Shown: piece by piece, positions 1 to 64,000 of the stretch
Position numbering within the stretch: the first letter of the stretch is position 1
Layout of the letters: every line of letters begins with the position of its first letter
DNA from: a virus
Length of the DNA stretch: 64,000 nt
Virus record (IMG/VR): IMGVR_UViG_3300030329_003597
Location: 2,676 to 66,675 of that record
Strand: one strand, 5' to 3'
Translations under genes and position numbers: made by a program
The notes under the pieces: generated by a model
What the model was told of the DNA's origin: nothing
What the model saw: the letters and a program-made list of their open reading frames with translations, nothing else
Database searches by the model: none

Positions 1-84
1 GTCTGATGGCGTATAGGTGTCAGGTAGTTCTACCTCGATTGTTGTGGTGTATGTACGCACCACTTCTATTTCAAATGTTTTCAT
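1..84 (-). CDS. hypothetical early protein, runs off window edge (MKTFEIEVVRTYTTTIEV...)
   Basis: Hand translation from ATG at 84; no stop before position 1. Confidence 0.6.
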   Translation of the reverse strand, partial: MKTFEIEVVRTYTTTIEVELPDTYTPSD

Positions 85-95
85 GATTGATGTAT

Positions 96-239
96 TTATT
101 CGTATTTAGTAATTCCAACTTCATCATACCCTCGTTCACTCCATTCGTATGCTATCATAGTGGCATCATCTAAGGTTAGTAAGTAGTCGTTTACTTCCGT
201 ACCACCTACCCATACTGAGTATTTTCTTTCTTTATCCAT
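96..239 (-). CDS. small hypothetical protein, 47 aa (MDKERKYSVWVGGTEVNDY...)
   Basis: Hand-translated ORF below the track cutoff; fills the gap in a tightly packed operon. Confidence 0.7.
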   Translation of the reverse strand: MDKERKYSVWVGGTEVNDYLLTLDDATMIAYEWSERGYDEVGITKYE

Positions 240-241
240 GT

Positions 242-589
242 TTATTGGTTTTTATATAATCCTTGTTTAATTAACTTATCCTCTAATTTTAACAAGGTTA
301 AAAAGACGTGGTCGTGAGGTGTTTCAAATGCTTCACCTTCTTCGTAATCCTGTTCATCATAGGTAGCTTTTAACTCCTCGTAATGTGTTTGTTCACTTTC
401 GTAATAATGCGTTACTACCTTCGTAGTAAGTGATTTAATTTCTTTTAACTCTTTACGAAGTAACTCATTTTCTTCACGTAAGTCCACAAGTGTGTTTCCT
501 GCTTCCCACTTGAGTTGCTCGTTTTCGGCACGTAGTTCTGTTATTAGCCTACCTTGTGCCTCTATTGTTTTGAATAGTTCTTTGCTCAT
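242..589 (-). CDS. hypothetical coiled-coil early protein
   Basis: 115 aa ORF with heptad-like N-terminal half; co-oriented packing. Confidence 0.75.
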   Translation of the reverse strand: MSKELFKTIEAQGRLITELRAENEQLKWEAGNTLVDLREENELLRKELKEIKSLTTKVVTHYYESEQTHYEELKATYDEQDYEEGEAFETPHDHVFLTLLKLEDKLIKQGLYKNQ

Positions 590-592
590 GTT

Positions 593-790
593 TTATTGGT
601 TTAATTTGTTTAACAATTCCGTATCCCACTGAATCTCGTCATAGCGTTCTGCGTAGTATTCGATATCTTCGGGGTGTATAGCTACGCTTACGTCTTCCGT
701 TACATTTACGTAGAGCATACCACCTACGGGAGAGGTTCGTATGTCGTGTTGTGCATTAAGCACGAATGATGCTTTTTCTAAGTTTGTCAT
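593..790 (-). CDS. hypothetical protein
   Basis: 65 aa ORF in early operon. Confidence 0.7.
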   Translation of the reverse strand: MTNLEKASFVLNAQHDIRTSPVGGMLYVNVTEDVSVAIHPEDIEYYAERYDEIQWDTELLNKLNQ

Positions 791-801
791 AGGTACGTAG
801 G

Positions 802-948
802 TTATGCAAGAATGTCTTCGACAATCATTTGCTCGTCAATAGATAGGTCGTTAAACTCTTGACAGTTGAATACATAAACGGGATTCATACCTGCGAATTG
901 GTGGTAAAGCCTCTCTCTTGTTTTTTGGTCGTAAAATAAATTATACAT
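802..948 (-). CDS. small hypothetical protein, 48 aa (MYNLFYDQKTRERLYHQF...)
   Basis: Hand-translated; fills the gap; A-rich leader. Confidence 0.6.
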   Translation of the reverse strand: MYNLFYDQKTRERLYHQFAGMNPVYVFNCQEFNDLSIDEQMIVEDILA

Positions 949-988
949 TTTGAATTGGTTTTAATATATATCTAATGGTCTGACGTTT

Positions 989-1351
989 TTATAGTTCAGC
1001 TTGTATGCTACAACCAAAATCAGGATTTTCTTCTAAGTATTCGAGTATCTGCCTACCCAATCGTAAGTCTGCATACTCGGATAAACCTTCTTTAGTAACC
1101 CCGTACTTCTTCATAGTTTCATTATTATAGCTCATGTTCTCGTCGAACATCTTATCTATGCGCTTGATTTGGTCAGCACTTTCGGTTTCGATTTGCTTGA
1201 CTTCCTCACGCACCTCATCAATTCTATCAGAGTCTATCCAATAGTCTATATAATCTTGATTTTCTACTGCACCAAATCTCTCAGGTGCGTTACTGCCTTG
1301 TACTGCGAACATGAACTTACCTTCGATGTCGCCTGAATAATATCTACCCAT
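989..1351 (-). CDS. hypothetical phage protein (MGRYYSGDIEGKF...)
   Basis: 120 aa ORF with a globular-looking sequence. Confidence 0.8.
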   Translation of the reverse strand: MGRYYSGDIEGKFMFAVQGSNAPERFGAVENQDYIDYWIDSDRIDEVREEVKQIETESADQIKRIDKMFDENMSYNNETMKKYGVTKEGLSEYADLRLGRQILEYLEENPDFGCSIQAEL

Positions 1352-1364
1352 GTTTTCTATTTAT

Positions 1365-1991
1365 TTATTTTGTTTCGTTGTAATAAAGTTCGTATTCTTC
1401 TTCAATTTCATCGCTATCTATATACTCTTGCAAGTATGAGTGTATCTGCCAATCGTCTTCTACTTTGAATAGCTTGGCATCGGTGTAACCACCACGTATA
1501 TCACACCCACCATGTATCTGCAAGAGTAGGTAGGTATCTCCGTCAGCGTCTTCTAACCATGCACCTTGCAACACTTGGGATAGGTCGCTATCTCCGTTGT
1601 AAGTGTTGAATTCGTACTTGCTTTCCATACCTATCAACTCAAGGAAGTCAGCACCTGATTGTGATACTCCGTAACCGATATCTCCGTCCCAATCGGGGCA
1701 GTCAGTATTGAGTTCGTTGAACTTATCGCACACGTGGTCGAGTTCAAGTTCGCTTAGGTAGTGAAATACTGAAACGTTACGCTCATACTCGGTGTGTATC
1801 TTCCCATCTTTGTCAGTCCATTCAGACTTTTCAATGGTTTGCTCTTGCTCATTATCAAAGTCTTCGATAGTCTTGGCTTGGTTTCGTTCCCAATTCCTAC
1901 CATATGCACCACCTGAATCAAGCATGTGCCTACCTGTGTTTTCCGTAAGCATAGCGTACACCAGCTTTTCCGTGTTTGTAAATTTTCTCAT
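1365..1991 (-). CDS. hypothetical acidic phage protein
   Basis: 208 aa with motif-like segments ENTGRHMLDSGGAYGRNWERN and QIHGGCDIRGGYT. Confidence 0.8.
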   Translation of the reverse strand: MRKFTNTEKLVYAMLTENTGRHMLDSGGAYGRNWERNQAKTIEDFDNEQEQTIEKSEWTDKDGKIHTEYERNVSVFHYLSELELDHVCDKFNELNTDCPDWDGDIGYGVSQSGADFLELIGMESKYEFNTYNGDSDLSQVLQGAWLEDADGDTYLLLQIHGGCDIRGGYTDAKLFKVEDDWQIHSYLQEYIDSDEIEEEYELYYNETK

Positions 1992-2209
1992 TTGATTTGG
2001 ATTTTTTCGATTAGTATTTTAATGTTGCTTTCACTACCCTCATAGTATATTGAACCTGCTCTCTTAGTGTATACGTTCTTGATGAAGTGATGATGCTCAT
2101 TTAGTTGGTCATCGTATGCCTTTTGAGCATCTTCGTACTTTGCAAATAGTTCTGTCTGACAATAGTCAAGGAGTGAGTCCAATACGTGGACGGCATATAC
2201 GTGTGTCAT
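1988..2209 (-). CDS. hypothetical protein
   Basis: 73 aa; ATGA overlaps with neighbours. Confidence 0.7.
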   Translation of the reverse strand: MTHVYAVHVLDSLLDYCQTELFAKYEDAQKAYDDQLNEHHHFIKNVYTKRAGSIYYEGSESNIKILIEKIQIK

Positions 2210-2331
2210 GATTTTTTAGCATTTCGTTTTTTAGCAATAACTTTAGCAAGTTCTCTTTGCCCCGTATAACGTGCCCATTCGTAAGGAGTGAAACTCCTTT
2301 TGTTAGGTGTAAGCCATGTTTTTTCGTTCAT
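2206..2331 (-). CDS. small basic protein, 41 aa (MNEKTWLTPNKRSFTPYEWARY...)
   Basis: Hand-translated; ATGA overlaps at both ends. Confidence 0.65.
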   Translation of the reverse strand: MNEKTWLTPNKRSFTPYEWARYTGQRELAKVIAKKRNAKKS

Positions 2332-2510
2332 TTTGCTTGGTTTTCTAAGGTTTCTAACTGATTTTCTAACCTATCTAAACGTGCCTCTGCCTCACGAATA
2401 ATAAGTTGTTGTCTTCTAATTTCTTCTTTCGTGCGTACTGATAGTTTTGCACGATGTTCCTTCCACTCACGGAAGTCCCGCTCTGATTGTGTTAATGATG
2501 TGTTTTCCAT
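2328..2510 (-). CDS. hypothetical coiled-coil protein
   Basis: 60 aa; first gene after a predicted promoter. Confidence 0.7.
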   Translation of the reverse strand: MENTSLTQSERDFREWKEHRAKLSVRTKEEIRRQQLIIREAEARLDRLENQLETLENQAK

Positions 2511-2532
2511 ACGAATTGGTTTTTGATTTGCG

Positions 2533-2564
2533 CTAATGTATAAACTTTGATTTAATTCTCCAAA
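2533..2564 (-). promoter_or_regulatory. Bacteroidota-type early promoter, TTTG-N20-TACATTAG
   Basis: Matches the -33 TTTG / -7 TAnnTTTG consensus with one mismatch and canonical spacing. Confidence 0.6.
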
Positions 2565-2588
2565 TTTGTTTCCGACTTTCTCGGTATT

Positions 2589-2652
2589 AAGTAGTATATG
2601 TATTATATATCTCTCATATTCTATGAGATATATAATACTATACTTCTAAAGG
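2589..2652. repeat. long AT-rich inverted repeat, copy 1
   Basis: GTATTATATATCTC (2600-2613) / GAGATATATAATAC (2625-2638), perfect 14 bp, plus an outer stem. Confidence 0.9.
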
Positions 2653-2999
2653 CTCAGCCTCTCTTCCTTACTGCGTATGTACGCTTGTTCAGGAGTTTCA
2701 CCATCTCTAATTTCTAAAGAAATCGCACATCTCGGAGATTTATAACTCGGCTCGACTTCACTCTTCAGGTACGTGGTACATATCTGAGTACGTGCTTGTC
2801 TATGCTCTAACCTTTGGTTATGGCTTAATCTCACCCTCGCTTTACGAGCAAGGTTTCTACCACTAAAATCCTCTACCACCTCTAAAGAGGTAATGTGAGC
2901 AGTCATCTCTTTGAGTAAGCGCATAGCTATACGCTTGTTTTTTGCGCTCGGTTGCTGTTTAGCTAATCGTACAGCTGAGCGTATCTCTGTGAATTTCAT
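2646..2999 (-). CDS. basic early protein, N-terminal paralog of 3197..3457
   Basis: 117 aa; SAV..A......K.IA..LLKE.TA....L.VV shared with the 3197 ORF. Confidence 0.75.
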   Translation of the reverse strand: MKFTEIRSAVRLAKQQPSAKNKRIAMRLLKEMTAHITSLEVVEDFSGRNLARKARVRLSHNQRLEHRQARTQICTTYLKSEVEPSYKSPRCAISLEIRDGETPEQAYIRSKEERLSL

Positions 3000-3010
3000 A
3001 GATGTACGTT

Positions 3011-3121
3011 TTATTGGTTTATTATTAGTGTTGCTATTATCGTAGAGATAATATATCCCATTAGGATAGAGAATGTTACAACACCTGCGACTATTAGTCC
3101 TGATTTTAATTTACTCATCAT
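3011..3121 (-). CDS. small membrane peptide, 36 aa (MMSKLKSGLIVAGVVTFSILMGYIISTIIATLIINQ)
   Basis: Hand-translated; one long hydrophobic stretch; starts 23 nt after the hammerhead cleavage site. Confidence 0.65.
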   Translation of the reverse strand: MMSKLKSGLIVAGVVTFSILMGYIISTIIATLIINQ

Positions 3122-3138
3122 AGCGTGTGAATTGAATT

Positions 3139-3196
3139 GTTACTGACTACCCCCCGAAGGGGGTAGTTTCGTCCATTCAGGACTCGTCAGAGTAAC
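3139..3196 (-). ncRNA. type I hammerhead ribozyme
   Basis: Minus strand reads GUUACU-CUGACGA-GUCC(UGAAU)GGAC-GAAA-CUACCCCC(UUCG)GGGGGUAG-UC-AGUAAC: full catalytic core, three perfect stems, GUC cleavage triplet. Confidence 0.95.
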
Positions 3197-3457
3197 TTAC
3201 TTGCTTAGCGTGGCTAAGTGCTCAAGCAGTTGCGCCTTCGTCATCTTCGATAGACCCTTGATTGGGGTTGGCTTTGACTTAGCTTTAGAAGTCTTCGACT
3301 TCTTCTTCTTAGGTACGACCACCTTTAAGGCTTCCACCTCAGCAGTCAGCTCCTTTAGGAGCTTCAAAGCGATAGCTTTCTTTTGCTTCGTGCAGTTGTA
3401 CATAGCCTTGTTTACTGCTGACTTTGTTTCAGCGATTAGGGATTTTGATTTTGCCAT
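3197..3457 (-). CDS. Lys-rich putative nucleic-acid-binding protein, first early gene
   Basis: 86 aa, very basic; C-terminal LSKMTKAQLLE resembles the first helix of Rho-N/HeH domains. Confidence 0.75.
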   Translation of the reverse strand: MAKSKSLIAETKSAVNKAMYNCTKQKKAIALKLLKELTAEVEALKVVVPKKKKSKTSKAKSKPTPIKGLSKMTKAQLLEHLATLSK

Positions 3458-3471
3458 TTGATTTGGGGTTT

Positions 3472-3540
3472 AAGTAGTGTATGTATTAAATATATCTCTC
3501 GTAAACTACGAGATATATTTAATACTACACTTCTAAGGGG
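3472..3540. repeat. long AT-rich inverted repeat, copy 2
   Basis: GTATTAAATATATCTC (3483-3498) / GAGATATATTTAATAC (3510-3525), perfect 16 bp, plus an outer stem. Confidence 0.9.
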
Positions 3541-3738
3541 GTCAGAGTGAGGTCAGGGGAGAGTAGTAGTATACTACTCTATATAGTAGGGTGGGAGTTG
3601 TCCCCGAGCCGTATAGGGCTACCTTCGGTAAACCAAAGCCAAACGCATATACACGTATCTACACCTACGCTACAACCGATTGGATTTAACTCATTGATTG
3701 ACAGTCAGTTAGAAAAAGCTGAAAAGTGTGGGCAAAAC

Positions 3739-3796
3739 TGCGTACGTTGTGCGTATGCGACTATGCAAGTGCGTTTCGGGTGCGTTTGCGTAGCGT
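3739..3796. repeat. cluster of TGCGT pentamers in the non-coding divergence region
   Basis: TGCGT at 3739, 3750, 3770, 3781 and 3787, plus variants. Confidence 0.6.
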
Positions 3797-3987
3797 CTGT
3801 ATTTACATATAATCCCCAAGCTCTATATTTCTCAAAAAAATTTTCACCAATTTTTTCTACAGGCGTGATTTTCGCCGTTTTTTCCTCTTTTGCGGCGGTT
3901 GCCGAAATCTTTACGATCAAAACTTTACATCAATAAGCCTTAAAAATCAGTTTGTTAGGAAATGGAGCTTAAAGTAAGAGTTTACTA

Positions 3988-4018
3988 TTGATTTTTAGTT
4001 TTTTCTGGGTTAACTTTG
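3988..4018 (+). promoter_or_regulatory. Bacteroidota-type promoter, TTG-N20-TAACTTTG
   Basis: Perfect -7 box at 4011-4018 with TTG at canonical spacing. Confidence 0.6.
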
Positions 4019-4129
4019 CTTTAGTTAATTAAACTATTAGTTATGTTTTTAGTGTATTCATAGAATATTAACTGATAATGTTTATTTAGCTGGGTTCTCA
4101 AGCCCAAGCTATACATAAATAATAGGTAC

Positions 4130-4153
4130 ACCTCCTTTATCAGGGGGTTTTTT
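4130..4153 (+). terminator. intrinsic terminator
   Basis: ACCTCCT-TTATC-AGGGGGT followed by a T run. Confidence 0.65.
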
Positions 4154-4159
4154 ATTCAT

Positions 4160-4167
4160 TATATTTG
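4160..4167 (+). promoter_or_regulatory. late promoter -7 box, TATATTTG
   Basis: TAnnTTTG consensus, 4 nt before ATG 4172. Confidence 0.7.
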
Positions 4168-4171
4168 CTAT

Positions 4172-4600
4172 ATGGACGAAGAAGAAATTTTACAATATCT
4201 ATACGATAACATGTGGCTGATCGAAGGAAGGGAGATAATAAATATAGACAAACATGGCAGTAAGCATGTATTTAAGGAAGGTTTTTCTCCAAAACAACCT
4301 TTACAGCTTGAAAGGATTGATCCTTTACCTTTAAGTAAAATTGAATCCCCAGATACAAAAGACATAGATATAAGAGATATAATTAGATCAGAGAGTATAT
4401 CACTACCTAAAGGGAAAGAACCTCAGCTTATTATGAAGAAATCTAATAAAACAAGAACAGGTCAAGAGCCAGCATACTATACGTATTGGGATAAAGATAA
4501 AAAGCAGTGGAAGAGAAGGCCAGTAGAAAAAGAAGAATATGATCGTTATATGAGGGAGAATCGTATACGAAACCCTCAAGTCATCAAAACTAGCTTTTAG
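4172..4600 (+). CDS. hypothetical protein, putative virion cargo
   Basis: 142 aa; N-terminus MDEEEILQY identical to the 41373 ORF. Confidence 0.75.
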   Translation: MDEEEILQYLYDNMWLIEGREIINIDKHGSKHVFKEGFSPKQPLQLERIDPLPLSKIESPDTKDIDIRDIIRSESISLPKGKEPQLIMKKSNKTRTGQEPAYYTYWDKDKKQWKRRPVEKEEYDRYMRENRIRNPQVIKTSF

Positions 4601-4608
4601 TATCTTTG
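4601..4608 (+). promoter_or_regulatory. late promoter -7 box, TATCTTTG
   Basis: Consensus match, 4 nt before ATG 4613. Confidence 0.7.
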
Positions 4609-4612
4609 TCTT

Positions 4613-5494
4613 ATGGCGACTCCTATCAAAAAAGACCCACCTGAAGAAGAGGGAATAGATATATTACAAGCACTTGCTAATATATATAATTGGAAAGAGA
4701 ATTTAGCTGAGAATATTAACCCAAGAGGTTATGATATGGACCTCGATGATGATGCTCCTGGGTACGATGACCCTATTTTAGGTAATCACCCATTACAGAG
4801 ATTATACAACGCTATTGTTTTAGATCGAAAAGAACCTCTAAGAGAAAAGGAAGAAGAATTTATACAGCTTGCTTCTATTTCTGAGGATCCTGATTATAGT
4901 GCTGATGCAATTCTTAATGCAGCTGGAGAAGCAGAAAGACAAGATCTTTTAAGTTTAATGTTGGGTCAAGATCAAAAACATGGTAGTATAGAACCTGCAA
5001 TATACAAGCCTACTAAATCAAAAGATCCTGATGCTGAATACTATCGTTCAAAAGTAACAGAACAACAGATAAAAAATGAACTAATGGACCCATACGTTCC
5101 AAGGTCTTTAAGAGGTAAGATGGGTTATAAGAGTGATAAAGAAGGTACTTACATTGGGAGAGGGGAAGATATTGCTGACCTTCTTATTGACTCGGATATT
5201 TATGGTGACGCTCTAGGAAACTTTATTTTAGATAAAGGAGTAGATGAAAAGGGCCATTATATCAGTTATTATGACATATGGGATGTAAACCCTTTGTCTT
5301 CTGGGGCAACTCAAGGAGATGAAGCATCGATAATGCCAAGAGGGTTAGATGATGTGATACAATCTGCTGTTGGTATTAAACCAGCAGAATTGTATGGTAG
5401 GGTTTATTATGATCCTAAGACTGGACTCCCTATAGAGGAGAAAAAGTATGGGGGTACTGTAAGGCCTCTTAAAAAATACAAAGTCTTAAAATAG
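4613..5494 (+). CDS. hypothetical acidic protein with basic GG tail, putative virion cargo
   Basis: 293 aa; GHYISYYDIWD motif; C-terminal KKYGGTVRPLKK. Confidence 0.8.
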   Translation: MATPIKKDPPEEEGIDILQALANIYNWKENLAENINPRGYDMDLDDDAPGYDDPILGNHPLQRLYNAIVLDRKEPLREKEEEFIQLASISEDPDYSADAILNAAGEAERQDLLSLMLGQDQKHGSIEPAIYKPTKSKDPDAEYYRSKVTEQQIKNELMDPYVPRSLRGKMGYKSDKEGTYIGRGEDIADLLIDSDIYGDALGNFILDKGVDEKGHYISYYDIWDVNPLSSGATQGDEASIMPRGLDDVIQSAVGIKPAELYGRVYYDPKTGLPIEEKKYGGTVRPLKKYKVLK

Positions 5495-5502
5495 TATCTT
5501 TG
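5495..5502 (+). promoter_or_regulatory. late promoter -7 box, TATCTTTG
   Basis: Consensus match, 4 nt before ATG 5507. Confidence 0.7.
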
Positions 5503-5506
5503 TTTT

Positions 5507-6919
5507 ATGGCAAGATCTAGGTTTAGAGAAGAGAAGATTAGAATCCTTATGAATGAGGGTTATCCGTTTAAACAAGCGGTAGCTATTGCCTATGATAAAG
5601 AAAAGAAAGGTGATGAGGGATTAACTACTGATCCTACCGATCCAAAGAAATCGGGAACCGCATCAGACAGTCTAAACGTAGCGTCTCTTAAATCTGGCAT
5701 TGCTCAAGTAGAAAGTGGGGGAGGCCAAGAGATATTTATGATAAATCCTGATCCTAACAGTACAGCTACTGGATTATATGGTCAAAGATTTAGCGAAATA
5801 GAAGATGAGTATGAGGGTAGTAGAACACAATTCTCTACAGACATACAAGCTCAAGAAGAATTTATGGATAAGAGAATAGAGGAGGGTATTAACGCACCTT
5901 CTTTAAGGCGTAATGCAATAGATCTTACTGCAGAATATAAAGATCAATTAGGTGATAAGTGGGATTATACTCAAAACGAGGTTGCTGCGTTGAGCCATTT
6001 CTTAGGGAGGCAAGGGACTAGAGAATATTTCGCAGCTATTCGTGATGGAAAGGATTTTGTAGTTCCAGGAACTAATAAAAGCCCTGAAGAGTATCTAGAA
6101 ACTTTTAATGAGGGGGAAGCAAAGATTAAAATGAGGGGTGGTATTGTAAGGCCTATTAAAAGAGGGGATAATGGTGTAACTACGGGAGAGGAAACTGAAG
6201 ATCCAAAAGACGATGATGTATACTCTGTAACTCATGAAGATATATATAATTATTTAGCTAGCAAAGATGTAAACCTTAAAGGGAGAGAAATAGCTAAAAC
6301 TAGAATTATGCCTGGAAGAGGAGAATATTTCCATTATGCAGATGCTCCAGGAGAAGAACATGATACCTTATTGGGTGTAAAGATGGGTAGAGGCGCAGAA
6401 GACACTAAAGATGGAGGATTTAGACAGCATCCTCTTATGATACATTCTAGTAGAGCTGGAGATGAAGATGTAAGGTTAGAAGAAGATATACATTCTATAC
6501 AACCTAAAGTAGGAACGCTTATTAAAGGTATGGGGGGTATAAAAAGGAAGTTAGCTAGAATGTTAAATAAGCAATACTTTACTTTCGACGAAGGTGTTGG
6601 AAATGAAAAATTTCAAGCTTTAAGCGATCAGGAAAAATCAGACCTATATAAAAGGGAGATGGTGGAAAAAAATTATGCTCTTAAAGGTGCTGGTAGTTCT
6701 ACTGAATTTGAGGCAAAACTGATTTCTGATAAAATGCAAATGATTGATCAAGGAGTTATAAATCCTAGCGGTAGAGTAACAAAAGATGATCTTCAGGCAA
6801 TACAACAATGGTATGAAAAGCAAAATCCACATGCCGCTTTCTTAAATCCATTATTTAAAAATATCGATGACTCCCCTAGATATACTAAAATTCTTCTTCA
6901 AGCTCTTAATAAAGCATAA
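5507..6919 (+). CDS. two-domain protein: lytic transglycosylase/lysozyme-like domain plus a degenerate zincin-like domain
   Basis: IAQVESGG...NP..STATGLYGQ resembles SLT motifs I and II; later EEDIHSIQ...EFEAKL. Confidence 0.6.
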   Translation: MARSRFREEKIRILMNEGYPFKQAVAIAYDKEKKGDEGLTTDPTDPKKSGTASDSLNVASLKSGIAQVESGGGQEIFMINPDPNSTATGLYGQRFSEIEDEYEGSRTQFSTDIQAQEEFMDKRIEEGINAPSLRRNAIDLTAEYKDQLGDKWDYTQNEVAALSHFLGRQGTREYFAAIRDGKDFVVPGTNKSPEEYLETFNEGEAKIKMRGGIVRPIKRGDNGVTTGEETEDPKDDDVYSVTHEDIYNYLASKDVNLKGREIAKTRIMPGRGEYFHYADAPGEEHDTLLGVKMGRGAEDTKDGGFRQHPLMIHSSRAGDEDVRLEEDIHSIQPKVGTLIKGMGGIKRKLARMLNKQYFTFDEGVGNEKFQALSDQEKSDLYKREMVEKNYALKGAGSSTEFEAKLISDKMQMIDQGVINPSGRVTKDDLQAIQQWYEKQNPHAAFLNPLFKNIDDSPRYTKILLQALNKA

Positions 6920-6931
6920 TAGATAATAACT

Positions 6932-6939
6932 TATATTTG
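6932..6939 (+). promoter_or_regulatory. late promoter -7 box, TATATTTG
   Basis: Intergenic consensus match upstream of 6952. Confidence 0.65.
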
Positions 6940-6951
6940 TAAAAATATCAC

Positions 6952-7380
6952 ATGGCAACACTAACGGTAACAATTAAAGAAGAATTAATCCTTAATGGGA
7001 AAGATGTAGGGTGTACTAATGTTGCTACTTATGGTGCTACTGAAGTTTATCACCGTATAGCAACTATAACAAATACTGAAAAAAGTATATTGTTATTTGG
7101 AGCTGCCGTAGAGGGTGGGACTATTAAAGATGCTCAACTTGATTACCTAAGGATTACAAACTTAGATTCGTCTGCTAATATAAAGCTTAGGATAAGAAAT
7201 GCTTCAGAGGAGTTTATGGTTCAGGTAGATCCTTTAGGTTCTTTCATCTTAACAGAAGATAAGTTAGATGCTGATGCTACAGGAAGTGATGAGACTATTT
7301 CATTAGCTCAAATAGACAGTATAAAAGCTGTTTCTGGAACTAGTAGTTCATTAATAGAAATATTTGCAGCGTCAGCATAA
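6952..7380 (+). CDS. putative virion structural protein, beta-rich
   Basis: 142 aa; MATLTVTIKE start and YLRITNLD motif, similar in style to the 20550-22560 family. Confidence 0.65.
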   Translation: MATLTVTIKEELILNGKDVGCTNVATYGATEVYHRIATITNTEKSILLFGAAVEGGTIKDAQLDYLRITNLDSSANIKLRIRNASEEFMVQVDPLGSFILTEDKLDADATGSDETISLAQIDSIKAVSGTSSSLIEIFAASA

Positions 7381-7994
7381 TGAAAGCCGTAAAAGCAAAT
7401 AAATATCAAGGGCTTTTAGATATACCTAAAATGGATGCAGGGGGGCAAACGAATCCTGTACATAAAGGTAGCAGAAGTGTAAGTAGAAAAAAGTTAAAAG
7501 AAATTGAAGAGAGGCAGATAGCTCCTATTGAAGCTCTATTAAGACGTATAGCTATGAGGCAGGAACTAAAAGAAGGTGAAAGTGAAGGAGATGCATTTAG
7601 CTCTGAAAGTGTAGATTTTGGTAGCGGATCAGAGGGAGAATCTTGTAGAGAGGTAGATGGAAAGATAGTTTGTGGGGCTTACGGTTACGATCAAGGAGAT
7701 GCAGCAGATTCAGCGGCAGGAGAAGATCGTGAGAAAAAACCTCTTTCTCTTGTGTTAGCGGATTTAATAAAAGAAGGGAGAGATGTAAGACAATCGAGCC
7801 TTAAGAAGAGATTGAAAAAGGTTGGTAAAAGAAGGGAGCTTGATTTAGATCCTTCTAGGTCTGAACAGAAATTAATAAGAAACCCACTTGCTAGGGCTAG
7901 GTATAAATCCTTACAAAGGAGACTAGCTAGATCTGAAGGAAGAGAAAAAGCAGGGGAAGATGGTGGATACCAGGTAATAAAGGCTTCTTTCTAA
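7380..7994 (+). CDS. hypothetical charged protein, putative cargo
   Basis: 204 aa; KMDAGG motif; C-terminal QVIKASF. Confidence 0.7.
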   Translation: MKAVKANKYQGLLDIPKMDAGGQTNPVHKGSRSVSRKKLKEIEERQIAPIEALLRRIAMRQELKEGESEGDAFSSESVDFGSGSEGESCREVDGKIVCGAYGYDQGDAADSAAGEDREKKPLSLVLADLIKEGRDVRQSSLKKRLKKVGKRRELDLDPSRSEQKLIRNPLARARYKSLQRRLARSEGREKAGEDGGYQVIKASF

Positions 7995-8126
7995 TTGAAT
8001 AAATATTACTTTAATCCTATAAGAAAAAGAAAAGATCCAGCAATAGAAGCTGAACGTATAAGACTAAACAAATTAAAAAATGAAACTCGAAGTAATAAGA
8101 TTCAACAAAGGGGAAGATTCAACTAA
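7995..8126 (+). CDS. possible small basic protein, 43 aa, TTG start
   Basis: Hand-translated MNKYYFNPIRKRKDPAIEAERIRL...; overlaps the next gene. Confidence 0.35.
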   Translation: MNKYYFNPIRKRKDPAIEAERIRLNKLKNETRSNKIQQRGRFN

Positions 8127-8604
8127 CGGGATATTATTTGATGTAACAGATGAAAGAAAATTTTTATGCTATACTCTCGAAGATGAGAGCCGTGAAGAAA
8201 AAGTTTACGGAGAGACTTGTATACCTGAAGGAGAGTATAAAGTCAAATTTAGAAATGAAGGCGGATACCACGCCAAATACTCTAAAAGATTTGCTGATAT
8301 ACATATGGGTATGCTTGAAGTGTGTGATGTCCCTAATTTTAAATATATCCTTCTTCATTGTGGTAATACTGATGAGGACACTGCGGGATGTTTATTATTG
8401 GGTGATACGCAAGAAAACAACAACATCAAAAAAAACGGTTTCATCGGCAGGTCGACGCAAGCGTATACAAGGGTCTACCCGAAAATCGCCAAAGCGCTCA
8501 AAGAAAAAGAAGAAGTAACTATTACATATAGAGACTTCTCTGAGTGTTTATTATTAACCCCTCTAGATGTAGCTACATTTGTAGGGGCTTCACAACCGCA
8601 TTAA
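8080..8604 (+). CDS. DUF5675-family protein, candidate cell-wall enzyme
   Basis: Motifs CYTLED, TCIPEGEY, VPNFKYILLHCGNT..DTAGCLLLG. Confidence 0.8.
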   Translation: MKLEVIRFNKGEDSTNGILFDVTDERKFLCYTLEDESREEKVYGETCIPEGEYKVKFRNEGGYHAKYSKRFADIHMGMLEVCDVPNFKYILLHCGNTDEDTAGCLLLGDTQENNNIKKNGFIGRSTQAYTRVYPKIAKALKEKEEVTITYRDFSECLLLTPLDVATFVGASQPH

Positions 8605-8606
8605 TT

Positions 8607-8966
8607 ATGTATACATATAATATAGAAGTTCTTAGAGTTATCGATGGGGACACAATAGATGCTAGTATAGATTTAGGTTTTGACGTAAAAATTAAGAAGC
8701 GTATAAGATTCATGGGTATTAATACTCCAGAGTCTAGAACACGAGATCTTGAAGAAAAGAAACGAGGGTTAGCAGCTAAACAAAGAGTTGCTGAACTTTT
8801 AGATACAGCTACAGAAGTGCAAGTTATATCGCACGGTGTAGGAAAGTTTGGGAGATGTTTAGGGGAAATAGATTTTTGCTGCCCAGATTCTTTAACAATG
8901 AAGAATCTAAATAAACAGCTAATAGAAGAAGGCCACGCTGTAGAGTATCACGGAGGTAAAAGATAA
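8607..8966 (+). CDS. thermonuclease (SNase-like) family protein
   Basis: RVIDGDTID, RIRFMGINTPE, GKFGRCLG motifs; likely true start MYTY at 8607. Confidence 0.85.
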   Translation: MYTYNIEVLRVIDGDTIDASIDLGFDVKIKKRIRFMGINTPESRTRDLEEKKRGLAAKQRVAELLDTATEVQVISHGVGKFGRCLGEIDFCCPDSLTMKNLNKQLIEEGHAVEYHGGKR

Positions 8967-9389
8967 TTACTTCTCTAAATCATTATAAAATCTTTGTACA
9001 AGCAGTCTAGCTTTTTGAGTTATGGCATATCTAACCCTATAGTTATATTTAGTTTCGTCTCTAAATAGATGATCTTCATATGTGTCTGATGGTGTTAATT
9101 TATCAAAGTGCTTGTATATATATCCAGCCTTAACTAAAGGCCATACGTATCTTTTCCCTATATTAGATTTACTGGTTTGAAAGTCTTTACTAGCGTAGTC
9201 TAATGTAAAGAATTGTAAATCGTACCCCCATAGAAGAAACTCAAGCTTAGAAAAGTCCATACCTAACTTTTCAGCATATTCATTCTTGATAACTTTTAAG
9301 TTTTTAAGATAGTTTTTTTTGATGTATATTCTATCTTGTTTAGCGAAGTCTCGAAATAGGCGCTCTTTAGGGATTCTACTTTTAGGCAT
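8967..9389 (-). CDS. putative winged-helix (MarR-like) regulator
   Basis: LEFLLW...PLVKAGYI...YAITQKARLLV pattern; the only convincing reverse gene in the late arm. Confidence 0.6.
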   Translation of the reverse strand: MPKSRIPKERLFRDFAKQDRIYIKKNYLKNLKVIKNEYAEKLGMDFSKLEFLLWGYDLQFFTLDYASKDFQTSKSNIGKRYVWPLVKAGYIYKHFDKLTPSDTYEDHLFRDETKYNYRVRYAITQKARLLVQRFYNDLEK

Positions 9390-9419
9390 TTGTATTAAAT
9401 TTGTATTAAAGCAAAACTA
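9388..9419. promoter_or_regulatory. overlapping divergent control region with a tandem 11-bp repeat
   Basis: ATTTGTATTAA twice (9388-9409); plus-strand TAAATTTG 9396-9403; minus-strand TAGTTTTG 9412-9419. Confidence 0.55.
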
Positions 9420-9736
9420 TGACAAAAGATTTCGAATTCTTACTTCACATGCAAAGGCTTATGTTTGAGGCAGAAGCTCTAGCAATACAATTTGGAGTTA
9501 AGGATAGGTTTTTATCTATTATGGTTGCTGGGTTACTACCTAAAGAAGATGAACTCCTTGATTCTGATACCCCAAGACTTAAAGCGATATATAGCTATAA
9601 TATAGATGATCTTAATGAATTAGATGAAGTACAAGAATTTATATATCACACGTACTACGAACCAGATAAAGAAGAATTAGATCAAAGAGATATAAATAAT
9701 TTATTAGGGGGTACTGGAATAGAATTAGAAGATTAA
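9419..9736 (+). CDS. hypothetical acidic protein
   Basis: 105 aa ORF. Confidence 0.75.
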   Translation: MTKDFEFLLHMQRLMFEAEALAIQFGVKDRFLSIMVAGLLPKEDELLDSDTPRLKAIYSYNIDDLNELDEVQEFIYHTYYEPDKEELDQRDINNLLGGTGIELED

Positions 9737-9741
9737 ATAAA

Positions 9742-9981
9742 ATGGAAGGGATTATTAGAAAAATTATTATCGGGAAAGACCCGAAGGACGCTATGGCGTA
9801 TTATATTGGCATGAGAGCTGGCACGGGAATAGTTAGTACTATAGTGCAGGATGAAGGATATTTGCATAGATATGGTAAAAATAGATATTTAGTATATTTA
9901 GAAGATGCAGATAAATCTCAAACTTTATGGAAAGCTATTGACAATATGCCTTGCATGTTGGAATTTGATTGTAATTTTTAA
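9742..9981 (+). CDS. hypothetical phage protein (IRKIIIGKDPKDAMAY motif)
   Basis: 79 aa; packed in the operon upstream of GroES-like and terminase. Confidence 0.8.
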   Translation: MEGIIRKIIIGKDPKDAMAYYIGMRAGTGIVSTIVQDEGYLHRYGKNRYLVYLEDADKSQTLWKAIDNMPCMLEFDCNF

Positions 9982-10259
9982 TGGTTAGAACAGAGCAATA
10001 TACTTCAGGAGGTGAATTTAAACTTCCAGATGGAACTAATTATGTGGGTGCTTATCACGTACATATAACTAAAGGCGCTATGGTGGGAGCCTATCACAAA
10101 GACACTCCTCACGATAGATTAATCCCATTGGATAGACAGTCTGAATTACTTCTTGAATCTATAATAAATCAGTTAAATCTACAGCAATCTACGCCTGCTC
10201 GTAGATCCACAGCTACTAGCAGTAGACCTACAAGAAGGTCAAGTGGCGGCGGTTATTAA
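9981..10259 (+). CDS. hypothetical protein (YVGAYHVH motif)
   Basis: 92 aa; TAATG coupling. Confidence 0.75.
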   Translation: MVRTEQYTSGGEFKLPDGTNYVGAYHVHITKGAMVGAYHKDTPHDRLIPLDRQSELLLESIINQLNLQQSTPARRSTATSSRPTRRSSGGGY

Positions 10260-10263
10260 TAAT

Positions 10264-10407
10264 ATGAAACCTACTAAAAGTAAAGGTCTTGGCGATACAA
10301 TAGCTAAGATTACAAAAGCTACAGGTCTTAATAAATTAGCACCCAAAGATTGTGGGTGTAAAAAACGACAATCTAAATTAAATAAAATATTTCCTTATAA
10401 AAAATGA
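10264..10407 (+). CDS. small basic protein with CGC motif, 47 aa (MKPTKSKGLGDTIAKITKATG...DCGCKKRQSKLNKIFPYKK)
   Basis: Hand-translated; ATGA overlap with 10404. Confidence 0.8.
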   Translation: MKPTKSKGLGDTIAKITKATGLNKLAPKDCGCKKRQSKLNKIFPYKK

Positions 10408-11000
10408 AAACTTTACATTTGTTTGTTGTCGAATTAGAAAAAACGATCAACGACACTATTAAAACCGATTCTGGTTTAGAGCTTTATGTAGACAATAGAT
10501 TTAACGAGTTTGAACATAGAGTTACTGAAGGGCCAGTAGTATGCGCCCCACGTAAATATAATACAGGAGTTAAAGAAGGCGATACTTTGTATTTTCACCA
10601 TTTAGTTGTGATTAATGAGGGTCAAGCATTAACTGGGCATGATAATCATTATTTAATAAAATATGATGATAAGCATACTATAAATAATCAGGCTATCGCA
10701 TATAAATGTCAAGACACTGGAGAAATAAAGCCTTTAGCAGGTTGGTCTTTGTTAAAGCCAGTAGAGCAAGAAGCTGAAGTAGTTTCTGGTATTATAGAAG
10801 TAATAAATACAGAAGATGAAAAGTTACCCACTAGGGGTGAAGTAGCTTTTGATGCGCCCTGGTTAGAAGAGCTGGGTGTAAAAAAGGGGGATATAGTGGG
10901 TTTTAAAAAGAATAGAGATTATCGTATAAAAATAGATGATCAAGAGTATTACCGTACTCGTGCAGAAGATTTAATGTATATAATTGAGGAAAATGTTTGA
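10404..11000 (+). CDS. GroES-like co-chaperonin with two tandem domains
   Basis: Two copies of G.V..P..GVK.GD...F; second begins IKPLAGWSLLKP. Confidence 0.7.
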   Translation: MKTLHLFVVELEKTINDTIKTDSGLELYVDNRFNEFEHRVTEGPVVCAPRKYNTGVKEGDTLYFHHLVVINEGQALTGHDNHYLIKYDDKHTINNQAIAYKCQDTGEIKPLAGWSLLKPVEQEAEVVSGIIEVINTEDEKLPTRGEVAFDAPWLEELGVKKGDIVGFKKNRDYRIKIDDQEYYRTRAEDLMYIIEENV

Positions 11001-11253
11001 TAAAGAAGAATTGTGGTTACATTTAGAGGATTACGGATGCTTACTTGCTGATGGATTTGATGATGCCATTATAGGCGTAACCTTTGGAGTAGAACCAAAA
11101 GCTGTATATAGTATATCAAAATGTTTAGATATACTTTTAGAAGAAGGTATGAGTATGGAAGATGCTATCGAACATCTTGAATACAATGTGGCTGGGAGTC
11201 ATGTAGGAGAAAAAACACCTATATGGGTGTATGATTATCAAGAAGATGAGTAA
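10984..11253 (+). CDS. hypothetical phage protein (LADGFDDAIIG motif)
   Basis: 89 aa; start may be the ATG at 10993. Confidence 0.75.
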   Translation: MRKMFDKEELWLHLEDYGCLLADGFDDAIIGVTFGVEPKAVYSISKCLDILLEEGMSMEDAIEHLEYNVAGSHVGEKTPIWVYDYQEDE

Positions 11254-11530
11254 ATTTACTACTGTATCAGCCTCAGAGCGTCTTATGAAAAGTATGGAGG
11301 TGGCTATTAATAATATGATAGAAGAGGTGAAAAAGCCTGTTGATCCAGAGATCAACGGTAGCGCTAGAAAAGCAGAACTTCAATCTATTAAACAGACAGC
11401 TACTGACTGTAAAGAGCTTATAATAGAAAGACAAAGGTTGGAGCAGATGGTTAAAGATCTTAAAACTAGCGGGCAGATAGACGAAGCTAAAGATTATACT
11501 GGAGGATTTGCTGAAAGGTTTTCTAAATAA
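11231..11530 (+). CDS. possible terminase small subunit
   Basis: Helical 99 aa protein upstream of TerL, ending GFAERFSK; positional inference. Confidence 0.45.
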   Translation: MIIKKMSKFTTVSASERLMKSMEVAINNMIEEVKKPVDPEINGSARKAELQSIKQTATDCKELIIERQRLEQMVKDLKTSGQIDEAKDYTGGFAERFSK

Positions 11531-11877
11531 TGGCTTATAAAAATAAAGAAGATCAAGCTGCAGCCTCTAAACGGCATTATGAGAATAATAAAGAGAAGGT
11601 AAAAGCTAGGTCTAAAAAAAGAAATATTAGACAAAGAGATATAAATAGAAAATACGTAGAGGATATAAAAAAGAAATCCAGCTGTATAGATTGCGGTGAA
11701 TCAAATCATCTTGTTTTAGATTTCGATCATATAGGAGGTGATAAATATAAATGTATATCTAATATGGTTTACGAATCTTACAGTATAGAAACAATACAAA
11801 AAGAAATAGATAAATGTGAAGTTAGATGTTCTAACTGTCATAGAATAATTACATATAATAGAAGAAATGAAAAATAA
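11530..11877 (+). CDS. HNH endonuclease-like protein
   Basis: CIDCG...LDFDH...KCEVRCSNCH. Confidence 0.8.
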   Translation: MAYKNKEDQAAASKRHYENNKEKVKARSKKRNIRQRDINRKYVEDIKKKSSCIDCGESNHLVLDFDHIGGDKYKCISNMVYESYSIETIQKEIDKCEVRCSNCHRIITYNRRNEK

Positions 11878-12100
11878 AATTGGTTATTTATTTGTAGGCT
11901 TATTTTGGTTTTTAATCATAGGTTTACTTACATCTTGCTCTGTGCAGAATCATCATAGACGATCTCAGGCTAATGATTACAGTCAATGCTGGTGTATTGA
12001 TCCATGGGATGGTGGCGCAGAATGGTGTTGTCCTGGAAGAGAACCTAAATATATGTCCCCTTATAAACATAAGAAAGGTTACACTAAAGCATCATTCTAA
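11867..12100 (+). CDS. small Cys-rich lipoprotein
   Basis: Signal peptide with LTS-C lipobox; mature part has CWC and WCC. Confidence 0.65.
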   Translation: MKNKIGYLFVGLFWFLIIGLLTSCSVQNHHRRSQANDYSQCWCIDPWDGGAEWCCPGREPKYMSPYKHKKGYTKASF

Positions 12101-12285
12101 TGGCGGATTATAAGTGTGATTGTAACGACGAAGTTGTAAGCAAGTCAGGCGTTACTATTAAATATATAGAAGGTAAGGGTGCAATTCATGATGTTAAATG
12201 CTCATGTGGCAAATACATGAAATTAGCAAACCCTAAAGTAGGAGCGCCTGGATTTAGGTCAAACAGATTTGGACAAACATATTGA
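12100..12285 (+). CDS. zinc-ribbon protein
   Basis: YKCDC...KCSCGK. Confidence 0.7.
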   Translation: MADYKCDCNDEVVSKSGVTIKYIEGKGAIHDVKCSCGKYMKLANPKVGAPGFRSNRFGQTY

Positions 12286-14402
12286 GTACATTACTAAACA
12301 TAGAGAAATATGAAGACCCTGTTGTTAAAATTTGTCCCAAGGGTACGGAAGGTGAAGTTATCGAACTCGGTGGGCTACTCATTTGTCTTCCGAAAAGGCC
12401 GCCGAAGAAGGAAATTTTCGGACATAAAGAATCAGACTCTATGCAGGTGTGGAAGAGGACACCTATGCCCAAGGAATTGTCTCGTATTAAATCTATGGAT
12501 GAGTGGGCGGAAATGCCAAGGGAGTTTAGAGAAAGGTTTCGTCCATATATCGAAGAAGAGTTTAGGCGTAGGCGTGAGGGTTTTTGGTTTTATAACAACG
12601 GTACACCTACATATATTACGGGGAGGCACTATATGATGCTTCAATGGACCAAGCTAGATATTGGTTATCCATTTTTCCTTAACTTTCAGCGTGAAATATT
12701 TCTACACATGGCTGCATGCGAGTCTGATCCTCGTTGTATCGGTCAGTTATATACTAAGTGTCGCCGTTCTGGGTACACTAATATCTGTAGTTCTGTTCTT
12801 GTGGACGAAGCTACACAGGTTAAAGACAAACTTTTAGGGATACAATCTAAGACTGGTAAAGACGCACAAGAAAATATATTTATGAAGAAGGTTGTCTATA
12901 TGTTTAGACATTATCCATTCTTCTTTAAGCCTATACAAGATGGTACTACTAATCCTCGTATGGAGTTAGCTTTTAGAGAACCATCTAAACGAATAACTAA
13001 AAAGAATAAAACCTCACAAACGGGTGAAGCTCTTAATACGGTTATTAACTGGAAAAACACAACTAATAACGCATACGATGGTGAGAAGCTACACATATTG
13101 TATTTAGATGAAGCAGGAAAATGGGAAAAACCTACAGACATAAGAGACGCATGGAGGATTCAGAGGACTTGTTTGATCGTCGGAAAAAAAATCGTCGGAA
13201 AAGCTCTGGTCGGAAGCACAGTAAATCCAATGGACAAAGGGGGTCAAGAATACAAGAGTCTATGGGAGGATTCGAATCCTTTGGAGAGGAATGCGAATGG
13301 GAGGACTAAAACTGGACTCTATAGATTATTTATTTCTGCAGAAGAGTCTCTAGAAGGATTCTTTGATATATATGGTAATCCTGTTATTAATGATCCTAAA
13401 GAAATTTTAGAAGGAATCGATGGGGATATGATACATTCTGGATCAAGAACATACTTGAAGAATGAGAGATCTGCATTAAAAGATAATGCTTCCGAAATGA
13501 ATGAGGTAATACGCCAATTCCCTTTTACTTCTGATGAAGCATTTAGAGATAGTATAGAAGGCAGCGTCTTTAATATAGGTAAGATATATGAGCAAATAGA
13601 ACATAATGATGAACTATTTCCAAATCCTGTAGTTTCTGGAAACTTTATATGGAAAGGTGGGGAAAAAGATACCGAAGTTATGTTTACTCCAGACCCTAAC
13701 GGTAGATTTAGAGTATCGTGGATGCCTCCTCAGGAGTTAAGAAATAAAAAAGCTTTTAATAGGGGTAAAAGAATTGCGCCTAATACAGATCTAGGATGTG
13801 GAGGCGTTGACTCCTATGATCTTGACGCTACTGTAGACGGAAGAGGATCTAAAGGTGCATTACATCTTTACAATAAATTCCATATGGATCATGCATCTAA
13901 TATGTTTGTTTTAGAGTATGCTTCTAGACCTCCTTTAGCTAAAATATTCTATGAAGATGTATTAATGGCTGCTGTATTTTATGGATACCCTATATTAATT
14001 GAGAACAATAAGTATGGGATTGCAAGATACTTTGAATCAAGAGGTTATGATGGTTATCTAATGGATAGACCTAAACATTTAAAAACTGGAACAGCGAAAG
14101 TGAAAGTTAAGACTAAAGGTATACCATCTAACTCTCAAGATATAATACAAGCTCATGCTCATGTTATAGAAGCTTATATACATAATTATGTAGGGTTAAA
14201 TTCAGAGACAGGTGAAGCTGGAAACATGTATTTTAATAAAACCCTTGAAGATTGGATAGGTTATAAAATAGATAATAGAACTAAGTTTGACCTTACTATT
14301 AGTTCAGGTCTAGCTTTACTTGCAGCACAAAAGGTTAAGAAAAAGAAAATCAGTAACTTTGATGAAAGGAAGTTTTTTAGGCGATACAAAGTCATCGGCT
14401 AA
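12282..14402 (+). CDS. terL: terminase large subunit
   Basis: Walker A-like KCRRSGYT, Walker B LYLDEAGKW, GSTVN coupling motif, nuclease GVDSYD; immediately upstream of portal. Confidence 0.92.
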   Translation: MSTLLNIEKYEDPVVKICPKGTEGEVIELGGLLICLPKRPPKKEIFGHKESDSMQVWKRTPMPKELSRIKSMDEWAEMPREFRERFRPYIEEEFRRRREGFWFYNNGTPTYITGRHYMMLQWTKLDIGYPFFLNFQREIFLHMAACESDPRCIGQLYTKCRRSGYTNICSSVLVDEATQVKDKLLGIQSKTGKDAQENIFMKKVVYMFRHYPFFFKPIQDGTTNPRMELAFREPSKRITKKNKTSQTGEALNTVINWKNTTNNAYDGEKLHILYLDEAGKWEKPTDIRDAWRIQRTCLIVGKKIVGKALVGSTVNPMDKGGQEYKSLWEDSNPLERNANGRTKTGLYRLFISAEESLEGFFDIYGNPVINDPKEILEGIDGDMIHSGSRTYLKNERSALKDNASEMNEVIRQFPFTSDEAFRDSIEGSVFNIGKIYEQIEHNDELFPNPVVSGNFIWKGGEKDTEVMFTPDPNGRFRVSWMPPQELRNKKAFNRGKRIAPNTDLGCGGVDSYDLDATVDGRGSKGALHLYNKFHMDHASNMFVLEYASRPPLAKIFYEDVLMAAVFYGYPILIENNKYGIARYFESRGYDGYLMDRPKHLKTGTAKVKVKTKGIPSNSQDIIQAHAHVIEAYIHNYVGLNSETGEAGNMYFNKTLEDWIGYKIDNRTKFDLTISSGLALLAAQKVKKKKISNFDERKFFRRYKVIG

Positions 14403-14407
14403 TTCCT

Positions 14408-14415
14408 TATATTTG
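14408..14415 (+). promoter_or_regulatory. late promoter -7 box, TATATTTG
   Basis: Intergenic consensus match before portal. Confidence 0.65.
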
Positions 14416-14434
14416 CAAATATATGCTTACATGA

Positions 14435-16861
14435 ATGAAAAATTATAGCGGCTCAAAAAATTTCCCAGATCCATTAACACCTCAAGATAAGAAAGAATCT
14501 AAGGCGTATGGATTGCAATATGCAAAAGCTATTGAATCTCAATGGGGCAGAAAAGCTGATAGTTCATCTCTTTTTTCTAAAAGATATCAAACTTTTACAA
14601 AAAATAAAGAGTATGCTAATGGCGTACAGGATACGAATATATATAAAAGGCTATTAAATAATCTTGATCCAAATACTGGGGATGGGAGTTTAATGAATCT
14701 AGATTTTACTCCTGTACCTATTCTACCAAAATTTGTTCGTATAGTAGTAAATAAAATATTAGGTAGAAACTTATACCCTAATTTAGAAGCTATAGATCCG
14801 TTATCTTCTTCAGAAAAGAATAGAGATAAAAAGCGTATAGAAATACAGGTCGCCTTAAAGAAACAACTTATGGCCTTTAAGGAGAAAACTGGAGCTACAA
14901 TTGGGATGGATCCTGATATAATTCCTGATAATGAAGCTGAAGCAGAAATATTTATTGGGGAGAACGTAAAAAGTGATGCTGAAATATCAGCTCAAATAGC
15001 TACAGATATGACTTTATCTTGGAATAATTTTGAAGATAATGTATTCCGTAGATGTGTAAATGATTTAGCTACTAACGGGATGGCTGTAGTTAAAAGATCT
15101 AATGATCCCAATTATGGTATTAAAACTAATTATGTAGCCCCAGAAGATTTTATACATAGTCAAACTGATGATCCTAGTTTTGACGACATTACTTATGCTG
15201 GTCATATAAAAAGCATGCCTATTCAGGAGTTAAAGAGAATAGCTAGTACAGAATTAGAAGAAGAGGATTTTGCTAAGATTGCAAAAAAAGTCAAGGGTAA
15301 AGATGGTAGTAGTCATAAGTTTGATGACAGATTGGGGAGAAATGTATATGATTACGATGAATACATGGTAGATGTATTAGAGTTTGAGTTCTTATCTACT
15401 GATTGTATGTTCTTTGAAGAAAAAGAAAACAGATTTGGTAACAGAAACTTTTTCTATGAAGGCTTTGGTTATAAAGAAAAGCCTGGTAGCGTTTATGAGA
15501 GAAAACCTCATAAAATGGAAATCGTAAATGTATATAAAGGTTATTATATATTAGGTACAGACTATATGTTTAATTATGGCAGGATGCATAATGTACCTAA
15601 AAATGTTTATGATATTAGTAAAGCTAATTTATCATATTCTGTTATAGCTACAAACTTAACAGACATGATGCCTAAATCTATGGTTAATGGATGTATAGGT
15701 TTTGCAGATATGTTGCAATTAACTCATTTAAAGATTCAACAAGCTATAGCTAAAGCGAAACCAGATGGATTAATTATAGATATAGAGGGGTTAGAAAATG
15801 TTCAATTAGGTAAAGGTGGTGAATTACAGCCTCTTGACCTTCATGATATATATGAGCAAACTGGTGTATTCTATTATAGAAGTAAAAATCCAGAAGGAGG
15901 ATTTCAAAATCCACCAATAAGAGAAATAGGTAATAGCATAAGGAATATTAATGAGCTTATAGGATTGTACAATCATTATTTAAGAATGATTCGTGATGCT
16001 ACAGGAATTAACGAAGTTGTAGATGCAAGTACTCCAAAATCAGAAGCCTTAGTAGGAGTTAGAGAGCAGGCTATAGCGGCATCTAATAATGCTACATATG
16101 ATATCACTAATGCATCTATGATACTATTTAAGAAAGTATGCACTGATGTAGTTAAATGCTTACAGATACTTCCTGAAGAATCTGTTATAATGGAAGTATA
16201 TAAAAATGCTATAGGTAAAACTAATATGGATGTTTTAACTAGCTTTTCTAAACTCCCTATGTATAATTTTGGAGTTCAAGTTCAAAAAGATATGGATGAT
16301 AAAGATCAAGCATATCTAGAACAAAGCATACAAATATCTTTAGGGCAAAAAGAAATAGATCTAGAAGATGCTATGGCTATAAGAGAGCTTAAAGATATAA
16401 ATCAAGCTGAAAGACTTCTTGTTGTTAGAAGAAAAAAGAGGAAGGAAGAACAACAAGCCATGCTTATGCAGCAACAGCAAATGCAAGCTCAGATGGCGCA
16501 ACAACAGCAACAAATGCAGATGCAAATGGAGGGTCAAAAGATGCAAGCTCAGGCACAAATAGAAGCGCAAAAAATGCAACTCGAAGCTCAATTAGAAGCC
16601 CAACTTGCAGCTATGAAGCATGAGTTTAATAAAGAAATAGAAACTATAAGAGCAACTGCTACTCTTGGATTTAAAGAAACTGATGAAGAATTTAAAGAAA
16701 AACTTGAAGTTCTTAAAGAAGATAGAAAAGATGATAGAGTAAAGAAACAAGCTATAGAGCAGTCTAAGCTTATATCTCAAAGGAAGGGGAATAGAACTGA
16801 ACTAAAAGAGGAGCAACAAAATCCAATGAGAAACATTTTAAATATGAACAATGTCCAATAA
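14435..16861 (+). CDS. portal protein, crAss-like
   Basis: 808 aa after TerL; LDFTPVPILPKFV, IRDATGINEV motifs; Gln-rich C-terminal coiled-coil barrel. Confidence 0.9.
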   Translation: MKNYSGSKNFPDPLTPQDKKESKAYGLQYAKAIESQWGRKADSSSLFSKRYQTFTKNKEYANGVQDTNIYKRLLNNLDPNTGDGSLMNLDFTPVPILPKFVRIVVNKILGRNLYPNLEAIDPLSSSEKNRDKKRIEIQVALKKQLMAFKEKTGATIGMDPDIIPDNEAEAEIFIGENVKSDAEISAQIATDMTLSWNNFEDNVFRRCVNDLATNGMAVVKRSNDPNYGIKTNYVAPEDFIHSQTDDPSFDDITYAGHIKSMPIQELKRIASTELEEEDFAKIAKKVKGKDGSSHKFDDRLGRNVYDYDEYMVDVLEFEFLSTDCMFFEEKENRFGNRNFFYEGFGYKEKPGSVYERKPHKMEIVNVYKGYYILGTDYMFNYGRMHNVPKNVYDISKANLSYSVIATNLTDMMPKSMVNGCIGFADMLQLTHLKIQQAIAKAKPDGLIIDIEGLENVQLGKGGELQPLDLHDIYEQTGVFYYRSKNPEGGFQNPPIREIGNSIRNINELIGLYNHYLRMIRDATGINEVVDASTPKSEALVGVREQAIAASNNATYDITNASMILFKKVCTDVVKCLQILPEESVIMEVYKNAIGKTNMDVLTSFSKLPMYNFGVQVQKDMDDKDQAYLEQSIQISLGQKEIDLEDAMAIRELKDINQAERLLVVRRKKRKEEQQAMLMQQQQMQAQMAQQQQQMQMQMEGQKMQAQAQIEAQKMQLEAQLEAQLAAMKHEFNKEIETIRATATLGFKETDEEFKEKLEVLKEDRKDDRVKKQAIEQSKLISQRKGNRTELKEEQQNPMRNILNMNNVQ

Positions 16862-17306
16862 AGTTAACTTAGATACTTCAGAGCAATTAGATATAACTTG
16901 CCGTCAAGGAGATACTTTTAGTCTTACATTAACTCTAAAGGATTCTTCTGGGAATGCATTAGCGTTATCTACTGATAATTATGAATTTGTAATGCAAGTA
17001 TGGGGTTCAGGTAGAGGGAGAAATGGATCTCCTTTAATAGCTAGTATTAACAAAGGGTTAAAAGGCCAAAACTTAAATACAGAAGAGATTCCTGGTTCTG
17101 CATATTTTGAGGAATTTGTTGTTGATGATAACGGTAATGTTACTATTACAGCTTCAGCAACTACAATGCGATCAGTTCCTGCAGGAAGACACATTTATGA
17201 TCTTCAATATATTTTACCTACAACTTCTGGGGTGGATACTCATACAACAGTATTAAGAGGAACTTTTACTATTAATGAGGATGTCACTAAAATGAGAAGA
17301 AGGTAA
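16851..17306 (+). CDS. fibre adaptor, BppU-N/LtfC-like Ig-fold protein
   Basis: DITCRQGDTF...YDLQ...LRGTFTINEDVT pattern, preceding a fibre gene. Confidence 0.6.
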   Translation: MSNKVNLDTSEQLDITCRQGDTFSLTLTLKDSSGNALALSTDNYEFVMQVWGSGRGRNGSPLIASINKGLKGQNLNTEEIPGSAYFEEFVVDDNGNVTITASATTMRSVPAGRHIYDLQYILPTTSGVDTHTTVLRGTFTINEDVTKMRRR

Positions 17307-19187
17307 ATGAGTGTAGACGTAACAACTAGTAGCGGAAACACTATTGATGTTTCTGTAAGTGGGAGTAATACTGTTAGTTTGACTCAATCGTCAACTAGTA
17401 TATCTGTATCTACACCTGCCGTATCTACTATTACTGTTACTGAAAAAGGTCCTAAAGGGGATACTGGGGCTACAGGCGCTACAGGTGCTACAGGGGCAAC
17501 GGGAGCTACAGGTGCTACAGCAACAGCAGGAGACGGAATAGATATTGCTGATGGCGAAGTAAGCACTGACTTAAAATCCAATGGTGGTTTAGTTATAGAG
17601 TCTACAGAATTAGCTGTTGATTTAGGGGCTTCATCTATTACGGGAACTTTAGCTGTTGGAGACGGAGGTACAGGGGCTACAAGTCTTACAGATAACGCTA
17701 TCCTTACTGGTACTGGGAGTAGTGCTATTACAGCTGAAGCTAATGCTGCTTATAATGGGAATGACCTTACATTAACAAGTTCTACTAGCGATAAACCAGT
17801 ATTAACTCTAAAAAATACAAATACTACTATTACTTCGGGCGCAGAACTTAAGTTTCTAAAAGACGCTGCTGACATATCTGCGGGAGAGACTTTAGGGTCG
17901 ATAGGGTGGTATGGTGATAATGATGCAGGTACTCCAGAGACAATACAGTACGCTAAAATTGTCACAAGAGCAGATGATATAGCAGATGGAGCAGAAGCAG
18001 GTCGACTGTATCTTCAAGTTGCAAATTATGACGGAGCTTTAACAAATGGAGTGTTTATTGATGGCGACACAGATGCTGATGACGAAGTAGATGTAACAAT
18101 AGGAGCTGGCGCTGCTTCAGTAACTACTATAGCTGGTACTCTTACTATGGGTAGTACAGCCGCTATGACTAATGCTGGACAATTATCTGTGGCCGCTCAA
18201 CCTAATATAACCACCATGACTGGTTTCTTAGGCGGTACCGCTAATGCGCTGATTACAGACGATGGTGATGGTACGGTTACATCCGAGGCTAACGCTACTT
18301 ACGCAAATGATTCATTACAGTTGTCGTCGTCGGTAACTCAAAAACCGACTTTAGAACTAATCAACTCAAACACAGACGCTGAGCCACCATATCTTATGTT
18401 TCAAAAAACAGCTAATGGAACAAATAATGATGGGCTTGGTATAATAAAGTTTAGAGGAGATGATGATGGGGGTAACATAACAGACTTTGCTAAAATAGAA
18501 GGTAAAATTGAAGCTGCGGCTGATGGGTCTGAAGAAGGTGAATTGAACATTACTGTTAATGCTCGTGGTAATATTAGAAACGGTTTTAGAGCACAGGGTA
18601 ATGGAACAGATATAGTTGATACAGATATAGGATACGGAACGACTTCAAAAACCACTGTAGCTGGCGTTTTACAAATTGATGGCAATGCTATATACGACGA
18701 TGATACCGCATTATGTATTCAGTTTGACTCTAGCGGTAATACAGAAATAAAAAATAAATTCAAGGCAGACACAAGAGAGTTTAATGTTCCTGGAACTAGT
18801 GATGGAGATCATGCCGCTGGAGATGTAGTGTTCTTTGGTAGTACTGAAGGTATGACTGCGGGTAAGATTTATTATTATACTAGTGGCGGGGCTTGGGCGG
18901 AAGCCAATGCTGGCGCTGATGCTACAGCTACTGGATTACTAGCTATTGCTTTAGGCAGTAGTTCAAATAACGATGGTATGTTATTAAGAGGTATGGTTAC
19001 TCCATCGGCTCCTGCAGGCAGCGATGATGAAGGTAAAAAAGTTTATCTAAGAGCTACGGATGGAGCCGTAACCACAACGGCGCCGTCGAGTAGCGGTAAT
19101 TTTGTAAGAATAGTAGGGTATATGCTTCACGCTAGTAACGATGCAATTTATTTCTGCCCTGATAATACATACGTAGAAATAGCGTAA
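17307..19187 (+). CDS. tail or head fibre protein with collagen-like segment
   Basis: 626 aa, G/T/A/D-rich; eight Gly-X-Y triplets; GTLAVGDGGTGATSLT fibre motif; internal duplication. Confidence 0.8.
   Translation: MSVDVTTSSGNTIDVSVSGSNTVSLTQSSTSISVSTPAVSTITVTEKGPKGDTGATGATGATGATGATGATATAGDGIDIADGEVSTDLKSNGGLVIESTELAVDLGASSITGTLAVGDGGTGATSLTDNAILTGTGSSAITAEANAAYNGNDLTLTSSTSDKPVLTLKNTNTTITSGAELKFLKDAADISAGETLGSIGWYGDNDAGTPETIQYAKIVTRADDIADGAEAGRLYLQVANYDGALTNGVFIDGDTDADDEVDVTIGAGAASVTTIAGTLTMGSTAAMTNAGQLSVAAQPNITTMTGFLGGTANALITDDGDGTVTSEANATYANDSLQLSSSVTQKPTLELINSNTDAEPPYLMFQKTANGTNNDGLGIIKFRGDDDGGNITDFAKIEGKIEAAADGSEEGELNITVNARGNIRNGFRAQGNGTDIVDTDIGYGTTSKTTVAGVLQIDGNAIYDDDTALCIQFDSSGNTEIKNKFKADTREFNVPGTSDGDHAAGDVVFFGSTEGMTAGKIYYYTSGGAWAEANAGADATATGLLAIALGSSSNNDGMLLRGMVTPSAPAGSDDEGKKVYLRATDGAVTTTAPSSSGNFVRIVGYMLHASNDAIYFCPDNTYVEIA
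17448..17519 (+). repeat. collagen-like 9-bp tandem repeat
   Basis: GPK GDT then (GAT) x6, degenerate at wobble positions. Confidence 0.9.
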
Positions 19188-19188
19188 T

Positions 19189-19734
19189 ATGGCGGATAAT
19201 ATGACGACAGACGAGTGGATGAATGGAGAGCTAACCAAAAAAGAAGATGGTTATTATATTGAAGGAGAAGATGAGTGTGTTTTATATCACCATGAACGTG
19301 AGGGGATAAAGAAAGGTGTTGAACTACTTTGTAAAGAATACGAGTTTGAATCTGTTTTAGAATTTGGATTTGGAAAAGGCTGGACGGCAACAGAGTTCCA
19401 AGAGCAAGGTGTAAAAAGACATGTTATTATAGAGCCGAACATCGGGATTTATAAGTCTGCGTTAGGGTGGAATAAAAACCATAATGCAGAAATATTAAAT
19501 ATGTTTAGTTGGGAATACGAACCAAAAGAAAAGTTTGATTTAGTTTATGATGATATCTTAGAATTTGGAAATACAAGCGATAGACACCATGAATATATAA
19601 ACAACTTTAAAGATCAGTGGTATGCTAGATGCATGCAACGAAAGTGTGTTTATAAAAACACGGTTCATGAAGATCCTTATATAGATTATACAGCAGGTGA
19701 AACTGAATATAGACAAGTAATACGAAAATTATAA
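19189..19734 (+). CDS. class I SAM-dependent methyltransferase (GAMT/RMT2-like)
   Basis: VLEFGFGKG motif I, HVIIE, FDLVYDD. Confidence 0.75.
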   Translation: MADNMTTDEWMNGELTKKEDGYYIEGEDECVLYHHEREGIKKGVELLCKEYEFESVLEFGFGKGWTATEFQEQGVKRHVIIEPNIGIYKSALGWNKNHNAEILNMFSWEYEPKEKFDLVYDDILEFGNTSDRHHEYINNFKDQWYARCMQRKCVYKNTVHEDPYIDYTAGETEYRQVIRKL

Positions 19735-20301
19735 ATGGCAACAGCATATTTAAATCCCGCAAGCGCTACTACTAACACTAATTGGGACGGTTCTGACGTA
19801 TCTGAGTTAGCCCAGGGAGAAACTAGTAATATATGGAATTCAACGGCAAATAGTGCGAGCTTAGATGTCACTCTTAGCGATTTTGATAACACAGGGGTTG
19901 CCTCTATTGACTCTGTTCAAGTAATATTAGTTGGTAGGTGGGGACAGCGATCAGGGTCTTGGACAGCTACAACACGTATACACGATGGCACTTCAACGTA
20001 TTACCTAGAAGCCCTTACAATGCCTGCTAACATGAATCAAGTAACAGTGGCTGGAACCGTAAGAACAACATCTGACGGTTCTACGGCTTGGACAGATAGT
20101 GATTTAGATGGGATGAAGCTGTGGGCGCTAGATACTTTAGGCAGTACCAGCACTCATGCAGATCTGTCTCAAATGTATATTAAGGTTGAATATACAGAAG
20201 TTTCTGGTTATAGTAATGATGTGAATGGTGTAGCTAGTGCCAATATAGGTAAAGTAAAAGGCGTGGCAACAGCTAGTATAGACAAAGTAATAGGAGTTTA
20301 A
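19735..20301 (+). CDS. putative fibre tip or structural protein
   Basis: 188 aa, S/T-rich beta protein; C-terminal repeat VNGVASANIGKVKGVATASIDKVIGV. Confidence 0.6.
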   Translation: MATAYLNPASATTNTNWDGSDVSELAQGETSNIWNSTANSASLDVTLSDFDNTGVASIDSVQVILVGRWGQRSGSWTATTRIHDGTSTYYLEALTMPANMNQVTVAGTVRTTSDGSTAWTDSDLDGMKLWALDTLGSTSTHADLSQMYIKVEYTEVSGYSNDVNGVASANIGKVKGVATASIDKVIGV

Positions 20302-20311
20302 ATAATAAGTA

Positions 20312-20506
20312 ATGGCAAAAGTTATAAAAAAGAAAAAGAAACTAAATATCTCCAACAAGAAGGTGTCTGTTGATCCACCAAAAGGTTATCATTGGATGGA
20401 GGAACAAGGAAGATACTATTTAATGGAGGGTGATTATAAACCACATCCAGGAGCTGTACAGAAGGCTTTATTCAAAACAGCCACTCATGGGAATAGCAAA
20501 AAATAA
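20312..20506 (+). CDS. small basic protein (PPKGYHWM motif)
   Basis: 64 aa ORF. Confidence 0.7.
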   Translation: MAKVIKKKKKLNISNKKVSVDPPKGYHWMEEQGRYYLMEGDYKPHPGAVQKALFKTATHGNSKK

Positions 20507-20523
20507 GACAAAGAAATAATAAC

Positions 20524-20531
20524 TATATTTG
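20524..20531 (+). promoter_or_regulatory. late promoter -7 box, TATATTTG
   Basis: Intergenic consensus match. Confidence 0.65.
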
Positions 20532-20549
20532 CATAAACAACTATAAACT

Positions 20550-20963
20550 ATGGCAACGACTACGGCAACAATTACACTAAACAGTCCTGATATTACTGGG
20601 GATCCTTTAAGCTTGACTAAAACGTCAACTTTAACAAAGGCTGGTACTGCTACTGGTTTAGATCAATTTACTGGGATTACTACTGTCATATATGCTGCTG
20701 CACAGACAGCAACTAATATTGTAGCTGCTGCTGATTATGCTGATACTACTACTTCTCATAAAGTATATATAAAGAATTCTGCAGAAGGGGCTAGTGATTT
20801 TGTTACAGTAGAACTTGGAGGTAGTAATGTATTTATGGGGAGGCTCTATCCTGGGGATTGGTGCTTTTTTCCTTATGATGGAACATTAGATGTGGATATA
20901 GACACTAGTGCTGCGGGAATGAAAGTTGAATATGGGGTTTTCTCACAATCAGCAGCATCATAA
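20550..20963 (+). CDS. structural protein, MATTTAT family paralog 1
   Basis: HKVYIKN and GRLYPGDW.F.PY shared with the next genes. Confidence 0.8.
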   Translation: MATTTATITLNSPDITGDPLSLTKTSTLTKAGTATGLDQFTGITTVIYAAAQTATNIVAAADYADTTTSHKVYIKNSAEGASDFVTVELGGSNVFMGRLYPGDWCFFPYDGTLDVDIDTSAAGMKVEYGVFSQSAAS

Positions 20964-20974
20964 TAATATAAACT

Positions 20975-21385
20975 ATGGCAACAACTACAGCGACATTAAC
21001 TTTAAACAGCCCAGATATTACGGGTCACAATTTTAGTATGACTCAAACGGCTACGCTAACTAAAGCTGGCAATTCATCTGGATTAGATGAGTTTACTGGT
21101 ATTACTAGTAGGATTTATTCTGCAGCTCAAACTGATACTGTTGTGGTTGCTGACGCTAATTATGCTTCTACTACTGTAGCGCATAAGGTTTACATTAGAA
21201 ATACAAGTACTGGAACAAGTGATTATATTCTTGTAGAATTAGAAGGAAACGTAATTATAGGGAGACTTTATCCAGGGGACTGGATGTTTATACCATATGG
21301 TGGTACTCTTGACGTACAAGTAACTACTGTTGCTACTGGGGTGACTATCGAATATGCTGTTTTCTCTCAATCCATAGCATCATAA
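20975..21385 (+). CDS. structural protein, paralog 2
   Basis: Colinear and highly similar to paralog 1. Confidence 0.8.
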   Translation: MATTTATLTLNSPDITGHNFSMTQTATLTKAGNSSGLDEFTGITSRIYSAAQTDTVVVADANYASTTVAHKVYIRNTSTGTSDYILVELEGNVIIGRLYPGDWMFIPYGGTLDVQVTTVATGVTIEYAVFSQSIAS

Positions 21386-21397
21386 TATATATAGATA

Positions 21398-22141
21398 ATG
21401 GCAACAACAACCGCAACAATTACATTATCTAGTACTGATTTGACTAGTAACAGCCTTAACTTATCTACAGAATCTGTATTAACAAAGGCTGCGACAATTA
21501 CTGGTATATCAGATACTACTGGTTTAGCACGAAGGACTACATCTTACGCTAGTTCGGGCGTTATTGATACCGTTGTACTTTATAGAGCTGACGACTATAC
21601 TGCTAATAAAGCTAATAAGGTTTATATAAAAAATATGTCATCGACTTCTGCAGAATATTTTACGATTTATTTAACCGCAGATAGAGCTGGTGAAACTCAT
21701 TCTGATGTTGATGGACTTACTGAAATAGGTAGGCTGTATGCAGGTGATTGGGCTTTCTTCCCATGGAGTGCTGTTGGCGGAACTAAAGAAGCCTTTACGG
21801 TAACTTTTGCAAATACATGGGCAGCTGGCGATACTTTTACATTTGACGGAGTTACTGTAATATCTGCAGGATCTGGATTGAATGAAATGGCTGCTGGAGT
21901 AGACGCTGCACAATTTCCTAATTGGACAACATCAGTATCTAGTGCGGTAGTTACATTTACTTCTAGATACTCTAGAGCTGATCTAGAGATTGATACTAGC
22001 GAGGCAGTTACAGTTACGGCTGGAGACGGAACGGGAGCTGTAGCAACTACTGTTACTGGAACAAAATCTGTATCAGATATATATATTAAACCCAGTGTTC
22101 ATACTGAGATGACGTTTGAGCATATGTTATTTTATGAATAA
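21398..22141 (+). CDS. structural protein, paralog 3 with inserted domain
   Basis: NKVYIKN and GRLYAGDWAFFPW, plus an insertion of about 90 aa. Confidence 0.8.
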   Translation: MATTTATITLSSTDLTSNSLNLSTESVLTKAATITGISDTTGLARRTTSYASSGVIDTVVLYRADDYTANKANKVYIKNMSSTSAEYFTIYLTADRAGETHSDVDGLTEIGRLYAGDWAFFPWSAVGGTKEAFTVTFANTWAAGDTFTFDGVTVISAGSGLNEMAAGVDAAQFPNWTTSVSSAVVTFTSRYSRADLEIDTSEAVTVTAGDGTGAVATTVTGTKSVSDIYIKPSVHTEMTFEHMLFYE

Positions 22142-22560
22142 TGGCAACAATTAAAGCAAATTTATCATTAACTAGTGCTGGGGTTTTAGCCAGTCCTCTT
22201 AGTATTTCTCAGGAATTTTCATCGTCTGTTGATTCTGGCAGCCTTATTAAAGCAAAAGTAAAGGGAACGGCTGTAGATACTAATGACATGATTGTATATC
22301 TAGCTAATGATAAAAGCGACAGAGCTTATTTATATATAAGGAATAATGAATCTGAATTAGAAAACTATATATATTTACGCAACGAAACTGAAAGCGATTC
22401 AGCTTTTGCTGCTAAAATTGGTGGCGGTGAGTTTGCTTTTATTCCTCTTGCCCCAGATAAAACTTATGCTGTACACGCTACAAGAGAAAATACTATTATT
22501 GAGTACGGCGTATTCGGAAACGACAATCCTTCTGTAATCCTTGGAGGTTCAGGAACATAA
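22141..22560 (+). CDS. structural protein, divergent paralog 4
   Basis: YLYIRN, AKIGGGEFAFIP, IEYGVF. Confidence 0.75.
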   Translation: MATIKANLSLTSAGVLASPLSISQEFSSSVDSGSLIKAKVKGTAVDTNDMIVYLANDKSDRAYLYIRNNESELENYIYLRNETESDSAFAAKIGGGEFAFIPLAPDKTYAVHATRENTIIEYGVFGNDNPSVILGGSGT

Positions 22561-22573
22561 TAAATAAAAAACT

Positions 22574-23101
22574 ATGGCATTTAAGACAGTAACATTAACT
22601 CCTACTTTAAGCACAGACGCATACGCTGATGGTGATGTTCTTTTTAATGAAGAAATAATGCTTCCTGCTAGAGGAGCTAAACTTATAGGTGGATGGATGA
22701 TTGACCAAACCAATAAGCTTAATGCTGAAAAAGTTTCTTTATTCTTTTTTGGTAAAAATGAAAATGCGTTTGGTACTGTAAATGCTACCGCTAATATCAG
22801 TAAGGCAAATCTTAGAACCAATCAATTTCAAGGTGTTATTAATGTAGCTGATTCTGCATATAGCTCACTAGGTTTTTCTGATATAGATAATGCACCTACT
22901 TTTAGACCGTTTGTTATATACAACGATGCTGATCCTACACTCGACGGAACTGATGATGCGGTAGATGTTTATGGTCCTGTTTTAAGTAGTGTAGAAACTG
23001 GAGGTAAAATATATGTAAGCGGTATTATACACGCTGCAGATGGTACATTAGCAGCTATGGCAGCAGATGAGCTAGACTTTGTATTTTACTTCGAATACTA
23101 A
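22574..23101 (+). CDS. putative structural protein
   Basis: 175 aa beta-rich protein; TPTLSTDAYADGDVLF start. Confidence 0.65.
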   Translation: MAFKTVTLTPTLSTDAYADGDVLFNEEIMLPARGAKLIGGWMIDQTNKLNAEKVSLFFFGKNENAFGTVNATANISKANLRTNQFQGVINVADSAYSSLGFSDIDNAPTFRPFVIYNDADPTLDGTDDAVDVYGPVLSSVETGGKIYVSGIIHAADGTLAAMAADELDFVFYFEY

Positions 23102-23126
23102 ATTGAATATTAATAATTAAATAATA

Positions 23127-24314
23127 ATGGAAGAAAATAAAGAAACCGTCGGAGGGTTTGAAGTGTTCAGCTCACCCGAAGAACTTTCTGCATCGATGAA
23201 TGCAGAACCACAACAGACAGAAACAATGACAGAAGAGGCTCCCCAACAGGAGTCTCAAGTAGTTTCTGAACCCGTGCAAGAACAAGCTGCCCCTCAGGTT
23301 GAATCTCAACCTCAAGAGCAGATTCAAGAACAGCAAGTAGAAGCGCAACCAGAACAAGTTCCTAATCAAGCGGAGCAGGTGTCTGAGCAGCCTCAACTTG
23401 AAACTCAAGAAGTAGAAAATATTCAACAGAGTTCATCTGCTGAAATAAATTATAGTGATAGTCAGATCGAAGAAGCAGTTATGTCTTATCTAAGCGAGAA
23501 GCTTGAAAGAGATGTATCGTCTTTAGATGATCTACTAACTCCACAGAACCCCGTTGACGAAAGGGTGGAAGCAATAGCTAATTTTGTTAGTGAGACTGGA
23601 AGGTCTCCACAAGAATGGTTTACTTATCAGTCACTGAATACATCTGAGATGGATGATTCGACTCTAGTAAAAGTAGACATGGCTATACAATATCCTAACC
23701 TTACAGCTAACGAGGTAAACACTCTTATTCAGAATAAGTACAAGTTAGATCCAAACAAGTTCTCTGAAGATGAAGTAAAAATTGGAAGCCTTCAAATGAA
23801 GGTAGATGCAGCAAACGCTAAGAAGCAGATAGAAGAGCAACGCATGAGATATGCAGCTCCTGAACCAAAGCAAGAAGCAGCAGAACCAGAAACCTTTATT
23901 AATGATGAGTGGATCTCAGAAATGAGAAAAGAGGCTAATGATTTGACTGGATTAGAATTTGACCTAGGCAATAACAAAACCTTTACTTTCGGATTGGATG
24001 ACCGATATAAACAAGAACTCGTGAACAAGAATGCTCGTCTTGATGAGTATTTTGATTCATATGTTCGAGATGACGGAAGTTGGGATTTTGATACATTAAA
24101 CTCACACCGTGCTATTGTTGACAATATCGATGCTATTATCTCGTCTACTTATAGGCAAGGGCTTAGTGACGGTCAAAAAAATGTAGTGCAGAATGCGTCT
24201 AATATTCAAGCTCAAGTTCCTAATCAGAGCACTCAAAATGATAACAATCCTTTAGAGGAACAATTAAAGAATATCATGGGTAAGGGCTCTAATAAACTTA
24301 CTTTTAAAATCTAA
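23127..24314 (+). CDS. putative capsid scaffolding protein
   Basis: E/Q/P-rich disordered N-terminus and helical C-terminus; directly upstream of the major capsid gene. Confidence 0.7.
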   Translation: MEENKETVGGFEVFSSPEELSASMNAEPQQTETMTEEAPQQESQVVSEPVQEQAAPQVESQPQEQIQEQQVEAQPEQVPNQAEQVSEQPQLETQEVENIQQSSSAEINYSDSQIEEAVMSYLSEKLERDVSSLDDLLTPQNPVDERVEAIANFVSETGRSPQEWFTYQSLNTSEMDDSTLVKVDMAIQYPNLTANEVNTLIQNKYKLDPNKFSEDEVKIGSLQMKVDAANAKKQIEEQRMRYAAPEPKQEAAEPETFINDEWISEMRKEANDLTGLEFDLGNNKTFTFGLDDRYKQELVNKNARLDEYFDSYVRDDGSWDFDTLNSHRAIVDNIDAIISSTYRQGLSDGQKNVVQNASNIQAQVPNQSTQNDNNPLEEQLKNIMGKGSNKLTFKI

Positions 24315-24328
24315 AATATTAAGAAAAT

Positions 24329-25738
24329 ATGGCTACTACTGCTGCTGCGGCTGCTGGTTTAGATAACGCTACTGCGAATCTGAGACTAACGCCCGAAACT
24401 TATACAACTATAGGTACTCTGCTCAAGGCTAACAAAGACTTTGTTATCCCTGAATTAGTAGAATCTTATGGTGATCAAGGAATCACTGGATTCCTTAAAT
24501 TAACAGGTGCTGTGATAAACGGAGGAACTTCTGACCAAGTTGATTGGTACGAAGGAGGTCGTCGTCACCGCCTTGTAACAGGATCTACAGACTCTGTGGA
24601 TGACGATCAGGCTACTTTAACTGTTTCTGCTGACTCTACTAACGGTACTCCAATCGGTCCTAACGATGTTGTTATGGACAGTGCTAACGGACAAAGATTT
24701 GTTTGTATCGACGTTACTGGAGCTCCTGGTGCTACAACTACTTTACAGCTTGCTACTCTAGATGGAGGTGCAGCTTCTGCTAACACAACTGACAGATCAT
24801 TTATTGTCTTAGGCAATATGTACGGACAGGGAACTGAGCAACCAGCTCACTTCACTGATGCTGACTTAGTTAAGCGTCAAAATCCGTTTATGATTGTTAA
24901 GGACCGTTACCAAGTAAATGGTTCTCAAGCAACTAATATCGGTTGGGTAAATGTTGGTGGTGGAGAATACCGCTGGTTTATGTACGGTGAGCAAGAAGCT
25001 CGTGCTCGTTTTGAGGACCGTCGTGAAATGATGATGCTATTTGCTGAAACAGGAAACGATGACAACTGGACTAATGTAACTTCTGCTACATACGATGGTG
25101 AGGCTCAAGAATCTGGAGTTGGTTCTGAAGGATATGTTTCTGCTGTTGAAAGCAGAGGTATCGTGGTTTCTAACGCTAACGCTAATCCACTTGATTCTTT
25201 CTCTGAGTTTGATGATATCATCGTTGAGCTTGACAAAAATGGTGCTGTTTCTGAATACGCTATGTACGTAAACAGAAAGCAAGATTTAGCTATTGATGAC
25301 ATGCTTGCGTCTGGTATCTCTACTGGAGTAACTGCTGGTCTAGCTGGACAGTTCGGTGCATTTAACAATGACGCTGATATGGCTGTAAAGCTTGGATTTA
25401 AGTCGTTCACTCGTGGTGGATATACTTTCCACAAGCATGATTGGAAGCTTCTAAACGATCCAACTCTTTTAGGTGCGTCTAACTATCTTCAAGGAGCTAT
25501 GATCCCTATGTCTCAAGTTACTGATGCTCGTTCAGGAATGAAAGCTCCTGCTCTAGCTATGTACCACAAAGAGGCTAACGGATACTCTCGTGAACTAGAG
25601 CACTGGGTAACTGGTGGTGGAGTTTTAGGATACAACAATAACGGAGATGCTGGTAAAGACGTTGCTACGTTCCACTACCGTTCTGAGTGTGCTCTTGTAA
25701 CTCGTGCTGCTAACCAACACGTTCTTATCAAAGGATAA
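24329..25738 (+). CDS. major capsid protein, crAss-like HK97 fold
   Basis: 469 aa; strong codon bias; LGFKSFTRGGYTFHKHDWKLLNDP and HYRSECAL motifs; position after scaffold. Confidence 0.9.
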   Translation: MATTAAAAAGLDNATANLRLTPETYTTIGTLLKANKDFVIPELVESYGDQGITGFLKLTGAVINGGTSDQVDWYEGGRRHRLVTGSTDSVDDDQATLTVSADSTNGTPIGPNDVVMDSANGQRFVCIDVTGAPGATTTLQLATLDGGAASANTTDRSFIVLGNMYGQGTEQPAHFTDADLVKRQNPFMIVKDRYQVNGSQATNIGWVNVGGGEYRWFMYGEQEARARFEDRREMMMLFAETGNDDNWTNVTSATYDGEAQESGVGSEGYVSAVESRGIVVSNANANPLDSFSEFDDIIVELDKNGAVSEYAMYVNRKQDLAIDDMLASGISTGVTAGLAGQFGAFNNDADMAVKLGFKSFTRGGYTFHKHDWKLLNDPTLLGASNYLQGAMIPMSQVTDARSGMKAPALAMYHKEANGYSRELEHWVTGGGVLGYNNNGDAGKDVATFHYRSECALVTRAANQHVLIKG

Positions 25739-25781
25739 TATAAGATTTGTTTTACTATATAACTTTTAAAAATTAGAAAAA

Positions 25782-26588
25782 ATGGCTGCAAAATATTTAT
25801 TTTTCGATGCTGACTCACATAACTCTGCTGTATTACCAGCAGATAAGTTGCTGGGAATGGATCAAACTGATGACACAAGCATAAGCTTGAAGTTTGCTGA
25901 TGTGGACGGGACCGATGGTCTTATCACGGAGGTAGACCTTACTATTGACACTGGAACAGAAAAAGCTGTAATGAAAGCTATTTCAGAAGCTATTGCTTTT
26001 GGAAAAGAGCAGTTTTGTGTTGTTGCTGATGACGTAAATAGCGATTACTTAAGTGCTTCAATTACTAACGTAGAGATTACTACTGGAGGTAGTGGTCTTT
26101 CTGCTGGAACTGGTATTACTTCTGGAACTGGTACAGTGTATAAAAGCTGGCAAGAGTCTCTTGGAAATGGAGTTATTAAGACTTCTATTTTCGTTGACTT
26201 AACTGGTCTAGCTGGTGGTGCTGATGGAGACATTATTGGAGCAGCTTCTGCTGCTAATTGTCACATTGGTCAATACACTGTTGCTAAATGTGGAACTCTT
26301 TTCGCTGCTAGTCTAAGATGTCTAGAGGTACCTCTTGTAGGTCCAGATGACATTGAGATTCACTCAGGTGATGAAGCTACAGGTACTGAAGATGCTGCAA
26401 TGTCAGGATTAACTAATAATACAACATTAGCTGCTGCGGGTGATGCATTTGCGGCAGCTCAGGGAGGTAATATTCCTTTCTCAGCTCTTCCTGCTGCTGA
26501 TCAATATTTATATATTGTTGATGGCGAGGGCGATACTGGAGTATATACAGCTGGACAGATTCTTATTGAACTGTACGGATCTAAGTAA
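25782..26588 (+). CDS. putative capsid decoration protein
   Basis: Follows the capsid gene before a terminator; N-terminal domain resembles that of 26670. Confidence 0.65.
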   Translation: MAAKYLFFDADSHNSAVLPADKLLGMDQTDDTSISLKFADVDGTDGLITEVDLTIDTGTEKAVMKAISEAIAFGKEQFCVVADDVNSDYLSASITNVEITTGGSGLSAGTGITSGTGTVYKSWQESLGNGVIKTSIFVDLTGLAGGADGDIIGAASAANCHIGQYTVAKCGTLFAASLRCLEVPLVGPDDIEIHSGDEATGTEDAAMSGLTNNTTLAAAGDAFAAAQGGNIPFSALPAADQYLYIVDGEGDTGVYTAGQILIELYGSK

Positions 26589-26609
26589 TTATTGATTTAC
26601 TACTACAAG

Positions 26610-26632
26610 AAAGGGGCTTCGGCCCCTTTTTT
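26610..26632 (+). terminator. intrinsic terminator
   Basis: AAAGGGGC-TTCG-GCCCCTTT followed by a T run. Confidence 0.92.
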
Positions 26633-26640
26633 ATTTGTCG

Positions 26641-26648
26641 TATATTTG
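26641..26648 (+). promoter_or_regulatory. late promoter -7 box, TATATTTG
   Basis: Consensus match immediately after the terminator. Confidence 0.7.
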
Positions 26649-26669
26649 TACGTAAATTTAATCTACTGA

Positions 26670-27956
26670 ATGAAGTTTTTCCTATTCAATATAAATGAAC
26701 CTACTGAAGGAAGCGAAAGAGCTTCAGACTCTGGTATAGGAGTAAGTACTTTCTGTGTGCCAGTAGACAAACTATGCAATATTACATCCTCTAAAGGATT
26801 TATTAATATGACGTTTGATAATGCTGGAATTTATGATGAAGCCCTTGTGAGGCCTGGAGAAGCTTTAAATAAAGTAAATGTTACTATAGCTTCTGATGAA
26901 AATCAAGAAGTACTATTAATAAAAAGTATTTTAAACTTTATAAGCGTAGAATCTGCTCAAAAGATTTTAACTTTTGATATTGTAGAAAAAACTTCTTTAT
27001 TTAGTGCAGCTAAAATAGAATCTATATCTGACATAAAGCTTAAAATACCAACTATGCCTATTAACATGGAAACAGGTAGGTTGTCTGCTGGTTCAGCTTC
27101 TGATGAATATCAAGATACTATTGCAGGTATAAATTTCCATGGCAATTTACCATCTCTTGACTTTAACCATGAAGGATTAGACTCTTTTGCTGATACGGCT
27201 GAAATAACATCATGGCGTAACGCAGGGACTGGTGGAGTTACTTACAGTATAGCTAGTAATGTAGGAACACCTAGTTGTGAAACTGATGCTGCAACAAGTG
27301 GGATAAATCAAAAATCAGTTTACCTACAGTTTGGAGAGAATTTTGTAATCCCTAATGCATTTAGTGTTAGAGGTGATTATACCTTATATTGCGTATTAGG
27401 GGCTTCAATTAGAGCAATGGTTTTATATGGTGACTCAGCAGGGGAAACAATGGGATTTGGAGGGGGTATGGTAAGTGGAGCTATAGATGACGCAAATGAT
27501 GTAAGCCCTAAAGCTCATTCTTTTACTGTTAGACATAGCGGAATGACTGGAGCTGCTGCTACTGTGCAGACAGACAATACAGATAATGGAACTATTAGTT
27601 ACAGATGGCCAGACTACTACGAAAGCGAACAAGATGTATCTAAAATGGATGTTGATGTGTGGATTATTAGAAGGGATAAAGACTATAATATATTTTTACA
27701 TAATAGAGATGGCGATATTATAGGATTTATACCAGCTAAAACTGAGTTTTTAGACGATACTTTATTAGCAACAACTCCAGGCAGAACAGATGGTGATTTA
27801 CTAATACAAGAGTTGGGAACAAGCGGTAGTGTTACTACAGCTTCATTTGCCTACTTTAGAGGATATATATCAAGATTTGGAGTAATACCTAATGATATAG
27901 GTGCTGCTAAGTCTGCTACATTAGCACAAGATTTATTTAAATTTTATAACCCTTAA
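26670..27956 (+). CDS. putative head fibre with ConA/LamG-like domain
   Basis: 428 aa; ITSWRNAGTGG...FRGYISRFGV pattern. Confidence 0.55.
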   Translation: MKFFLFNINEPTEGSERASDSGIGVSTFCVPVDKLCNITSSKGFINMTFDNAGIYDEALVRPGEALNKVNVTIASDENQEVLLIKSILNFISVESAQKILTFDIVEKTSLFSAAKIESISDIKLKIPTMPINMETGRLSAGSASDEYQDTIAGINFHGNLPSLDFNHEGLDSFADTAEITSWRNAGTGGVTYSIASNVGTPSCETDAATSGINQKSVYLQFGENFVIPNAFSVRGDYTLYCVLGASIRAMVLYGDSAGETMGFGGGMVSGAIDDANDVSPKAHSFTVRHSGMTGAAATVQTDNTDNGTISYRWPDYYESEQDVSKMDVDVWIIRRDKDYNIFLHNRDGDIIGFIPAKTEFLDDTLLATTPGRTDGDLLIQELGTSGSVTTASFAYFRGYISRFGVIPNDIGAAKSATLAQDLFKFYNP

Positions 27957-27968
27957 TTTATTTTAATA

Positions 27969-28829
27969 ATGGAAACAAAAACAAAAAGGTCTGCTGGGCG
28001 ACCTAAACCCCAGGTAAAAGCAGTTGAAGAAACTGTAGTAGAAACGCCAGTAATGGAAGCCCCACCAAAGGCTTCTACTAAGAAAAAAAAGATTATTAGG
28101 CGTGAAGTTGAGACTAATAAAGCTACTGAATTTGAAATTATAAAAGGTGGTGGTATAGTATTTATGTTACCTCAAAAAGGTGTTACTATATACGATAAAG
28201 AAATGGACACTGTAAGAGAAATTAGATATTGTCCTAATGAACCATCTATATTTGTTGATGAACAATCAGATAACGCTTTACGTAGTACTGTAGCATTTAG
28301 GGATGGCAAGATATTTGTCCCTAGAGAAAAACCCAACCTTAAGGCTTTTTTAGAAATACATCCAGCAAACAAAGCTAATGGCGGGAGCGTCTTCCGTGAA
28401 ATTAATAAAAGAAAAGAATCCTTAGAGGAATTAGAAAAAGAGTTCTTAGTTAATGACGCTATCTCTATTGTTAGAGATAGAGATATTAACGATCTTTTAG
28501 CTATATCTATGTACTTCGGGATTAATATTAATGCCCCAGTTTCTGAGATAAGGTACAATCTTTTAAGAATTGCTAAGTCTAAGCCATCTGAATTTATGCA
28601 ATCTCTTGACTCCCCTCAAGTTTCTTGCAGGTCTACAATTCAGCAAGCTAAAGAGTATCAAATCTTAAACTTAAAGAAAGATGGTGTTTATTGGTTCGAT
28701 TCTAATAAACTTATTGTATCTGTTCCTGTAGGTCAAGATGCTATTGATACCATGGTGAGGTTCTGCTTAACAGAAAAAGGTGCATCTACTTTAAGCCTTA
28801 TAGAAGAGAGATTAGATAAACTATCATAA
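27969..28829 (+). CDS. conserved virion-assembly-region protein
   Basis: 286 aa; REIRYCPNEPSIFVDEQ and FLEIHPANKANGG motifs; between capsid and ring genes. Confidence 0.7.
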   Translation: METKTKRSAGRPKPQVKAVEETVVETPVMEAPPKASTKKKKIIRREVETNKATEFEIIKGGGIVFMLPQKGVTIYDKEMDTVREIRYCPNEPSIFVDEQSDNALRSTVAFRDGKIFVPREKPNLKAFLEIHPANKANGGSVFREINKRKESLEELEKEFLVNDAISIVRDRDINDLLAISMYFGININAPVSEIRYNLLRIAKSKPSEFMQSLDSPQVSCRSTIQQAKEYQILNLKKDGVYWFDSNKLIVSVPVGQDAIDTMVRFCLTEKGASTLSLIEERLDKLS

Positions 28830-28851
28830 TTCATAATTACACTATTAAAAG

Positions 28852-28875
28852 GCCGCCTAAACAGGCGGCTTTTTT
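28852..28875 (+). terminator. intrinsic terminator
   Basis: GCCGCCT-AAAC-AGGCGGC followed by T6. Confidence 0.9.
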
Positions 28876-28881
28876 ATTTAG

Positions 28882-28889
28882 TATATTTG
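28882..28889 (+). promoter_or_regulatory. late promoter -7 box, TATATTTG
   Basis: After the terminator, 4 nt before ATG 28894. Confidence 0.7.
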
Positions 28890-28893
28890 TGTT

Positions 28894-29682
28894 ATGATAA
28901 ACATTATAGATGTATATAACGCTGTAAGAGACTTATGTAATAAAGATCAAAGAGGTTTTGTAACCCCAGAGGTTTTTAGCACATTTGCAGGCATTGCACA
29001 ACAGAATGTTTTTAACGAGATGTTTTCTGAATTACCTTTAGCTAATAAGGCTAGACAGGGTGGGTTAGATCCAGCTCGTGATAAGTCTTTATATAAAATG
29101 ATAGAGGAAGACTTAGCTTACTTCATAGAGCAAAGAGAGTTAAGTGATGCACAGCCAAACCCTCCTGAAGGGTGGGAGCCAGAAGAAGAAGATGGTGAAT
29201 GGGTAGATCCAGCTAACGATGACGCTAGTATTTTTAGTAAACCTACTGATCTAGCTAGAATAATATCTATTAGGAGAATGGATAACGCAACTTCATTAGA
29301 TTTAGTTTACAATTCTGAAACATCGGAAAGGATAATTAATAGCAATTTGTCAGCCCCAACAGCAGAATTTCCTGTAGCTATTATATCTAGATACATAGAG
29401 ATCTTCCCATATGATCTTAACTCTGTAATACTTAAATATTATAGACAGCCTAAATCTATTAATGCTTATACTGGAGAGGTAGATCTTAACTCTACTCCAA
29501 TATATATGGAAATGGAAATGGGAGCTGCTATTACCGTTCCAGACATGTTAAATTCTAGGCATTTTGAATTGCCAGATCATTATAAAAACGAAGTTATTAT
29601 TGAGATAACTAAAATGATAGGTATTAGATTAAGAGATAACTATCTTAGTTCTTTCAGTATAGCAGAAGAACAAGCTGAGTAA
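28894..29682 (+). CDS. tail ring/tubular protein
   Basis: NKDQRGFVTPEVF...YYRQPK...FELP pattern of podovirus ring proteins. Confidence 0.7.
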   Translation: MINIIDVYNAVRDLCNKDQRGFVTPEVFSTFAGIAQQNVFNEMFSELPLANKARQGGLDPARDKSLYKMIEEDLAYFIEQRELSDAQPNPPEGWEPEEEDGEWVDPANDDASIFSKPTDLARIISIRRMDNATSLDLVYNSETSERIINSNLSAPTAEFPVAIISRYIEIFPYDLNSVILKYYRQPKSINAYTGEVDLNSTPIYMEMEMGAAITVPDMLNSRHFELPDHYKNEVIIEITKMIGIRLRDNYLSSFSIAEEQAE

Positions 29683-30548
29683 TGCCATTTGTAGATATAT
29701 CAAATAATGGGATGAATTATATCACCCTACGTCAATTAATAAATGATTATATTATCACTTTAGATGGTGATGATTTTGCTAGTAACGCATCAGATGCTGC
29801 TATAAGAAACTTTGCTTTAAGAGGTATTCGTGAGTTTGGATTTGATGTTACATCAAGAGTTAAGTCTATAAAAAGAACTATAAATAGCAATAGCACTATT
29901 GATTTGCCAGACGACTATGTAGATATAGTTAAAATGGGACAAGTAGATGGCGATGGGATATTAAGAGTATTTAGGCAAAATAAAAACATTAATTATTCTC
30001 AAAGGATTTTTCAAGAAGACGGCATGGATACTACTTCTACATCTGATAGTGATGAAGGTCCTCTTGATATACCTAATAACCTTATACTTAACAGAGAAGA
30101 TGATAAATCTTCTACATCTGGTGGTGGAGCTGACGCAGGGGATTTAGATTTTTATATATTTGAAAACTATGTTCATCAGGGAGGTTTAGGTCAGTTATAT
30201 GGTGCTGGAGGTGCTCACGCTCCTGGACAGTATAGAATAAACCTAGATCAAAATAGAATAGAAATTGAGACAGGTTCTGGAACTGGAGATATCGTTTTAG
30301 AATATATCTCTGATGAAGCTAGGTCTACAAACCCAGTAATACATGTGTATGCAGAAGAGGCCTTAAGGTGTTATATATATTATAAGCTTTGTGAAAGAAA
30401 ATCTACGATTCCTGCTAATGAGAAGACTAGGGCTAGAGCTGAGTATTATAACGAGAGAAGAAAAGCAAAAGCTAGATTGTCAAACTTTAGCAAAGAGGAA
30501 GCGCTTAAGACTATTCGTAAAAACTTTATGCAGGCACCTAAGTATTAA
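29682..30548 (+). CDS. tail ring/adaptor protein
   Basis: LPDDYVDIVK, IVLEYISD, AEEALRCYI motifs. Confidence 0.7.
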   Translation: MPFVDISNNGMNYITLRQLINDYIITLDGDDFASNASDAAIRNFALRGIREFGFDVTSRVKSIKRTINSNSTIDLPDDYVDIVKMGQVDGDGILRVFRQNKNINYSQRIFQEDGMDTTSTSDSDEGPLDIPNNLILNREDDKSSTSGGGADAGDLDFYIFENYVHQGGLGQLYGAGGAHAPGQYRINLDQNRIEIETGSGTGDIVLEYISDEARSTNPVIHVYAEEALRCYIYYKLCERKSTIPANEKTRARAEYYNERRKAKARLSNFSKEEALKTIRKNFMQAPKY

Positions 30549-33500
30549 TGATAGATAAAGTAACACCACAGAGTTTAAATCAAGACTCAGACTCAAGAGT
30601 TAGGCCTTCAAATCAAATGATTGATGCGCTTAACCTTGTTTTTGAAGATAGCTTTAAAAATACCCCTATGACTGCTGGGGGAGCTAATAATGATTTTTCA
30701 GGAGATTATGCTGCAATAAAGCCATTACCTTCGAATAGAGACATAGAAGATATATTAGATTTAGATGACAACTATTTTGTTGATGATGACAGTAGGATCC
30801 GTGTTATTGGCTCAGTTACTGATGATGTTTTAAATGTTATTTACTTTTTTGTTTGGTCAGATGACGTAGATCAAATGGGTGTTTGGGCTTGGGATAGAGA
30901 TGCTATTTTGCCAGGAAACAATTTACCAGGATCTTACATAAAAGTATATACGTCTGAAAAATTTAATTTCCCTAGTGATGGATTTGTAAAAGGTGATGTT
31001 GTTCATATCGGTCAGAGATATGAATCAACGGGGGCAGCATCAGCGTTTATGCCTGCTACGGACCAAACTAATATTGGAGGAGCCGACATTAGTTATAGCT
31101 ACGATAAAAATGTAATTTTATATTTTACTGACAATAGAAATGAGCCCAAAAAGTTAGATGTATTTAGGGCTATGACATATGAAACATATATTGAACAACA
31201 ATATGATGATTATGATGAATTAGATTTTATTACTGCTTGTCCTAAAACCCCTTTAGATCCTATAACATTTGAGTTTGATATAGATCCTAATAGGTCAATC
31301 TCTCATTTTGTTGATATACCAGGAATGATATTTGCTTATCAGCATTTATATATAGGTGGCGTTGAAAGCGCTATTTCTACTCATTCTAAGTTAGCTGTCC
31401 CTAGAGGCCTTGTGTCTCAAGGAGTTAATACTGGAGTTACTGTTCAAGAAAATGTTTGCATATTAACTATTCCAGAAGTTTCACCACAAAACGAAAATAT
31501 TGTTAATAGAACAAAAGAGATTGAAAAAATAAGGATTCTTGTTAGGTTTGGTAATACTGGTGTGTTTAAAACTATTGATGAGATTGATCCAGTTCAATTA
31601 GGAGGGTTATTACCTGGCTATAGATTCTATAATGACAGAGTGTTAGTTTCTGTAGCCAGAAGAACTATTAATAAAAACTATGACAATTTACCTAGAGTAG
31701 CTCAAGCTCAAACTGTAATTAATGATAGGCTTGTATATGGTAACTATATAGAAGGATATGATGAGGTGGATGTTGATGCTACAATAAGCGCTATATATAA
31801 ACCAGAAAATGCTAATTTTCTTGATTTAGATATTAAGGTAACTGAATTTATTTCTGAACATACAAACTCTCCTGTAGTTTCTATTATGGGTAATCAAAGA
31901 GTCGCTGGATTTAAAATATCATTAGCTGAACTTCCAGATGCAATTCCTGAAGGCAGCGTGTTTAATTTAAGCTTTACGTGTAGGCCTGAAAGAGGGTTTC
32001 ATATATACAATCAATCTAGATCTTTTCATGGGAGCTCATTTAAGGGGGATATAAGAAATCCAGAAGAATATGCTTCATTTGGCGAAGATGCCGATTTTAA
32101 CAAGAATATTGATGGTGGAATTGTCAATGATTTTTATAAAAATGGTCTTTCTTTTTTTGGTAAAAATGAAGGCGTAAAGTTTATTGATCCAGACGATCCA
32201 AGCGGAGCATTATTATTTAATAAGTGGAGGTTTGATAATCCTACAGCACCTGCTGGTATAGAAGAACAAGAAGTAGTTTATGGGACTTCTGCAGCTAATC
32301 CGTTTATCATACAGAGCGGTCTTATGCAATTTGGCCTTACATTTTCTACTAATTATGGGGTGATGCAAGGTGGAAAAGATTTAATAAAGGAGGTAATTGC
32401 AGCTATATTTACTGGATCTCCATTACCAGAACCTGCGGGCGTGCCTTTTGCTCAAATACTTGGAGAACCTACAACCGAAACTGAATATGCATTTGATTTA
32501 GGGTTGGATCAAAATGGATCTAAAATTATGGTAGCCAATATGAATGGAGCTCAAGATGGTCTGTCTAGAAAAGATTTTGTCGTTGCTGTTGGCCATAAAG
32601 ATCATATATTTAATAATGGCCCAGAGAACGTCCCCCCTACAGGATATTTTATAATAAATAAAGCAACAGTTAGAATTGGTCTTGAGGTATTTCCCGATCT
32701 TAATCAAAGGTATCCTAATGATCCTGACGATATGTATGTAGGATTAGATATTAGAGAGATAAATGATGCTGAAATTAAAACGTGTATACCTCATATAAGG
32801 AAAGATTACATGGAATTTGCATCAAATGAAGATGATCCATATACCCCCGTTCTAGATGAAAATATGGAAGGAGGGTGGCAATGGCTAAATGAACAGGCTT
32901 TAATTGATGCGTACACCTGGATGACCTCTAGTGGTGCAAAAAAATTCCAAGCGGTAGGTATTTGGAATAATCTTTATATTGATTATTGGAAAACGTATTC
33001 TAGAAGTTATGTAGCGTCTTATGACGTAGAGACAATATTAGGTACTCCTGGTTCAAGCAATAATAATATATTCTTTTGGCGAGACTCAGAAATTCAAGAT
33101 GAATATGGATCCATTCAAGCTGACACTGGTGTAAACCTTACTGTTGGGACAATGCTTGGTTGGTTACAGCAACAACAAAACATAGAGCAACAGTTTCTAC
33201 CTGATTTTAGCTTTGCATCTCAACAAGCTAGTGAAACATGGAGGTTTAGAGTTGGTGGCTATTTAATAGGGCCTGGAGGAAATGCAAATACCCCAGTTCA
33301 ATTAATAAACTTTTCAGAAGAAATAGAGGATAAATATGAGGATTTAATGCAGTCATATATTGAAGGCAACTATCCTACTTATCCTGACCAATATAATATG
33401 TGGGAAGTGTCAGAATTTTGGTCAAGCAATATGCAAATAAAGCCTTTATGTCGTTTTAGTTTAATAGACGGTATAACTTCTGGAATGGGAGGCAGGAGGT

Positions 33501-36500
33501 GGGGTACTGTTCAACACCAACACGGCGAGCATCCTGAGACTGGAGCCCCTTTAATGCAGTGGCTAACAAGTATTCCTGCTCAAGGAAGTGTAAGCGGGCA
33601 AATAGCTTGGAGTGGACAAATACGTCAACGATTTCAGATACAATTACTAAATCTACCAGGAGCGTACTGGGGTAATGATACAGGATTTGGCATTCAACAT
33701 TTATCTGCTTGGCATTTAGAGTTTTTTTCTAATACTTCTTTTACTAGTCATATTGCTAGATTTAGTATTGAGGCGAGTAGCAATTTTGATGGAAGTGATT
33801 CTACTTGGAGTGATCCAACTTATGATTGGAGTGAAGGTGACATGAAATATATAACAGGTTTACCTCATGGGGGTCCTGGACAGTGGTATTTTACATCTTG
33901 GTATGAACAAATAGCAGATAATTATGCTGATTTTGCTACAACTGCTCTTGGTTTTGGGCTTGGGGCGGTGGATTATCAATCAAACGCTTGGGTAGAAATA
34001 AATACTCTTAGTCAGTTTGTAGAGTTAGGAGCTGAGTATGGTCATTTTGGATCATTTAAAAGTAAAGCTAATCATGAGTTTGCTGTTGTATATTACGATG
34101 AAAGGGGAAGAGCTGGGTTTGCTAATTATTTAGGAAATTTATATGTTGCTGGATATTCGTCTCAAGATATTGACAGGAATGGTTTTCAAGGTAGGGTAGA
34201 GGTTGAGATACGAATTTTAAATGATCCACCAGAATGGGCTCATAAATATCAAATTGTATATTCTGGAAATACAACGTATGATAATTTTATACAGTATACT
34301 ACTGGTGGAGCAACCGCAGAAAGACCACAAACGGGCGAATATATTACTAGTGATCAAGGAGTAATACACGTTAATTTAGGTTATCTACAGGGTAGTAATA
34401 TGATCTCATACTCTTCTGCTTATGGCGCTGTAAATAAAGAAGGGGGCAAGGATTTATATACATACAAAGAGGGGGATCAATTAAGAATACTTTCATATAG
34501 TCAAGGGGGAAGCGAAGAAAGATTTTATCCTCATGAATATGTTTTTGATATTTTGGGAGTACAACTTACATCAAAAGTACCAAGTGAAAATCCTTATCAT
34601 GCAGCTGTTTATAGTACAGATGGAGATGAAGGCACTGTTGATAGTAATTTAATTGGGCAATTCTTAATGTTAAGAAATAATCCTTCAACAGGAGGGTTTT
34701 CATATGATTCCGTTATTTCTGGCGAGCATTTATGGAATAACGGAACTATAGTTGAAATTTTTTCTAGGAAAAAGGGTAAAGACGAAGATGATAGAATTTA
34801 TTACGAAATAGGTGAAGTCTTTAATGTGATAAGAGATGATAATGGAAATCGTTACCATGAAACAAACCCTATTTTATTAAAAGATGGTGATATTTTTTAT
34901 AGAAAAGTTGCATTAAATTACCCCCCATTTGAAAATGGTCAATATGTTAATATCATTAACAATAACAGAAAAACCCCTAACTTTGTAAATTATTGGTTAG
35001 AATCTGAGACGTTTACCGATAAGCTTCCAGGATCTGATTCTAAAAATTTCGGTAAAGCTACATTTGTAGTTCCAGGAGCTACTGCAAGAAGGAAACTAGC
35101 TTCATTAATATATTCAGATAAAAATAATTACACTGCTAGGTTTAATAAATTTACAAACTTTAATGGTCCTGAATTAAACTTTAAAAATTTACCTAATGAG
35201 TATGGTGCTATAAATTACATATTAAACGATTACGATAATATTCTTGTTATACAAGAAAATAAAGCTAGTTCTGTTCCTGTTAGTAGAAATATTTTATCTA
35301 CAGCAGGCGGTAAAGAATCCTTAATAGCTTCAGATAAAATACTAGGTACGCAAAAGTATTATCCAGGAGATTATGGGGCTGACGGAAATCCAGAAAGCGT
35401 AACTAGAGCTGGAGAAAATGTATATTTTGCTCACAAAGGTAAAAGGCAAGTATATAAATGGAGTAGAGATAAAGGGGTGCAGGTTATATCTGATATTGGC
35501 ATGAAGTCCTATTTCAATAATATTTTTCAAAGGGCTATAGAGGATGAAGCTATGGGGGAAGGTCTAGTTAGAGTTGTAGGGGGATACGATCCATTAAGAG
35601 ATGAATTTATTTTATCCGTTCATAATATCCAAGATTTAAGAGAATATGAAAATGATTATGATCCTTTTGAGGAAGTTATAGATGATGATCCTGGTGGTGA
35701 TGATCCTGGGGGTGGTGACGATACTGATGAGTGTGACGAGTTGTGTGCTGAATTTCTTGTTGAAAGTAATAGCTCAATATTTACAAGCTCTATGGAATTT
35801 CAGCCTGGAGATCAGTTTCAAGTACATTATACAATAACGAATATTGGGGAGGGAATAGGAGGTTTTGCTAATGATGATTTTGCTTCTTATCCATTTAATC
35901 AAGAGGGTCAACCTACTGCTTATATGTTTGGAGACTGGATAGACTTTGTTGTTCAAGATGCAAGCGCTTTTGTTGTCTACCCTTCATATACTTATGATCC
36001 AGATAATGGTTCAATCCCTATAATGGATCAAGACCCAAATATAAATCTAACAACTATAGATCTTGGGTGGACAATAGAATATGAACCACCACTTAATGAG
36101 CAATTAGCATCTTACTATCCACAAAGTATACCTGCCGCTCCAGGTGGATGGCCATTATTATTCCCTGGAAACACGATGTCCCTTACAGTTACTTATCAGG
36201 TACCTATGGATTATACTCCTGGAGATTATAGTTTCTTTACATCGTTTAATTTTGCATCTTACGACATTGATTCATTTAATGCAGGATTTAACTTAAACCC
36301 TGATTATGGAATAGGAGGGTCAACAAGATATTTTGATATCCCCTGTTGTTACACTCAATCAAAAACAATTATTCATCGATTTACTGTCGATAAGCCACCA
36401 ACAGGCGGTGGCGGTCCTACATTGCCTTCAGATGATTATTCAGGCATTATTACTAATAATGATAATAAAAGATTAGGAAGTTCAGATGAAAAATCTATAA

Positions 36501-36646
36501 ATATATACGACACTAACGGTGATGGTGTTGTAAATCCTTTAGATATTATTGCTTCAGATCAAACAGAAAGAGAGAATCGTGAGGAACAAATAAATACCAA
36601 AACTACTGAGATAGAACAAGGAAAGGATAAAATAAGAAAGAAATGA
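30548..36646 (+). CDS. tail stabilization/muzzle protein (P22 gp10-like), N-terminal part with large insertions
   Basis: LNQDSD.R, LYFTDNRNEPKK, RLVYGNY, VVYYDERGR, NPESV...YFAH, GMKSYF, GGYDP motifs. Confidence 0.8.
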   Translation: MIDKVTPQSLNQDSDSRVRPSNQMIDALNLVFEDSFKNTPMTAGGANNDFSGDYAAIKPLPSNRDIEDILDLDDNYFVDDDSRIRVIGSVTDDVLNVIYFFVWSDDVDQMGVWAWDRDAILPGNNLPGSYIKVYTSEKFNFPSDGFVKGDVVHIGQRYESTGAASAFMPATDQTNIGGADISYSYDKNVILYFTDNRNEPKKLDVFRAMTYETYIEQQYDDYDELDFITACPKTPLDPITFEFDIDPNRSISHFVDIPGMIFAYQHLYIGGVESAISTHSKLAVPRGLVSQGVNTGVTVQENVCILTIPEVSPQNENIVNRTKEIEKIRILVRFGNTGVFKTIDEIDPVQLGGLLPGYRFYNDRVLVSVARRTINKNYDNLPRVAQAQTVINDRLVYGNYIEGYDEVDVDATISAIYKPENANFLDLDIKVTEFISEHTNSPVVSIMGNQRVAGFKISLAELPDAIPEGSVFNLSFTCRPERGFHIYNQSRSFHGSSFKGDIRNPEEYASFGEDADFNKNIDGGIVNDFYKNGLSFFGKNEGVKFIDPDDPSGALLFNKWRFDNPTAPAGIEEQEVVYGTSAANPFIIQSGLMQFGLTFSTNYGVMQGGKDLIKEVIAAIFTGSPLPEPAGVPFAQILGEPTTETEYAFDLGLDQNGSKIMVANMNGAQDGLSRKDFVVAVGHKDHIFNNGPENVPPTGYFIINKATVRIGLEVFPDLNQRYPNDPDDMYVGLDIREINDAEIKTCIPHIRKDYMEFASNEDDPYTPVLDENMEGGWQWLNEQALIDAYTWMTSSGAKKFQAVGIWNNLYIDYWKTYSRSYVASYDVETILGTPGSSNNNIFFWRDSEIQDEYGSIQADTGVNLTVGTMLGWLQQQQNIEQQFLPDFSFASQQASETWRFRVGGYLIGPGGNANTPVQLINFSEEIEDKYEDLMQSYIEGNYPTYPDQYNMWEVSEFWSSNMQIKPLCRFSLIDGITSGMGGRRWGTVQHQHGEHPETGAPLMQWLTSIPAQGSVSGQIAWSGQIRQRFQIQLLNLPGAYWGNDTGFGIQHLSAWHLEFFSNTSFTSHIARFSIEASSNFDGSDSTWSDPTYDWSEGDMKYITGLPHGGPGQWYFTSWYEQIADNYADFATTALGFGLGAVDYQSNAWVEINTLSQFVELGAEYGHFGSFKSKANHEFAVVYYDERGRAGFANYLGNLYVAGYSSQDIDRNGFQGRVEVEIRILNDPPEWAHKYQIVYSGNTTYDNFIQYTTGGATAERPQTGEYITSDQGVIHVNLGYLQGSNMISYSSAYGAVNKEGGKDLYTYKEGDQLRILSYSQGGSEERFYPHEYVFDILGVQLTSKVPSENPYHAAVYSTDGDEGTVDSNLIGQFLMLRNNPSTGGFSYDSVISGEHLWNNGTIVEIFSRKKGKDEDDRIYYEIGEVFNVIRDDNGNRYHETNPILLKDGDIFYRKVALNYPPFENGQYVNIINNNRKTPNFVNYWLESETFTDKLPGSDSKNFGKATFVVPGATARRKLASLIYSDKNNYTARFNKFTNFNGPELNFKNLPNEYGAINYILNDYDNILVIQENKASSVPVSRNILSTAGGKESLIASDKILGTQKYYPGDYGADGNPESVTRAGENVYFAHKGKRQVYKWSRDKGVQVISDIGMKSYFNNIFQRAIEDEAMGEGLVRVVGGYDPLRDEFILSVHNIQDLREYENDYDPFEEVIDDDPGGDDPGGGDDTDECDELCAEFLVESNSSIFTSSMEFQPGDQFQVHYTITNIGEGIGGFANDDFASYPFNQEGQPTAYMFGDWIDFVVQDASAFVVYPSYTYDPDNGSIPIMDQDPNINLTTIDLGWTIEYEPPLNEQLASYYPQSIPAAPGGWPLLFPGNTMSLTVTYQVPMDYTPGDYSFFTSFNFASYDIDSFNAGFNLNPDYGIGGSTRYFDIPCCYTQSKTIIHRFTVDKPPTGGGGPTLPSDDYSGIITNNDNKRLGSSDEKSINIYDTNGDGVVNPLDIIASDQTERENREEQINTKTTEIEQGKDKIRKK

Positions 36647-37914
36647 GACAGACTATAGCATTTAATAATAGCTTAGATTTTTGGAAAACTAGATACTCTT
36701 ACACGCCTTCATGTATGATGAATCTTAACAGATTATTTTTTACCTCTCCTAATCAAAAATTACCGCTTGATGGAAATAAAATGATTTGGAGACACAATGA
36801 CTCATCAAATGGTTTTAATACTTTTTATAATGAAGGTGGACATAATGGTCCATCTGCATTAGGAGTTAGTTTTAATGGGTATACAAATGCAAGTAGCACT
36901 TCAAGTGCTTCTAATTTAACGTCTAGCAATAAGATATACAAATCATTTTCCATACAAGGTGGAAATAATGTAGAAAATGTTCAAGGGGCTAGTTTGTTTA
37001 AGGTTAATAATAATTCTACAAACATCGCAGAAGATAGACATCTTATAGCTGATCTTCAATTTAAAGGGACTGCTATATATGGGGAGATAGGTAAAGAGGA
37101 TGCAATGTCTGGGATGAATATTAAAGCTATAGGTAGGATACGTAACGTATATAAATGGATGTCAATCGATCAGGATGGAAATAGTTATTGGAGGCATTTT
37201 ACAGGAGGGACTGCTGTTCAATCGTTAGTTGCTTTAGATGGCTTACATGTTGATGAAAATGGAAATAATGTAGCACCAGATTTGCCGTTTGTAACAGACG
37301 AACTTTATGCTTTTGAAATAGAATCATATATGTCCAACAATCCTATACCTTCAACGATAACTGGAGGTGATTTTAGTCAGTATGTTAAATTTTTTACTGG
37401 CAGGGCAAATGCCGATGGTACTGATATGCAATCTACTCCTTATACTACAATACCGTCTACTCCTCCATATCTACCTGCATTTGCTCAATATCAAGAAAAC
37501 TTTGCAGAGTCTGTTAATTTTGCAGATGGTCAAAATTATGGGAGTTATCTGTCATTTGGAGATCCTTATTTTGATGATAATAACGCTTTTAAAAAAGGAA
37601 ATTTTTTAATGATAAGGTATAATAGTTTAGCTACAACTCCACATGTTGCTTATGAAAACACTCCTGGTGCAAATGCGACAGCAAATAACTTTAGTGTTGC
37701 TGAGGGTGAGGATAATTTAGCGTTTCAGGGAAGAGAGGTGCTATTTGCTATGACTCCAGGGATTATAAATGGAGCAGACCCTCATGGGACATTTGCTGAC
37801 GCTTATGTTACATTAGGTAGTGCGGACTTTGAAGTAACATCTTTTAATGTAGAATATGAGCTAACAGAATACGATCACGGCGGAAGGTCGAGTAATCTTG
37901 TAAGTAAGAAATAA
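36643..37914 (+). CDS. probable C-terminal part of the muzzle protein
   Basis: TIAFN...WKTRYSYTP...IWRHN...NTFY...KIYKS motifs; ATGA coupling. Confidence 0.65.
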   Translation: MRQTIAFNNSLDFWKTRYSYTPSCMMNLNRLFFTSPNQKLPLDGNKMIWRHNDSSNGFNTFYNEGGHNGPSALGVSFNGYTNASSTSSASNLTSSNKIYKSFSIQGGNNVENVQGASLFKVNNNSTNIAEDRHLIADLQFKGTAIYGEIGKEDAMSGMNIKAIGRIRNVYKWMSIDQDGNSYWRHFTGGTAVQSLVALDGLHVDENGNNVAPDLPFVTDELYAFEIESYMSNNPIPSTITGGDFSQYVKFFTGRANADGTDMQSTPYTTIPSTPPYLPAFAQYQENFAESVNFADGQNYGSYLSFGDPYFDDNNAFKKGNFLMIRYNSLATTPHVAYENTPGANATANNFSVAEGEDNLAFQGREVLFAMTPGIINGADPHGTFADAYVTLGSADFEVTSFNVEYELTEYDHGGRSSNLVSKK

Positions 37915-37919
37915 TTCCG

Positions 37920-37927
37920 TAAATTTG
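37920..37927 (+). promoter_or_regulatory. late promoter -7 box, TAAATTTG
   Basis: Intergenic consensus match before the ejection-protein genes. Confidence 0.55.
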
Positions 37928-37960
37928 TAGTAATATGGATAAAACAAAAAACACTATAGT

Positions 37961-39340
37961 ATGATAGGTTGGGCAGCTTTAGCGGGTCAATTAATTGGCG
38001 CTGGAATAAACTATTTTGGCGGTCAGTCACAAGCTGCAGATGCTGAAAAAATGTACCAGCGTGGTAGACAAGATCTATTAGCGGCATCAAGACCTACTCA
38101 GGCTTTACTTGATTCAGTAGCTGAAGGTAAATCTATGGCTGCTGAAGCTGGGAGAACAGGGAGAGAGCAGTTAGATTCATCAGTATCTTCATTATTAGAT
38201 GCCCTTCAATCAGGAGATCAATCAGCAATTGCTTCATTTCAATCTGCAATGCCTAATATAGCACAAACATCGCAGGGTCTAGAGATGACTACAGCGCAGA
38301 ATATTGCTACAGCAAATCAACCTCTTGTTGATGCTGAACAAAAAGTACGTGATACTTACTCTGCTTTAGCTCAAATGGATATAGAGCAAGGAGCGGCAGG
38401 ATATCAAGCTGGAACTCAAAGACAAATGGATGCGATAGGTTCTGCTGTAAATATGCCTATGGATTTAGCTGCTTTACAGGTTTCTAATCCTTCTGGTTAT
38501 TCACAGCTATTTGGGAAAGATGGTGTAAAAATAGACAGAGCAGACAGAGGGGCTTTGATAAATGAAGATGTTATTAAGGAATTGATTGGGGGTGGGTTAG
38601 TTTATACTGGAACTGGCGCAGAGGTGACTTCTTTTAGGGATATCATAGAGAAAGAAGCGGCTAAAAAAAGCGGAGAGGAAGAAGAAGAGGAAGAAGAGGT
38701 AGTAGAAGAAGGGAAAGAAGAACAACAATCTACACCTCATTCAGAAAGAATGAAACAAGTTAAAGAAACGGAGGGAGAGAGGAAAATAAGTGAACAGATA
38801 GAAAGAGAAAGAAGACAAGGTAAAGGTGTGACAGGTAGGGACGGTATTAAAATAGAAGATTACAATAGGGGCGGTGCTACAGATAAGCCTACGAGTAAAG
38901 AACTTAAAGGTGATATAGAACTACTAAAACTACAACTAGAAAAAGAAAAAGTTCAAAAAGAGCTTAGTTCTTATGCTATGGGTGGTAAAATAGAAGATTA
39001 CATGAGTGGAGGTAGTACTTTATCTCAGCTTCTTCGTCCTGGTCAAAGCTTTAAAACAGGAGGTAAAGAAGATCATGATGTACAAGAGTACGATATATCA
39101 GATGCTGAAACAGGTGAAGTTGTTGCTAAAACCACTGGACAAGAAGATCATATGGTGAATGAAGATGGATCTCTTACTGTAATAAATAGTGAGCAGAACG
39201 AGTCTATCCATGATGCCTTTAAGGACATAGATGTAGAAATGGTTCTTAAAGCCTTAGAGAGGAACCCGCAAAAGAAAAACGTCAGGGAATTACTTTCAGC
39301 CCTTAATAAAGTCTTTAGACAAGAACAATTTCAGTCGTAA
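37961..39340 (+). CDS. putative ejection/internal virion protein 1
   Basis: Gly/Ala-rich amphipathic N-terminus; helical A/Q-rich body; repeated GG motifs. Confidence 0.65.
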   Translation: MIGWAALAGQLIGAGINYFGGQSQAADAEKMYQRGRQDLLAASRPTQALLDSVAEGKSMAAEAGRTGREQLDSSVSSLLDALQSGDQSAIASFQSAMPNIAQTSQGLEMTTAQNIATANQPLVDAEQKVRDTYSALAQMDIEQGAAGYQAGTQRQMDAIGSAVNMPMDLAALQVSNPSGYSQLFGKDGVKIDRADRGALINEDVIKELIGGGLVYTGTGAEVTSFRDIIEKEAAKKSGEEEEEEEEVVEEGKEEQQSTPHSERMKQVKETEGERKISEQIERERRQGKGVTGRDGIKIEDYNRGGATDKPTSKELKGDIELLKLQLEKEKVQKELSSYAMGGKIEDYMSGGSTLSQLLRPGQSFKTGGKEDHDVQEYDISDAETGEVVAKTTGQEDHMVNEDGSLTVINSEQNESIHDAFKDIDVEMVLKALERNPQKKNVRELLSALNKVFRQEQFQS

Positions 39341-41367
39341 TGGCGAATACACCAGGACCAATATATACGGGGTCAGGAGTACCCCTAAAAGGATTTGATA
39401 AGCTTATAGAAGCATCTATAGCTGGCGCTACTAATCAGCAAAGGAATGCTTTAGCTCTTCAGAGATCTCGTGAAGCTCAAAGAAATAGAATAGAAAAGAC
39501 ATTAAATGATGTATATGAAACTTCGGGACAAGAACTTGCCCCCTCTCTAAGGCCTTTTTGGGGGGAGTATGTAAATACGCTAGAGCAGCAGATGCAAAAT
39601 ATGCAGTTTCTTGACGGAACTCCTATAGAAACTATATCTGACGGTCAAAGGCTGCTTAGAGAAGCTCTTGCTTTTTATGATGAGCTTGAAGGTTATAACC
39701 ATTTTGAAGGTGATTATACGGGAGAAGAAAATATAAAATATTTAAATAGCCTAATAGGAAATCCTGAAAAAATAGCAGACTTAGAAAAAAATGCTCCAGT
39801 AGATGAGATATATAATCTTTATGATGAGAAGGAGGCTAATAGTCAATTAGCTCAAATGCAAGCTTACGCAGATTATGGATTTATGGGGGTAAAAGGAGAA
39901 GAGTTTGCAGATGGTACCTACATAAATGGTGGGTATAAAAATTATGGTAGAATAGATTATTCTACTGGAGTGCCTCATATGGTTATAACAAAACCTAATG
40001 GAATTGTTAGCAGTTCATCTCCACAACAATTTATTGAAGGTGAAACATATCTTACTGGTATTTCTATATATGGCCCAAATAATGCCGCTTTATTTAGTTT
40101 AGATAGGTTTAAGACTGATAGAGCTGCTATGACATTAGAAGCTGTCGGGCAGGAGTATCTACAGCCAATAGTTGAAGACGATAGAAAAGGTTTAGGGTGG
40201 TCTGAAGCATATGCTCAACAACACATTGATAACGTTATAAGAGATCCTGGTAAAAACGGTCAAAATGCTAGGTATGCTATGCTTGACTATTATAGATCTA
40301 GAAATCCAAACTTCTTAAACGAAGATCAGTGGCGTGGCTTCCTCTACAATCAACCTGAACTAGCATTTGGAAAAGACGACAAGGGTAAAACATTAGCTAC
40401 TCAGCCTGAACTTAATAATCTTCAAAAAAAGTATGAATCAATACTTAACAATGAAGATATGCGTCGTCAAATTATTAAGGGTAGTAACTACGATAGATTA
40501 ATTGCTGCTGACACAAAAGAAGATGAAAGGCAGCAAGGGTTGGAGAATACATTAGCTACAATGACTACAACTAACCCTAACGATATATTCTCTCTTGATC
40601 AAGTCTCTGATTTAATCAATAGCGGAAAACTTCTTATGGGTCAGGATGAAGCTGATGCATTTAATGGTGCCTATGCAAGGCTTCTTGCTAGAAATTACGC
40701 TACATTAGCTGGCGAAATAAGTCCACAGACTGAGTTCGCTGATATATTGATGGTGTCAGGCCCTTCATTTGCATTAGTTGGAACTCAACCAGATTCAGAT
40801 GCTGGTGTTACAAGACAATTCATAGAAAACTTTGAAAGCGGCGCAAGTCATCTACCTCAAACGATAGGTAATTTTGCGGTGAACATGAAGGGTTCTACTG
40901 AATATCAATTCTCACCACAAGACGGTGTTGAAGGTGGTGTAGACAATGTATTCTTTACAACAGATAATAACGGAAAGGTTAAGATTGGGGTTTCTTTAAA
41001 TAAGAGTGGAATAACAGGATATGGTGTAAGTTCTTCAGGAAAGGAAATTAAACCACTTGAAGGTAATATTCAATTCCAAGCTGGCGATCCATGGTTTAGC
41101 ATAGGCACAGAGTCAGATGGATCGAACTTTTTAGTAGACCAAGGAAGACTCGAACCTCAATCGACATTATTAAATAAAAATTATGGAACTGGTTCCCCAG
41201 ATTTAGTATTCTATTTCGATCCTACTAATCCTTCTGATATGTTTAGATTAGAGCAGTTAGGAAGTAAGCTAGATGAATTCTATGGATATAAAGGTCAAAA
41301 GTTTACTAATTCAATAAATGAAAACTTAGGCTATACGTTAAATGCTATGTTTGCTAAAACTCAGTAA
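39340..41367 (+). CDS. putative ejection/internal virion protein 2
   Basis: 675 aa; position between muzzle and the large virion protein. Confidence 0.6.
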   Translation: MANTPGPIYTGSGVPLKGFDKLIEASIAGATNQQRNALALQRSREAQRNRIEKTLNDVYETSGQELAPSLRPFWGEYVNTLEQQMQNMQFLDGTPIETISDGQRLLREALAFYDELEGYNHFEGDYTGEENIKYLNSLIGNPEKIADLEKNAPVDEIYNLYDEKEANSQLAQMQAYADYGFMGVKGEEFADGTYINGGYKNYGRIDYSTGVPHMVITKPNGIVSSSSPQQFIEGETYLTGISIYGPNNAALFSLDRFKTDRAAMTLEAVGQEYLQPIVEDDRKGLGWSEAYAQQHIDNVIRDPGKNGQNARYAMLDYYRSRNPNFLNEDQWRGFLYNQPELAFGKDDKGKTLATQPELNNLQKKYESILNNEDMRRQIIKGSNYDRLIAADTKEDERQQGLENTLATMTTTNPNDIFSLDQVSDLINSGKLLMGQDEADAFNGAYARLLARNYATLAGEISPQTEFADILMVSGPSFALVGTQPDSDAGVTRQFIENFESGASHLPQTIGNFAVNMKGSTEYQFSPQDGVEGGVDNVFFTTDNNGKVKIGVSLNKSGITGYGVSSSGKEIKPLEGNIQFQAGDPWFSIGTESDGSNFLVDQGRLEPQSTLLNKNYGTGSPDLVFYFDPTNPSDMFRLEQLGSKLDEFYGYKGQKFTNSINENLGYTLNAMFAKTQ

Positions 41368-41372
41368 TAGAT

Positions 41373-44300
41373 ATGGACGAAGAAGAAATTTTACAATACA
41401 TTCAAGATCAGCGTGACAGCGGAGTAGACGACGATAAAATCGGTATGCAGCTGCAGATGAAAGGTGTTGCTGATTTTGACACGTACTTAAAAAAAAAAGA
41501 CGATACTTCGATCTCGCCCTCTGCTTCGGAAGGGGAAGGTACGGAATCAGAGCAGATTACAAGTCAGCAAACAGGACAAGGAGCTGGTTCTTCGGTTGTA
41601 CCTGTAACTCAAGATGATCCTACTGTAAATACTATTGCTAGCGGCGAGCAAGACTCGTCTACTAATTCTATTACTGGTCAGGTAATAACTCCTTGGACAG
41701 ACACCCCTGAAAATAGAGCGAGATTAGAGATCGATCCAATGCATTATGACGGTTTTCAAAAGGGTGCATTTATAAAAACTATGGAGGTGTTAGATCCACA
41801 GTATATAACGCCAGAGATAGAGACATACTTTCATAATTTCGTTTCATCTAACGACTGGTGGTGGAATTCAGTAGGGGCTAATGTCAATGGTATAGCTGAA
41901 GAGCTTGCAAAAAATGAAGAATATCTATCTGCAAACGACATAAGCGTTCCTATGTTGGGAACACCAGTAGCAAGTCCTTATGGAGCTTATGCTCCACCTC
42001 GTAGTGAAGAGGATATAATGTTTGATAAAGTTGCTGCTGTAAAAAAACTTTTAACGCAAAATATTAATGACAGTGCTGTAGATCTTTTACAATCTAGAAT
42101 GCCTGCTGATATAAAGGAGAGCAAAGAAGCGCAGTTATATATGGAGCAATTTATGTTAGAAAATTATGGGGCGATGCTAGATCTAACTGGGGAAGGCGAA
42201 ATAGGTAATACTCCTTTTCTTCAGTTTGATGGGTGGCAACCTAGCACATATTATGGCGCTGCAGGTGGCCCAGGATTTAGGCCTAAATTTTCTGGGTATT
42301 TGGTAGATAGATATGATGCTGCAGGTATTGATTTAATAAATGGAATTTATAATTTCTTTGGTGGGGATGCGAAAACAGTAGTTGAAAATCGAGAGATTGC
42401 TGAAAAAATACGTGCTAATACGCTTCAGTTTGAAACTACTATGGTTGGCAGTTTTACAGATGGAGAGTTTTTGAGAGGGTTAAAACAAATGACAGGATTT
42501 GTAGCTGAAGCGACCCCAGTTATGTCAATATTAATACCAACTGCTACAGTTACTACAGTTGCTACTGGTGGGGTTGCTGCTCCATGGTGGGTTACGGCGG
42601 GCCTAATAGGTTTAGAAGGAGCAACATTAAGTACAACAATTGAAGCCGCTAGAACTCGTGAACACCCTATGTTTAAGAGGTATACGAAAGATGGGGTGAC
42701 TATAGGGTATTATGAAATGATGGAGGCTACTGGTGGTGATCCAGAGCTTATGGCTCAGTATGAATACAGCTTTGATGATTCAGCAAGATTAGGTCACTTA
42801 AGTACTGTCTTTGGAACTGACTTTGTTGCTTCAGGAGTTACATCATTCTTTTTCTTTAAAGCATTAAAAGGCGCTACAACTCCAAAAAATATAGGGCCTA
42901 ATATGAATAGCTGGTGGAATGCTCACCTTGCAAATATGGGTTATTCTGTACCTATTAATAGCGTAACTTCTTCTACCGCAGCTATGGTTCAATATATGAG
43001 TTTGAATCCAGATGCCACTCAAGAAGAAGTTTTTGAAGTTGGATTAGATGTAGCCTTAGGTACTGTCCCTATAACGATAGGGATAACAGGGACTGGTTCT
43101 GCTATTAATTATGCTCATACAAAAGCTACAGTAGCAAATGCTTTAGCTAGAGACGCAGTTGGAAGAAATGGTGGTAATGTTAAAATACATCAACAGCGTA
43201 AAGTGCTTTTAGAAACAATAAGAAAAAGCAAAGATCCAAATAGCGCTGAAGCAATAGCGGCTGAAAGGATGTTGGTTGATTTAGAAGAACAAAGACTCAG
43301 CACTATGACTACTGATGAAAACTTCTATTTGAATATGGATCCAGAAGATTATCATGCTATTGTGGATTTACATAGGAGTTATAATAGTAAACTTCGTCAA
43401 TTAAATCAGCTTGATGATCCTGACTCACCTATAGGTAGAGCCTTACAAAAAGAGCTAAATGAAAATATACAATTAAGGCAAAATATAGAAAAGCTTTATG
43501 AGACGGACCCTGTTGTAGATGCAGATCCTACTTCACCTAAGCCAGATATATTTCAACCTACTATCGAAGGGCCTGATGGGAAGCCAGTACCATTATCATT
43601 TACACCTGGACTATCTAAGTGGTGGTACGTTGAATTCTTTGATAAGTACGGTGATGTAAACATGCTACAAAGAAGTATTATGGAGGCTTTGGACACTGAA
43701 AACCAAGGTGCAAGACTTTCTTTAATGCAAGATTTTGAAGTGTTACAAAAGCTGTCTACCTCAAAAGCCGCTCATCAAATAGAAGAGATGGTAAATCTAA
43801 GATCTCAAGATGGTGGGCTGATAGATCAACTAAGGATTCTACAAAAAAATACACCTCAAGACCTTTATCAAAATCTACCAGAGGTATACTCTAAAGATAT
43901 TATAGGCCTTTATGATAGGTGGGCTGTTTCAAAATTTGCTCCAGAAAGAAACAAGCAAATACTTGCTGATAATAAAACGGAACTTAATGCTTTAAAAGCA
44001 AAAGAAAAGCCAACTTCTGCAGACAAGAAACGAATGGCTTTTCTTGAAGAGAAAATTGCAGAAAGAAGAGGTAGTGGTATGGCTGATGAAGAAGCTGCAG
44101 ACTTCTTAAATTCTTTACCTGAAGATTTGAAATTAGCTTTTGAAAAAGTTAGGGAGGAACACAGATCTATTCAGCAAAACACTAGAGACGCTGCTTTAGA
44201 GTATGGCTTTATAGATCAAGCTATGTACAATAAGCTTCAAGCTAACGCTGAAAACTACGTAACTCTTACTGGTGACGGCATGAAGTCTGTTGATGGTAGT

Positions 44301-46586
44301 ATATCTCTAATTGATAATGATATAGTAGCATCTATCTTCCCACAAAAGTCTCAACAAGGGGGTGTACCTGATGGTTTAAGAAAAGCTTCTGGTCGTAGCG
44401 ATGAAACAGGTAGTATATTAGGCAAGACTATAGATCAAAATACACAGATACATATAGCAGGGCAAAAGAATGTGGCTCTTAGGGGGTTGTACGAGATGCT
44501 GCTAAACAATCCAAACTCTAAACATTATTCTATATCTGACCAAGGTAACTCGTCAGCTAAAAATACAGTAATGGTTTACGTAGATGGTCAACAAAAGTTC
44601 ATCACGTTTGCTAACGAGGCATACGCAAAACCTTTTAAGACTCAAGCCCCTAGCGATAATGAAGCATACGTTAGGTGGGTTCAACCTATGCAGAGGTTAT
44701 TTAGTAATATACCAAAGATGTATACCCAATGGTCTACTTCATTCTGGGCAGGTAATAGTGCAAGAGACTTTCAAGGTTCTTTAGTAAACGCAATAAGTGC
44801 AGCAGAAAAAAAGTTTGGGTATGCTTTATATAACGCTGAAGGCAAACCTATAAATATAAAACAATTAGCAAAAGACTCTCACCTTGTAGGTAGAGGTGAA
44901 TTCTTTAAAGCTTTTAAAGCTATTGCAGCCGATGAGTTTGGCCCTGGAAATAATTATAGGGGTGCAGATAATGCGCTATATCAAGAATATAAAGCTCACG
45001 GAGGAAAAACTGGTTGGGCTTTTAGAACACCTTTAGAAGATCTTCAAAAAACATTACAAAGAGAAGTTGATTCTGGAGTAAAGGGTCAGAAAGCAACAGA
45101 GTGGATGTATAAAAATACATTTGGCCTTATTGAGTCTTTTAATAATACATTTGAAAACGCTTTTAGATTTCAAGTATATAAAGGTTTAAGAAATCAAGGT
45201 GTTGCCCCAGACTATGCCGCAGCTGTAGCAAAAGATGTAAGTATAGACTTTAATAGATCGGGTAATACTACCCCGATGTTAAGCTCTATGAAGTTCTTCT
45301 TAAACGCTAGTTTGCAAGGTGCTGACATGACTGTACAAACTAGTACTGCATTAAGACCTAAAGTAGATTTTGAGGGTAATGTAAGGAACCCTTGGCAGAG
45401 GATGACAAATTCTCAAAAAATTCTTGGAGGAGCTGTTGGGTTTACCTACATGTTAACTCAATGGAACCAAGGCGTTAGTGAAATAGATGATGATGGAGTT
45501 TCTTTTTACGACAAAATACCTGATCAAGTAAAACAAAGAAATCTTATTATTATGCATCCTGGATCTCCAACTGGGGAAAGAACTCTTATCCCTAAGTGGT
45601 ATGGATTTGGCACGTTCAATGATATGGGAATGATGATAGCTGAGGTTCAAAGCGGTGAAAGAAGCGCTAGTGATGCAGCTTGGTTTTGGGCTTCTTCTAC
45701 TGTAACAAATATGTCGCCAGTACACTTTGGAGGTGTAGCTAGCGAAGAAGATCCTACAAAAGGTGTAGATCCAGTAGATCAGCCAGGACTTGTTATCGGG
45801 GCGTTATCTCAAGTAGATCCTTTAGCTCCTATTATTGATGTTGCTACTAATGTAGATGGTTTTGGTAATCAAATAGCTGCAGAAGATAAACCTGGAGAAG
45901 CTAGATCTTCTCAGGGGTATGATTCCCCAATAGTTCTTGAACAGATCGCTCAGGTTTTAAATTCAGCCACTGGTGGTAGCGATGAGGTGAGTGGTGATAT
46001 TGACTTCAATCCTGACAAATTAAATTACTTACTTCAAAATTATCTGGGTAGTACTTATATGATGTTTGGGGATGCTGCAGAAGGAATTTTAGAATTAGCA
46101 GCTGATCAAGACAATCTAGATACGTGGCCTATAATAAAAAAGTTCTATGATGAAGACTACGAAAAATCTGCTTATGGGAATTATTATTCAGCAAAACAAG
46201 TTGTAAATACATACTTGGCTGAATTTGGTAATATAGAAGATCTTCGTGAAAATAAAGATAAGCCTTTGCCGAGTCGTGACGAAAGACTAGCCGACTATGA
46301 AGCTGTAGAGGAAGAAGCGGGGAGTGCTAAACAGAGATATGGTTATGCTATGGCTATGGATGAAATATTTACAAAAATAGATGGTGATATGCAAGAGATA
46401 ACAGAAGCTAAAAAATTATTACAAAATAAACAAGACGCTTTAGAGTATCATATGTTCAATCTTGAAGTGGCAGATGAGTGGGGGGCGCTAGAAGATAAGA
46501 TATACAAACTAGAGCTAGCTGAAATGGAATTAATGGAAAACGCATTAAAACAATATTATAAATTTTACAGAAAACCTGAAGAATAA
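41373..46586 (+). CDS. large ejection protein with LPD38-like C-terminal region
   Basis: 1737 aa; hydrophobic segment near residue 400; ENAFRF..Y, AKDVSIDFNRSG, FFLNASLQG, IPKWYG motifs. Confidence 0.75.
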   Translation: MDEEEILQYIQDQRDSGVDDDKIGMQLQMKGVADFDTYLKKKDDTSISPSASEGEGTESEQITSQQTGQGAGSSVVPVTQDDPTVNTIASGEQDSSTNSITGQVITPWTDTPENRARLEIDPMHYDGFQKGAFIKTMEVLDPQYITPEIETYFHNFVSSNDWWWNSVGANVNGIAEELAKNEEYLSANDISVPMLGTPVASPYGAYAPPRSEEDIMFDKVAAVKKLLTQNINDSAVDLLQSRMPADIKESKEAQLYMEQFMLENYGAMLDLTGEGEIGNTPFLQFDGWQPSTYYGAAGGPGFRPKFSGYLVDRYDAAGIDLINGIYNFFGGDAKTVVENREIAEKIRANTLQFETTMVGSFTDGEFLRGLKQMTGFVAEATPVMSILIPTATVTTVATGGVAAPWWVTAGLIGLEGATLSTTIEAARTREHPMFKRYTKDGVTIGYYEMMEATGGDPELMAQYEYSFDDSARLGHLSTVFGTDFVASGVTSFFFFKALKGATTPKNIGPNMNSWWNAHLANMGYSVPINSVTSSTAAMVQYMSLNPDATQEEVFEVGLDVALGTVPITIGITGTGSAINYAHTKATVANALARDAVGRNGGNVKIHQQRKVLLETIRKSKDPNSAEAIAAERMLVDLEEQRLSTMTTDENFYLNMDPEDYHAIVDLHRSYNSKLRQLNQLDDPDSPIGRALQKELNENIQLRQNIEKLYETDPVVDADPTSPKPDIFQPTIEGPDGKPVPLSFTPGLSKWWYVEFFDKYGDVNMLQRSIMEALDTENQGARLSLMQDFEVLQKLSTSKAAHQIEEMVNLRSQDGGLIDQLRILQKNTPQDLYQNLPEVYSKDIIGLYDRWAVSKFAPERNKQILADNKTELNALKAKEKPTSADKKRMAFLEEKIAERRGSGMADEEAADFLNSLPEDLKLAFEKVREEHRSIQQNTRDAALEYGFIDQAMYNKLQANAENYVTLTGDGMKSVDGSISLIDNDIVASIFPQKSQQGGVPDGLRKASGRSDETGSILGKTIDQNTQIHIAGQKNVALRGLYEMLLNNPNSKHYSISDQGNSSAKNTVMVYVDGQQKFITFANEAYAKPFKTQAPSDNEAYVRWVQPMQRLFSNIPKMYTQWSTSFWAGNSARDFQGSLVNAISAAEKKFGYALYNAEGKPINIKQLAKDSHLVGRGEFFKAFKAIAADEFGPGNNYRGADNALYQEYKAHGGKTGWAFRTPLEDLQKTLQREVDSGVKGQKATEWMYKNTFGLIESFNNTFENAFRFQVYKGLRNQGVAPDYAAAVAKDVSIDFNRSGNTTPMLSSMKFFLNASLQGADMTVQTSTALRPKVDFEGNVRNPWQRMTNSQKILGGAVGFTYMLTQWNQGVSEIDDDGVSFYDKIPDQVKQRNLIIMHPGSPTGERTLIPKWYGFGTFNDMGMMIAEVQSGERSASDAAWFWASSTVTNMSPVHFGGVASEEDPTKGVDPVDQPGLVIGALSQVDPLAPIIDVATNVDGFGNQIAAEDKPGEARSSQGYDSPIVLEQIAQVLNSATGGSDEVSGDIDFNPDKLNYLLQNYLGSTYMMFGDAAEGILELAADQDNLDTWPIIKKFYDEDYEKSAYGNYYSAKQVVNTYLAEFGNIEDLRENKDKPLPSRDERLADYEAVEEEAGSAKQRYGYAMAMDEIFTKIDGDMQEITEAKKLLQNKQDALEYHMFNLEVADEWGALEDKIYKLELAEMELMENALKQYYKFYRKPEE

Positions 46587-47020
46587 TGAGTAAGAAAAAA
46601 ATAAAAGACACCAAGCTTGGCTCTTGGTTGGCAGAAAAAGCACCTCAAGTATTAGGTGTAGTAGGAGACCTTCTACCTGATAGCGGTGGATTAGGCATAG
46701 TAAAAAACCTTATTGATCAAGACCCGAAAGTAGATTCTGAAGAAGCTCAACGCATCATTGATGCAGAGGTTCGCTTTCAAGAGAACGTCACAGAGCGCTG
46801 GAAGGCTGATATGGGTAGTGATGTTAAGTTAGCTAAGATGATACGCCCAGTAACGCTTATATGCCTTATGGGTATGTTTATGATTACTATGTTTATAGAC
46901 AGTATGGATAACGTCGCATTTAACGTAAAGGACTCTTATGTATCTTTGCTTGAGCTACTTATGCTTACTGCTTTTGGTGCATACTTTGCTGGAAGAACTA
47001 TAGAAAAGAAATCTAAATAA
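46586..47020 (+). CDS. putative holin (GTA 3TM-holin-like)
   Basis: ERWKADM.SD..L.K.IRP followed by hydrophobic helices; AYFAGRTIEK end. Confidence 0.7.
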   Translation: MSKKKIKDTKLGSWLAEKAPQVLGVVGDLLPDSGGLGIVKNLIDQDPKVDSEEAQRIIDAEVRFQENVTERWKADMGSDVKLAKMIRPVTLICLMGMFMITMFIDSMDNVAFNVKDSYVSLLELLMLTAFGAYFAGRTIEKKSK

Positions 47021-49236
47021 TGATTCGCAAGCTACTGACAATCACTCTATTAGCCTTACTTACTTTAAGTAATGCTTTTGCTCAACCAGATGATGCTAGT
47101 TGGGTAAATGTAACAATACAGACAGACAACTATGGTGGTGAATCATCGTGGGAGATCTTAAATAATGATAATATAGCAGTAGCAGTTAGTCCACCACTTC
47201 AAAACAATACTCTCGTTAACACAATGGTTTTTTTACCTGCTGGTGAGTATGTATTTGTTATGTATGATTCGTTTGGTGACGGTATATGCTGTTCCTTTGG
47301 GCAAGGCTTCTTTGGGTTAACAAACACTTGTGGGTTAGAAGAATTTAACTATGAATTTGATTCAGCTATAGATAGTATACCATTTGTATTAGAACCTTGT
47401 TTACCAGTATTGCTTGGCTGCATGAACGAAGCTGCGGACAACTACAACCCATGGGCTAATCAAGATGACGGTAGTTGTGAAATCGTTGATTGCGACTCTC
47501 TCGAAACTCAAGTGTCTATGGAGTTAACGCTCGATACATGGCCTGGTGAAACTGGATTTACATTAGTTAATATAGCTAATGGTCAACCGTATGAACAGGT
47601 TATACCTGGTGAGTTTGATTTTGGTGATCAGCTCATTACATACACCTATAACTTTTGTGTGTCGCTAGGTTTTGAATTAATATTGGTGGACGAATATGGT
47701 GACGGATTAAACGGCTCTACTTCAGGAGGAGAAGATGGGGCTTGTGTTATAACTGCCTGTGATAGTGTTATATGGGAGTTAGAAGATTTAGCTTTCACAG
47801 AGTTCGATGATGGTAATACGATGTATTCTGGCGCTATTTTTACAGAGCCTTGTCCACCTGTACCTCCTATAGTGGGGTGTATGGATGATGATTATGTAGA
47901 CTATAACCCTGATGCAACAGCTCAAGACACCTGTATGACATTACACACATGGGGTTGCACAGATCCAGAAGCCATGAATTACGATAGTACTGCAACAATA
48001 GACGACCTAAATAGTCCTTGTAGTATACAGATTATTCTAGAAGATGATGCTGGTGATGGATGGGGCATGTCTGGGATAGGTATGAAGCAAGGTGATCAAC
48101 AATGGTTATTTACTGTAGGTCCTGGCGTATTTTTAGAGTCGTGGGATATTATGCTTGATTCAGACGAGGAGGTGGATATATATTATTTCCAAGATGGAGG
48201 TCAACAATCATCTGCTCAAGAGTTAGCATTCCAAACATTGCATAACTCTGTATATGCAATTAATCAAGCTGGGGATACTTTATTATCTGAAGGTTCTAAT
48301 CCATTCTTAAATAATGGTCAAAGCGCTTTACAACCATTTAGCGCACCAGAATGGAAAGTGTATCATTTCACTCCGTATTGTGGAGATAGCTGCATACCTT
48401 ATATATACGGCTGCACAGATGATACTGCTTGTAACTACGATGCTGAAGCTAATACAAATGTTGATTGCAACTATCCAGTACAGTATTACGACTGCAATAA
48501 CAGCTGTGTTAATGATTATGATGGAGACGGAGTGTGCGATGAGTTAGAGGTAGTAGGTTGTCAAGATCCGACTGCATTTAACTATAACTCAGCAGCTACA
48601 GATCCTGGAGAGTGTATCCCAGTGATATTTGGCTGTACTGATCCTACTCAGTTTAACTACAACCCAGATGCTAACACAGAAAACGGAAATTGTATACCTT
48701 TTATATACGGTTGTATGAATCCAGATGCATTTAACTACAATCCAGATGCCAACACAGAACTTGAAGACTCTTGCATTGAAGTAGTGGTTGATTGCATGGA
48801 CCCTAACGCATTTAATTATAACGAATTAGCCAACACTCCTGATGAAGAAGCTTGCCTATATGATGCTGGATGTATTACAGGGCCTGGTAATCCGTATTGG
48901 TACAACGATGGGTGCTATGCATGGATTATAGATATTGATCCATACTGTTGTGAAGTAGGTTGGGATGATACATGTGCAGAGTTATACTCATATTGCGAGC
49001 AAGGTTGGCCACAAGGTGTATATGATATACATGATGTATATAATGTATATCCTAATCCTGTGGATGATATACTTTACATTCAATCTCCAATAAATACAGA
49101 AGCTATTATATATAATTCTTTAGGGCAGATTGTTGTATCTTCTACTAAGGAAAAAAGAATTGACATGACTCATTTACCCAATGGTATATACAATGTTGTC
49201 ATTAATCATATAAATAAAATAATAATTAAATCATGA
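47020..49236 (+). CDS. secreted Cys-rich repeat protein with T9SS type A C-terminal sorting domain
   Basis: Sec signal peptide; about eight GC(T/M)DPxAxNY repeats; C-terminal VYPNPV...YNSLGQ...LPNGIY...KIIIK. Confidence 0.88.
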   Translation: MIRKLLTITLLALLTLSNAFAQPDDASWVNVTIQTDNYGGESSWEILNNDNIAVAVSPPLQNNTLVNTMVFLPAGEYVFVMYDSFGDGICCSFGQGFFGLTNTCGLEEFNYEFDSAIDSIPFVLEPCLPVLLGCMNEAADNYNPWANQDDGSCEIVDCDSLETQVSMELTLDTWPGETGFTLVNIANGQPYEQVIPGEFDFGDQLITYTYNFCVSLGFELILVDEYGDGLNGSTSGGEDGACVITACDSVIWELEDLAFTEFDDGNTMYSGAIFTEPCPPVPPIVGCMDDDYVDYNPDATAQDTCMTLHTWGCTDPEAMNYDSTATIDDLNSPCSIQIILEDDAGDGWGMSGIGMKQGDQQWLFTVGPGVFLESWDIMLDSDEEVDIYYFQDGGQQSSAQELAFQTLHNSVYAINQAGDTLLSEGSNPFLNNGQSALQPFSAPEWKVYHFTPYCGDSCIPYIYGCTDDTACNYDAEANTNVDCNYPVQYYDCNNSCVNDYDGDGVCDELEVVGCQDPTAFNYNSAATDPGECIPVIFGCTDPTQFNYNPDANTENGNCIPFIYGCMNPDAFNYNPDANTELEDSCIEVVVDCMDPNAFNYNELANTPDEEACLYDAGCITGPGNPYWYNDGCYAWIIDIDPYCCEVGWDDTCAELYSYCEQGWPQGVYDIHDVYNVYPNPVDDILYIQSPINTEAIIYNSLGQIVVSSTKEKRIDMTHLPNGIYNVVINHINKIIIKS

Positions 49237-49433
49237 GTTACAAAACAAACAAAACAACTAAAAAACGTATTGATAAGCTTTTAACTAAGAATGCTCAATA
49301 CCAAGCTGCAAATGTCTGCGTGACAAACAGTAAGACAAAGAGGCAAGAAATTAATAGGTATTGTCGTGTTAATTTTATCAATCCTATTAAAGATATAGAT
49401 TTAGAATTTTATAACCGTGTAATTTTAGCGTAA
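49233..49433 (+). CDS. small basic hypothetical protein
   Basis: 66 aa; translationally coupled. Confidence 0.7.
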   Translation: MSYKTNKTTKKRIDKLLTKNAQYQAANVCVTNSKTKRQEINRYCRVNFINPIKDIDLEFYNRVILA

Positions 49434-49615
49434 TGAAAATAGATTGGATAAACAGCTGGAACGCTGGAAACAAAAAAGAGAAGTATGAGATTAATTTAAG
49501 ATTAGGCACAGTGACTGTGCTTGAAATTTCATTTTGTCCATGCCCTAGTTGTGAAACAAAAGGACATTGTAAGAGATTTAGATTTATGATTTTAAACTTT
49601 GGATTCGAGCTGTGA
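49433..49615 (+). CDS. small protein with CPCPSC motif
   Basis: 60 aa; coupled; ends ILNFGFEL. Confidence 0.7.
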   Translation: MKIDWINSWNAGNKKEKYEINLRLGTVTVLEISFCPCPSCETKGHCKRFRFMILNFGFEL

Positions 49616-50685
49616 TGGTAGAACGAAAGGATCTTACTCCAGTTGTATATGCTCTAATAATGCTAGGGGTGTTTCTTCTTGCATCATTTACAGCCAATGG
49701 ACAAACTCTAAAAAAGACGTTTAAGTTTGCTACATTCTATACTGCCTTCAGTGGTGGTAACTCCATAGCTGATGATAACATATACTCTGTAACTAATGGG
49801 TTACAGACTGATGTATTAGAAACTCCTTTCGATTATTCGTTTACAGCTGGTGTTCGTAAGATTGCTAGGTTTGGGTATGAGAACCGAGCTAATGTATTCT
49901 ATGATGGAACAGAGAAGTCTTATAGCGATGCTGCTACCATTGGTAAAGTAAAAGGGTTTGAATTCTTATTTGAAGCTGACTGGCGTAGACAACAAGGCAG
50001 AAACTTTATTGATCAGGATTATTTCTTACGTTATGTAGCTAAAAACTGGATAGCTAAGGTTGAATATCTACAAGATGGGTTTGCCGATGTTGAGTATTTT
50101 GAGGGATCCCAAAGGCTTCGACTCAATGCTAATGATAAACTTAGCTTTAATATTGGGGTGGCTCAACGTATATCTGAACCATATGGGTATAATCCTTTAG
50201 AAGAATGGGTGTTGTCAAATAATAACATACACTATACAAGTCTTGCTATACAAGAGGGGTATACTGTAGATGTACAAGCTGGTGAATATTTCTCTCCAGA
50301 CGGTGAGCTTGTAGCTAATAGTGTTGATGTATGGGAGCAGGTTGTTATACCTGAAGTTATTGATGATTATGTTGCTAGAAAAAGAAATGAACTACCTAAT
50401 GTATGGAACTATTCTGTAGTTGTTGGGTATGATTACTATAAGTATTCTAAAGAATTTTGGATGCACAATTGGGTAAGTGTAATGCCTTATCATCTTAAGA
50501 CAGATGACGAGTATTCTTACTTTGAAACCACCGAAGGGGGGCAATGGCTAGATTACGGCGCAGGCCTTATCTTTGGGTGGAGATTAAACAAGAGTCTTGG
50601 TGTGTTTTTAGAGGGAAAATACAATAAGTATTGGAATCGAGAATGGCATGACTTCTCAGTTGGATTAAATTACGTAATATTATAA
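49612..50685 (+). CDS. putative outer-membrane beta-barrel protein
   Basis: Signal peptide ending ANG; alternating aromatic beta strands; terminal strand FSVGLNYVIL. Confidence 0.7.
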   Translation: MMVERKDLTPVVYALIMLGVFLLASFTANGQTLKKTFKFATFYTAFSGGNSIADDNIYSVTNGLQTDVLETPFDYSFTAGVRKIARFGYENRANVFYDGTEKSYSDAATIGKVKGFEFLFEADWRRQQGRNFIDQDYFLRYVAKNWIAKVEYLQDGFADVEYFEGSQRLRLNANDKLSFNIGVAQRISEPYGYNPLEEWVLSNNNIHYTSLAIQEGYTVDVQAGEYFSPDGELVANSVDVWEQVVIPEVIDDYVARKRNELPNVWNYSVVVGYDYYKYSKEFWMHNWVSVMPYHLKTDDEYSYFETTEGGQWLDYGAGLIFGWRLNKSLGVFLEGKYNKYWNREWHDFSVGLNYVIL

Positions 50686-50687
50686 AA

Positions 50688-50972
50688 ATGGCAAAGCAGA
50701 TTGGAGAGGATACTAAAGTAACATTTGACCTTAAAACAATAGGGTTGGGTGTAGCAGGGCTTGCAGCCTTAATAGGAATGTGGTTTACGCTACAAGCTGA
50801 TATAGCAGAAGCAAAAGAGTTGCCAGAGCCATTGCCTCCAGACATTACACGTATGGAGTTTGATATGAAGGACCAGCTAGTACGTCAAACAATTATGACA
50901 ACTCAAGAAGATGTATCAGAACTTAAAGAAGATCTAGATCGTATTGAGGAAAAAATAGATAAACTACAGTAA
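50688..50972 (+). CDS. single-pass membrane protein with coiled coil
   Basis: Transmembrane IGLGVAGLAALIGMWF, Pro-rich linker, C-terminal heptads. Confidence 0.75.
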   Translation: MAKQIGEDTKVTFDLKTIGLGVAGLAALIGMWFTLQADIAEAKELPEPLPPDITRMEFDMKDQLVRQTIMTTQEDVSELKEDLDRIEEKIDKLQ

Positions 50973-50974
50973 TT

Positions 50975-51370
50975 ATGAAGCCATTAAAAAGAAAAAAACT
51001 TACAGAAGAAAAAAACGTGCCAATAGGCATTACTGAATTTAAGAAAGGTGATAAAACAACTGAGTATGTGAAGAGTGTTCAACCTGGTAAAGTCCTTAAA
51101 AAGAAATATAAAAAAGGCAAACCAGCAAAATCAAAATATATATCAGAAAAGAAAGCTGAACGTCAGATAAAGCGTAAAAGAAGAAGAGCAGCAAAAGATG
51201 AGTACGGGGGAAGACATTATAGGCTCAGGAAAAAAGCAAAGAAGTTAGAGGATAAGGCTATGAACTTCCCTGGCGAAAAACAAGTATCTAAGAAAAGGTC
51301 TGAGAAACTAATGACAAAAGCTCAAACAAAACGTCAAAAAGCTAGGGATATTAGGGCAAAGAAAAGTTAA
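50975..51370 (+). CDS. highly basic protein
   Basis: 131 aa, very K/R-rich; contains EYGG. Confidence 0.65.
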   Translation: MKPLKRKKLTEEKNVPIGITEFKKGDKTTEYVKSVQPGKVLKKKYKKGKPAKSKYISEKKAERQIKRKRRRAAKDEYGGRHYRLRKKAKKLEDKAMNFPGEKQVSKKRSEKLMTKAQTKRQKARDIRAKKS

Positions 51371-51382
51371 ATAATTTAATAA

Positions 51383-51721
51383 ATGAAACATTTAATCTAC
51401 ATATGTTTATTTGCAATGACATCTCTTGGTATGACTATACCAGATTCAGGAGTATGCGTCGTTGAGTTTAACGCAAGTTTTAACTCAGCAAATAGTGTTG
51501 ATTGGATTGATGAGTTGAGTGATTGTAAAGGGAAGAGGGTGGATATTGTTGCTAGCCCTGAATTACAAAAAGAACATAAAATTGTAGTAGTACCTACTGT
51601 TATCGTGTTTAACGATGGGGAAGAGGTGGAGAGATTTCAAGCAAACATCATGATGCAGCTTGAAGCAACGAAAGATGAGGTTCAGGAAGCGGTTGATGAA
51701 ATTATAATGAGTGCATTCTAA
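51383..51721 (+). CDS. exported thioredoxin-fold protein lacking CxxC
   Basis: VVEFNASFNSAN in place of VDFxAxWCxxC; VVPTVIVFNDGEEVERF; N-terminal signal. Confidence 0.75.
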   Translation: MKHLIYICLFAMTSLGMTIPDSGVCVVEFNASFNSANSVDWIDELSDCKGKRVDIVASPELQKEHKIVVVPTVIVFNDGEEVERFQANIMMQLEATKDEVQEAVDEIIMSAF

Positions 51722-52074
51722 TGAGGGCAATTAAAGGAAGAAATCCTGAGCTGATAAGTCAAGCTGATATAGACAAAATTAAAGGGTGGAGGACATCTCA
51801 TAGAGACAATCCAGGTGGTGGTCGTTCTACTCATCTTATGGCTAGTTCAGATAATTTAGTTTTCCCTACGTTATTTCAGGAGGATGATGGATCGTGGACA
51901 GAGTATGAAAAAGATGAATGGAGAGAGGCTCTTGAAAGGGCTAAAAGAGAAGGTACGGTTCATAAAGCAGCAAACCCACAAGCTGCTAATCTTATAGCTG
52001 AGGGAGCATGGAAAGGACTACATACTGAAGGCGGATTAATGGATGTTTTAAGTGAATGGGGTAGAAACAGATGA
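51721..52074 (+). CDS. hypothetical protein, putative cargo
   Basis: 117 aa; STHLMA...VFPTLF...AEGAWK. Confidence 0.7.
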   Translation: MRAIKGRNPELISQADIDKIKGWRTSHRDNPGGGRSTHLMASSDNLVFPTLFQEDDGSWTEYEKDEWREALERAKREGTVHKAANPQAANLIAEGAWKGLHTEGGLMDVLSEWGRNR

Positions 52075-54038
52075 ACACGGTTAAGAAAAAAAAAGGCACT
52101 AGAGTTAGGAAGCTAGCTAATGGAGGTAACGGGAATGGCAACGGCGATCCAGTAAAAGAAACTACAGCAACACCCCCTCAAATTATTTATGCTGATTATG
52201 ACGAAGATGTTATAGTTCCAGAAGGTGCTACAGTAGTTCGAACAAACAAACCTCCTGAACCAGGATCTTTTGAGAGTGTATTAAATGATCCATACCTAAC
52301 ACAATATGGTGGCTCAAATTACCAAAGCACACCTTTGGTTGATCTTACTCTTGCTCTTGGCGCATACGGTTTAGGAAGTGCCTTGCCAGCGATTGGAGAA
52401 GGTTTGGCAGCAAGTTGGAGAGGATTAACTGGGGTTGGAGAGAGTGTGTATAGCACTCTTAGTGGGCCTTTTAGTACGGTATTTAGATCACCTTTAGTAA
52501 ACCCAGTAACAGGGAATCCTGTAGCTGGCGGTGCAATAACTGGGGAAGGTTTAATTAACTCATACTTCGCAGCACACGGGGCTATGAACTTGCCTGGGGA
52601 TATAAAGGCCTTTATTGATGACCCTTCATGGGAGGCTGCAGGCGATATTGGGATAGATGTACTTGAGATGCTTCCTGTTGCTATAGACTACTTCCTGCCA
52701 AAATTCTATAGTGCTGTAAAAAATACAGTATCCGCCGAGTCTAAAACCGCTACCGCTGAAACACCCGTAATATCTCTTGAGTCTTCTACTACAGGTGCAA
52801 GGGGAACAGATGCGGTTTTAAATGCTTTAAGAGAACAGGAGTTAAAAAGAATATATACCTCTCATTTCGCTGATCAAGTAAAAGGTGTAAAAGCAAGAGG
52901 TGCTGCAGGTATATTAACTGAAGCAGAAGTTGAGGCAGAAATAGCTACAGTTCTTGCATATCAAAACGAATATCTATCTCACCCAAGATTTTTACAAAAA
53001 TTAGAAGAGGCACAAAAGATTGCGGAGCTTCAAACTCAAGTTATACCTGGAACAAAAATACTCACCCCTCAAGCTAATGCTGCTATAGCTGAGTTTGGGG
53101 GCGTTAGTAAGTTTGGCTTTATGGGTGAGGTAAAAGTTGCAGAAGGTGTTTATGAATGGCAATTAATCCCCTTTGCTGACGCAAAAACTACAGCATTTAA
53201 AATGGTTGAGGAAATGCAGAAGGGTGATGATGTTTTGAGAAATGCAATAGGTAGAGCTAAAGATGAAATATTTACAACTTATATAGATCCAGCAACAGGT
53301 GTATTACAAAAACAAGAAGCAAGAGGTCTGTACACAGCAGGAGGGGAAGCAGTTCAAGGTGAGGGTATGGCTTTTGATGCTGCTGAAATAGCGTATCTAA
53401 ACACACTAAGCCCAGAAGACCTTCTTAAGGTTTTAGCTCACGAAGATAATCACGCTAGATTAATACCATTTTTAGAGTTCACCTTAAATACTTATAACAC
53501 AAGAAGGTTTACTTATTTAGATGATATTTATATCCCACCTGGTGGTAGAGCTGCTACAGACGGTTCTATTAAACCAGGAACGGAGTTGTTTAAAATCTTT
53601 ATGAACCCAAGAATAGGTCTTTCTGAAAGAAATTTAACATACCTGGCGGATGAGGCAGAGTTAGCTGCAAGAATGGGGGAGATAAAAATTAATTGGTGGG
53701 AACAGCAAATGAAAGCTGGGGAAGCTGGATTGTCTATGGATGAGTGGATGTACAATTGGACTCCAGACATGGCTAGGAAAGCATATGAATTGTGGGATCC
53801 AACGGGTGGACATTCACTATGGTTGGTTATTAAAGGAGCTAATGAAAAAGAAAAGTTTCAAAATATAACAAATCTTCTTAATAATTTACTTACACCTTCT
53901 GTGCCCATAGCTGTTGCTGGTGGTATAGGTGTAGCAGCTACGTCTACTGAGGCTGCTATAGAAGAAGCCCCCACGAGTAACAAACGTGGAGGCTTCATAT
54001 CAAAGAAAAAAAGACGTAAAGGCTATAGATTAATTTAA
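52071..54038 (+). CDS. putative virion cargo protein with zincin metallopeptidase motif
   Basis: AHEDNH (HExxH) plus downstream YL...E..AR; GG tags at both termini. Confidence 0.65.
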   Translation: MNTVKKKKGTRVRKLANGGNGNGNGDPVKETTATPPQIIYADYDEDVIVPEGATVVRTNKPPEPGSFESVLNDPYLTQYGGSNYQSTPLVDLTLALGAYGLGSALPAIGEGLAASWRGLTGVGESVYSTLSGPFSTVFRSPLVNPVTGNPVAGGAITGEGLINSYFAAHGAMNLPGDIKAFIDDPSWEAAGDIGIDVLEMLPVAIDYFLPKFYSAVKNTVSAESKTATAETPVISLESSTTGARGTDAVLNALREQELKRIYTSHFADQVKGVKARGAAGILTEAEVEAEIATVLAYQNEYLSHPRFLQKLEEAQKIAELQTQVIPGTKILTPQANAAIAEFGGVSKFGFMGEVKVAEGVYEWQLIPFADAKTTAFKMVEEMQKGDDVLRNAIGRAKDEIFTTYIDPATGVLQKQEARGLYTAGGEAVQGEGMAFDAAEIAYLNTLSPEDLLKVLAHEDNHARLIPFLEFTLNTYNTRRFTYLDDIYIPPGGRAATDGSIKPGTELFKIFMNPRIGLSERNLTYLADEAELAARMGEIKINWWEQQMKAGEAGLSMDEWMYNWTPDMARKAYELWDPTGGHSLWLVIKGANEKEKFQNITNLLNNLLTPSVPIAVAGGIGVAATSTEAAIEEAPTSNKRGGFISKKKRRKGYRLI

Positions 54039-54899
54039 GTAGCTTAATAATAATTTGTGACGACTTGAGTGCTTGAGTCGCTTCAAAGCACGGTCACGTA
54101 TTTGCCTTACTCTCTCGGAAGAGAGATCAATCATCTCTGATATTTCTTCTAATGTCTGAGGGTGTTCAATACCTATACCAAAATAAAGCTGTAAGATTCT
54201 AGACTCTCTAGGGGTAAGGCCTCTTAAAGCTGATTGCACTTCTTGCTTTAGACTTTCATCAACTAATCCTTGATCAGGATCATCAAGTGATGTATCCGCC
54301 ATAAAATCCCCTATCTTACTTGACTTATCTTCATCGCTACTTGCAGGCGCATCTAAACTCATGTGTCTGTTAGCATTTTCGAGAATTATTTTAACATCTT
54401 TAGCCGTCATGTCTAACTCGGCAGCTATCTCTAAAATCGTTGGGGCTCTCTCAAGGTTCTGCTCTAGAGACGCATAGATTCTTTTAATTTTTATTAAAGA
54501 TCCTATTTTGTTTTGAGGCAGCCTCACCAACCTTGCGTGATCGGAAAGCGCAGATAATATATTTTGTCTCACCCACCATACGGCATAAGATATAAACTTA
54601 AAACCACGAGTCTCATCAAACCTTTGGGCTGCACGAATCAATCCCAGATTACCTTCACTAATTAAGTCAGGTAGGCTAAGTCCTTGATTTTGATACTGTT
54701 TAGCAACAGAAACAACGAATCTTAAGTTCGCTCTAGTTAACTTATCTAGTGCCTGCTTGTCCCCATTACGTATCCTTCTAGCTAATTCCGTCTCCTGATT
54801 TATATCAACCATATCCTCCTTAGATACGTCTGATAAATATCTATCAAGGCTAGGTTGTGACCTGTCAGTTATTTGCTGTGTAATTTTAAGCTGTCTCAT
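54030..54899 (-). CDS. rpoD: sigma-70 factor of the Bacteroidota primary (RpoD/SigA) type
   Basis: MRQLKIT start, ANLRFVVSVAKQY, FDETRGFKFISYAVWW, region 4 TLEEI...ERVRQI; no region 1.1, as in Bacteroidota. Confidence 0.93.
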   Translation of the reverse strand: MRQLKITQQITDRSQPSLDRYLSDVSKEDMVDINQETELARRIRNGDKQALDKLTRANLRFVVSVAKQYQNQGLSLPDLISEGNLGLIRAAQRFDETRGFKFISYAVWWVRQNILSALSDHARLVRLPQNKIGSLIKIKRIYASLEQNLERAPTILEIAAELDMTAKDVKIILENANRHMSLDAPASSDEDKSSKIGDFMADTSLDDPDQGLVDESLKQEVQSALRGLTPRESRILQLYFGIGIEHPQTLEEISEMIDLSSERVRQIRDRALKRLKHSSRHKLLLSYLN

Positions 54900-55332
54900 T
54901 TGCTGTTTCTCTTTCTAACTTTTTTAATAATCTTTTCTTAGTTAATTTAAGTGTATTAATTCTTGAATCAATTGAATCTAATTGAGTCCTTAATAAGTAA
55001 TCTTCAAGTATGTTATCTACTATATCTTTAACTACCTTATATGTGTCAGCATATCCTGGCCAATAGTCTAGGTTTGGAAAATGCTTTCCCGTGTAATAAC
55101 TACAGGTAGACCTATCTACACCTATAGCATCACCTATCTCCATTGTAGTGCAATAAGGTGTAAGAGCTACACCTATAGCTGCTCTAACTTGTACGTGATG
55201 CCGTACACGAGATTTACTTCTCACAATACCTAAGGTTTCATATACCTCAGTTACTGCTTGAGTTATAGCGTCTGTTCTTTTCATTTTATTAAATTTTATT
55301 TTTTGACAGTTTGTTACATAATATATCTTCAT
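54886..55332 (-). CDS. HTH protein, DnaA C-terminal-like
   Basis: KSRVR..VQVR...TTMEIGDAIGVDRST; start may be the internal MKRTD. Confidence 0.55.
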   Translation of the reverse strand: MKIYYVTNCQKIKFNKMKRTDAITQAVTEVYETLGIVRSKSRVRHHVQVRAAIGVALTPYCTTMEIGDAIGVDRSTCSYYTGKHFPNLDYWPGYADTYKVVKDIVDNILEDYLLRTQLDSIDSRINTLKLTKKRLLKKLERETANETA

Positions 55333-55348
55333 AAAATGAAGAGATATA

Positions 55349-55870
55349 TTATATAACTAACCTCTCTTCTGTATCTGGATGGATGTAAGATTTTTTGTAA
55401 TTTATTATCTCGCAACTTTTTAATTGAAGTAAATCATTTAATACGAGCATAGTTATTTTATCTTTTCTATCCTTCCGTTGATATATTTTTTTGTATGCGT
55501 CTTTTTTATATAAGACGTAATCGTTAAAGTCTACGTTGCCTAAACACCAATCTAAAAGTTCTTTTCTTTCTACACGCACGAACCCCCCTACCTCACATAT
55601 TTCAAAAGCTATCCATTTTGCTTCACCTAATAGCCATCCGAGATCACCATGCACGTTTCTAAACTCCACCCATATTTCATCAGGTAAATTATTACCTTTT
55701 ACATCAACACCATCAGGCCCATGCCAAAAATCTACATGAAGCTCTATATCTTCATCACGGGTAGACTTATTTATACCGCTAAATATTCTTGCATATCTAG
55801 TAGCACAAACTCCACCATCTTTCCAAGACTGCTTTCGCCTCTCGTTAAAAAGGTTGTTTATATTGCTCAT
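55349..55870 (-). CDS. PD-(D/E)xK nuclease-like protein
   Basis: HVDFW...VDVKG...IWVEF...GWLLGEA. Confidence 0.6.
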   Translation of the reverse strand: MSNINNLFNERRKQSWKDGGVCATRYARIFSGINKSTRDEDIELHVDFWHGPDGVDVKGNNLPDEIWVEFRNVHGDLGWLLGEAKWIAFEICEVGGFVRVERKELLDWCLGNVDFNDYVLYKKDAYKKIYQRKDRKDKITMLVLNDLLQLKSCEIINYKKSYIHPDTEERLVI

Positions 55871-56072
55871 ATTCTTTTGAGATTTCTTTAATTAGATCTA
55901 ATTCAGTATTTACCCAAACTCTAAAGTCCTTTATATTACTCATTACATCTTCAATCTCAGTAAGAATATCAGAACCATCTTCACTATAAAGGCTTTCATG
56001 CAAAGTGCTTGTTGCTTGGTGAATTCTTTCACATGCCTCCATATAGAAAACGCTTACTTCCTTCTCAGTCAT
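55845..56072 (-). CDS. hypothetical protein
   Basis: 75 aa helical ORF. Confidence 0.7.
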   Translation of the reverse strand: MTEKEVSVFYMEACERIHQATSTLHESLYSEDGSDILTEIEDVMSNIKDFRVWVNTELDLIKEISKEYEQYKQPF

Positions 56073-56517
56073 TATCTATAGATTTTTTTATCTCTTGTAT
56101 TGCTTGATCTACTTGTAGTCTGTTTTTAGCTAAGTAAACTTCACAATCCATTTCGTTATCCATGATGTACTTCAGAAAAAGCTTCCAACGCATAGGGAAA
56201 TCATGATGCGACGGTAAGTAACCTTTTGTTTCTATAATCCAGGTAGAATCCTTACAAACAAAATCAGGTGTGTATCGTATAGGGTGTTGAATTGAATTGG
56301 TCCTATCAGACATGTCCTTTTTTTTGTTTGTCATCTTAAAATACTTATGCTCAAACCTAAAGGATTCCACTAAAGTAAATTGTTCTTCTTCATATGAAAA
56401 ACCTATACCATGTTGACGCAGTTGATCCGCACAATACTTTTCAATTGATGACTTATACTTTCCTAGTTGTTTTTTTTTAGATTTAGAAGTTCTCTTATTC
56501 CTTTTCTTTCTCATCAA
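56065..56517 (-). CDS. T7 endonuclease I-like Holliday junction resolvase
   Basis: YKSSIE...YE...YTPDF...IIETKG. Confidence 0.8.
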   Translation of the reverse strand: MMRKKRNKRTSKSKKKQLGKYKSSIEKYCADQLRQHGIGFSYEEEQFTLVESFRFEHKYFKMTNKKKDMSDRTNSIQHPIRYTPDFVCKDSTWIIETKGYLPSHHDFPMRWKLFLKYIMDNEMDCEVYLAKNRLQVDQAIQEIKKSIDND

Positions 56518-56536
56518 GAGTAAAGTTACTCTATAA

Positions 56537-58345
56537 TTAATTGTTAGACGATAAAATAGTTGAAAAATTTATAGATTCTTGTTTATCTGATTGAAAATGA
56601 ATTGATTTGAATAAAGGTTTCTTTCTTATCCAAGATACAAATCCTGTTTGAGACATATTCATTATAAGTTTATGTGGCTCTTCTATAGGTGTAGGATAAC
56701 CACCAGTTTCAGTCTCTCGGACTTTCCTAACATGTAACTCAGTGAGTTTCCGTATGTTATGGTCTGGAGCTTGAACCTTTCGATGAATTGTAAGGAAGCA
56801 ATCTGCTCTGTTTACGAATTTTCCACCACCTTCAGTGTCTTCAGCGTAAGGGGCTACAGGTAATCCATCAGCACCTTTACGTCTTTGAGCTTCAGTAAAT
56901 GCATGCATGTTTAACCATACTGCTACATTGTTAGCTTTTGAAAATGTTAAGAATGAACTAGCAGATTCATAATGATAATCATGGACACCTATATTACTAC
57001 CTTTCATATCTAACTTCAAGCTATTGTAAGGATCTACAAATATCCCATCAACAGGTTGTTGTCTTAGTATTTTTTCCATAAAAAGGATTATATCACTATA
57101 ACTGTATACTTGATTATTACTAATCACAGTAAAATGTTCGTTCACCCATTCATATGCAGATTTTCTTTCATAATAATTCATATCTGATATCTTTTTATCA
57201 GAGGCAAATTGCATTAACTGCATTTTAATTGAGGCGGTTCTATTTTCAGAAGAATATAGAATCCATTTCCAGCTATGCCTGATAACTGAATTAACTATTA
57301 AATACAAAGCGGTTGTAGTTTTACCTACATTGCTATGACCATTCATAATAACGAATTCCTTCTTGTATCTGAAGTATTCGTCAAGACTCGAATCTCCTGT
57401 GTCTAATCCTATTTCTATTTTACCTTGAGAGAAATCATCAATCCACCTGAAGTCTTCATCATCAGAAGATATAAAAGACATATCTCCGTCGTTAATTAAT
57501 AAATCTCTTTCTGCTGAGTTTTCGTTATCTATTAACGCTTTAATAGGCATTTGTTTACCTTTTTCAATTCCGTCAAGAATTGTAATCTTAGCATGATCAA
57601 TAGAATCAAGATCTCTTTTCTCTATTTCTCTAATAAGGATTCTTATAACTTCATCTTCCTCCATACGTCCAGCAGATATGTATCCACCGCATAATATAGA
57701 AGCCTTATTTAGAGTGATCCATTTCTCTCCATCTTCAGCATTACGTATCATACGTGCAGCTAAGTTTAGCTTCATATAATCCGTGTAAGAATATGATTCG
57801 TTTTCAGGTGTCTGTTTTTCTGCGAATTCTGTAGTGAAAGCACCAAACTTATCGTAAGAATCTTTGATTATTATGTCGGGATCATGAGATTCAAAGCAAG
57901 CCCTTGACTCATTTATTCCAGACTCATCTACTTCAAGACAGTATTGTTTTTGAAAATAGTTACATAACGCTCTAAAATGATCCCTATGTCTTTCGGGATT
58001 TGTAATCTTTACTAAGGCTTTTATCCCATCACCTGAAGGTGATACCCAGCAAGAATATATATACTGATCTGTAGCTAAAGCTTTCTTTACCTCTTTTACA
58101 TTAACGTGGTCGAAATCTAAAACTATAAAACCTGAATGTTCAAATAAAGCATCATCGTTTCTAGACGAAAACTCCCCACTGAAACAAACAATGGGGAGCT
58201 CTTTCTTTTTAGACTTATCTCCTGATCTAATCCTCTTGATAAGAGACTTTGACTTGCCCTCCTGTATGCGTTGAAGTGCAGTCGGCATCATTATATGATG
58301 AGGACTTTTTATTTCTTTTATACTTTTGAAAATTGTTACTTTCAT
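56537..58345 (-). CDS. primase-helicase fusion (VirE-N/BT4734-like primase domain plus DnaB-like helicase)
   Basis: LDFDH, SPSGDGIK, SRACFES; P-loop GHSNVGKT; FVDPYN; KVRETETGG. Confidence 0.85.
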   Translation of the reverse strand: MKVTIFKSIKEIKSPHHIMMPTALQRIQEGKSKSLIKRIRSGDKSKKKELPIVCFSGEFSSRNDDALFEHSGFIVLDFDHVNVKEVKKALATDQYIYSCWVSPSGDGIKALVKITNPERHRDHFRALCNYFQKQYCLEVDESGINESRACFESHDPDIIIKDSYDKFGAFTTEFAEKQTPENESYSYTDYMKLNLAARMIRNAEDGEKWITLNKASILCGGYISAGRMEEDEVIRILIREIEKRDLDSIDHAKITILDGIEKGKQMPIKALIDNENSAERDLLINDGDMSFISSDDEDFRWIDDFSQGKIEIGLDTGDSSLDEYFRYKKEFVIMNGHSNVGKTTTALYLIVNSVIRHSWKWILYSSENRTASIKMQLMQFASDKKISDMNYYERKSAYEWVNEHFTVISNNQVYSYSDIILFMEKILRQQPVDGIFVDPYNSLKLDMKGSNIGVHDYHYESASSFLTFSKANNVAVWLNMHAFTEAQRRKGADGLPVAPYAEDTEGGGKFVNRADCFLTIHRKVQAPDHNIRKLTELHVRKVRETETGGYPTPIEEPHKLIMNMSQTGFVSWIRKKPLFKSIHFQSDKQESINFSTILSSNN

Positions 58346-58598
58346 TGTCTAATGCAATCATTAAGAGTATTAAGTAGCCAGCTAGATCCATAACTGAATC
58401 CTCTGTATCACCATGAACACCCTTATATTTAATTCTATTTAATTTATCGTCAATTCTAGATTTTATAGCTTCCATCGGGTCTAATCTAGAAAATATACCG
58501 CCAGGAGTTAATGCGCTATCTCCATATGATTTATTTTTAGACAAAAGAAGTTTTTTTAATTCTTCGCATTTATCTATTATAAGTTCTCTTGTGTTCAT
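58227..58598 (-). CDS. DUF1599/Nmad1-like nucleotide-modification-associated protein
   Basis: KNKSYGDS...RIDDKLNRI...DSVMDLAGYLIL. Confidence 0.75.
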   Translation of the reverse strand: MNTRELIIDKCEELKKLLLSKNKSYGDSALTPGGIFSRLDPMEAIKSRIDDKLNRIKYKGVHGDTEDSVMDLAGYLILLMIALDNESNNFQKYKRNKKSSSYNDADCTSTHTGGQVKVSYQED

Positions 58599-58830
58599 CT
58601 AATGTTATTTGTGATCGTGATAACTCCACACTATCTAATATCTCACGTATGATAATATCCTTATTTTTAGCTTTAGGAGTGAAATATTTATCACGTAGTC
58701 GAGATATTACTTTAGTATCATAACGCATGATATCAGATGGTGTGTCGTATATAGTGACTATCCACTCCTTACGCTCGTGTACTACATTCCGTTTCTTGAA
58801 TGCGACACGAACATAAGAGTGTTTTATCAT
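58570..58830 (-). CDS. hypothetical basic protein
   Basis: Likely start MIKHSY at 58830, which avoids overlap with SSB. Confidence 0.65.
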   Translation of the reverse strand: MIKHSYVRVAFKKRNVVHERKEWIVTIYDTPSDIMRYDTKVISRLRDKYFTPKAKNKDIIIREILDSVELSRSQITLDEHKRTYNR

Positions 58831-58837
58831 GGGTTTA

Positions 58838-59140
58838 TCAGAACGGCATGTCATTAGACACAGCCTCTGCTTTTGCCTCTCTAGCCGCTCTATCCTCTTT
58901 AGCTTTTTCGCTGTTCGGATCGAACACGGTAGTGTATGGCTTACCATTTTTAGAGATAGCTGTTCTACAAAAAACATTTCCACCATCTCCATTTTCCTGG
59001 ACAGGTGTAGCGTATTTGTCAATCATCTCCTGAAGCTCAGTAACTTTGTACTTTACTGTAACTCCTGCGAACTTGCCATCATAAAAACGTGGCTCTTCTG
59101 TGTACCCTACGAGTACTGAATCATACTTTGTATCACTCAT
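58838..59140 (-). CDS. putative single-stranded DNA-binding protein
   Basis: 100 aa; acidic-aromatic tail NDMPF; replication context. Confidence 0.7.
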   Translation of the reverse strand: MSDTKYDSVLVGYTEEPRFYDGKFAGVTVKYKVTELQEMIDKYATPVQENGDGGNVFCRTAISKNGKPYTTVFDPNSEKAKEDRAAREAKAEAVSNDMPF

Positions 59141-59192
59141 GTTAAAATAATTTATAAATTATATTGAAAGCAAACGATTTGCTTTTACAACC

Positions 59193-59975
59193 TTATACTT
59201 CGAAAACTGCATAATGCGTTTCCGTTTTATGCCCATTAGCTAACCACTCTTTTATATTAGTGAGCGCTTCATGGAACTTCATTTCACCCCTGAGCATTGT
59301 TTCGTCAGTGCACTTAACTAGTGCTGGGTAATATGGGTATGCTTTTTCTTGCACCACCCAATAATAATCTTCTATACCAAAAACTTTTGTATATATGTAT
59401 GCTTGTATATCATAAGACCAACTATTGACATCGTACTTGAATTTATTTACACTACGTGCACTCTTGCTGTCCGTAATAAATCCGTCACCTAGGCAATCAA
59501 GAAATCCTTTAACAGGTACGCCGTCTATATCTTCATTAAATTCAACCTGATATTGACCATTTAGGTATGTATCTAATAATCCACATGTATCTAACCTTTC
59601 GATCATATCATTAGCTTGCTGCCAATCCTCTTCAGAACAAACTTCTTTACCTTCTGCGGTGATTTGTTCAACCATGTCAGCTTTTATAGCTTTATATTCA
59701 GAAGTCATAGCAGGTTTTTTAGAGTTAATAGTTTTTTCGCTACAATTACTAAGTATCGTATCAGAGTTTAGAACTACGTATGTCTCTATGGCTTTATCTC
59801 TTTCGAAAAGCAGCATATCGTAGAGTGTGCCAAACGTCAAAGCATCGGACTGTTTCTTTAACTGCCCTCTCATATACATCTCCCAGAGACGCATATCTCC
59901 AAGAGCATACTTAATAGACGAGTACGAAAGATGTCCTTTACCTACACTGTCTGTAAGTTGTTGTCTTAAATTCAT
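59193..59975 (-). CDS. RecE/exonuclease VIII-like PD-(D/E)xK nuclease (DUF3799-like)
   Basis: LSYSSIK, FGTLYD, KGFLDC...DSKS, YDIQAYIY, VVQEK. Confidence 0.82.
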   Translation of the reverse strand: MNLRQQLTDSVGKGHLSYSSIKYALGDMRLWEMYMRGQLKKQSDALTFGTLYDMLLFERDKAIETYVVLNSDTILSNCSEKTINSKKPAMTSEYKAIKADMVEQITAEGKEVCSEEDWQQANDMIERLDTCGLLDTYLNGQYQVEFNEDIDGVPVKGFLDCLGDGFITDSKSARSVNKFKYDVNSWSYDIQAYIYTKVFGIEDYYWVVQEKAYPYYPALVKCTDETMLRGEMKFHEALTNIKEWLANGHKTETHYAVFEV

Positions 59976-60229
59976 TTTTTAATTAGTGTATGCCCGATTG
60001 AATGTATCATTTTATCTATACGATCCATCTCAGTCTTAGTTGTTTCTATTTTACTATCATTACGTACATCATCCCATTCAGTTGACATAAACGAAACTAG
60101 GGGTAATATCTCCAAAGCTTCACAATACATATGGTTTTTAAGAAATATATCATATTTACGAGACAACTCTGAACGAGTTATTGTACCCTCGTTCAATTCC
60201 TCTACCCATGCTTTAGTATTTCTATACAT
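59972..60229 (-). CDS. hypothetical protein
   Basis: 85 aa; coupled. Confidence 0.7.
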   Translation of the reverse strand: MYRNTKAWVEELNEGTITRSELSRKYDIFLKNHMYCEALEILPLVSFMSTEWDDVRNDSKIETTKTEMDRIDKMIHSIGHTLIKK

Positions 60230-60759
60230 TAAACGAACTTCTTTAATCCCTCCTTCTGCCTATCTGTTAGATCATCACCATACTTAGACAATACATTATC
60301 GTATGCCTTCTTTTTATCAGTAGCTGATTTGATGTAACCAACAGCGCTATCCATGATATTTACTTTAGCTTTACTTTTAGGTGAAGCCTTAGCCATGTTG
60401 TCTTGTTGGTGTATAGCATCTGCAACCTCACCTGCAGAAGCCATAGAATCGTCTACACCAATACCCATTATAGCAAGTGCTCTACCTACGGCTGAAGTTT
60501 CGCAATTCTCTATGTAAGATGTTTTGTTGATGTTTCCGTTAGCCTGAACTTCATGCGCATGACCTGTAGCTACAACTCTCTGCGCTTGATCCGCAATTGT
60601 TGCTTTGCATACGCAATGCTCCGAATCTAACACTGGAAATTCTGTTGCGATTGTCCAGTTCTCGTACTTTTTTTCTTGGCGGAAGTACTTAACACGCTCC
60701 TTCACCTCGACATATTGTTTGCCTCGGATGTTTACTGTTTTGAACTTGTATGTTCCCAT
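60229..60759 (-). CDS. putative single-strand annealing protein (Rad52/Sak-like)
   Basis: GKQYVEVKER...ATGHAHE...ENCETSAVGRAL; next to the exonuclease and SSB. Confidence 0.65.
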   Translation of the reverse strand: MGTYKFKTVNIRGKQYVEVKERVKYFRQEKKYENWTIATEFPVLDSEHCVCKATIADQAQRVVATGHAHEVQANGNINKTSYIENCETSAVGRALAIMGIGVDDSMASAGEVADAIHQQDNMAKASPKSKAKVNIMDSAVGYIKSATDKKKAYDNVLSKYGDDLTDRQKEGLKKFV

Positions 60760-60779
60760 AATAAATTAAATTTTGTGTG

Positions 60780-60809
60780 TAAAATTACGAATAATATGTT
60801 AATAATCAA
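60780..60809 (-). promoter_or_regulatory. Bacteroidota-type promoter, TTG-N19-TAATTTTA
   Basis: Near-consensus boxes with canonical spacing upstream of the recombination operon. Confidence 0.5.
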
Positions 60810-61251
60810 CTCTTTCTTGAATACTTTTTTTCCTATCTCTTAATATATTTATCTGTCTATCAATGAATTGCACCTGCATAGCTCTTGACTTTACCCAACC
60901 CTCTGTAACCATCTTAATGCCCACAGTTTCAGTCATTTCGTAAAGTGACTTAAAGACTTTGTTTAACTCCAAATCATTTTTTGCTTTATCGTGCATGCCT
61001 TTGATCTGCCACTTTGTATAGTCGTTAAAATATTCTGCTATTGCAGTATTAGTTTGTTTCCCATATCTATACATATGCTCATTACAAAACAATATGTAAA
61101 CCATATATGACATTTTTTTATATTTAGAGTATTGACTTTCTTCACGCATTTCAAATGGTCGCTTTAGAAAAATGCTCATAAGAGCATTAACTTCTCTTTC
61201 TAAATCTCTAAAATCTCGTATTGCTTTATCAGTAAGTATTTCTTTCTTCAT
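60799..61251 (-). CDS. hypothetical helical protein, possible HTH
   Basis: 150 aa; TNTAIAEYFN. Confidence 0.65.
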   Translation of the reverse strand: MKKEILTDKAIRDFRDLEREVNALMSIFLKRPFEMREESQYSKYKKMSYMVYILFCNEHMYRYGKQTNTAIAEYFNDYTKWQIKGMHDKAKNDLELNKVFKSLYEMTETVGIKMVTEGWVKSRAMQVQFIDRQINILRDRKKSIQERVDY

Positions 61252-61621
61252 CGTATTGTATTTTAATAAATTCGTGTATTCTGTGGTATCTATGTAGTAC
61301 TCGAAACATTTTTATAGACGAAAGTGCAAGTTTTTTAGATTCTTCTAATGTATTTACTCTTTCGTTTTGATCTACACCTAAGACTTCATCTATAAGGTAT
61401 TCACCTACTTGTTGAGATTCTATTTCATCAACTAATTCTCCTACAGAATCTTCAGCCATTTCTAAAAAAATTTTAGCTATACCTATAGGTGTCCATCTCA
61501 ACCAGTTCTTAAGACCATAATTTTCTATATCGTGTACACATAGATCTACAGCGCAGTCAGACATAGGATCGTCTTTTAATCTCATGGATCTCACCCATGC
61601 TAAGGCTTGTTTCTCTGTCAT
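61229..61621 (-). CDS. hypothetical protein
   Basis: 130 aa. Confidence 0.7.
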   Translation of the reverse strand: MTEKQALAWVRSMRLKDDPMSDCAVDLCVHDIENYGLKNWLRWTPIGIAKIFLEMAEDSVGELVDEIESQQVGEYLIDEVLGVDQNERVNTLEESKKLALSSIKMFRVLHRYHRIHEFIKIQYDEERNTY

Positions 61622-61812
61622 TAGAATCCAAAGTTTTTACATGTGTCGTATACGCTTGACATTCTGTTTACTAGCTTGTGGTTGGTTACGCTAGAGTCCC
61701 ACCTAGCAGCCTCATATTCTTTTACAAATAGTTTGACAAGATGCATAGCATCCACGTGCTTGGGTGTTAGTTGCATGGTTGGTGGTATTAAAAATTCTGT
61801 TGTGTTACTCAT
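61621..61812 (-). CDS. hypothetical protein
   Basis: 63 aa; coupled. Confidence 0.65.
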   Translation of the reverse strand: MSNTTEFLIPPTMQLTPKHVDAMHLVKLFVKEYEAARWDSSVTNHKLVNRMSSVYDTCKNFGF

Positions 61813-61885
61813 CTTTATTGCATTGATAGGTTAGATAAAAAGCACCGATTATATAGAATAGTGCTATGGGAATTAGTATATTCAT
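61805..61885 (-). CDS. small membrane peptide, 26 aa (MNILIPIALFYIIGAFYLTYQCNKDE)
   Basis: Hydrophobic 3' part of the tracked 61805..61987 ORF, with its own AT-rich leader. Confidence 0.5.
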   Translation of the reverse strand: MNILIPIALFYIIGAFYLTYQCNKDE

Positions 61886-61900
61886 GTTAATTAAATTAGT

Positions 61901-61995
61901 GTGAGTGAGGGGAATCGAACCCCTCTGCATAACCAAATAAAAAGCAGTTAATCGGGTAGGGACATCACCCCCTAGCGGATTATCCAAACACTCAC
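61901..61995 (-). ncRNA. tRNA-like RNA, non-canonical
   Basis: 7-bp acceptor stem GTGAGTG/CACTCAC and T-arm AGGGG-TTCGATT-CCCCT; D and anticodon arms atypical. Confidence 0.65.
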
Positions 61996-62000
61996 TATGT

Positions 62001-62609
62001 TTAATGCATAATCAATCCAACCTTGTTTGAACGATTAAACCATTTTGTTGCCATAACATCAGAATCCATAGCACAAACATAACCTGCACTATTCAAGGAC
62101 TCTATGTCGTTAAATATCTTACAATGCCTATCCTTAGAATAATCAATTAGATCATCACGAGTACCCCCTTCACTATATATGATGTCAAAATTGCTCGGCA
62201 TATCTTGATCAAGGAATAGAGGGATAGACTTTGTGTACGAATAGAACTTAACATCAGGTAAAGCCTTAGCTATAGCCACCCATTTGTTTATGTATTTTTT
62301 AGAGTAGTAATCCCCTGAATCGTGAACCCTAAGCATATCAACATTTTTCTTTTTAATCTCTGCTATCATTTTATCTACAAATGAATCGCATTTTGTCGCT
62401 AAGTATCTGTGTTGAAATGCAGGTGATACGTTACTCCAAATATACGCACCTTTTTGAGCATAACAATATTTTGCACAAGACCCAGCAAAAGGGCAAGTTC
62501 TTTTACCTTCCGAATCTTCAAAGGCAGGTATTCCAAAATTAAATACTCTTTGCCCAATAATCTTGCTAGTCTTTTTCAGCTTAGTATTTTGTGTTATTAA
62601 ATGTGGCAT
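62001..62609 (-). CDS. GP88-family protein (Cys-triad, radical-SAM-like)
   Basis: TCPFAGSCAKYCYA, RVHDSGDYY, FYSYTKS. Confidence 0.8.
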   Translation of the reverse strand: MPHLITQNTKLKKTSKIIGQRVFNFGIPAFEDSEGKRTCPFAGSCAKYCYAQKGAYIWSNVSPAFQHRYLATKCDSFVDKMIAEIKKKNVDMLRVHDSGDYYSKKYINKWVAIAKALPDVKFYSYTKSIPLFLDQDMPSNFDIIYSEGGTRDDLIDYSKDRHCKIFNDIESLNSAGYVCAMDSDVMATKWFNRSNKVGLIMH

Positions 62610-62617
62610 TGATTTTT

Positions 62618-62677
62618 CCTTTAGATGTAGTGTATTATATATAATTCATACTGAATTATTATATATAATACTACTAC
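62618..62677. repeat. long AT-rich inverted repeat, copy 3, inverted relative to copies 1 and 2
   Basis: GTATTATATATA.../...TATATATAATAC, inner ATAATTCA-TAC-TGAATTAT; flank TCTAAAGG on the minus strand matches the copy 1 flank. Confidence 0.8.
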
Positions 62678-62811
62678 AATTCCCAATCTTTATCTTCGTT
62701 CATGTCATTCCAGTACCCCCCAGCACAATCCTTAGAGCAAAATTGCCCTTCTTTCTCCACCCTGTATTCATCACAATAAGCGCATAGGTGTATTTCTTCT
62801 TCATTCTCCAT
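62674..62811 (-). CDS. small zinc-finger protein, 45 aa (CAYC...FCSKDC)
   Basis: Hand-translated. Confidence 0.7.
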   Translation of the reverse strand: MENEEEIHLCAYCDEYRVEKEGQFCSKDCAGGYWNDMNEDKDWEL

Positions 62812-62971
62812 GATATTCTAACTTAAAATTGTAATAATTAGCTGACGCTTTTAATAATATATCTACGTAATGTCTAGGATCTTGTCGCAAATCTTCTGCG
62901 AATCCATGAACGTGAAAATACATTATAGCATCTTGCACTTCTTCTTTTGTAACTTTATTTGGTTTGCTCAT
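62801..62971 (-). CDS. small hypothetical protein, 56 aa (MSKPNKVTKEEVQDAI...)
   Basis: Hand-translated; overlaps neighbours slightly. Confidence 0.65.
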   Translation of the reverse strand: MSKPNKVTKEEVQDAIMYFHVHGFAEDLRQDPRHYVDILLKASANYYNFKLEYHGE

Positions 62972-63131
62972 CTTTATTTTCTTTTAATTCATCTAATTCT
63001 TTTTTGTATTGACCTGCGAGCACTTCCCATGCAAGGGCTTTACTCAGCAATTCTCTCTTGCTATGTTGTTTTAACACAATCTTAATTTGTTCTTTTGGTA
63101 GAAGGTCTAATGGGTTAAATTCTTTTTTCAT
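62955..63131 (-). CDS. small hypothetical protein, 58 aa (MKKEFNPLDLLPKE...)
   Basis: Hand-translated. Confidence 0.65.
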   Translation of the reverse strand: MKKEFNPLDLLPKEQIKIVLKQHSKRELLSKALAWEVLAGQYKKELDELKENKDEQTK

Positions 63132-63393
63132 TGTTATACTCTTTAATAAATTCTACGACTGCATCGTACACTCCTGACATATTGCATACCAATAGTTGGC
63201 GCTTGAGTGTATCAGTCATTGGTTCTCCGTATTCCACTCTCTCTAAGCACGATTCAACTACGGGCATCAACCAATCCCATGACTTATCGAATTGCATAGG
63301 TGCAATCGTGCCATCGTTGTACTTAGGTGAGTAGCATTTACCATGCTTCACTTCGCACCCCATAAATTCTGCTATTAGTTTATTGTCCGTCAT
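63115..63393 (-). CDS. NKLIAEFMG/WDWLMPV family protein, paralog A
   Basis: 92 aa; shares conserved blocks with the adjacent gene. Confidence 0.8.
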   Translation of the reverse strand: MTDNKLIAEFMGCEVKHGKCYSPKYNDGTIAPMQFDKSWDWLMPVVESCLERVEYGEPMTDTLKRQLLVCNMSGVYDAVVEFIKEYNNEKRI

Positions 63394-63670
63394 AATAAGT
63401 TACTTTATTGTAATCGGTGGTACGATTATATTCTTTAATAAATTCTACTACTCTGTCGTACACTACCTCAATGTTACACGTTAGTAATGCATCGTTAATA
63501 AAGTAATGTTGTCCATCGCTCGGCTCATCTGTCGTTAAGCATTTCTCTGCTACGGGCATCAACCAATCCCATGATGTATGGTATTGTAGTTCTTTATTAT
63601 TCTCTAGGTATGTGTCAATATCTACATAATCAACACCCATAAATTCTGCTATTAGTTTATTGTCTTTCAT
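63380..63670 (-). CDS. NKLIAEFMG/WDWLMPV family protein, paralog B
   Basis: 96 aa; same conserved blocks. Confidence 0.8.
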   Translation of the reverse strand: MKDNKLIAEFMGVDYVDIDTYLENNKELQYHTSWDWLMPVAEKCLTTDEPSDGQHYFINDALLTCNIEVVYDRVVEFIKEYNRTTDYNKVTYYDGQ

Positions 63671-63834
63671 TTCGTATGTGATTTAATTGCGTCAATAAGC
63701 ATTTCTCTTGCGTGTGTCGGATCTGATATCACCGCACGTACTAGCCATTCGAATTCACTGATGAATGTTTCAGTGTCGCATTCATAGAAGTTATCTATGT
63801 ATTGTTCCATTTGTTTTTGTGTCGTGTAACTCAT
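63667..63834 (-). CDS. small hypothetical protein, 55 aa (MSYTTQKQMEQYIDNF...)
   Basis: Hand-translated; ATGA overlaps. Confidence 0.65.
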   Translation of the reverse strand: MSYTTQKQMEQYIDNFYECDTETFISEFEWLVRAVISDPTHAREMLIDAIKSHTK

Positions 63835-64000
63835 TTTGTTTTGGTTTTAGTGTTTATAGTGTCCCTCAATATTTCTTCTAGGTATTGGTTTTTTAACTCT
63901 AGTTTTTCAATAACAGCTTTTAGTTCTGCCACCTCTTGCTGTGTCTTTCCTAGCCCTAACTCGTGGTAAAAATCATACCCACACTCTTGTATTATCTCGT
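63831..64000 (-). CDS. 3' end of a coiled-coil protein starting outside the window
   Basis: Open frame ...QQEVAELKAVIEKLELKNQYLEE... to a TGA overlapping the next ATG. Confidence 0.55.
   Translation of the reverse strand, partial: EIIQECGYDFYHELGLGKTQQEVAELKAVIEKLELKNQYLEEILRDTINTKTKTK

Follow-up and report, generated by a model that had tools for sequence, protein, structure and literature searches.

Two genes for small basic proteins, a hammerhead-like motif and a short hydrophobic ORF lie between two long hairpins at the start of a viral early gene block, and the question raised by this locus is whether these parts make up one dedicated system or are separable elements. A first-pass annotation had taken them for a self-processing immediate-early cassette of a new kind. 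The genome is one contig of 66,675 bp, and the stretch that we analysed covers 64 kb thereof (hereafter the window). Its TerL is 42-48% identical to TerL of Flavobacterium and Cellulophaga podophages and of MW202828, and the phage is an uncultured marine podophage that probably has a Bacteroidota host. All of the listed hairpins, ORFs and the hammerhead-like element were found again at the same minus-strand coordinates, in the order (3534 to 2590) hairpin, ORF86, hammerhead, 36-aa ORF, ORF117 and hairpin. On the gene map a tightly packed minus-strand block begins at 3457, and its larger gaps hold hairpins; this early, leftward gene block spans approximately 16 kb and has region 2590-3534 at its 5' end, and the start of the early block is thus where it had been claimed to be.

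Near and distant DNA searches, and tblastn of both basic proteins, against GenBank phages gave no match, and the hammerhead and the hairpin family are absent from MW202828, which is the closest GenBank relative by terminase. Counts of co-occurrence were taken over 60 non-redundant related loci, with the judgeable loci as denominators. One RNA library is present among the 20 listed runs, and it gave a single 153-nt contig (3304-3455, inside ORF86), a weak hint that ORF86 is transcribed given that contigs show neither RNA ends nor strand and that uncovered parts prove nothing.

The type I hammerhead motif (3139..3196, minus strand) begins directly after the TAA stop of ORF86 and folds as a three-way junction (z = -3.8, MFE) with an open stem I of 6 bp, a stem II of 4 bp with a 5-nt loop and a stem III of 9 bp with a 4-nt loop. 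In the window the core elements CTGACGA and GAAAC are present (consensus CUGANGA / GAAA). Cleavage is predicted after C3145 (3145/3144), 23 nt ahead of the next ATG, and the corresponding distance is 23-25 nt in the window and in the loci L001, L003 and L005. Across 16 distinct variants the core is invariant save for the free N7 position (C or T); the A15.1-U16.1 pair (columns 31-52) is A-U in 16/16, and the H17 site after stem III is C in all of them. In stem II, two pairs have both partners altered (in 8 and in 7 of the 16 sequences): pair 16-26 is UA, GC or AU, and pair 18-24 is CG or UA. None of 500 shuffles reached the same covariation score, and 97.9% of the hammerhead cells were paired over the variants, compared with 16-58% when the partners were slid. 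Stems I and III barely vary and are therefore uninformative on covariation either way, and the covariation support rests on two pairs of one stem.

A covariance model built here detected a single copy in the window and a single copy per locus in 24 loci. With a strict descriptor the hammerhead was the sole match in a 7-kb minus-strand segment of the window, and there was none elsewhere in the loci on both strands. Searching the whole window with Rfam at the gathering threshold returned no family, and none of the hammerhead families (RF00163, RF00008 and RF03152) reached its gathering score. The best Rfam match was RAGATH-1-hammerhead (RF03152), with 35.8 bits (gathering score 56.3; E = 6.7e-4 when 1.4 kb was searched); the other hammerhead scores were 20.0 against 48.5, and 28.9 against 34 in L002. 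RAGATH-1 hammerheads have a conserved extra hairpin 5' of stem I; the hairpin at this place in the window falls within the coding part of ORF86, and L003, L005 and L062 do not retain it. Moreover, a 5-nt word complementary to loop II of the window occurs two times in the 3' tail. Such a loop II complement is lacking in the common stem II variant, and the pairing shows no covariation in relatives (judged by eye only); neither a pseudoknot nor any other loop-loop contact is evident, for which reason cleavage could be slow at physiological Mg2+. An extra U between core and stem II is found in the commonest variant, and L065 is without the 5' strand of stem I.

In seven junctions of relatives that have no hammerhead, stem III aligns with a bare GC hairpin 3' of the first gene, and what the two kinds of junction have in common is therefore that the first cistron ends in a stable 3' hairpin. 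Hammerhead-free relatives have counterparts of stem III, of the 5' strand of stem I and of the sequence that makes up the cleavage site and leader, so that gain or loss at a fixed site is directly testable. In the distant clade, no hammerhead was found by Rfam E-value search, by the descriptor or by the covariance model. A pattern search of viral contigs gave 38 stretches, among them five from the contigs of the same relatives and five other hammerhead-like motifs (by eye); we judged the remainder to be chance matches. Taken together, the ribozyme motif is genuine, as claimed, and also conserved, and it is sited such that it would cut between the first and the following cistrons.

The relatives show how far the parts of the locus travel together. 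The short paralog precedes the gene for the longer one in 41/47 loci (37 of them full pairs), and a downstream hairpin (at least 14 pairs, after the homologous gene) is present in 48/51; an upstream hairpin is found in 28/41. The hammerhead is seen in 21/54 loci, all of one subclade, and since the other 33 keep the genes without it, it is dispensable. Co-occurrence in relatives therefore stands for the paralogs and the downstream hairpin, and fails for the hammerhead and for the membrane ORF, which is variable. The junctions between parts are themselves places of exchange: the first gene occurs with alternative C-termini, the second also in forms with the C-domain only, small ORFs are swapped, and in L065 the junction lies inside the hammerhead.

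The 36-aa hydrophobic ORF (3011..3121, minus strand; GRAVY +1.48), a candidate single-pass membrane peptide, illustrates this. Among the loci its sequence is confined to the window; an unrelated 27-aa hydrophobic ORF occupies the same place in seven loci, and nine other distinct junctions that carry the hammerhead have no small hydrophobic ORF. DNA contigs of two sequencing runs skip 2999-3135. In this comparison the 36-aa ORF is accessory, filling a variable slot. With a hammerhead limited to one subclade, a membrane peptide that is swapped or absent, and hairpins that are general, the proposal of one system finds no support; over the related loci the cassette is no obligate unit.

ORF86, the first early gene (3197..3457, minus strand), encodes 86 aa with 22 Lys (pI 10.3), arranged as an N-terminal helical-hairpin domain common with ORF117, followed by a linker rich in Lys and, at the C-terminus, a short helix. 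ORF117 (2646..2999, minus strand; 117 aa, pI 10.1) is likewise basic and combines an ORF86-like N-terminal domain with a family-specific C-terminal domain. The claim that the two proteins are paralogs holds for the N-terminal approximately 45 residues (BLASTP E = 8e-8, 32% identity over 73 aa), and the paralogy is far plainer in distant relatives. ORF86 is kept in relatives, and 21 relatives of ORF117 were found; the latter is represented by only 35 cluster representatives among 1.84 billion proteins. Pfam and PHROGs searches with the three ORFs (86, 36 and 117 aa) gave nothing significant, and the ESM Atlas had no usable match for either basic protein. In the AF2 model of ORF117 the N-terminal helical hairpin is predicted with pLDDT of approximately 90 and the remainder is low, as is the pTM (0.33). 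Foldseek with this model against BFVD and PDB gave 0 matches at E <= 0.001; its top rows are designed helical hairpins. Hence, no nucleic-acid-binding fold or family was found for the basic proteins with Pfam, PHROGs or Foldseek. A predicted complex of the N-domains of ORF86 and ORF117 scored 0.43 against 0.00 for the best control, on a scale where the mark is reached by 58/80 solved complexes and 2/110 mismatched pairs and where passes of 0.60 or lower are more often wrong than right; this lends weak support to an association, with at least 94% contact agreement between the runs and a partner pLDDT of at least 75.

The upstream hairpin (3473..3534, minus strand) is AT-rich with about 22-24 pairs and a one-base bulge, and includes a 16-bp perfect inverted repeat (3483-3498 / 3510-3525). 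Its predicted energy is -26.2 kcal/mol (z = -7.8, 0/200 shuffles as stable), 15 nt separate its 3' end from the ATG at 3457, and in relatives it shows compensatory substitutions and paired insertions. The downstream hairpin (2590..2647, minus strand), also AT-rich, starts inside the ORF117 stop codon (-25.7 kcal/mol, z = -5.5). That these two are the borders of a special cassette is refuted by the same family occurring three more times in the early block: the fourth copy (55309..55361, minus strand) lies between the last early-block genes, ahead of a sigma-factor gene, the fifth (62632..62671, minus strand) in a 64-nt gap before a 202-aa ORF, and a further copy is located outside the window at genome positions 2252-2302. 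The hairpins sit in the few larger intergenic gaps, which divides the early block into five segments. Genome-wide there are five hairpins of at least 14 pairs, compared with a mean of 0.2 and a maximum of 1 in 20 dinucleotide shuffles, and they are thus beyond chance. Moreover, 11 of 15 consensus pairs have compensatory changes, which supports that the hairpins are under structural selection.

The stems comprise 22-28 pairs, interrupted by one or two small bulges. They are also near-perfect DNA palindromes, with the same folding energy for sense and antisense and few G-U pairs. The core sequence is common to the copies within one genome and different in L006-type genomes; L008-type genomes have the core of the window even though their proteins are only approximately 40% identical, so that protein and core show no obvious co-variation. 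The downstream hairpin is identical, loop included, over loci whose proteins are 35-45% identical. The upstream position has at least three unrelated stem sequences, each keeping a long stem, which fits selection on structure rather than on sequence. None of the hairpins has a U-tract; their 3' flanks are A-rich, and a terminator scan picked up only an inner 7-bp part of them, which has no true T run behind it. In the plus-strand (late) block of the same genome, by contrast, T runs do come after GC hairpins. Palindromy and a shared core fit a DNA-level protein-binding site equally well as an RNA structure, and the position within the early block is read directly from the gene map, the hairpins presumably being transcribed with it.

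A promoter for the early block was not found by searching for the Bacteroidota -7 motif, which is TAnnTTTG, or by a sigma-70 scan. The non-coding divergent region 5' of the first gene (3535..4170, minus strand) has, in an alignment with close relatives, several conserved blocks, and it contains ACGCA-rich repeats; on its minus strand there is neither TAnnTTTG nor, in the scan, a sigma-70-type match. This agrees with the earlier observation of no consensus host promoter by the first gene and of a hairpin approximately 15 nt from its ATG. A short hairpin at approximately 3561-3581 (9-bp stem, 3-nt loop) is kept by compensatory changes in L005. As to whether it could act as an N4-like promoter, its motif is unique within the window, and a virion RNA polymerase that would use hairpins in this way was rejected: the two giant ORFs have no DFDxD motif, no Pfam polymerase domain and no PDB sequence relatives. 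Between the downstream hairpin and the next gene there is a promoter-like sequence (2533..2564, minus strand), consisting of TTTG, 20 nt and TACATTAG, the latter one mismatch from the Bacteroidota -7 motif. Read as sigma-70 the same stretch is TTGGAG-17-TACATT (2563-2535) with 8/12 matches, which is below the scan threshold. The close clade keeps the -7-like part, and conservation in relatives does not extend to the -33 / -35 part; the "host-type promoter" that had been placed after the second hairpin is thus not upheld.

From these data, the best reading, with a probability of roughly 0.6, is that ribozyme cleavage parts the first cistron from the rest and that the hairpins are processing or stability signals and probably also recombination points. 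On transcription, the hammerhead would cut itself between 3145 and 3144, leaving an ORF86 mRNA whose last element is stem III (9 bp, GC-rich) and which carries a 2',3'-cyclic phosphate, an end that should withstand 3' exonucleases. The downstream cistrons would begin with a 5'-OH and a short, unstructured leader of 23 nt. Given such cleavage in vivo, the stability and translation of the first gene would be uncoupled from those of the following genes. The long hairpins most likely act at the RNA level, as signals for double-strand-specific (RNase III-type) processing or for stability, and probably also provide homology points for module exchange.

Other explanations have to be weighed against this reading. 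The hammerhead might be an inactive relic or a look-alike, the conserved part being merely a GC hairpin after the first gene; every Rfam score is below threshold, stems I and II are minimal with no supported tertiary contact, the extra-U variant is frequent, stem I is broken in L065, and relatives without the hammerhead keep the hairpin alone. In a relic, however, core changes would be expected to build up, and here no core position differs between the 16 variants, in contrast to the loops, N7 and stem II, of which stem II changes by compensation; since, in addition, neither strand of the loci or of the 7-kb window segment gives another match to the strict descriptor, we regard a relic as quite improbable. 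The proposal of the first-pass annotation, that the basic paralogs bind the hairpins (as RNA or DNA) and together with the ribozyme form a cassette-specific, self-processing immediate-early module, gains from the constancy of the paralog order (41/47) and of the long hairpin that follows (48/51), from both proteins being strongly basic, from a genome-specific core (different in the L006 type), as expected of a genome-encoded reader, and from the weak prediction (0.43 vs 0.00) that the paralog N-domains associate. Against it, neither the hammerhead nor the membrane ORF is conserved with the pair, hairpins occur also far from the cassette with five copies along the 16-kb block, the L008-type core is as in the window with proteins approximately 40% identical, and the searches returned no nucleic-acid-binding fold or family; such a module is therefore improbable. 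A variant of this idea, in which the basic proteins, perhaps as a hetero-oligomer, read the hairpin core as RNA or DNA and control processing, stability or read-through of the segments, and in which one lineage recruited the hammerhead on a pre-existing GC hairpin such that it sets the ratio of the paralogs, is in our view a long shot of much the same order.

The hairpins could alternatively act mainly as DNA, either as palindromes for a dimeric regulator or as stem-loop/promoter recombination modules similar to PeSLs, with RNA processing secondary or absent. This would fit stems that are palindromic almost throughout, contain few G-U pairs and fold with equal energies on the two strands, and it would accommodate a downstream hairpin that stays identical where proteins have diverged, the promoter-like TTTG-20-TACATTAG 3' of hairpin 2, and the module exchange at hairpin and hammerhead borders (C-termini, small ORFs and L065); PeSLs are described as conserved motifs of terminator and promoter through which indels come about in early regions (PMC4122927). 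But a promoter-like sequence stands behind only one of the five copies (by eye), copies 1 and 5 leave only 15-25 nt to the next ATG, no candidate DNA-binding regulator was found, and the long stem is always kept among at least three unrelated upstream stem sequences, which makes a mainly DNA-level role rather unlikely. Hairpins dividing the block into five segments could also be transcription stops that a first-early basic protein overcomes for temporal control. Lambda N is a small basic protein and the first product of its early operon, with an RNA hairpin in the leader before the gene; here as well a leader hairpin, a small basic first gene and later hairpins follow each other in a way that resembles pL-nutL-N. 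Unlike in lambda, where boxB is short, the stems have 22-28 bp and show neither homology nor a terminator-like character: they have no U-tract, even though a canonical GC hairpin with a T run exists in the late block, and no known family matches the proteins, whose composition is Lys-rich or mixed. An antitermination system of this type is accordingly very improbable.

Cleavage followed by hairpin-directed processing, the reading that we prefer, would be of interest in several respects. If the hammerhead is active, a single ribozyme in a marine Bacteroidota phage determines where the first early mRNA ends (3') and also where the next cistron begins (5'), and translation in Bacteroidota hosts is believed to depend strongly on the structure of the leader. 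The relatives offer a rare side-by-side view of one locus with and without the catalytic strand. Finally, marine metagenomes are rich in both this hairpin family and the paralogous basic proteins, which are uncharacterised.

With respect to known systems, a description of the exact layout was not found in a literature search that was not exhaustive, and the contention that no described system resembles this locus does not stand, given what the sources cited here report on phage hammerheads (PMC3088659) and on the hairpins of T7 (PMC3867540). Hammerheads are reported to flank genes in polycistronic transcripts of phages and prophages (Perreault et al. 2011, PMC3088659); in the haloarchaeal virus HF2 the distance from one of them to the first ORF that follows it in an early polycistronic transcript is 13 nt, and a 5' end has been mapped to within 3 nt of its cleavage site (PMC3088659). 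The present motif has the same core consensus and three-stem architecture as the hammerheads presented there, and being located between operon genes it would likewise cut the transcript into gene-length pieces, with 23 nt to the next ORF instead of the 13 nt in HF2. Compared with the cases taken from that paper, it belongs to another phage group, is present in one copy per genome right after the stop of the first early gene, has no evident pseudoknot or loop-loop contact, and its stem III is a bare hairpin in ribozyme-free relatives.

The hairpin stems, with 22-28 pairs, have the length of RNase III-type stems (approximately 20-22 bp or more). In T7, one RNase III site lies between the promoters and the first gene. 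Hairpins are the processing signals in the polycistronic mRNA precursor of T7, and the idealised RNase III substrate has 22 bp (Nicholson review, PMC3867540). The resemblance to the T7 sites, as that review outlines them, consists in several hairpins between the genes of a long transcript and in stems of about two helical turns or more; as with the T7 signals, the bulges could limit cutting to one strand and leave a protective 3' hairpin. What differs is that the hairpins here are AT-rich near-perfect palindromes, that they share a core, which is not required of RNase III sites, and that cleavage here is at present a prediction. The PeSLs of T4-type phages, in the descriptions drawn on here, are also repeated conserved stem-loops of the early region at the borders of small variable genes (PMC4122927; see also PMC2839356), and as with these, gene content differs between close relatives exactly at the hairpin borders, which from the comparison of contigs suggests recombination at the hairpins. 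Unlike PeSLs, only one of the five copies has a promoter-like sequence, and the stems are much longer and without T runs. Cutting of phage early RNA by ribozymes or at hairpins is thus already established, and our finding therefore extends known biology and does not add a new category: the locus is a new example of the known ways in which phages cut their early transcripts, not a new kind of system.

We report that the elements which the first-pass annotation listed for the start of the early block are all present where it placed them, as judged by folding, ORFs and the three-way junction, and that its observation was largely right. Its claim of a new system is unsupported as stated. We compared 67 rows, i.e. 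nine loci from IMG/VR, 57 from metagenome contigs and the window; the presence counts that follow are over the 60 non-redundant rows. The gene for a short paralog, corresponding to the 86-aa ORF86 (3457-3197, minus strand), precedes that of the longer paralog, corresponding to the 117-aa ORF117 (2999-2646, minus strand), in 41 of 47 judgeable loci (37 full pairs and four with a C-domain-only second gene), while the other six have a single gene. A long hairpin (≥14 pairs) is present behind the second gene in 48/51 and ahead of the first gene in 28/41 judgeable loci. Co-occurrence in relatives, as anticipated, was borne out for the paralogs and the downstream hairpin. It fails for the hammerhead, which is present in 21/54 judgeable loci, all within the clade whose second protein is approximately 80% or more identical to that of the window, and for the 36-aa ORF36 (3121-3011, minus strand), which has no counterpart among the fetched loci; moreover, hairpins recur along the block.

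The 58-nt element between ORF86 and ORF36 (3196-3139, minus strand), the first base of which directly follows the stop codon, contains a full hammerhead core and folds as the expected three-way junction, with predicted cleavage between 3145 and 3144. No hammerhead family in Rfam matched at the gathering thresholds: the best match was the RAGATH-1 hammerhead, whose 35.8 bits fell short of the 56.3 cut-off (E = 6.7e-4, 1.4-kb search), and in relatives the type I family reached 28.9 against 34. By these curated cut-offs the element is therefore a member of no listed family; despite this it has the features that define a hammerhead and belongs to an already known kind of ribozyme. A strict structural descriptor gave one match per close relative and nowhere else in the loci or in a 7-kb minus-strand segment of the window (both strands), and with a covariance model based on 16 variants the window and 24 loci gave a single copy each and the distant clade none. 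Over 16 distinct sequences the core is constant everywhere but at N7, a free position, the loop of stem III varies freely and stem II occurs in three forms interrelated by compensatory changes; paired cells amount to 97.9% compared with 16-58% after sliding the partners. On the weaker side, only two pairs covary, the most frequent variant has an additional U ahead of stem II, and no supported tertiary contact linking stem I to stem II was found. In the window and in the related loci L001, L003 and L005, 23-25 nt separate the cleavage site from the start codon that follows. A pattern search also returned seemingly complete hammerheads of other sequence (L039:696-732, L017, L019, L022 and L029) on unrelated viral contigs, some of 59 kb and 100 kb.

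The junction between the paralog genes, typed in 35 distinct junctions of relatives, has a hammerhead in 16, a GC hairpin only in seven, a short or overlapping arrangement in ten and other small hydrophobic ORFs in two. The GC hairpin of the hammerhead-free relatives aligns with hammerhead stem III, and their post-stop sequence and second-gene leader resemble the two stem I strands and the cleavage site (alignment A9); in L006, L008, L009 and L072 the post-stop word, GC hairpin and leader follow in the same order as in the window (3139-3196). These matches suggest that the catalytic strand was gained or lost in place, in either direction, and such an apparent gain or loss of a ribozyme on a conserved hairpin merits follow-up. 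In one metagenome contig (L065:90-145) a different upstream gene is joined directly to the hammerhead core and stem I lacks its 5' strand; this is either an inactive copy or a junction formed by recombination within the ribozyme. The strongly hydrophobic ORF36, the candidate membrane peptide, is an accessory insert open to exchange: in seven loci its spot is taken by an unrelated hydrophobic ORF of 27 aa with frame-preserving substitutions, nine other distinct hammerhead-bearing junctions lack any ORF there, and in DNA contigs from two sequencing runs position 2999 is directly joined to 3135. Two further unrelated small hydrophobic ORFs lie between the paralog genes of the distant relatives L085 and L098, and thus a tiny membrane peptide would have arisen or been inserted several times at this slot.

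The two basic proteins (ORF86 with 22 lysines and pI 10.3, ORF117 with pI 10.1) are paralogs, as had been proposed, since their N-terminal 45 residues are common to both (E = 8e-8); in more distant relatives the N-domains of the two are approximately 70% identical (alignment A3). Searches for a family, fold or look-alike gave none, and AlphaFold predicts an N-terminal helical hairpin with confidence and little beyond it. A complex of the two N-domains is weakly supported, with a score of 0.43 (best control 0.00) at a mark that in the calibration of the tool was reached by 58/80 solved complexes and 2/110 mismatched pairs, where passes at or below 0.60 are wrong more often than right; contact agreement between runs was at least 94% and partner pLDDT at least 75. 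As basic first-early products, ORF86 and ORF117 could be nucleic-acid binders. Homologs of ORF117 are rare, with 21 matches in a word-indexed search, 35 among 1.84 billion representatives in a profile search and none in GenBank phages. Many distant homologs have an acidic stretch and then ...PF at their C-terminus (L007:3992-4420, L008:3992-4417, L009:3992-4411, L099, L101 and L102; proteins P0023, P0041, P0045, P0047, P0049 and P0052), a tail that resembles the C-terminal tip of bacterial SSB and that ORF117 of the window lacks.

The window spans 2676-66675 on one contig of 66,675 bp (ten bases at genome positions 256-265, outside the window, are N). The large terminase shares 48% identity with its counterpart in the uncultured podovirus MW202828 and approximately 42% with the terminases of 'elemo'-group Flavobacterium phages, and Cellulophaga phages are among the 105 matching records. 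Plus-strand ORFs (4172-54038) include the terminase, portal and virion proteins. Two giant ORFs of the virion block (30548-36646, 2032 aa; 41373-46586, 1737 aa; both plus strand) gave no RNA polymerase signature; an LPD38 domain is present in the latter, which matches PHROG profiles of approximately 3400 positions over their C-terminal third. Minus-strand ORFs run from 3457 to the contig start and then from the other contig end to 54030, a tightly packed leftward block of approximately 16 kb with the cassette at its very start, adjoining a 700-nt divergent non-coding region. The last gene of this block (54030-54899, minus strand) encodes a full-length sigma-70-family protein with regions 1.2, 2, 3 and 4, and a copy of the hairpin family precedes it. 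Of 40 plus-strand gene starts, 11 have TAnnTTTG, the -7 promoter element of Bacteroidota, no more than 45 nt upstream (approximately 1.5 expected; e.g. 4160-4167, 4601-4608, 5495-5502, 6932-6939, 14408-14415, 20524-20531, 26641-26648 and 28882-28889), and at several sites a GC hairpin and its T run directly precede the motif. This suggests that the structural block may be driven by host-type or sigma-mimic promoters, and the motif together with the terminase relatives points to a probable Bacteroidota host; the sequencing runs containing the window sequence are marine metagenomes.

Unlike the structural block, the early block shows no TAnnTTTG promoters, and no recognisable promoter for it was found on the minus strand of 3535-4170. 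The host-type promoter reported behind the downstream hairpin is weak as a sigma-70 promoter (8/12 matches, absent from the scan listing); it reads better as a Bacteroidota promoter (TTTG, 20 nt, TACATTAG at 2564-2533), of which only the -7-like half is kept in close relatives. Close relatives share several conserved blocks of the divergent region (3535-4170, minus strand), which also contains ACGCA-rich repeats (~3725-3790) and successive small hairpins; among the latter, one at ~3561-3581 (9-bp stem, 3-nt loop) is kept in L005 by compensatory changes. This region may act as a leader RNA or an origin, or may represent a genome end. An early block without a recognisable promoter is unexplained and merits follow-up.

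Hairpin 1 (3534-3473) and hairpin 2 (2647-2590) fold with z = -7.8 and -5.5, respectively. The genome has five hairpins of at least 14 pairs (0.2 in shuffles), which form one family and are all in the minus-strand block: one copy each precedes the first gene, a 202-aa ORF and the last two genes, and one each follows the ORF117 gene and a 74-aa ORF outside the window. Larger intergenic gaps are few in the block, and most of them contain such a hairpin. In an RNAalifold consensus of 19 copies, taken from the window and eight loci, 11 of the 15 pairs show compensatory double changes, and individual stems reach 22-28 pairs with small bulges. No U-tract was found at the hairpins; A-rich sequence comes next. 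Because they are nearly perfect palindromes with equal sense and antisense energies, few G-U pairs and a core common to the copies within one genome, an RNA role and a DNA role are inseparable on present data. We favour RNA processing or stability sites, given the stem length, the place in a single packed transcription unit and the conservation of structure rather than sequence upstream, where at least three unrelated stem sequences each form a long stem. The downstream hairpin is identical across divergent genomes and modules are exchanged at these borders, a pattern equally reminiscent of the PeSL motifs of T4-type phages (PMC4122927).

With the hairpins read as RNA processing or stability sites, we infer that a transcript would enter from the divergent region and run through hairpin 1 and the first gene, after which the hammerhead would fold and self-cleave, leaving the first mRNA with a GC-rich hairpin and a cyclic phosphate at its end and a downstream RNA starting with a 5'-OH 23 nt ahead of the next start codon; the remaining hairpins would split the block into segments. 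The sole matching RNA-library contig falls inside the first gene, which is compatible with, and no proof of, a stable first mRNA.

The paralog pair and the hairpin family are uncharacterised, with close functional analogues. For the hairpins, a precedent along a phage precursor RNA is provided by T7, where five RNase III signals in an approximately 7000-nt precursor are described and single-strand cuts can leave protective 3' hairpins (PMC3867540). Hammerheads are described as flanking genes in prophage operons and cleaving native transcripts of approximately 2 kb in vitro, and in the HF2 virus a hammerhead lies 13 nt ahead of the first ORF of an early transcript, the mapped 5' end of which falls no more than 3 nt from the cleavage site (PMC3088659), compared with 23 nt to the next start codon in the window. 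Given these hammerhead precedents, our reading of the early block is ordinary in kind.

Follow-up and report, generated by a model that had tools for sequence, protein, structure and literature searches.

What is a hammerhead-like RNA motif doing directly behind the first gene of a phage operon, and is it likely to work there as a ribozyme? The locus lies in a 66.7-kb contig of an uncultured marine phage (36.6% G+C), and coordinates are given here within the 64,000-nucleotide stretch of that record that was analysed (the window). The terminase and portal proteins of this phage share 25-48% identity with their counterparts in podophages of Flavobacterium, Cellulophaga, Tenacibaculum and Maribacter, and the 87 portal matches all belong to phages of Flavobacteriia hosts save one uncultured record. 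The host is probably a member of the Flavobacteriia. Elsewhere in the window, a 1737-aa protein (41373-46586, plus strand) has an LPD38 domain and matches only the C-terminal parts of function-unknown PHROG profiles (2,800-3,900 positions). This large protein may be associated with the virion or injected.

The gene in front of the motif encodes an 86-aa lysine-rich protein (gene 1; 3197..3457, minus strand). It is the first ORF of a tightly packed leftward block of about 20 small minus-strand ORFs, and it follows immediately on a non-coding region whose conservation extends to 10 relatives, so that its earlier description as the "first gene" is accurate. A relative with direct terminal repeats has an equal layout, and an "early" timing of this small-gene operon is plausible. 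Gene 1 has homologues in 11 viral contigs. It has no PHROG match, no Pfam match at E <= 0.01 and no PDB relative, and a Rho_N-like hint in 3 of 11 members of its family (best E = 0.043) is too weak to use. Sequencing runs that contain the locus comprise 19 DNA runs and one RNA library, in which its share is small. The RNA library yields one 153-nt contig inside gene 1 (3304-3455), with no indication of its strand or ends.

The motif itself occupies 58 nt on the minus strand (3139..3196) and is predicted to consist of a hammerhead core and three helices of 6, 4 and 9 bp. Stem I pairs GUUACU (3196-3191) with AGUAAC (3144-3139) over 6 bp. The core sequence CUGACGA (3190-3184) leads into the 4-bp stem II, GUCC/GGAC (3183-3180 with 3174-3171), which is closed by loop II, UGAAU (3179-3175). 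The GAA core segment (3170-3168) is followed by the two strands of stem III (3167-3159 with 3154-3146) with a UUCG cap (3158-3155), and C17 is at 3145; all of these parts are read on the minus strand. Every conserved core position is present in the window copy (C3, U4, G5, A6, N7, G8 and A9, with G12, A13 and A14), as are the closing pairs G10.1-C11.1 and A15.1-U16.1 and a paired 1.1-2.1, and position 17 is a base other than G. The 5' and 3' ends of the motif lie in helix I, which is open, while helices II and III are closed by loops; the element is therefore assigned to type I. Single adenines flank it on either side, A3197 as the last base of the stop codon of gene 1 and A3138 as the first base past stem I, which extends the unit to 3138..3197 (minus).

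The first-pass annotation had read this stretch as a complete hammerhead of type I, located on the coding strand, and its anatomy, its isolated fold, the chance controls and covariation in relatives all bear this out. The element does begin at the base after the gene 1 stop codon, with TAA at 3199-3197 and stem I from 3196. Stem III had been given 8 bp; the helix and its cUUCGg cap stand, and its length becomes 9 bp once A15.1-U16.1 is counted. Since hammerheads cut 3' of position 17, cleavage is predicted 3' of C3145, between 3145 and 3144, and it would leave a leader of 23 nt (3144-3122) ahead of the ATG at 3121, exactly as had been counted before.

Recognition by Rfam hammerhead models had also been put forward as a check on the element, and here the outcome is negative. 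No Rfam family matches anywhere in the window at gathering level. The best family for the element is RAGATH-1-hammerhead (RF03152), which scores 35.8 bits against a gathering threshold of 56.3 with all 77 model positions aligned (1-77), and this alignment takes in a 5-bp hairpin at 3218-3204 within gene 1. Hammerhead_3 (RF00008) reaches 20.0 bits (gathering 48.5) in a permuted and partial alignment, Hammerhead_1 (RF00163) reaches 13.2 bits (gathering 34) over model positions 7-39 only, and HH9 (RF02275) gives no match to the element. A second RF03152 candidate in the window (7241-7300, plus strand; 18.1 bits) lacks the core, lies inside an ORF and was rejected. The 3139..3196 element is thus a canonical hammerhead by its predicted anatomy, yet by score it falls outside every Rfam hammerhead family. 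Its relatives behave in the same way: none of the 28 hammerheads defined in 20 loci by our own family model (R1, below) is reported by the Rfam hammerhead families at gathering level. Among 50,697 phage records, blastn found no match for the 1.1-kb locus and only chance matches (E >= 3) for an 86-nt query with the element.

The isolated 58-nt RNA is predicted to form exactly the three-way junction in both its minimum free energy and its centroid structure (-25.4 kcal/mol). Its fold stability corresponds to z = -3.04, and 1 of 200 shuffled sequences is equally stable. A structural descriptor has one match on the two strands of the 66,675-base record; it requires paired helices together with the core, GAA, A15.1-U16.1 and any base but G at position 17. 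With the settings relaxed to minimum helix lengths of 4, 3 and 3 bp, 2 of 300 dinucleotide shuffles match this descriptor, and at the stem lengths of the window element 0 of 300 do. The descriptor replaced a sequence-only pattern (core, GAAA and UH), whose 34 nested matches against 9.0 expected are uninformative because the pattern ignores pairing.

Conservation of the element was approached from the protein as well as from the RNA. A search of viral contigs with the gene 1 protein found a hammerhead after the homologous gene in 6 of 6 loci. A gene 1 profile built from 11 proteins led to 11 loci, of which 10 could be assessed and the eleventh ends at a contig edge; a hammerhead is present within about 50 nt 3' of gene 1 in all 10, at 64.7-77.7 bits (R1). 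This co-occurrence was found via the protein alone and is independent of the motif. Most family members were supplied by pattern scans of viral and metagenome contigs with the core and stem I fixed. Chance pattern matches in which stem II or III is unpaired were rejected; they make up 6 of 19 viral stretches and 10 of 50 distinct rows overall, and they include the sole match in a genome contig (L078).

Thirty distinct sequences were aligned (A1) and used to build the family model R1, which scores the window element at 70.4 bits and the next-best place in the window at 13.4 bits. Across 45 sources, R1 gives 52 matches of at least 33.6 bits and three weak ones, which are rejected chance rows. 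Second hammerheads account for 14 of the 52 matches, although 2 of these 14 are duplicate pieces of the same contigs. Two copies occur on the same strand, 573-766 nt apart, in twelve relatives' loci (some of them pieces of one contig), and the whole 66.7-kb record has a single copy by both the descriptor and R1. Between the window and one relative (L007), identity is 73, 90 and 76% upstream of, within and downstream of the element; these values were computed with free end gaps, which inflates unrelated flanks, and only the contrast between element and flanks is meaningful. The element and its leader are the best-conserved stretch of the region.

R1 gives no match in five cultured phages of Cellulophaga, Maribacter and Tenacibaculum, nor in MW202828.1. 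The cultured Flavobacterium phage vB_FspP_elemoE_10-3D has a hammerhead-like candidate (MT497078.1, 27094-27153, minus strand; L081 1501-1560; 28.1 bits) with an intact core and a 6-bp stem I between flanking adenines, in which helix II has one clear pair and helix III contains a mismatch. The candidate is situated between minus-strand genes, and the record annotates a 35-aa plus-strand CDS (phanotate41) across it. A separate observation concerns a metagenome contig (L076), where a type-P5 twister ribozyme (1722-1779, minus strand; 50.9 bits, above its gathering threshold of 37.6) precedes a same-strand hammerhead of this family (640-703) by about 1 kb.

Base pairing is maintained by compensatory change in these relatives. 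In an alignment of 45 distinct sequences, which were partly collected by pattern, are related to each other, were fitted to the structure model and include the three rejected chance rows as the weakest (14.5-17.8 bits), standard pairs fill 98.6% of 700 cells, as against 23-54% when the partners are slid by 1-3 columns. Two-sided changes are seen in 13 of the 16 pairs, G10.1-C11.1 and A15.1-U16.1 are each unvaried (45/45), and none of 500 shuffles reaches the observed covariation score. The core columns apart from N7 are invariant in all 30 aligned members of a set whose collection pattern required the core. Second copies found by the model also carry the conserved core, and they have four other stem I sequences that were not imposed by the search pattern, so that stem I covaries. 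A natural variant of the window locus in a DNA run shows two compensated exchanges in stem II (3172/3182 and 3174/3180).

The predicted architecture of the family is largely fixed. All 44 parsed copies have a single A, a 6-bp stem I and another single A; the metagenome pattern demanded the 3' one, a requirement that did not extend to the second copies, which the model recovered. Stem II is 4 bp long in every parsed copy; loop II has 5 nt in all but two of the 44, which have 4 nt, and its consensus is U (42/42), N, A (41/42), A/G/U and U (42/42). C17 is present in 44 of 44 members, position 7 is U, C or A, and the length of stem III is free, the largest insertion being one of 60 nt in two copies. 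There is no covariation that would indicate a pseudoknot of loop II with its own 3' tail or with the 5' flank (fractions of shuffles reaching the observed value, 0.23 and 0.64), and an extension of stem I by pairing of the flanks is marginal (5.33 vs 5.07, 3.2% of shuffles). The conserved loop II and flanking adenines may instead form a non-Watson-Crick contact. Minimal hammerheads that lack a contact between stem I and loop II are described as slow at cellular Mg2+ (PMC3088659).

The element is on the strand of its flanking ORFs in all 46 copies examined. The upstream stop codon overlaps the first 1-2 bases of the element in 18 of these, lies 3-28 nt upstream in 19 and is inside the ribozyme in 9. 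Because the position of the stop varies to this extent, its abutment on the element in the window reflects tight packing and is no fixed rule. In the first copies of one subfamily (L010, L021, L029, L032, L036 and L073), the upstream ORF enters the hammerhead by 21 nt and its UAA stop is in loop II, so that stems I and II have to be unwound by every ribosome that terminates there.

What follows the element is less constant than the element itself. A putative 36-aa hydrophobic ORF (3011..3121, minus strand) lies directly 3' of the leader in the window, and none of the fetched loci contains a homologue of it. The stretch is missing from DNA relatives, with a joint from 2999 to 3135. The next gene, g2 (2646..2999, minus strand), encodes 117 aa, and its C-terminal part is homologous to a 69-81-aa gene that comes right after the hammerhead in relatives. 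The slot between hammerhead and g2 homologue holds a different 27-aa hydrophobic ORF in five relatives, and the others proceed straight to the g2 homologue. The 36-aa ORF is not conserved and the slot is variable, and the conserved partner of the element is therefore the leader and not the peptide. The same hammerhead and leader also follow three unrelated upstream genes (L003, L050 and L068) and precede differing downstream genes (L050 vs L006), and the element thus doubles as a mosaic junction.

The predicted leader (3122..3144, minus strand) extends over 23 nt from the cut site to the ATG at 3121, contains a AAUUCAAUUCA motif and would be expected to begin with a 5'-OH after cleavage. Leaders are poor in G throughout the family: each of leader positions 0-14 is a G in at most 5 of 44 sequences, and positions 15-18 reach at most 7 of 44. 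Within the window, the motif AATTCAATTCA of the leader shows no enrichment (39 matches when up to two mismatches are allowed, vs 52.8 expected), and a second exact AATTCAATTCA copy is found at 56288-56298, within coding sequence. Leader lengths, counted from the cut to the following ATG, cluster at 22-26 nt and fall within 19-41 nt in 38 of the 40 copies that have a called downstream ORF.

A second kind of RNA structure accompanies the hammerhead in this block. A long AU-rich hairpin of about 22 bp (hpA; 3476..3531, minus strand) is located in the presumed 5' UTR of gene 1, and another (hpB; ~2587..2649, minus strand) lies between g2 and the next gene and is 85% identical to hpA over 67 nt. 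The predicted fold of hpB has z = -5.7, which none of 200 shuffles reaches. A further copy at 62618-62680 has its flanking motifs in the opposite orientation. These hairpins of about 22-26 bp have CCUUAGA-like and CUUAA flanks and stand 10-40 nt before start codons in the leftward block. Three relatives (L046, L008 and L056) have a comparable hairpin of different sequence in the slot after g2 (z = -4.4 to -5.7; 0/200 shuffles each), and relatives in general have two or three long hairpins per locus with differing stem sequences. Gene 1 is bracketed by hpA and the hammerhead, and the peptide ORF and g2 are bracketed by the hammerhead and hpB. The long hairpins have no Rfam match and are possibly RNase III-type processing sites or promoter-associated structures.

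The non-coding region 5' of gene 1 contains additional conserved features. A perfect 9-bp hairpin with a 3-nt loop (3560-3580, minus strand) has arms that compensate among 10 relatives, and upstream of it a GGACAAC block (~3593-3599) is invariant among the same number. Hairpin and block could be part of a phage-specific promoter. The Bacteroidota-type -7 box has the consensus TAnnTTTG, and no such box occurs upstream of gene 1 on the minus strand. On the plus strand, TAnnTTTG boxes at 4160-4167 and 4601-4608 are separated by 4 nt from the ATGs at 4172 and 4613, respectively. Should they be Bacteroidota -7 promoter boxes, the transcripts of the two genes would be leaderless or nearly so.

The hammerhead reading is based on the motif, its fold, its non-chance occurrence, its conservation and covariation and its constant intercistronic placement. 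From these we infer, with a probability of roughly 0.8, that the element, which separates gene 1 from the following ORF on the coding strand of a leftward operon, works as a type I hammerhead and is transcribed and cleaves in vivo. During transcription of the operon, the 58-nt element would fold into the three-way junction and cut itself 3' of C3145. The upstream product would be a short gene 1 message that keeps its stop codon and begins with the long 5' hairpin, and its 3' end would consist of the compact ribozyme fold, with the 9-bp UUCG-capped helix III, and a 2',3'-cyclic phosphate. The downstream product would carry a 5'-OH and the 23-nt unstructured, G-poor leader ahead of the next start codon, with the first six bases of the leader freed on melting of the 6-bp stem I. 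In this way the stability and translation of gene 1 would no longer be coupled to those of the remaining operon. The effect of the two cleavage ends on RNA decay is host dependent; in Bacillus, a 5'-OH end reportedly marks the cleaved glmS RNA for decay. The phage record has no match to RtcB or RNA-ligase families, and its predicted genes offer no pointer to re-ligation or circularisation of the products.

Folding of longer transcripts places a condition on when such a cut could occur. In equilibrium predictions, stems I and II have probabilities of at most 0.25 in transcripts that extend downstream by 50 nt or more (at most 0.12 in all but two of twelve long-transcript settings), and helix III stays at 0.9 or above in every folding context. 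Stem I is likewise weak in long contexts in five relatives. The drop in the window arises because a heptamer within the 36-aa ORF, UCAGGAC (3095-3101, minus strand), is perfectly complementary to 3177-3183, which comprises the 5' strand of stem II and part of loop II; this pairing beats the ribozyme fold at equilibrium. The heptamer may be a product of chance, the 36-aa ORF not being conserved, or it may act as a brake on cleavage. As stems I and II are outcompeted in long contexts, cleavage would have to be co-transcriptional and fast, or be aided by ribosomes and translation.

A refinement of the main reading, which we consider unlikely, is that the cut chiefly serves translation, with a free 5' end about 20 nt before the start codon and the removal of the bulky junction promoting ribosome loading. 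It would account for the clustered distance between cut and ATG and for a G-poor leader in which no Shine-Dalgarno-like sequence precedes the window ATG and the junction is only 17 nt from the start codon. Bacteroidota rarely use Shine-Dalgarno pairing, and the portal and terminase relatives of this phage all come from phages of Flavobacteriia hosts or are uncultured. If correct, this refinement would describe a natural counterpart of synthetic ribozyme insulators. For some eukaryotic RNA viruses, the initiation of translation has been reported to require self-cleavage (PMC13725137). Other members of the family, however, have GGAG- or AAGGA-like sequences in leaders of 34-35 nt, and the lack of a Shine-Dalgarno sequence is thus no requirement for the element. 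A broader and more doubtful proposal holds that the hammerhead and the long hairpins of about 22-26 bp are interchangeable punctuation, that the units so delimited start about 20 nt before start codons and that the free 5' end switches on Shine-Dalgarno-independent translation.

The remaining alternatives assign cleavage a minor part or none. That the element marks a conserved site of cassette exchange between related phages, or is a selfish passenger, and that RNA processing is of little consequence, is quite improbable: the unrelated upstream genes and differing downstream genes around the same element and leader speak for it, as does the insertion or deletion in DNA relatives that begins just past the element (the 2999 to 3135 joint), but a mere recombination site would keep sequence and not compensatory pairing, nor the invariant catalytic positions seen in 45 sequences. 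It is more improbable still that the window copy is inactive or structure-only and that the helix III hairpin alone matters, as a 3' stabiliser or pause site. Helix III does persist in every folding context in which stems I and II give way, and no tertiary contact emerged from the shuffle comparison of loop II with the flanks; selection on a hairpin alone, however, would maintain neither the invariant core and junction-closing pairs nor the covariation of the weak stems I and II, and the hairpin has no following U run and is not flagged as a terminator on either strand. We give almost no weight to membership in the RF03152 variant family, which has an extra upstream hairpin and, in the structure line of the model, a helix II of one base pair. 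RF03152 gives the best Rfam match, and its full length is aligned, including the 3218-3204 hairpin, but its score is more than 20 bits below gathering, helix II is a regular covarying 4-bp stem, and the RAGATH-1-like upstream hairpin is not conserved across the family. The name RAGATH-1 does not occur in the main text of PMC5737381, although its supplements may describe the family. The evidence is accordingly best explained by a functional type I hammerhead.

In phage T7, RNase III processing hairpins between early genes leave structured 3' ends on the upstream messages. The transcript described here would similarly be punctuated by RNA structure, with long hairpins in its intercistronic slots. 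Unlike a T7 RNase III site, the predicted hammerhead cut needs no host enzyme, and it would leave 5'-OH and 2',3'-cyclic phosphate ends. The Rfam models RF00163, RF00008, RF02275 and RF03152 represent the same ribozyme class and core as the element, and RF00163 also has the type I topology.

The closest parallel is with the hammerheads between phage and prophage genes, often clustered, that were described by Perreault et al. in 2011 (PMC3088659), who propose that long phage transcripts are processed into single-gene or operon-length mRNAs. The element shares with those phage hammerheads a canonical core, a three-way junction and a position on the coding strand between small phage genes, and those of its relatives in which two copies flank one or two genes resemble them further (PMC3088659). 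Unlike the clustered examples, the window has a single copy, after the first gene. A pseudoknot between stem I and loop II, predicted in PMC3088659 for about 40% of hammerheads, is not detectable here, and the window subfamily also differs from the hammerheads of that study in its fixed A/6-bp stem I/A unit, 4-bp stem II and U-N-A-R-U loop. The role proposed here would match the transcript-processing role suggested in print for phage hammerheads (PMC3088659, PMC6765202), and a 2019 review calls hammerhead function in bacteria and phages largely elusive (PMC6765202).

A hammerhead between phage genes is an arrangement known since 2011, and the window copy is a further clean example of it. What appears to be new is a well-supported type I subfamily that scores below the Rfam thresholds, is strictly associated, within one phage clade, with the gene that opens the operon and is accompanied by long hairpins. 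Standard Rfam annotation at gathering thresholds misses these canonical phage hammerheads, as the loci of the relatives illustrate. The MT497078.1 candidate, an imperfect and putative copy in a cultured Flavobacterium phage, could allow bench tests. The subfamily offers a compact test case for hammerhead function, with one ribozyme in a fixed place after the first gene that is conserved in every assessable relative, with fixed helix lengths and a short G-poor leader, and with a second, non-ribozyme structure in the neighbouring slots.

Follow-up and report, generated by a model that had tools for sequence, protein, structure and literature searches.

Gly-Gly boundary peptides as candidate address labels of exchangeable modules in the late genes of a podophage relative

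The choice of proteins that tailed phages pack and inject is, to our knowledge, understood in few models only, namely the targeting sequence of T4, the core proteins of P22 and T7 and the C1 protein of crAss001. The targeting label of T4 is strictly N-terminal and comprises about 10 residues; the gp21 prohead protease cuts it off at a Glu site. Adenain and the pS273R protein of ASFV are clan CE cysteine proteases of eukaryotic viruses, and their GG-containing consensus borders basic, DNA-associated segments of virion precursors.

Among the T4 internal proteins a short conserved terminal peptide, present on diverse injected proteins, directs entry into the prohead core, and this capsid targeting sequence can also load foreign proteins (PMC3012670). 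Polyvalent proteins combine enzyme domains of unrelated kinds (among them lysozyme/SLT, zincin MPTase and ART) in one string; they are encoded beside virion genes and are predicted to be delivered together with the DNA (Iyer, Burroughs, Anand, de Souza, Aravind 2017, PMC5512222). The words 'linker' and 'glycine' do not occur in the available main text of that paper, and the Gly-Gly boundary grammar described here is therefore outside its description. The gp45 protein of crAss001 (cargo protein C1) has been detected in virions (Bayfield et al. 2023, PMC10172136), in an account whose available text makes no mention of a Gly-Gly motif. We have found no description of such a boundary motif in the literature.

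In the current analysis we have considered a stretch of 64,000 nucleotides (the window), taken from positions 2,676 to 66,675 of the IMG/VR record IMGVR_UViG_3300030329_003597. The tagged genes, the listed motifs, the two spacers and the 117-aa module described below are on the + strand. The genes bearing the tags are situated in a rightward late block with the terminase, portal, capsid and tail genes, and the genes for replication functions and a sigma factor run leftward. The terminase and portal are related to those of elemo and Cellulophaga podophages; the phage, an uncultured marine one, is not a crassvirus, and its host is probably a member of the Bacteroidota. We read the tags as conserved boundary peptides of exchangeable cassettes belonging to a polyvalent, virion-cargo repertoire of marine phages, most likely serving as address or docking labels, and assign this reading a probability of roughly 0.55.

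Tagged proteins of the window

An earlier note on this DNA had proposed that shared GG, DPK and basic tags form one code for putative capsid cargo proteins. All the peptides that it quoted have been located at their positions. The tags are solid in four proteins, 4613, 5507, 52071 and the N-terminus of 7380, where they occupy domain borders with predicted disorder. Those of 37961 are conserved only in part, bare GG is at the level of chance (129 against 110±9 in shuffles), and the EYGG of 50975 did not hold up as a member. A code common to the entire span is thus too broad a claim, since EYGG is probably a chance occurrence and tags are found neither in the giant 41373 protein nor in elemo, the cultured relative by terminase.

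The pattern GGx[VI][KR]Px[KR], which was defined post hoc on data already seen, occurs twice, as in none of 1000 shuffles, and DP[PTK] is present 20 times in the late proteins as against 7.2±2.7 in shuffles. [YFMW]xxGG occurs 23 times in the late proteins compared with 13±3.6 in shuffled ones, 9 of 1000 shuffles reaching 23, and has been classed as not above chance; the comparison of late with early proteins gives 23 against 2 (P=0.09). A matrix trained on distant homologues only finds no excess in the window proteome at a score of at least 2 (7 against 4.4±2.0).

The 470-residue protein 5507 (5507..6919) has a four-part organisation according to its AF2 model and structure comparison. A helical hairpin (aa 1-30, 5507-5596) is followed by a linker (aa 31-52, 5597-5662) containing KKGDEGLTTDPTDPKK (aa 33-48), a lytic-transglycosylase-like domain (aa 53-213, 5663-6145), a second linker (aa 207-241, 6125-6229) with the GG tag KIKMRGGIVRPIKRGDNGVTTGEETEDPK (aa 207-234) and a C-terminal part (aa 242-470) that is confidently helical only at aa 339-470. 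Mean pLDDT is 70.9, with values below 50 at aa 31-52, 216-241 and 258-338. The polyprotein-like layout proposed before is borne out, as both K(K/R)GD(E/N)G(L/V)TT..DPK stretches fall within linkers predicted to be disordered, and in the model GG211-212 caps the final helix of the transglycosylase domain. A match to phrog_2423 covers aa 7-34.

The transglycosylase-like payload is likewise supported, by structure comparison of the model. Residues 53-213 align with 7lam_A (Cj0843c) at a VIA-align Z of 9.8 (rmsd 3.2, 124 aligned), and with MltC, phiKZ gp144 and Slt70 at Z of 9.1, 8.7 and 8.1 respectively. The sequence includes QVESGGG, with an SLT-type catalytic Glu in an E-S motif; the Pfam SLT model gives no match to the protein and Foldseek no result at E<=0.001. 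The hairpin, the transglycosylase-like domain and the C-terminal helical part provide 5507 with at least two unrelated domains, as in polyvalent proteins. Within the window 4613 and 52071 are single modules. None of these three proteins has a hallmark polyvalent Pfam domain (LPD, ART-PolyVal, MPTase) of its own, and LPD38 has been assigned by Pfam to the 41373 protein (1737 aa).

The gene 4613 (4613..5494) encodes a cargo-type stand-alone module of 293 aa, recognised from its sequence and homologue matches. It has an N-terminal half-tag, MATPIKKDPPEEEG (4613-4654), and a C-terminal Gly-Gly plus basic tag, KKYGGTVRPLKKYKVLK (5438..5491), the last residues being EEKKYGGTVRPLKKYKVLK. The latter is a copy of the 5507 mid tag at the level of DNA: positions 5441-5474 and 6128-6161 are 79% identical over 34 nt, this pair is the top direct DNA repeat within 4100-8100, and the codons GGT..GTA AGG CCT (G, V, R, P) are identical in the two. 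The gene is also flanked by a repeated spacer. A 20-nt stop/spacer/start unit, TAG TATCTTTGTCTT ATGGC, is found between 4172 and 4613 (4598..4617) and again between 4613 and 5507 (5492..5511); the unit matches nowhere else in the window, and two matches arose in none of 100 shuffles. Each spacer contains TAnnTTTG, which we take to be the Bacteroidota -7 promoter element, 4 nt upstream of the ATG, as is also seen at 4172 and 28894.

The identity of the two GG tags, which extends to synonymous positions, and the repetition of the 20-nt unit at both gene junctions would be expected if the tags were mere flexible linkers and recombination scars, that is, if conserved DNA at cassette ends aided module swapping and the peptides had no role. 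The location of the tags in predicted disorder and the variation of the cargo locus among three otherwise syntenic phages agree with this explanation. We consider it unlikely in view of the conservation of the peptides in the 52071 family and beyond, described below.

The same spacers bear on the suggestion that 4172, 4613 and 5507 are translated as one polyprotein through readthrough of two TAG stops, the terminal tags then being internal joints. The three ORFs share a frame and are separated by TAG, four sense codons (YLCL, YLCF) and ATG, and TAG terminates only 4 of the 82 called ORFs, two of them these neighbours. The shared frame is, however, an automatic consequence of one duplicated 12-nt spacer, and the promoter-like TAnnTTTG before each ATG fits separate expression. 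No tRNA gene, suppressor or other, is found in the genome, and the standard code leaves the long late ORFs uninterrupted, which argues against general recoding of TAG. Readthrough is accordingly regarded as very improbable.

The protein 52071 (52071..54038, 655 aa) is an HExxH zincin. Its N-terminal tag (aa 1-30, 52071-52160) starts MNTVKKKKGTRVRKLANGGNGNGNGDPVKE, the motif HEDNH is situated at aa 457-461 (53439-53453), and the tag at the C-terminus (aa 630-655, 53958-54035) ends NKRGGFISKKKRRKGYRLI. Its family comprises 11 homologues, down to 26% identity, in which both tags are invariant or nearly so. The HExxH assignment of the earlier note is sustained, with H457, E458 and H461 invariant in 11/11 sequences; the AF2 model, at a pLDDT of 42.5, is too low to judge a zincin fold. 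The protein has no Pfam match and no PDB sequence match. In seven distant homologues the identity is 0.84 in the C-terminal tag, which is the most conserved 26-aa window of the family, 0.65 in the N-terminal tag and 0.33 in the remainder. The free-standing tags, as the best conserved part of the family, are therefore more than linkers. Terminal peptides so much more conserved than an enzyme body whose homologues are 26-43% identical are unlike scars.

The basic protein 7380 (204 aa) begins with MKAVKANKYQGLLDIPKMDAGG (7380..7445), in which KMDAGG occupies aa 17-22. Its orthologue in the sister phage G1 begins MKTIKANKYQGLLDIPKMDEGG and diverges past the tag, with 59% identity over the whole protein; an orthologue was not found in the sister phage G2. 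The 459-aa protein 37961, whose gene is placed among tail and internal-protein genes, has a run of [YF]xxGG motifs (YNRGG, YAMGG, YMSGG, FKTGG; 38852..39070) in an insertion where KIEDYxxGG units recur. YASGG, DMGG and FKTGG are retained in G1, and G2 shows no such motif at the positions that align. EYGG (51200..51211) belongs to 50975, a very basic protein of 131 aa (pI 10.7) to which BLASTP assigns an orthologue in neither G1 nor G2; the peptide is unlikely to be a tag. A stand-alone module of 117 aa (51721..52074; NPGGGRSTHLM..FPTLFQ..DGSW) also occurs within polyvalent homologues of 5507, its likeness to P0030, P0031 and P0039 being judged by eye. In 41373 there are no terminal- or seam-type tags, and a basic-GG regular expression has one match, at aa 598.

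Fusion and fission of modules in homologues

Comparison with homologues upholds the view of a modular family, in that the same modules are found alone or fused and the joins are located at the tags. The 4613 module matches 577 cluster representatives at E<=1e-3, alone or within proteins of up to 1961 aa, and a 784-aa metagenomic protein contains it as an internal module. Larger proteins with this module carry ART-PolyVal, SLT, NlpC/P60, LysM, SET or DUF192, ART-PolyVal being present in 3 of 24 scanned. Modules of the 5507 type are joined in homologues to zincin, LysM, YkuD, SET and DUF192. In P0003 the order is YQNGG, an SLT-like module, GGYVRPIKKG, a 4613-like module, AGGIVRPIKRGDNG and the C-terminal part of 5507. 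In the orthologue of 52071 from G2, a protein of 907 aa, KRGGYVSKKKKRKGFRS..ANGDPKK leads into a canonical SLT module; the tail of 52071 is thus an internal joint in this sister phage. The 4172-6919 locus is different in each of three sister phages that are otherwise syntenic.

Module ends in these proteins are frequently marked by GG. After the end of 4613-like modules it is present in 54 of 86 non-redundant contexts, as against 23% of random windows, the usual form being DPxTGxPIxxKxxGG; among 24 stand-alone proteins of this type the GG tag is at the end in only 8, and at least 8 stop directly past the core domain. For SLT-like modules 23 non-redundant contexts are available, and 20 of them have GG within -8..+30 of the module end, compared with 30% of random windows. 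Over 707 non-redundant GG sites, position -3 is enriched in Y, F and M (2.6x, 2.3x and 2.0x) and position -2 in Q (3.4x). The preferences span several positions on either side of GG, which again argues against scars. N-terminal tags have been identified in 45 of 185 proteins (shuffles: mean 9.9, maximum 18) and C-terminal tags in 43 of 193 (mean 10.7, maximum 18); these counts take in related sequences, with redundancy reduced by a crude context filter only, and the comparisons with shuffles therefore overstate independence.

Docking labels and maturation sites

In the preferred reading a cassette tends to start with a basic leader ending in x-x-GG followed by (G)DP[PKT], and tends to end with K-x-x-GG and a short strand in which hydrophobic and basic residues alternate. 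Where cassettes are fused, the two halves would make an internal joint (GG, basic spacer, GG or NG, DP); where they are separate genes, as in 4613, 5507 and 52071, the halves would persist as N- and C-terminal tags. While the head is assembled, the tags may tether the modules, which are otherwise acidic, to a partner inside the virion, and GG would be the hinge where the domain ends. The portal, DNA and the very acidic product of 23127-24314, a candidate scaffold, could each be this partner. Against the docking reading count the optional character of the tags in stand-alone proteins of the 4613 type, the absence of the 37961 motifs from G2 and of any such tags from elemo, the scarcity of the motifs in the RNA-polymerase cargo proteins of crAss001, and the failure of the distant-homologue consensus to show enrichment in the window proteome. 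We infer the packaging of the tagged proteins, the docking function and its partner in this phage. Trimming after GG inside the head is possible but unsupported.

Much of the pattern in homologues would also suit proteolytic maturation sites, at which cutting after GG by a protease strips off the basic leaders, tails and spacers and sets the modules free, as polyprotein processing does in adenovirus and ASFV. The protease would be a tagged zincin (of the 52071 or HELxHSxQ type) or a host enzyme, and the basic pieces would be address labels only before the cut. The grammar is symmetrical, with leaders that end in GG, tails that start with GG and joints that are often GG-basic spacer-GG. GG-to-GG spacers of 4-14 aa number 103, compared with 60.6±9.1 in shuffles (maximum 92), and have a K+R content of 0.20 against 0.13. 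The [YFM] at -3 and Q at -2 resemble protease subsite preferences. Zincin modules often partner the cassettes (P0007, P0008, P0023, P0030, P0036, a 276-aa protein of G1 and 52071), and 52071 homologues are present in three tag-bearing sister phages and were not found by tblastn in cultured phages including elemo. Zincin MPTase domains have moreover been proposed to process polyvalent proteins (Iyer et al. 2017, PMC5512222).

Several observations nevertheless make maturation sites the less probable explanation, and it is held here as a tentative one. Pfam scans of 64 ORFs gave no adenain-, ASFV- or C39-type cysteine protease, of which divergent members could escape, and Pfam and PHROG scans gave no prohead protease, of which members outside these libraries could escape; the tagged zincin 52071 is the only candidate found. 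The joints of the window have EG or NG in place of the second GG (KKGDEGL, KRGDNGV), and the tail of 52071 is conserved to its final residue, 14 aa past GG, which exceeds the needs of a leaving group. In crAss001 the portal-bound segment is modelled from residue 425 and thus includes F426-G427-G428; gp45 is treated by the authors as a single chain bridging tail to capsid, and 'cleav' and 'proteoly' do not occur in the available text (PMC10172136).

A wider proposal, which we consider doubtful, is that crAss-like and elemo-like phages, whose structural genes are unrelated and whose hosts are or probably are Bacteroidota, share a plug-and-play cargo system. Any enzyme cassette between a basic Gly-Gly leader and tail would be recruited to the procapsid by way of these peptides, and a co-packaged zincin would then trim it or set it free at the hinges. 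The system would constitute a bacterial-virus counterpart of the Gly-Gly-X maturation of adenovirus and ASFV, explain the free exchange of injected effectors and permit deliberate loading of foreign proteins.

Relation to known cargo systems

The crAss001 gp45 protein has the N-terminus MAKKKIKRRGKMPPNIFDTGG and the C-terminus EYTGGTKKAKGGKVRTKKKKGLTYG, and its [FY]xGG motifs at 209, 427 and 562 are at the edges of the structured segments 214-245 and 425-552. The presence of the same tag types in a phage with unrelated structural genes is a further point against scars. P0036, a member of the 5507 family, contains a crAss_CARG1 domain and aligns to gp45 aa 394-487. Within the window crAss_CARG1 (PF25725) has no Pfam match, either in 40 late proteins (E<=0.01) or in 8 tagged or neighbouring proteins (E<=10). 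The RNA-polymerase cargo proteins of crAss001 have few such motifs, and the tag cannot therefore be a general entry ticket. By analogy alone, from their likeness to gp45 and P0036, the tagged proteins may be cargo. The modules of the window are part of the polyvalent-protein and crassvirus-cargo network of ART-PolyVal, SLT, LysM, zincin and crAss_CARG1.

The window offers a candidate label that is short and defined by its sequence. This label delimits exchangeable effector cassettes, persists as end tags on single-module genes and is also present in an experimentally proven cargo protein from a different phage order. If the label is an address or a cutting site, cargo and anti-defence effectors would be predictable from metagenomic sequence, the rapid shuffling of tagged genes would be explained, and reporters or enzymes could be loaded into phages of Bacteroidota with the label as a handle. 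Inert tags would still give a useful domain-delimiting rule for many unannotated giant phage proteins.

With adenain and ASFV pS273R the tags share a GG consensus at borders; they differ in that those viruses infect eukaryotes and that the Pfam scans of 64 ORFs gave no clan CE match in the window. T7 gp16 (NC_001604 annotation) is comparable to 5507 as an ejected podophage internal protein with a lytic transglycosylase domain, whereas the matrix trained on distant homologues detects no tags of this kind in the proteins of T7, and 4613, 5507 and 52071 have no match among 50,697 cultured phage records. As in the capsid targeting of T4, short terminal peptides are shared by several proteins; those of the window are at both ends, basic and GG-hinged, and a prohead protease is not seen in the Pfam and PHROG scans. 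With gp45 of crAss001 they have in common a basic leader at the N-terminus that ends in GG, a lysine-rich tail after a GG at the C-terminus and, as judged for 5507, an internal protein of a short-tailed phage with a Bacteroidota host, which is likely here also. They differ in that gp45 is one long chain in a phage with unrelated structural genes and the window cassettes are mostly separate genes. The polyvalent proteins are akin in the association of ART-PolyVal with the 4613 module in homologues, the LPD38 of the window and the position of the tagged genes among late and virion genes, and they are distinguished by the repertoire of the window being largely split into single-module genes that retain half-joints.

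Gly-Gly joints between interchangeable modules

The end of protein 4613 (KKYGGTVRPLKK) and the middle of the adjacent protein 5507 (KMRGGIVRPIKR) constitute the top direct DNA repeat of the region, which extends over 34 nt with 79% identity and encodes G, V, R and P by the same codons in both copies. Modelled by AlphaFold2 (30-row alignment, mean pLDDT 70.9), 5507 comprises a helical hairpin (aa 1-30), a disordered stretch KKGDEGLTTDPTDPKK (aa 31-52), a confident central domain (aa 53-213), the last helix of which is capped by GG211-212, a second disordered stretch PIKRGDNGVTTGEETEDPKDD (aa 216-241), further disorder (258-338) and a helical part (aa 339-470). The two K(K/R)GD(E/N)G(L/V)TT..DPK stretches of this protein had been guessed to separate its domains, and since both fall in disorder bordering the confident domain of the model they are indeed inter-domain linkers. 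The central domain aligns to the lytic transglycosylases Cj0843c (Z 9.8), MltC (9.1), phiKZ gp144 (8.7) and Slt70 (8.1) in VIA-align, through which alone the fold is found, a Foldseek search of the model against PDB having returned nothing at E<=0.001. The profile of 4613 matched no PDB sequence below E 0.05, and a protein atlas search returned only unnamed viral clusters.

Among 49 homologues of 5507 the transglycosylase-like module is common and its partners vary, including HELxHSxQ zincin, LysM, YkuD, SET, DUF192 and other domains. A metagenomic homologue of 784 aa (P0003) runs from MARVKKYQNGG-IGDPTDPKK through the transglycosylase-like module to NYGGYVRPIKKGDNG, which is followed by a 4613-like module, KAGGIVRPIKRGDNG and the C-terminal part of 5507. 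The separate gene 4613 is therefore an internal cassette elsewhere. Its module has been identified in 577 cluster representatives (E<=0.001), alone or within proteins of up to 1961 aa. The best 150 of these 577 matches include 143 that reach the module end and give 86 non-redundant contexts; GG lies within -6..+30 of the module end in 54 of the 86, as against 23% of random windows. Among the same best 150 matches the position of GG after the 4613-like module is very often fixed, as DPxTGxPIxxKxxGG. Non-redundant contexts of the transglycosylase-like module contain GG in 20 of 23 cases downstream and 13 of 25 upstream (30% of random windows).

The residues preceding GG are also biased. At 707 non-redundant GG sites in homologues not close to the window, Y (2.6-fold), F (2.3-fold) and M (2.0-fold) are enriched at -3 and Q (3.4-fold) at -2; in a smaller first set Y, F or M occupies -3 in 55 and Q occupies -2 in 30 of 118 sites. 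A basic leader that ends in GG lies within the first 30 residues in 45/185 proteins (shuffle mean 9.9, maximum 18), and 43/193 have a basic tail preceded by GG in their last 30 residues (mean 10.7, maximum 18). Spacers of 4-14 residues between two GG number 103 against 60.6+-9.1, with K and R enriched in them. These comparisons overstate independence because the homologue sets include related sequences and are crudely filtered. The sequences thus read as a joint grammar comprising a module, K-x-x-GG, a short hydrophobic and basic strand, often [KR][YF]QxGG, then (G)DP[PKT] and the next module, and free-standing genes keep half-joints at their termini. The tags are not obligatory: of 24 4613-like proteins encoded alone, 8 have a GG tag at the end and at least 8 stop directly behind the core domain.

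Two complete genomes of sister phages, G001 (60.9 kb) and G002 (62.4 kb), also show fusion and fission at the tags when compared with the window; their portal and terminase proteins are 86-90% identical to those of the window. Both are syntenic with the window except at the locus 4172-6919, which is different in all three genomes: in G001 only the hairpin is present, fused to a zincin (276 aa), and G002 has unrelated small ORFs. The G002 orthologue of 52071, the zincin-type protein near the end of the late operon, is 907 aa long and its tail ...KRGGYVSKKKKRKGFRS runs via ANGDPKK into a canonical SLT module, so that the C-terminal tag of the window protein is an internal joint in the sister phage.

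The three genes 4172, 4613 and 5507 lie in frame across TAG stops and might be read through as one polyprotein. TAG ends only 4 of 82 called ORFs, two of which are the adjacent 4172 and 4613 (stops at 4598-4600 and 5492-5494), and each of these two stops is followed by four in-frame sense codons and then the ATG of the next gene. The frame and the rarity of TAG make such read-through conceivable, but it is unlikely since a tRNA gene is absent from the phage genome and there is no general recoding of TAG. The unit TAG-TATCTTTGTYTT-ATGGC is present at both junctions, 4172/4613 and 4613/5507, and gives these 2 matches in the window, a number reached in 0 of 100 shuffles. TAnnTTTG, presumably the Bacteroidota -7 promoter element, is found on the plus strand upstream of rightward starts at 4160-4167, 4601-4608, 5495-5502, 28882-28889 and eight more positions, lying within 40 nt of 12/53 rightward gene starts as against 1/29 leftward ones. 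At four starts (4172, 4613, 5507 and 28894) it stands exactly 4 nt before the ATG, an arrangement that by its sequence would give leaderless or near-leaderless mRNAs.

Positions 4170-4197 and 41371-41398 share 28 identical nt, running from 2 nt before the ATG. The 142-aa ORF 4172 and the 1737-aa LPD38 protein 41373 have the first 12 residues in common (MDEEEILQY(L/I).D, 10/12 identical); the anchored N-terminal identity is 9/12 against a maximum of 6 in 200 shuffles, and the N-terminus of the giant protein is kept in both sister orthologues. This common N-terminus may be an N-terminal tag or a recombination junction. A C-terminus QVIK(T/A)SF shared by 4172 and 7380 has been rejected, its anchored identity of 6/12 being reached in 28/200 shuffles.

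The phage, its late genes and its host

The viral contig has a total of 66,675 bases, of which the window covers 64,000. Leftward genes at both window ends encode replication and regulation functions (sigma-70 factor, primase-helicase, endonuclease I and a PD-(D/E)XK protein). The rightward block 4172-54038 encodes the terminase, portal, and capsid-type and adaptor-type structural proteins, together with a 2032-aa protein, the 1737-aa LPD38 protein and one that bears a type IX secretion sorting domain. Terminases of Flavobacterium elemo phages and of an uncultured Caudoviricetes record share 41-48% identity with that of the window, which also matches Cellulophaga podophages (identity <60%); for the portal, 2158 metagenomic homologues reach E<=1e-10, many of them marine. 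Based on these relatives and the sorting domain, the host is probably a marine member of Bacteroidota. The sorting domain (Por_Secre_tail, E 9e-9) is C-terminal in a very acidic 738-aa late protein (47020-49236, net charge -110); it points to a Bacteroidota host and is unusual for a phage protein.

Megablast of 4000-24000 gave no match, nor did tblastn of 5507, 4613 and 52071 against 50,697 cultured phage records, and a scan of viral contigs with 5507 returned no relative. The 4613 profile identifies only 6 loci in prokaryote genomes, each of them metagenome-assembled (four from candidate-phyla-radiation bacteria, one from Acholeplasmatales and one from Kerfeldbacteria), which carry no information on the host.

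The minus strand at 54030-54899 codes for a complete factor of the sigma-70 family (regions 1.2, 2, 3 and 4), whose gene heads the leftward block and directly abuts the late operon end. Small, extremely basic proteins that vary between the sisters are encoded near this end (50975-51370 in the window, 3292-3633 in G001, 50216-50443 and 50781-51122 in G002). The window protein has a pI of 10.7 and a net charge of +36, some of the group carry KKGG or MMGG, and they may be DNA-condensing internal proteins. The C-terminal half of a 198-aa protein (10404-11000) contains a GroES (Cpn10) domain, which is preceded by an additional N-terminal part (phrog_13932); GroES and GroEL genes are present in the elemo relatives. 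The DUF5675 protein (8080-8604, E 5e-28), directly after the variable cargo locus, is kept in 3/3 sister phages. Four tandem paralogous small proteins (20550-22560) all start with MATT(T/I)A, the first two being 66% identical; there are fewer copies in each of G001 and G002, and the 142-aa protein 6952 of the cargo locus (6952-7380) has a similar beginning, MATLTVT.

Conservation of the tags and their possible role

Ten metagenomic homologues of 52071 have been identified with identity down to 26%; none departs from H457, E458 and H461, and conservation is highest at the two ends, KKGKKGxRVKKLANGG(NG)nGDPVKE and PTxNKRGGFISRKKRRKGYRxI. In seven distant homologues the identity to 52071 is 0.65 over aa 1-30, 0.84 over aa 630-655 and 0.33 elsewhere, and no other 26-residue stretch of the protein is as well conserved as the C-terminal tag. 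The AlphaFold2 model of 52071 (mean pLDDT 42.5) was too poor for a fold search, and its profile found nothing below E 0.05 among PDB sequences. A mere linker would decay once its end became free; the free ends of the 52071 family are its best conserved parts, so something must recognise them. We favour the reading of the tags as address or docking peptides. The tags are basic and the modules that bear them acidic (net charge -20 for 4613, -15 for 5507 and -17 for 52071); a candidate scaffold protein encoded ahead of the capsid gene (23127-24314, 395 aa, net -45) is extremely acidic. Basic tags could plausibly recruit acidic modules electrostatically, first to the scaffold or the portal and afterwards to DNA. 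A complex prediction of the portal (19-row alignment) with the tail of 52071 (aa 596-655) gave no answer (score 0.00), which counts neither for nor against binding.

The tags do not extend to the whole proteome. The peptides quoted in the earlier note are all present in window proteins, though of unequal weight. In protein 7380 the N-terminal 22 residues are kept in G001 and divergence begins after them. In 37961 the [YF]xxGG motifs belong to an insertion of repeated KIEDYxxGG units; some of these motifs are kept in G001 and none in G002. EYGG in 50975, a lysine-rich protein, is most simply a chance occurrence. GG by itself is common (142 in 82 called ORFs; 129 in late proteins against 110+-9 in shuffles). 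For [YFMW]xxGG the enrichment in late proteins is modest (23 against 13+-3.6, with 9/1000 shuffles reaching 23), and its 2 hits in early proteins are not significantly rarer (P=0.09). An independent scoring matrix, for which distant homologues in other genomes were the sole training set, reveals no excess in the window proteome, G001, G002, elemo, T7 or the crAss001 segment. For these reasons the idea of a proteome-wide tag code has been dropped.

The main rival explanation is cutting after GG. It agrees with the symmetrical grammar, in which leaders end in GG and tails begin with it, with the resemblance of the residue preferences before GG to protease subsite preferences, and with the frequent partnership of zincin modules with the cassettes. 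No cut has been seen, however, a dedicated maturation protease was not found among the 64 ORFs scanned, and in the window EG or NG takes the place of the joint's second GG. An address role and cutting are not exclusive, and the targeting sequence of T4 offers a parallel, being removed later by the prohead protease. That sequence is described in PMC3012670 as an address.

Relation to known cargo proteins

Polyvalent proteins and the cargo proteins of crassviruses are already known. Scanning of 24 larger proteins with the 4613 module identified Pfam domains in several of them, ART-PolyVal in three and SLT, NlpC/P60, LysM, SET or DUF192 in others. A member of the 5507 family, P0036, has the Pfam domain crAss_CARG1 and aligns with 33% identity to residues 394-487 of crAss001 gp45. 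According to the text of PMC10172136, gp45 is cargo protein C1, which mass spectrometry detected in virions; its residues 214-245 are resolved in the tail barrel and its residues 425-552 on the portal. Its sequence begins MAKKKIKRRGKMPPNIFDTGG and ends ..EYTGGTKKAKGGKVRTKKKKGLTYG, tag-like ends as in the window proteins, and [FY]xGG occurs at 209, 427 and 562, the edges of the two resolved segments. The portal-bound segment starts at 425 and thus includes F426-G427-G428, which weighs against obligatory cutting; gp45 is treated as one chain by its authors and cleavage is never mentioned in the text of PMC10172136. The tags of gp45 and its crAss_CARG1 kinship give by analogy the strongest, though indirect, support for reading the window proteins as cargo.

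The words 'linker' and 'glycine' have 0 occurrences in the main text of Iyer et al. 2017 (PMC5512222), and a Gly-Gly boundary motif is not described in the available text of PMC5512222, PMC10172136 or PMC12014285. No description of a Gly-Gly boundary grammar or of conserved end tags was found in the literature searched, which leaves most subscription journals outside. To these known systems the window adds a second phage lineage with Gly-Gly seams, unrelated to crAss-like phages, half-joints that have survived on genes of a single module, fusion and fission observed directly between sister genomes, and the DNA-level identity of two tags within one genome.
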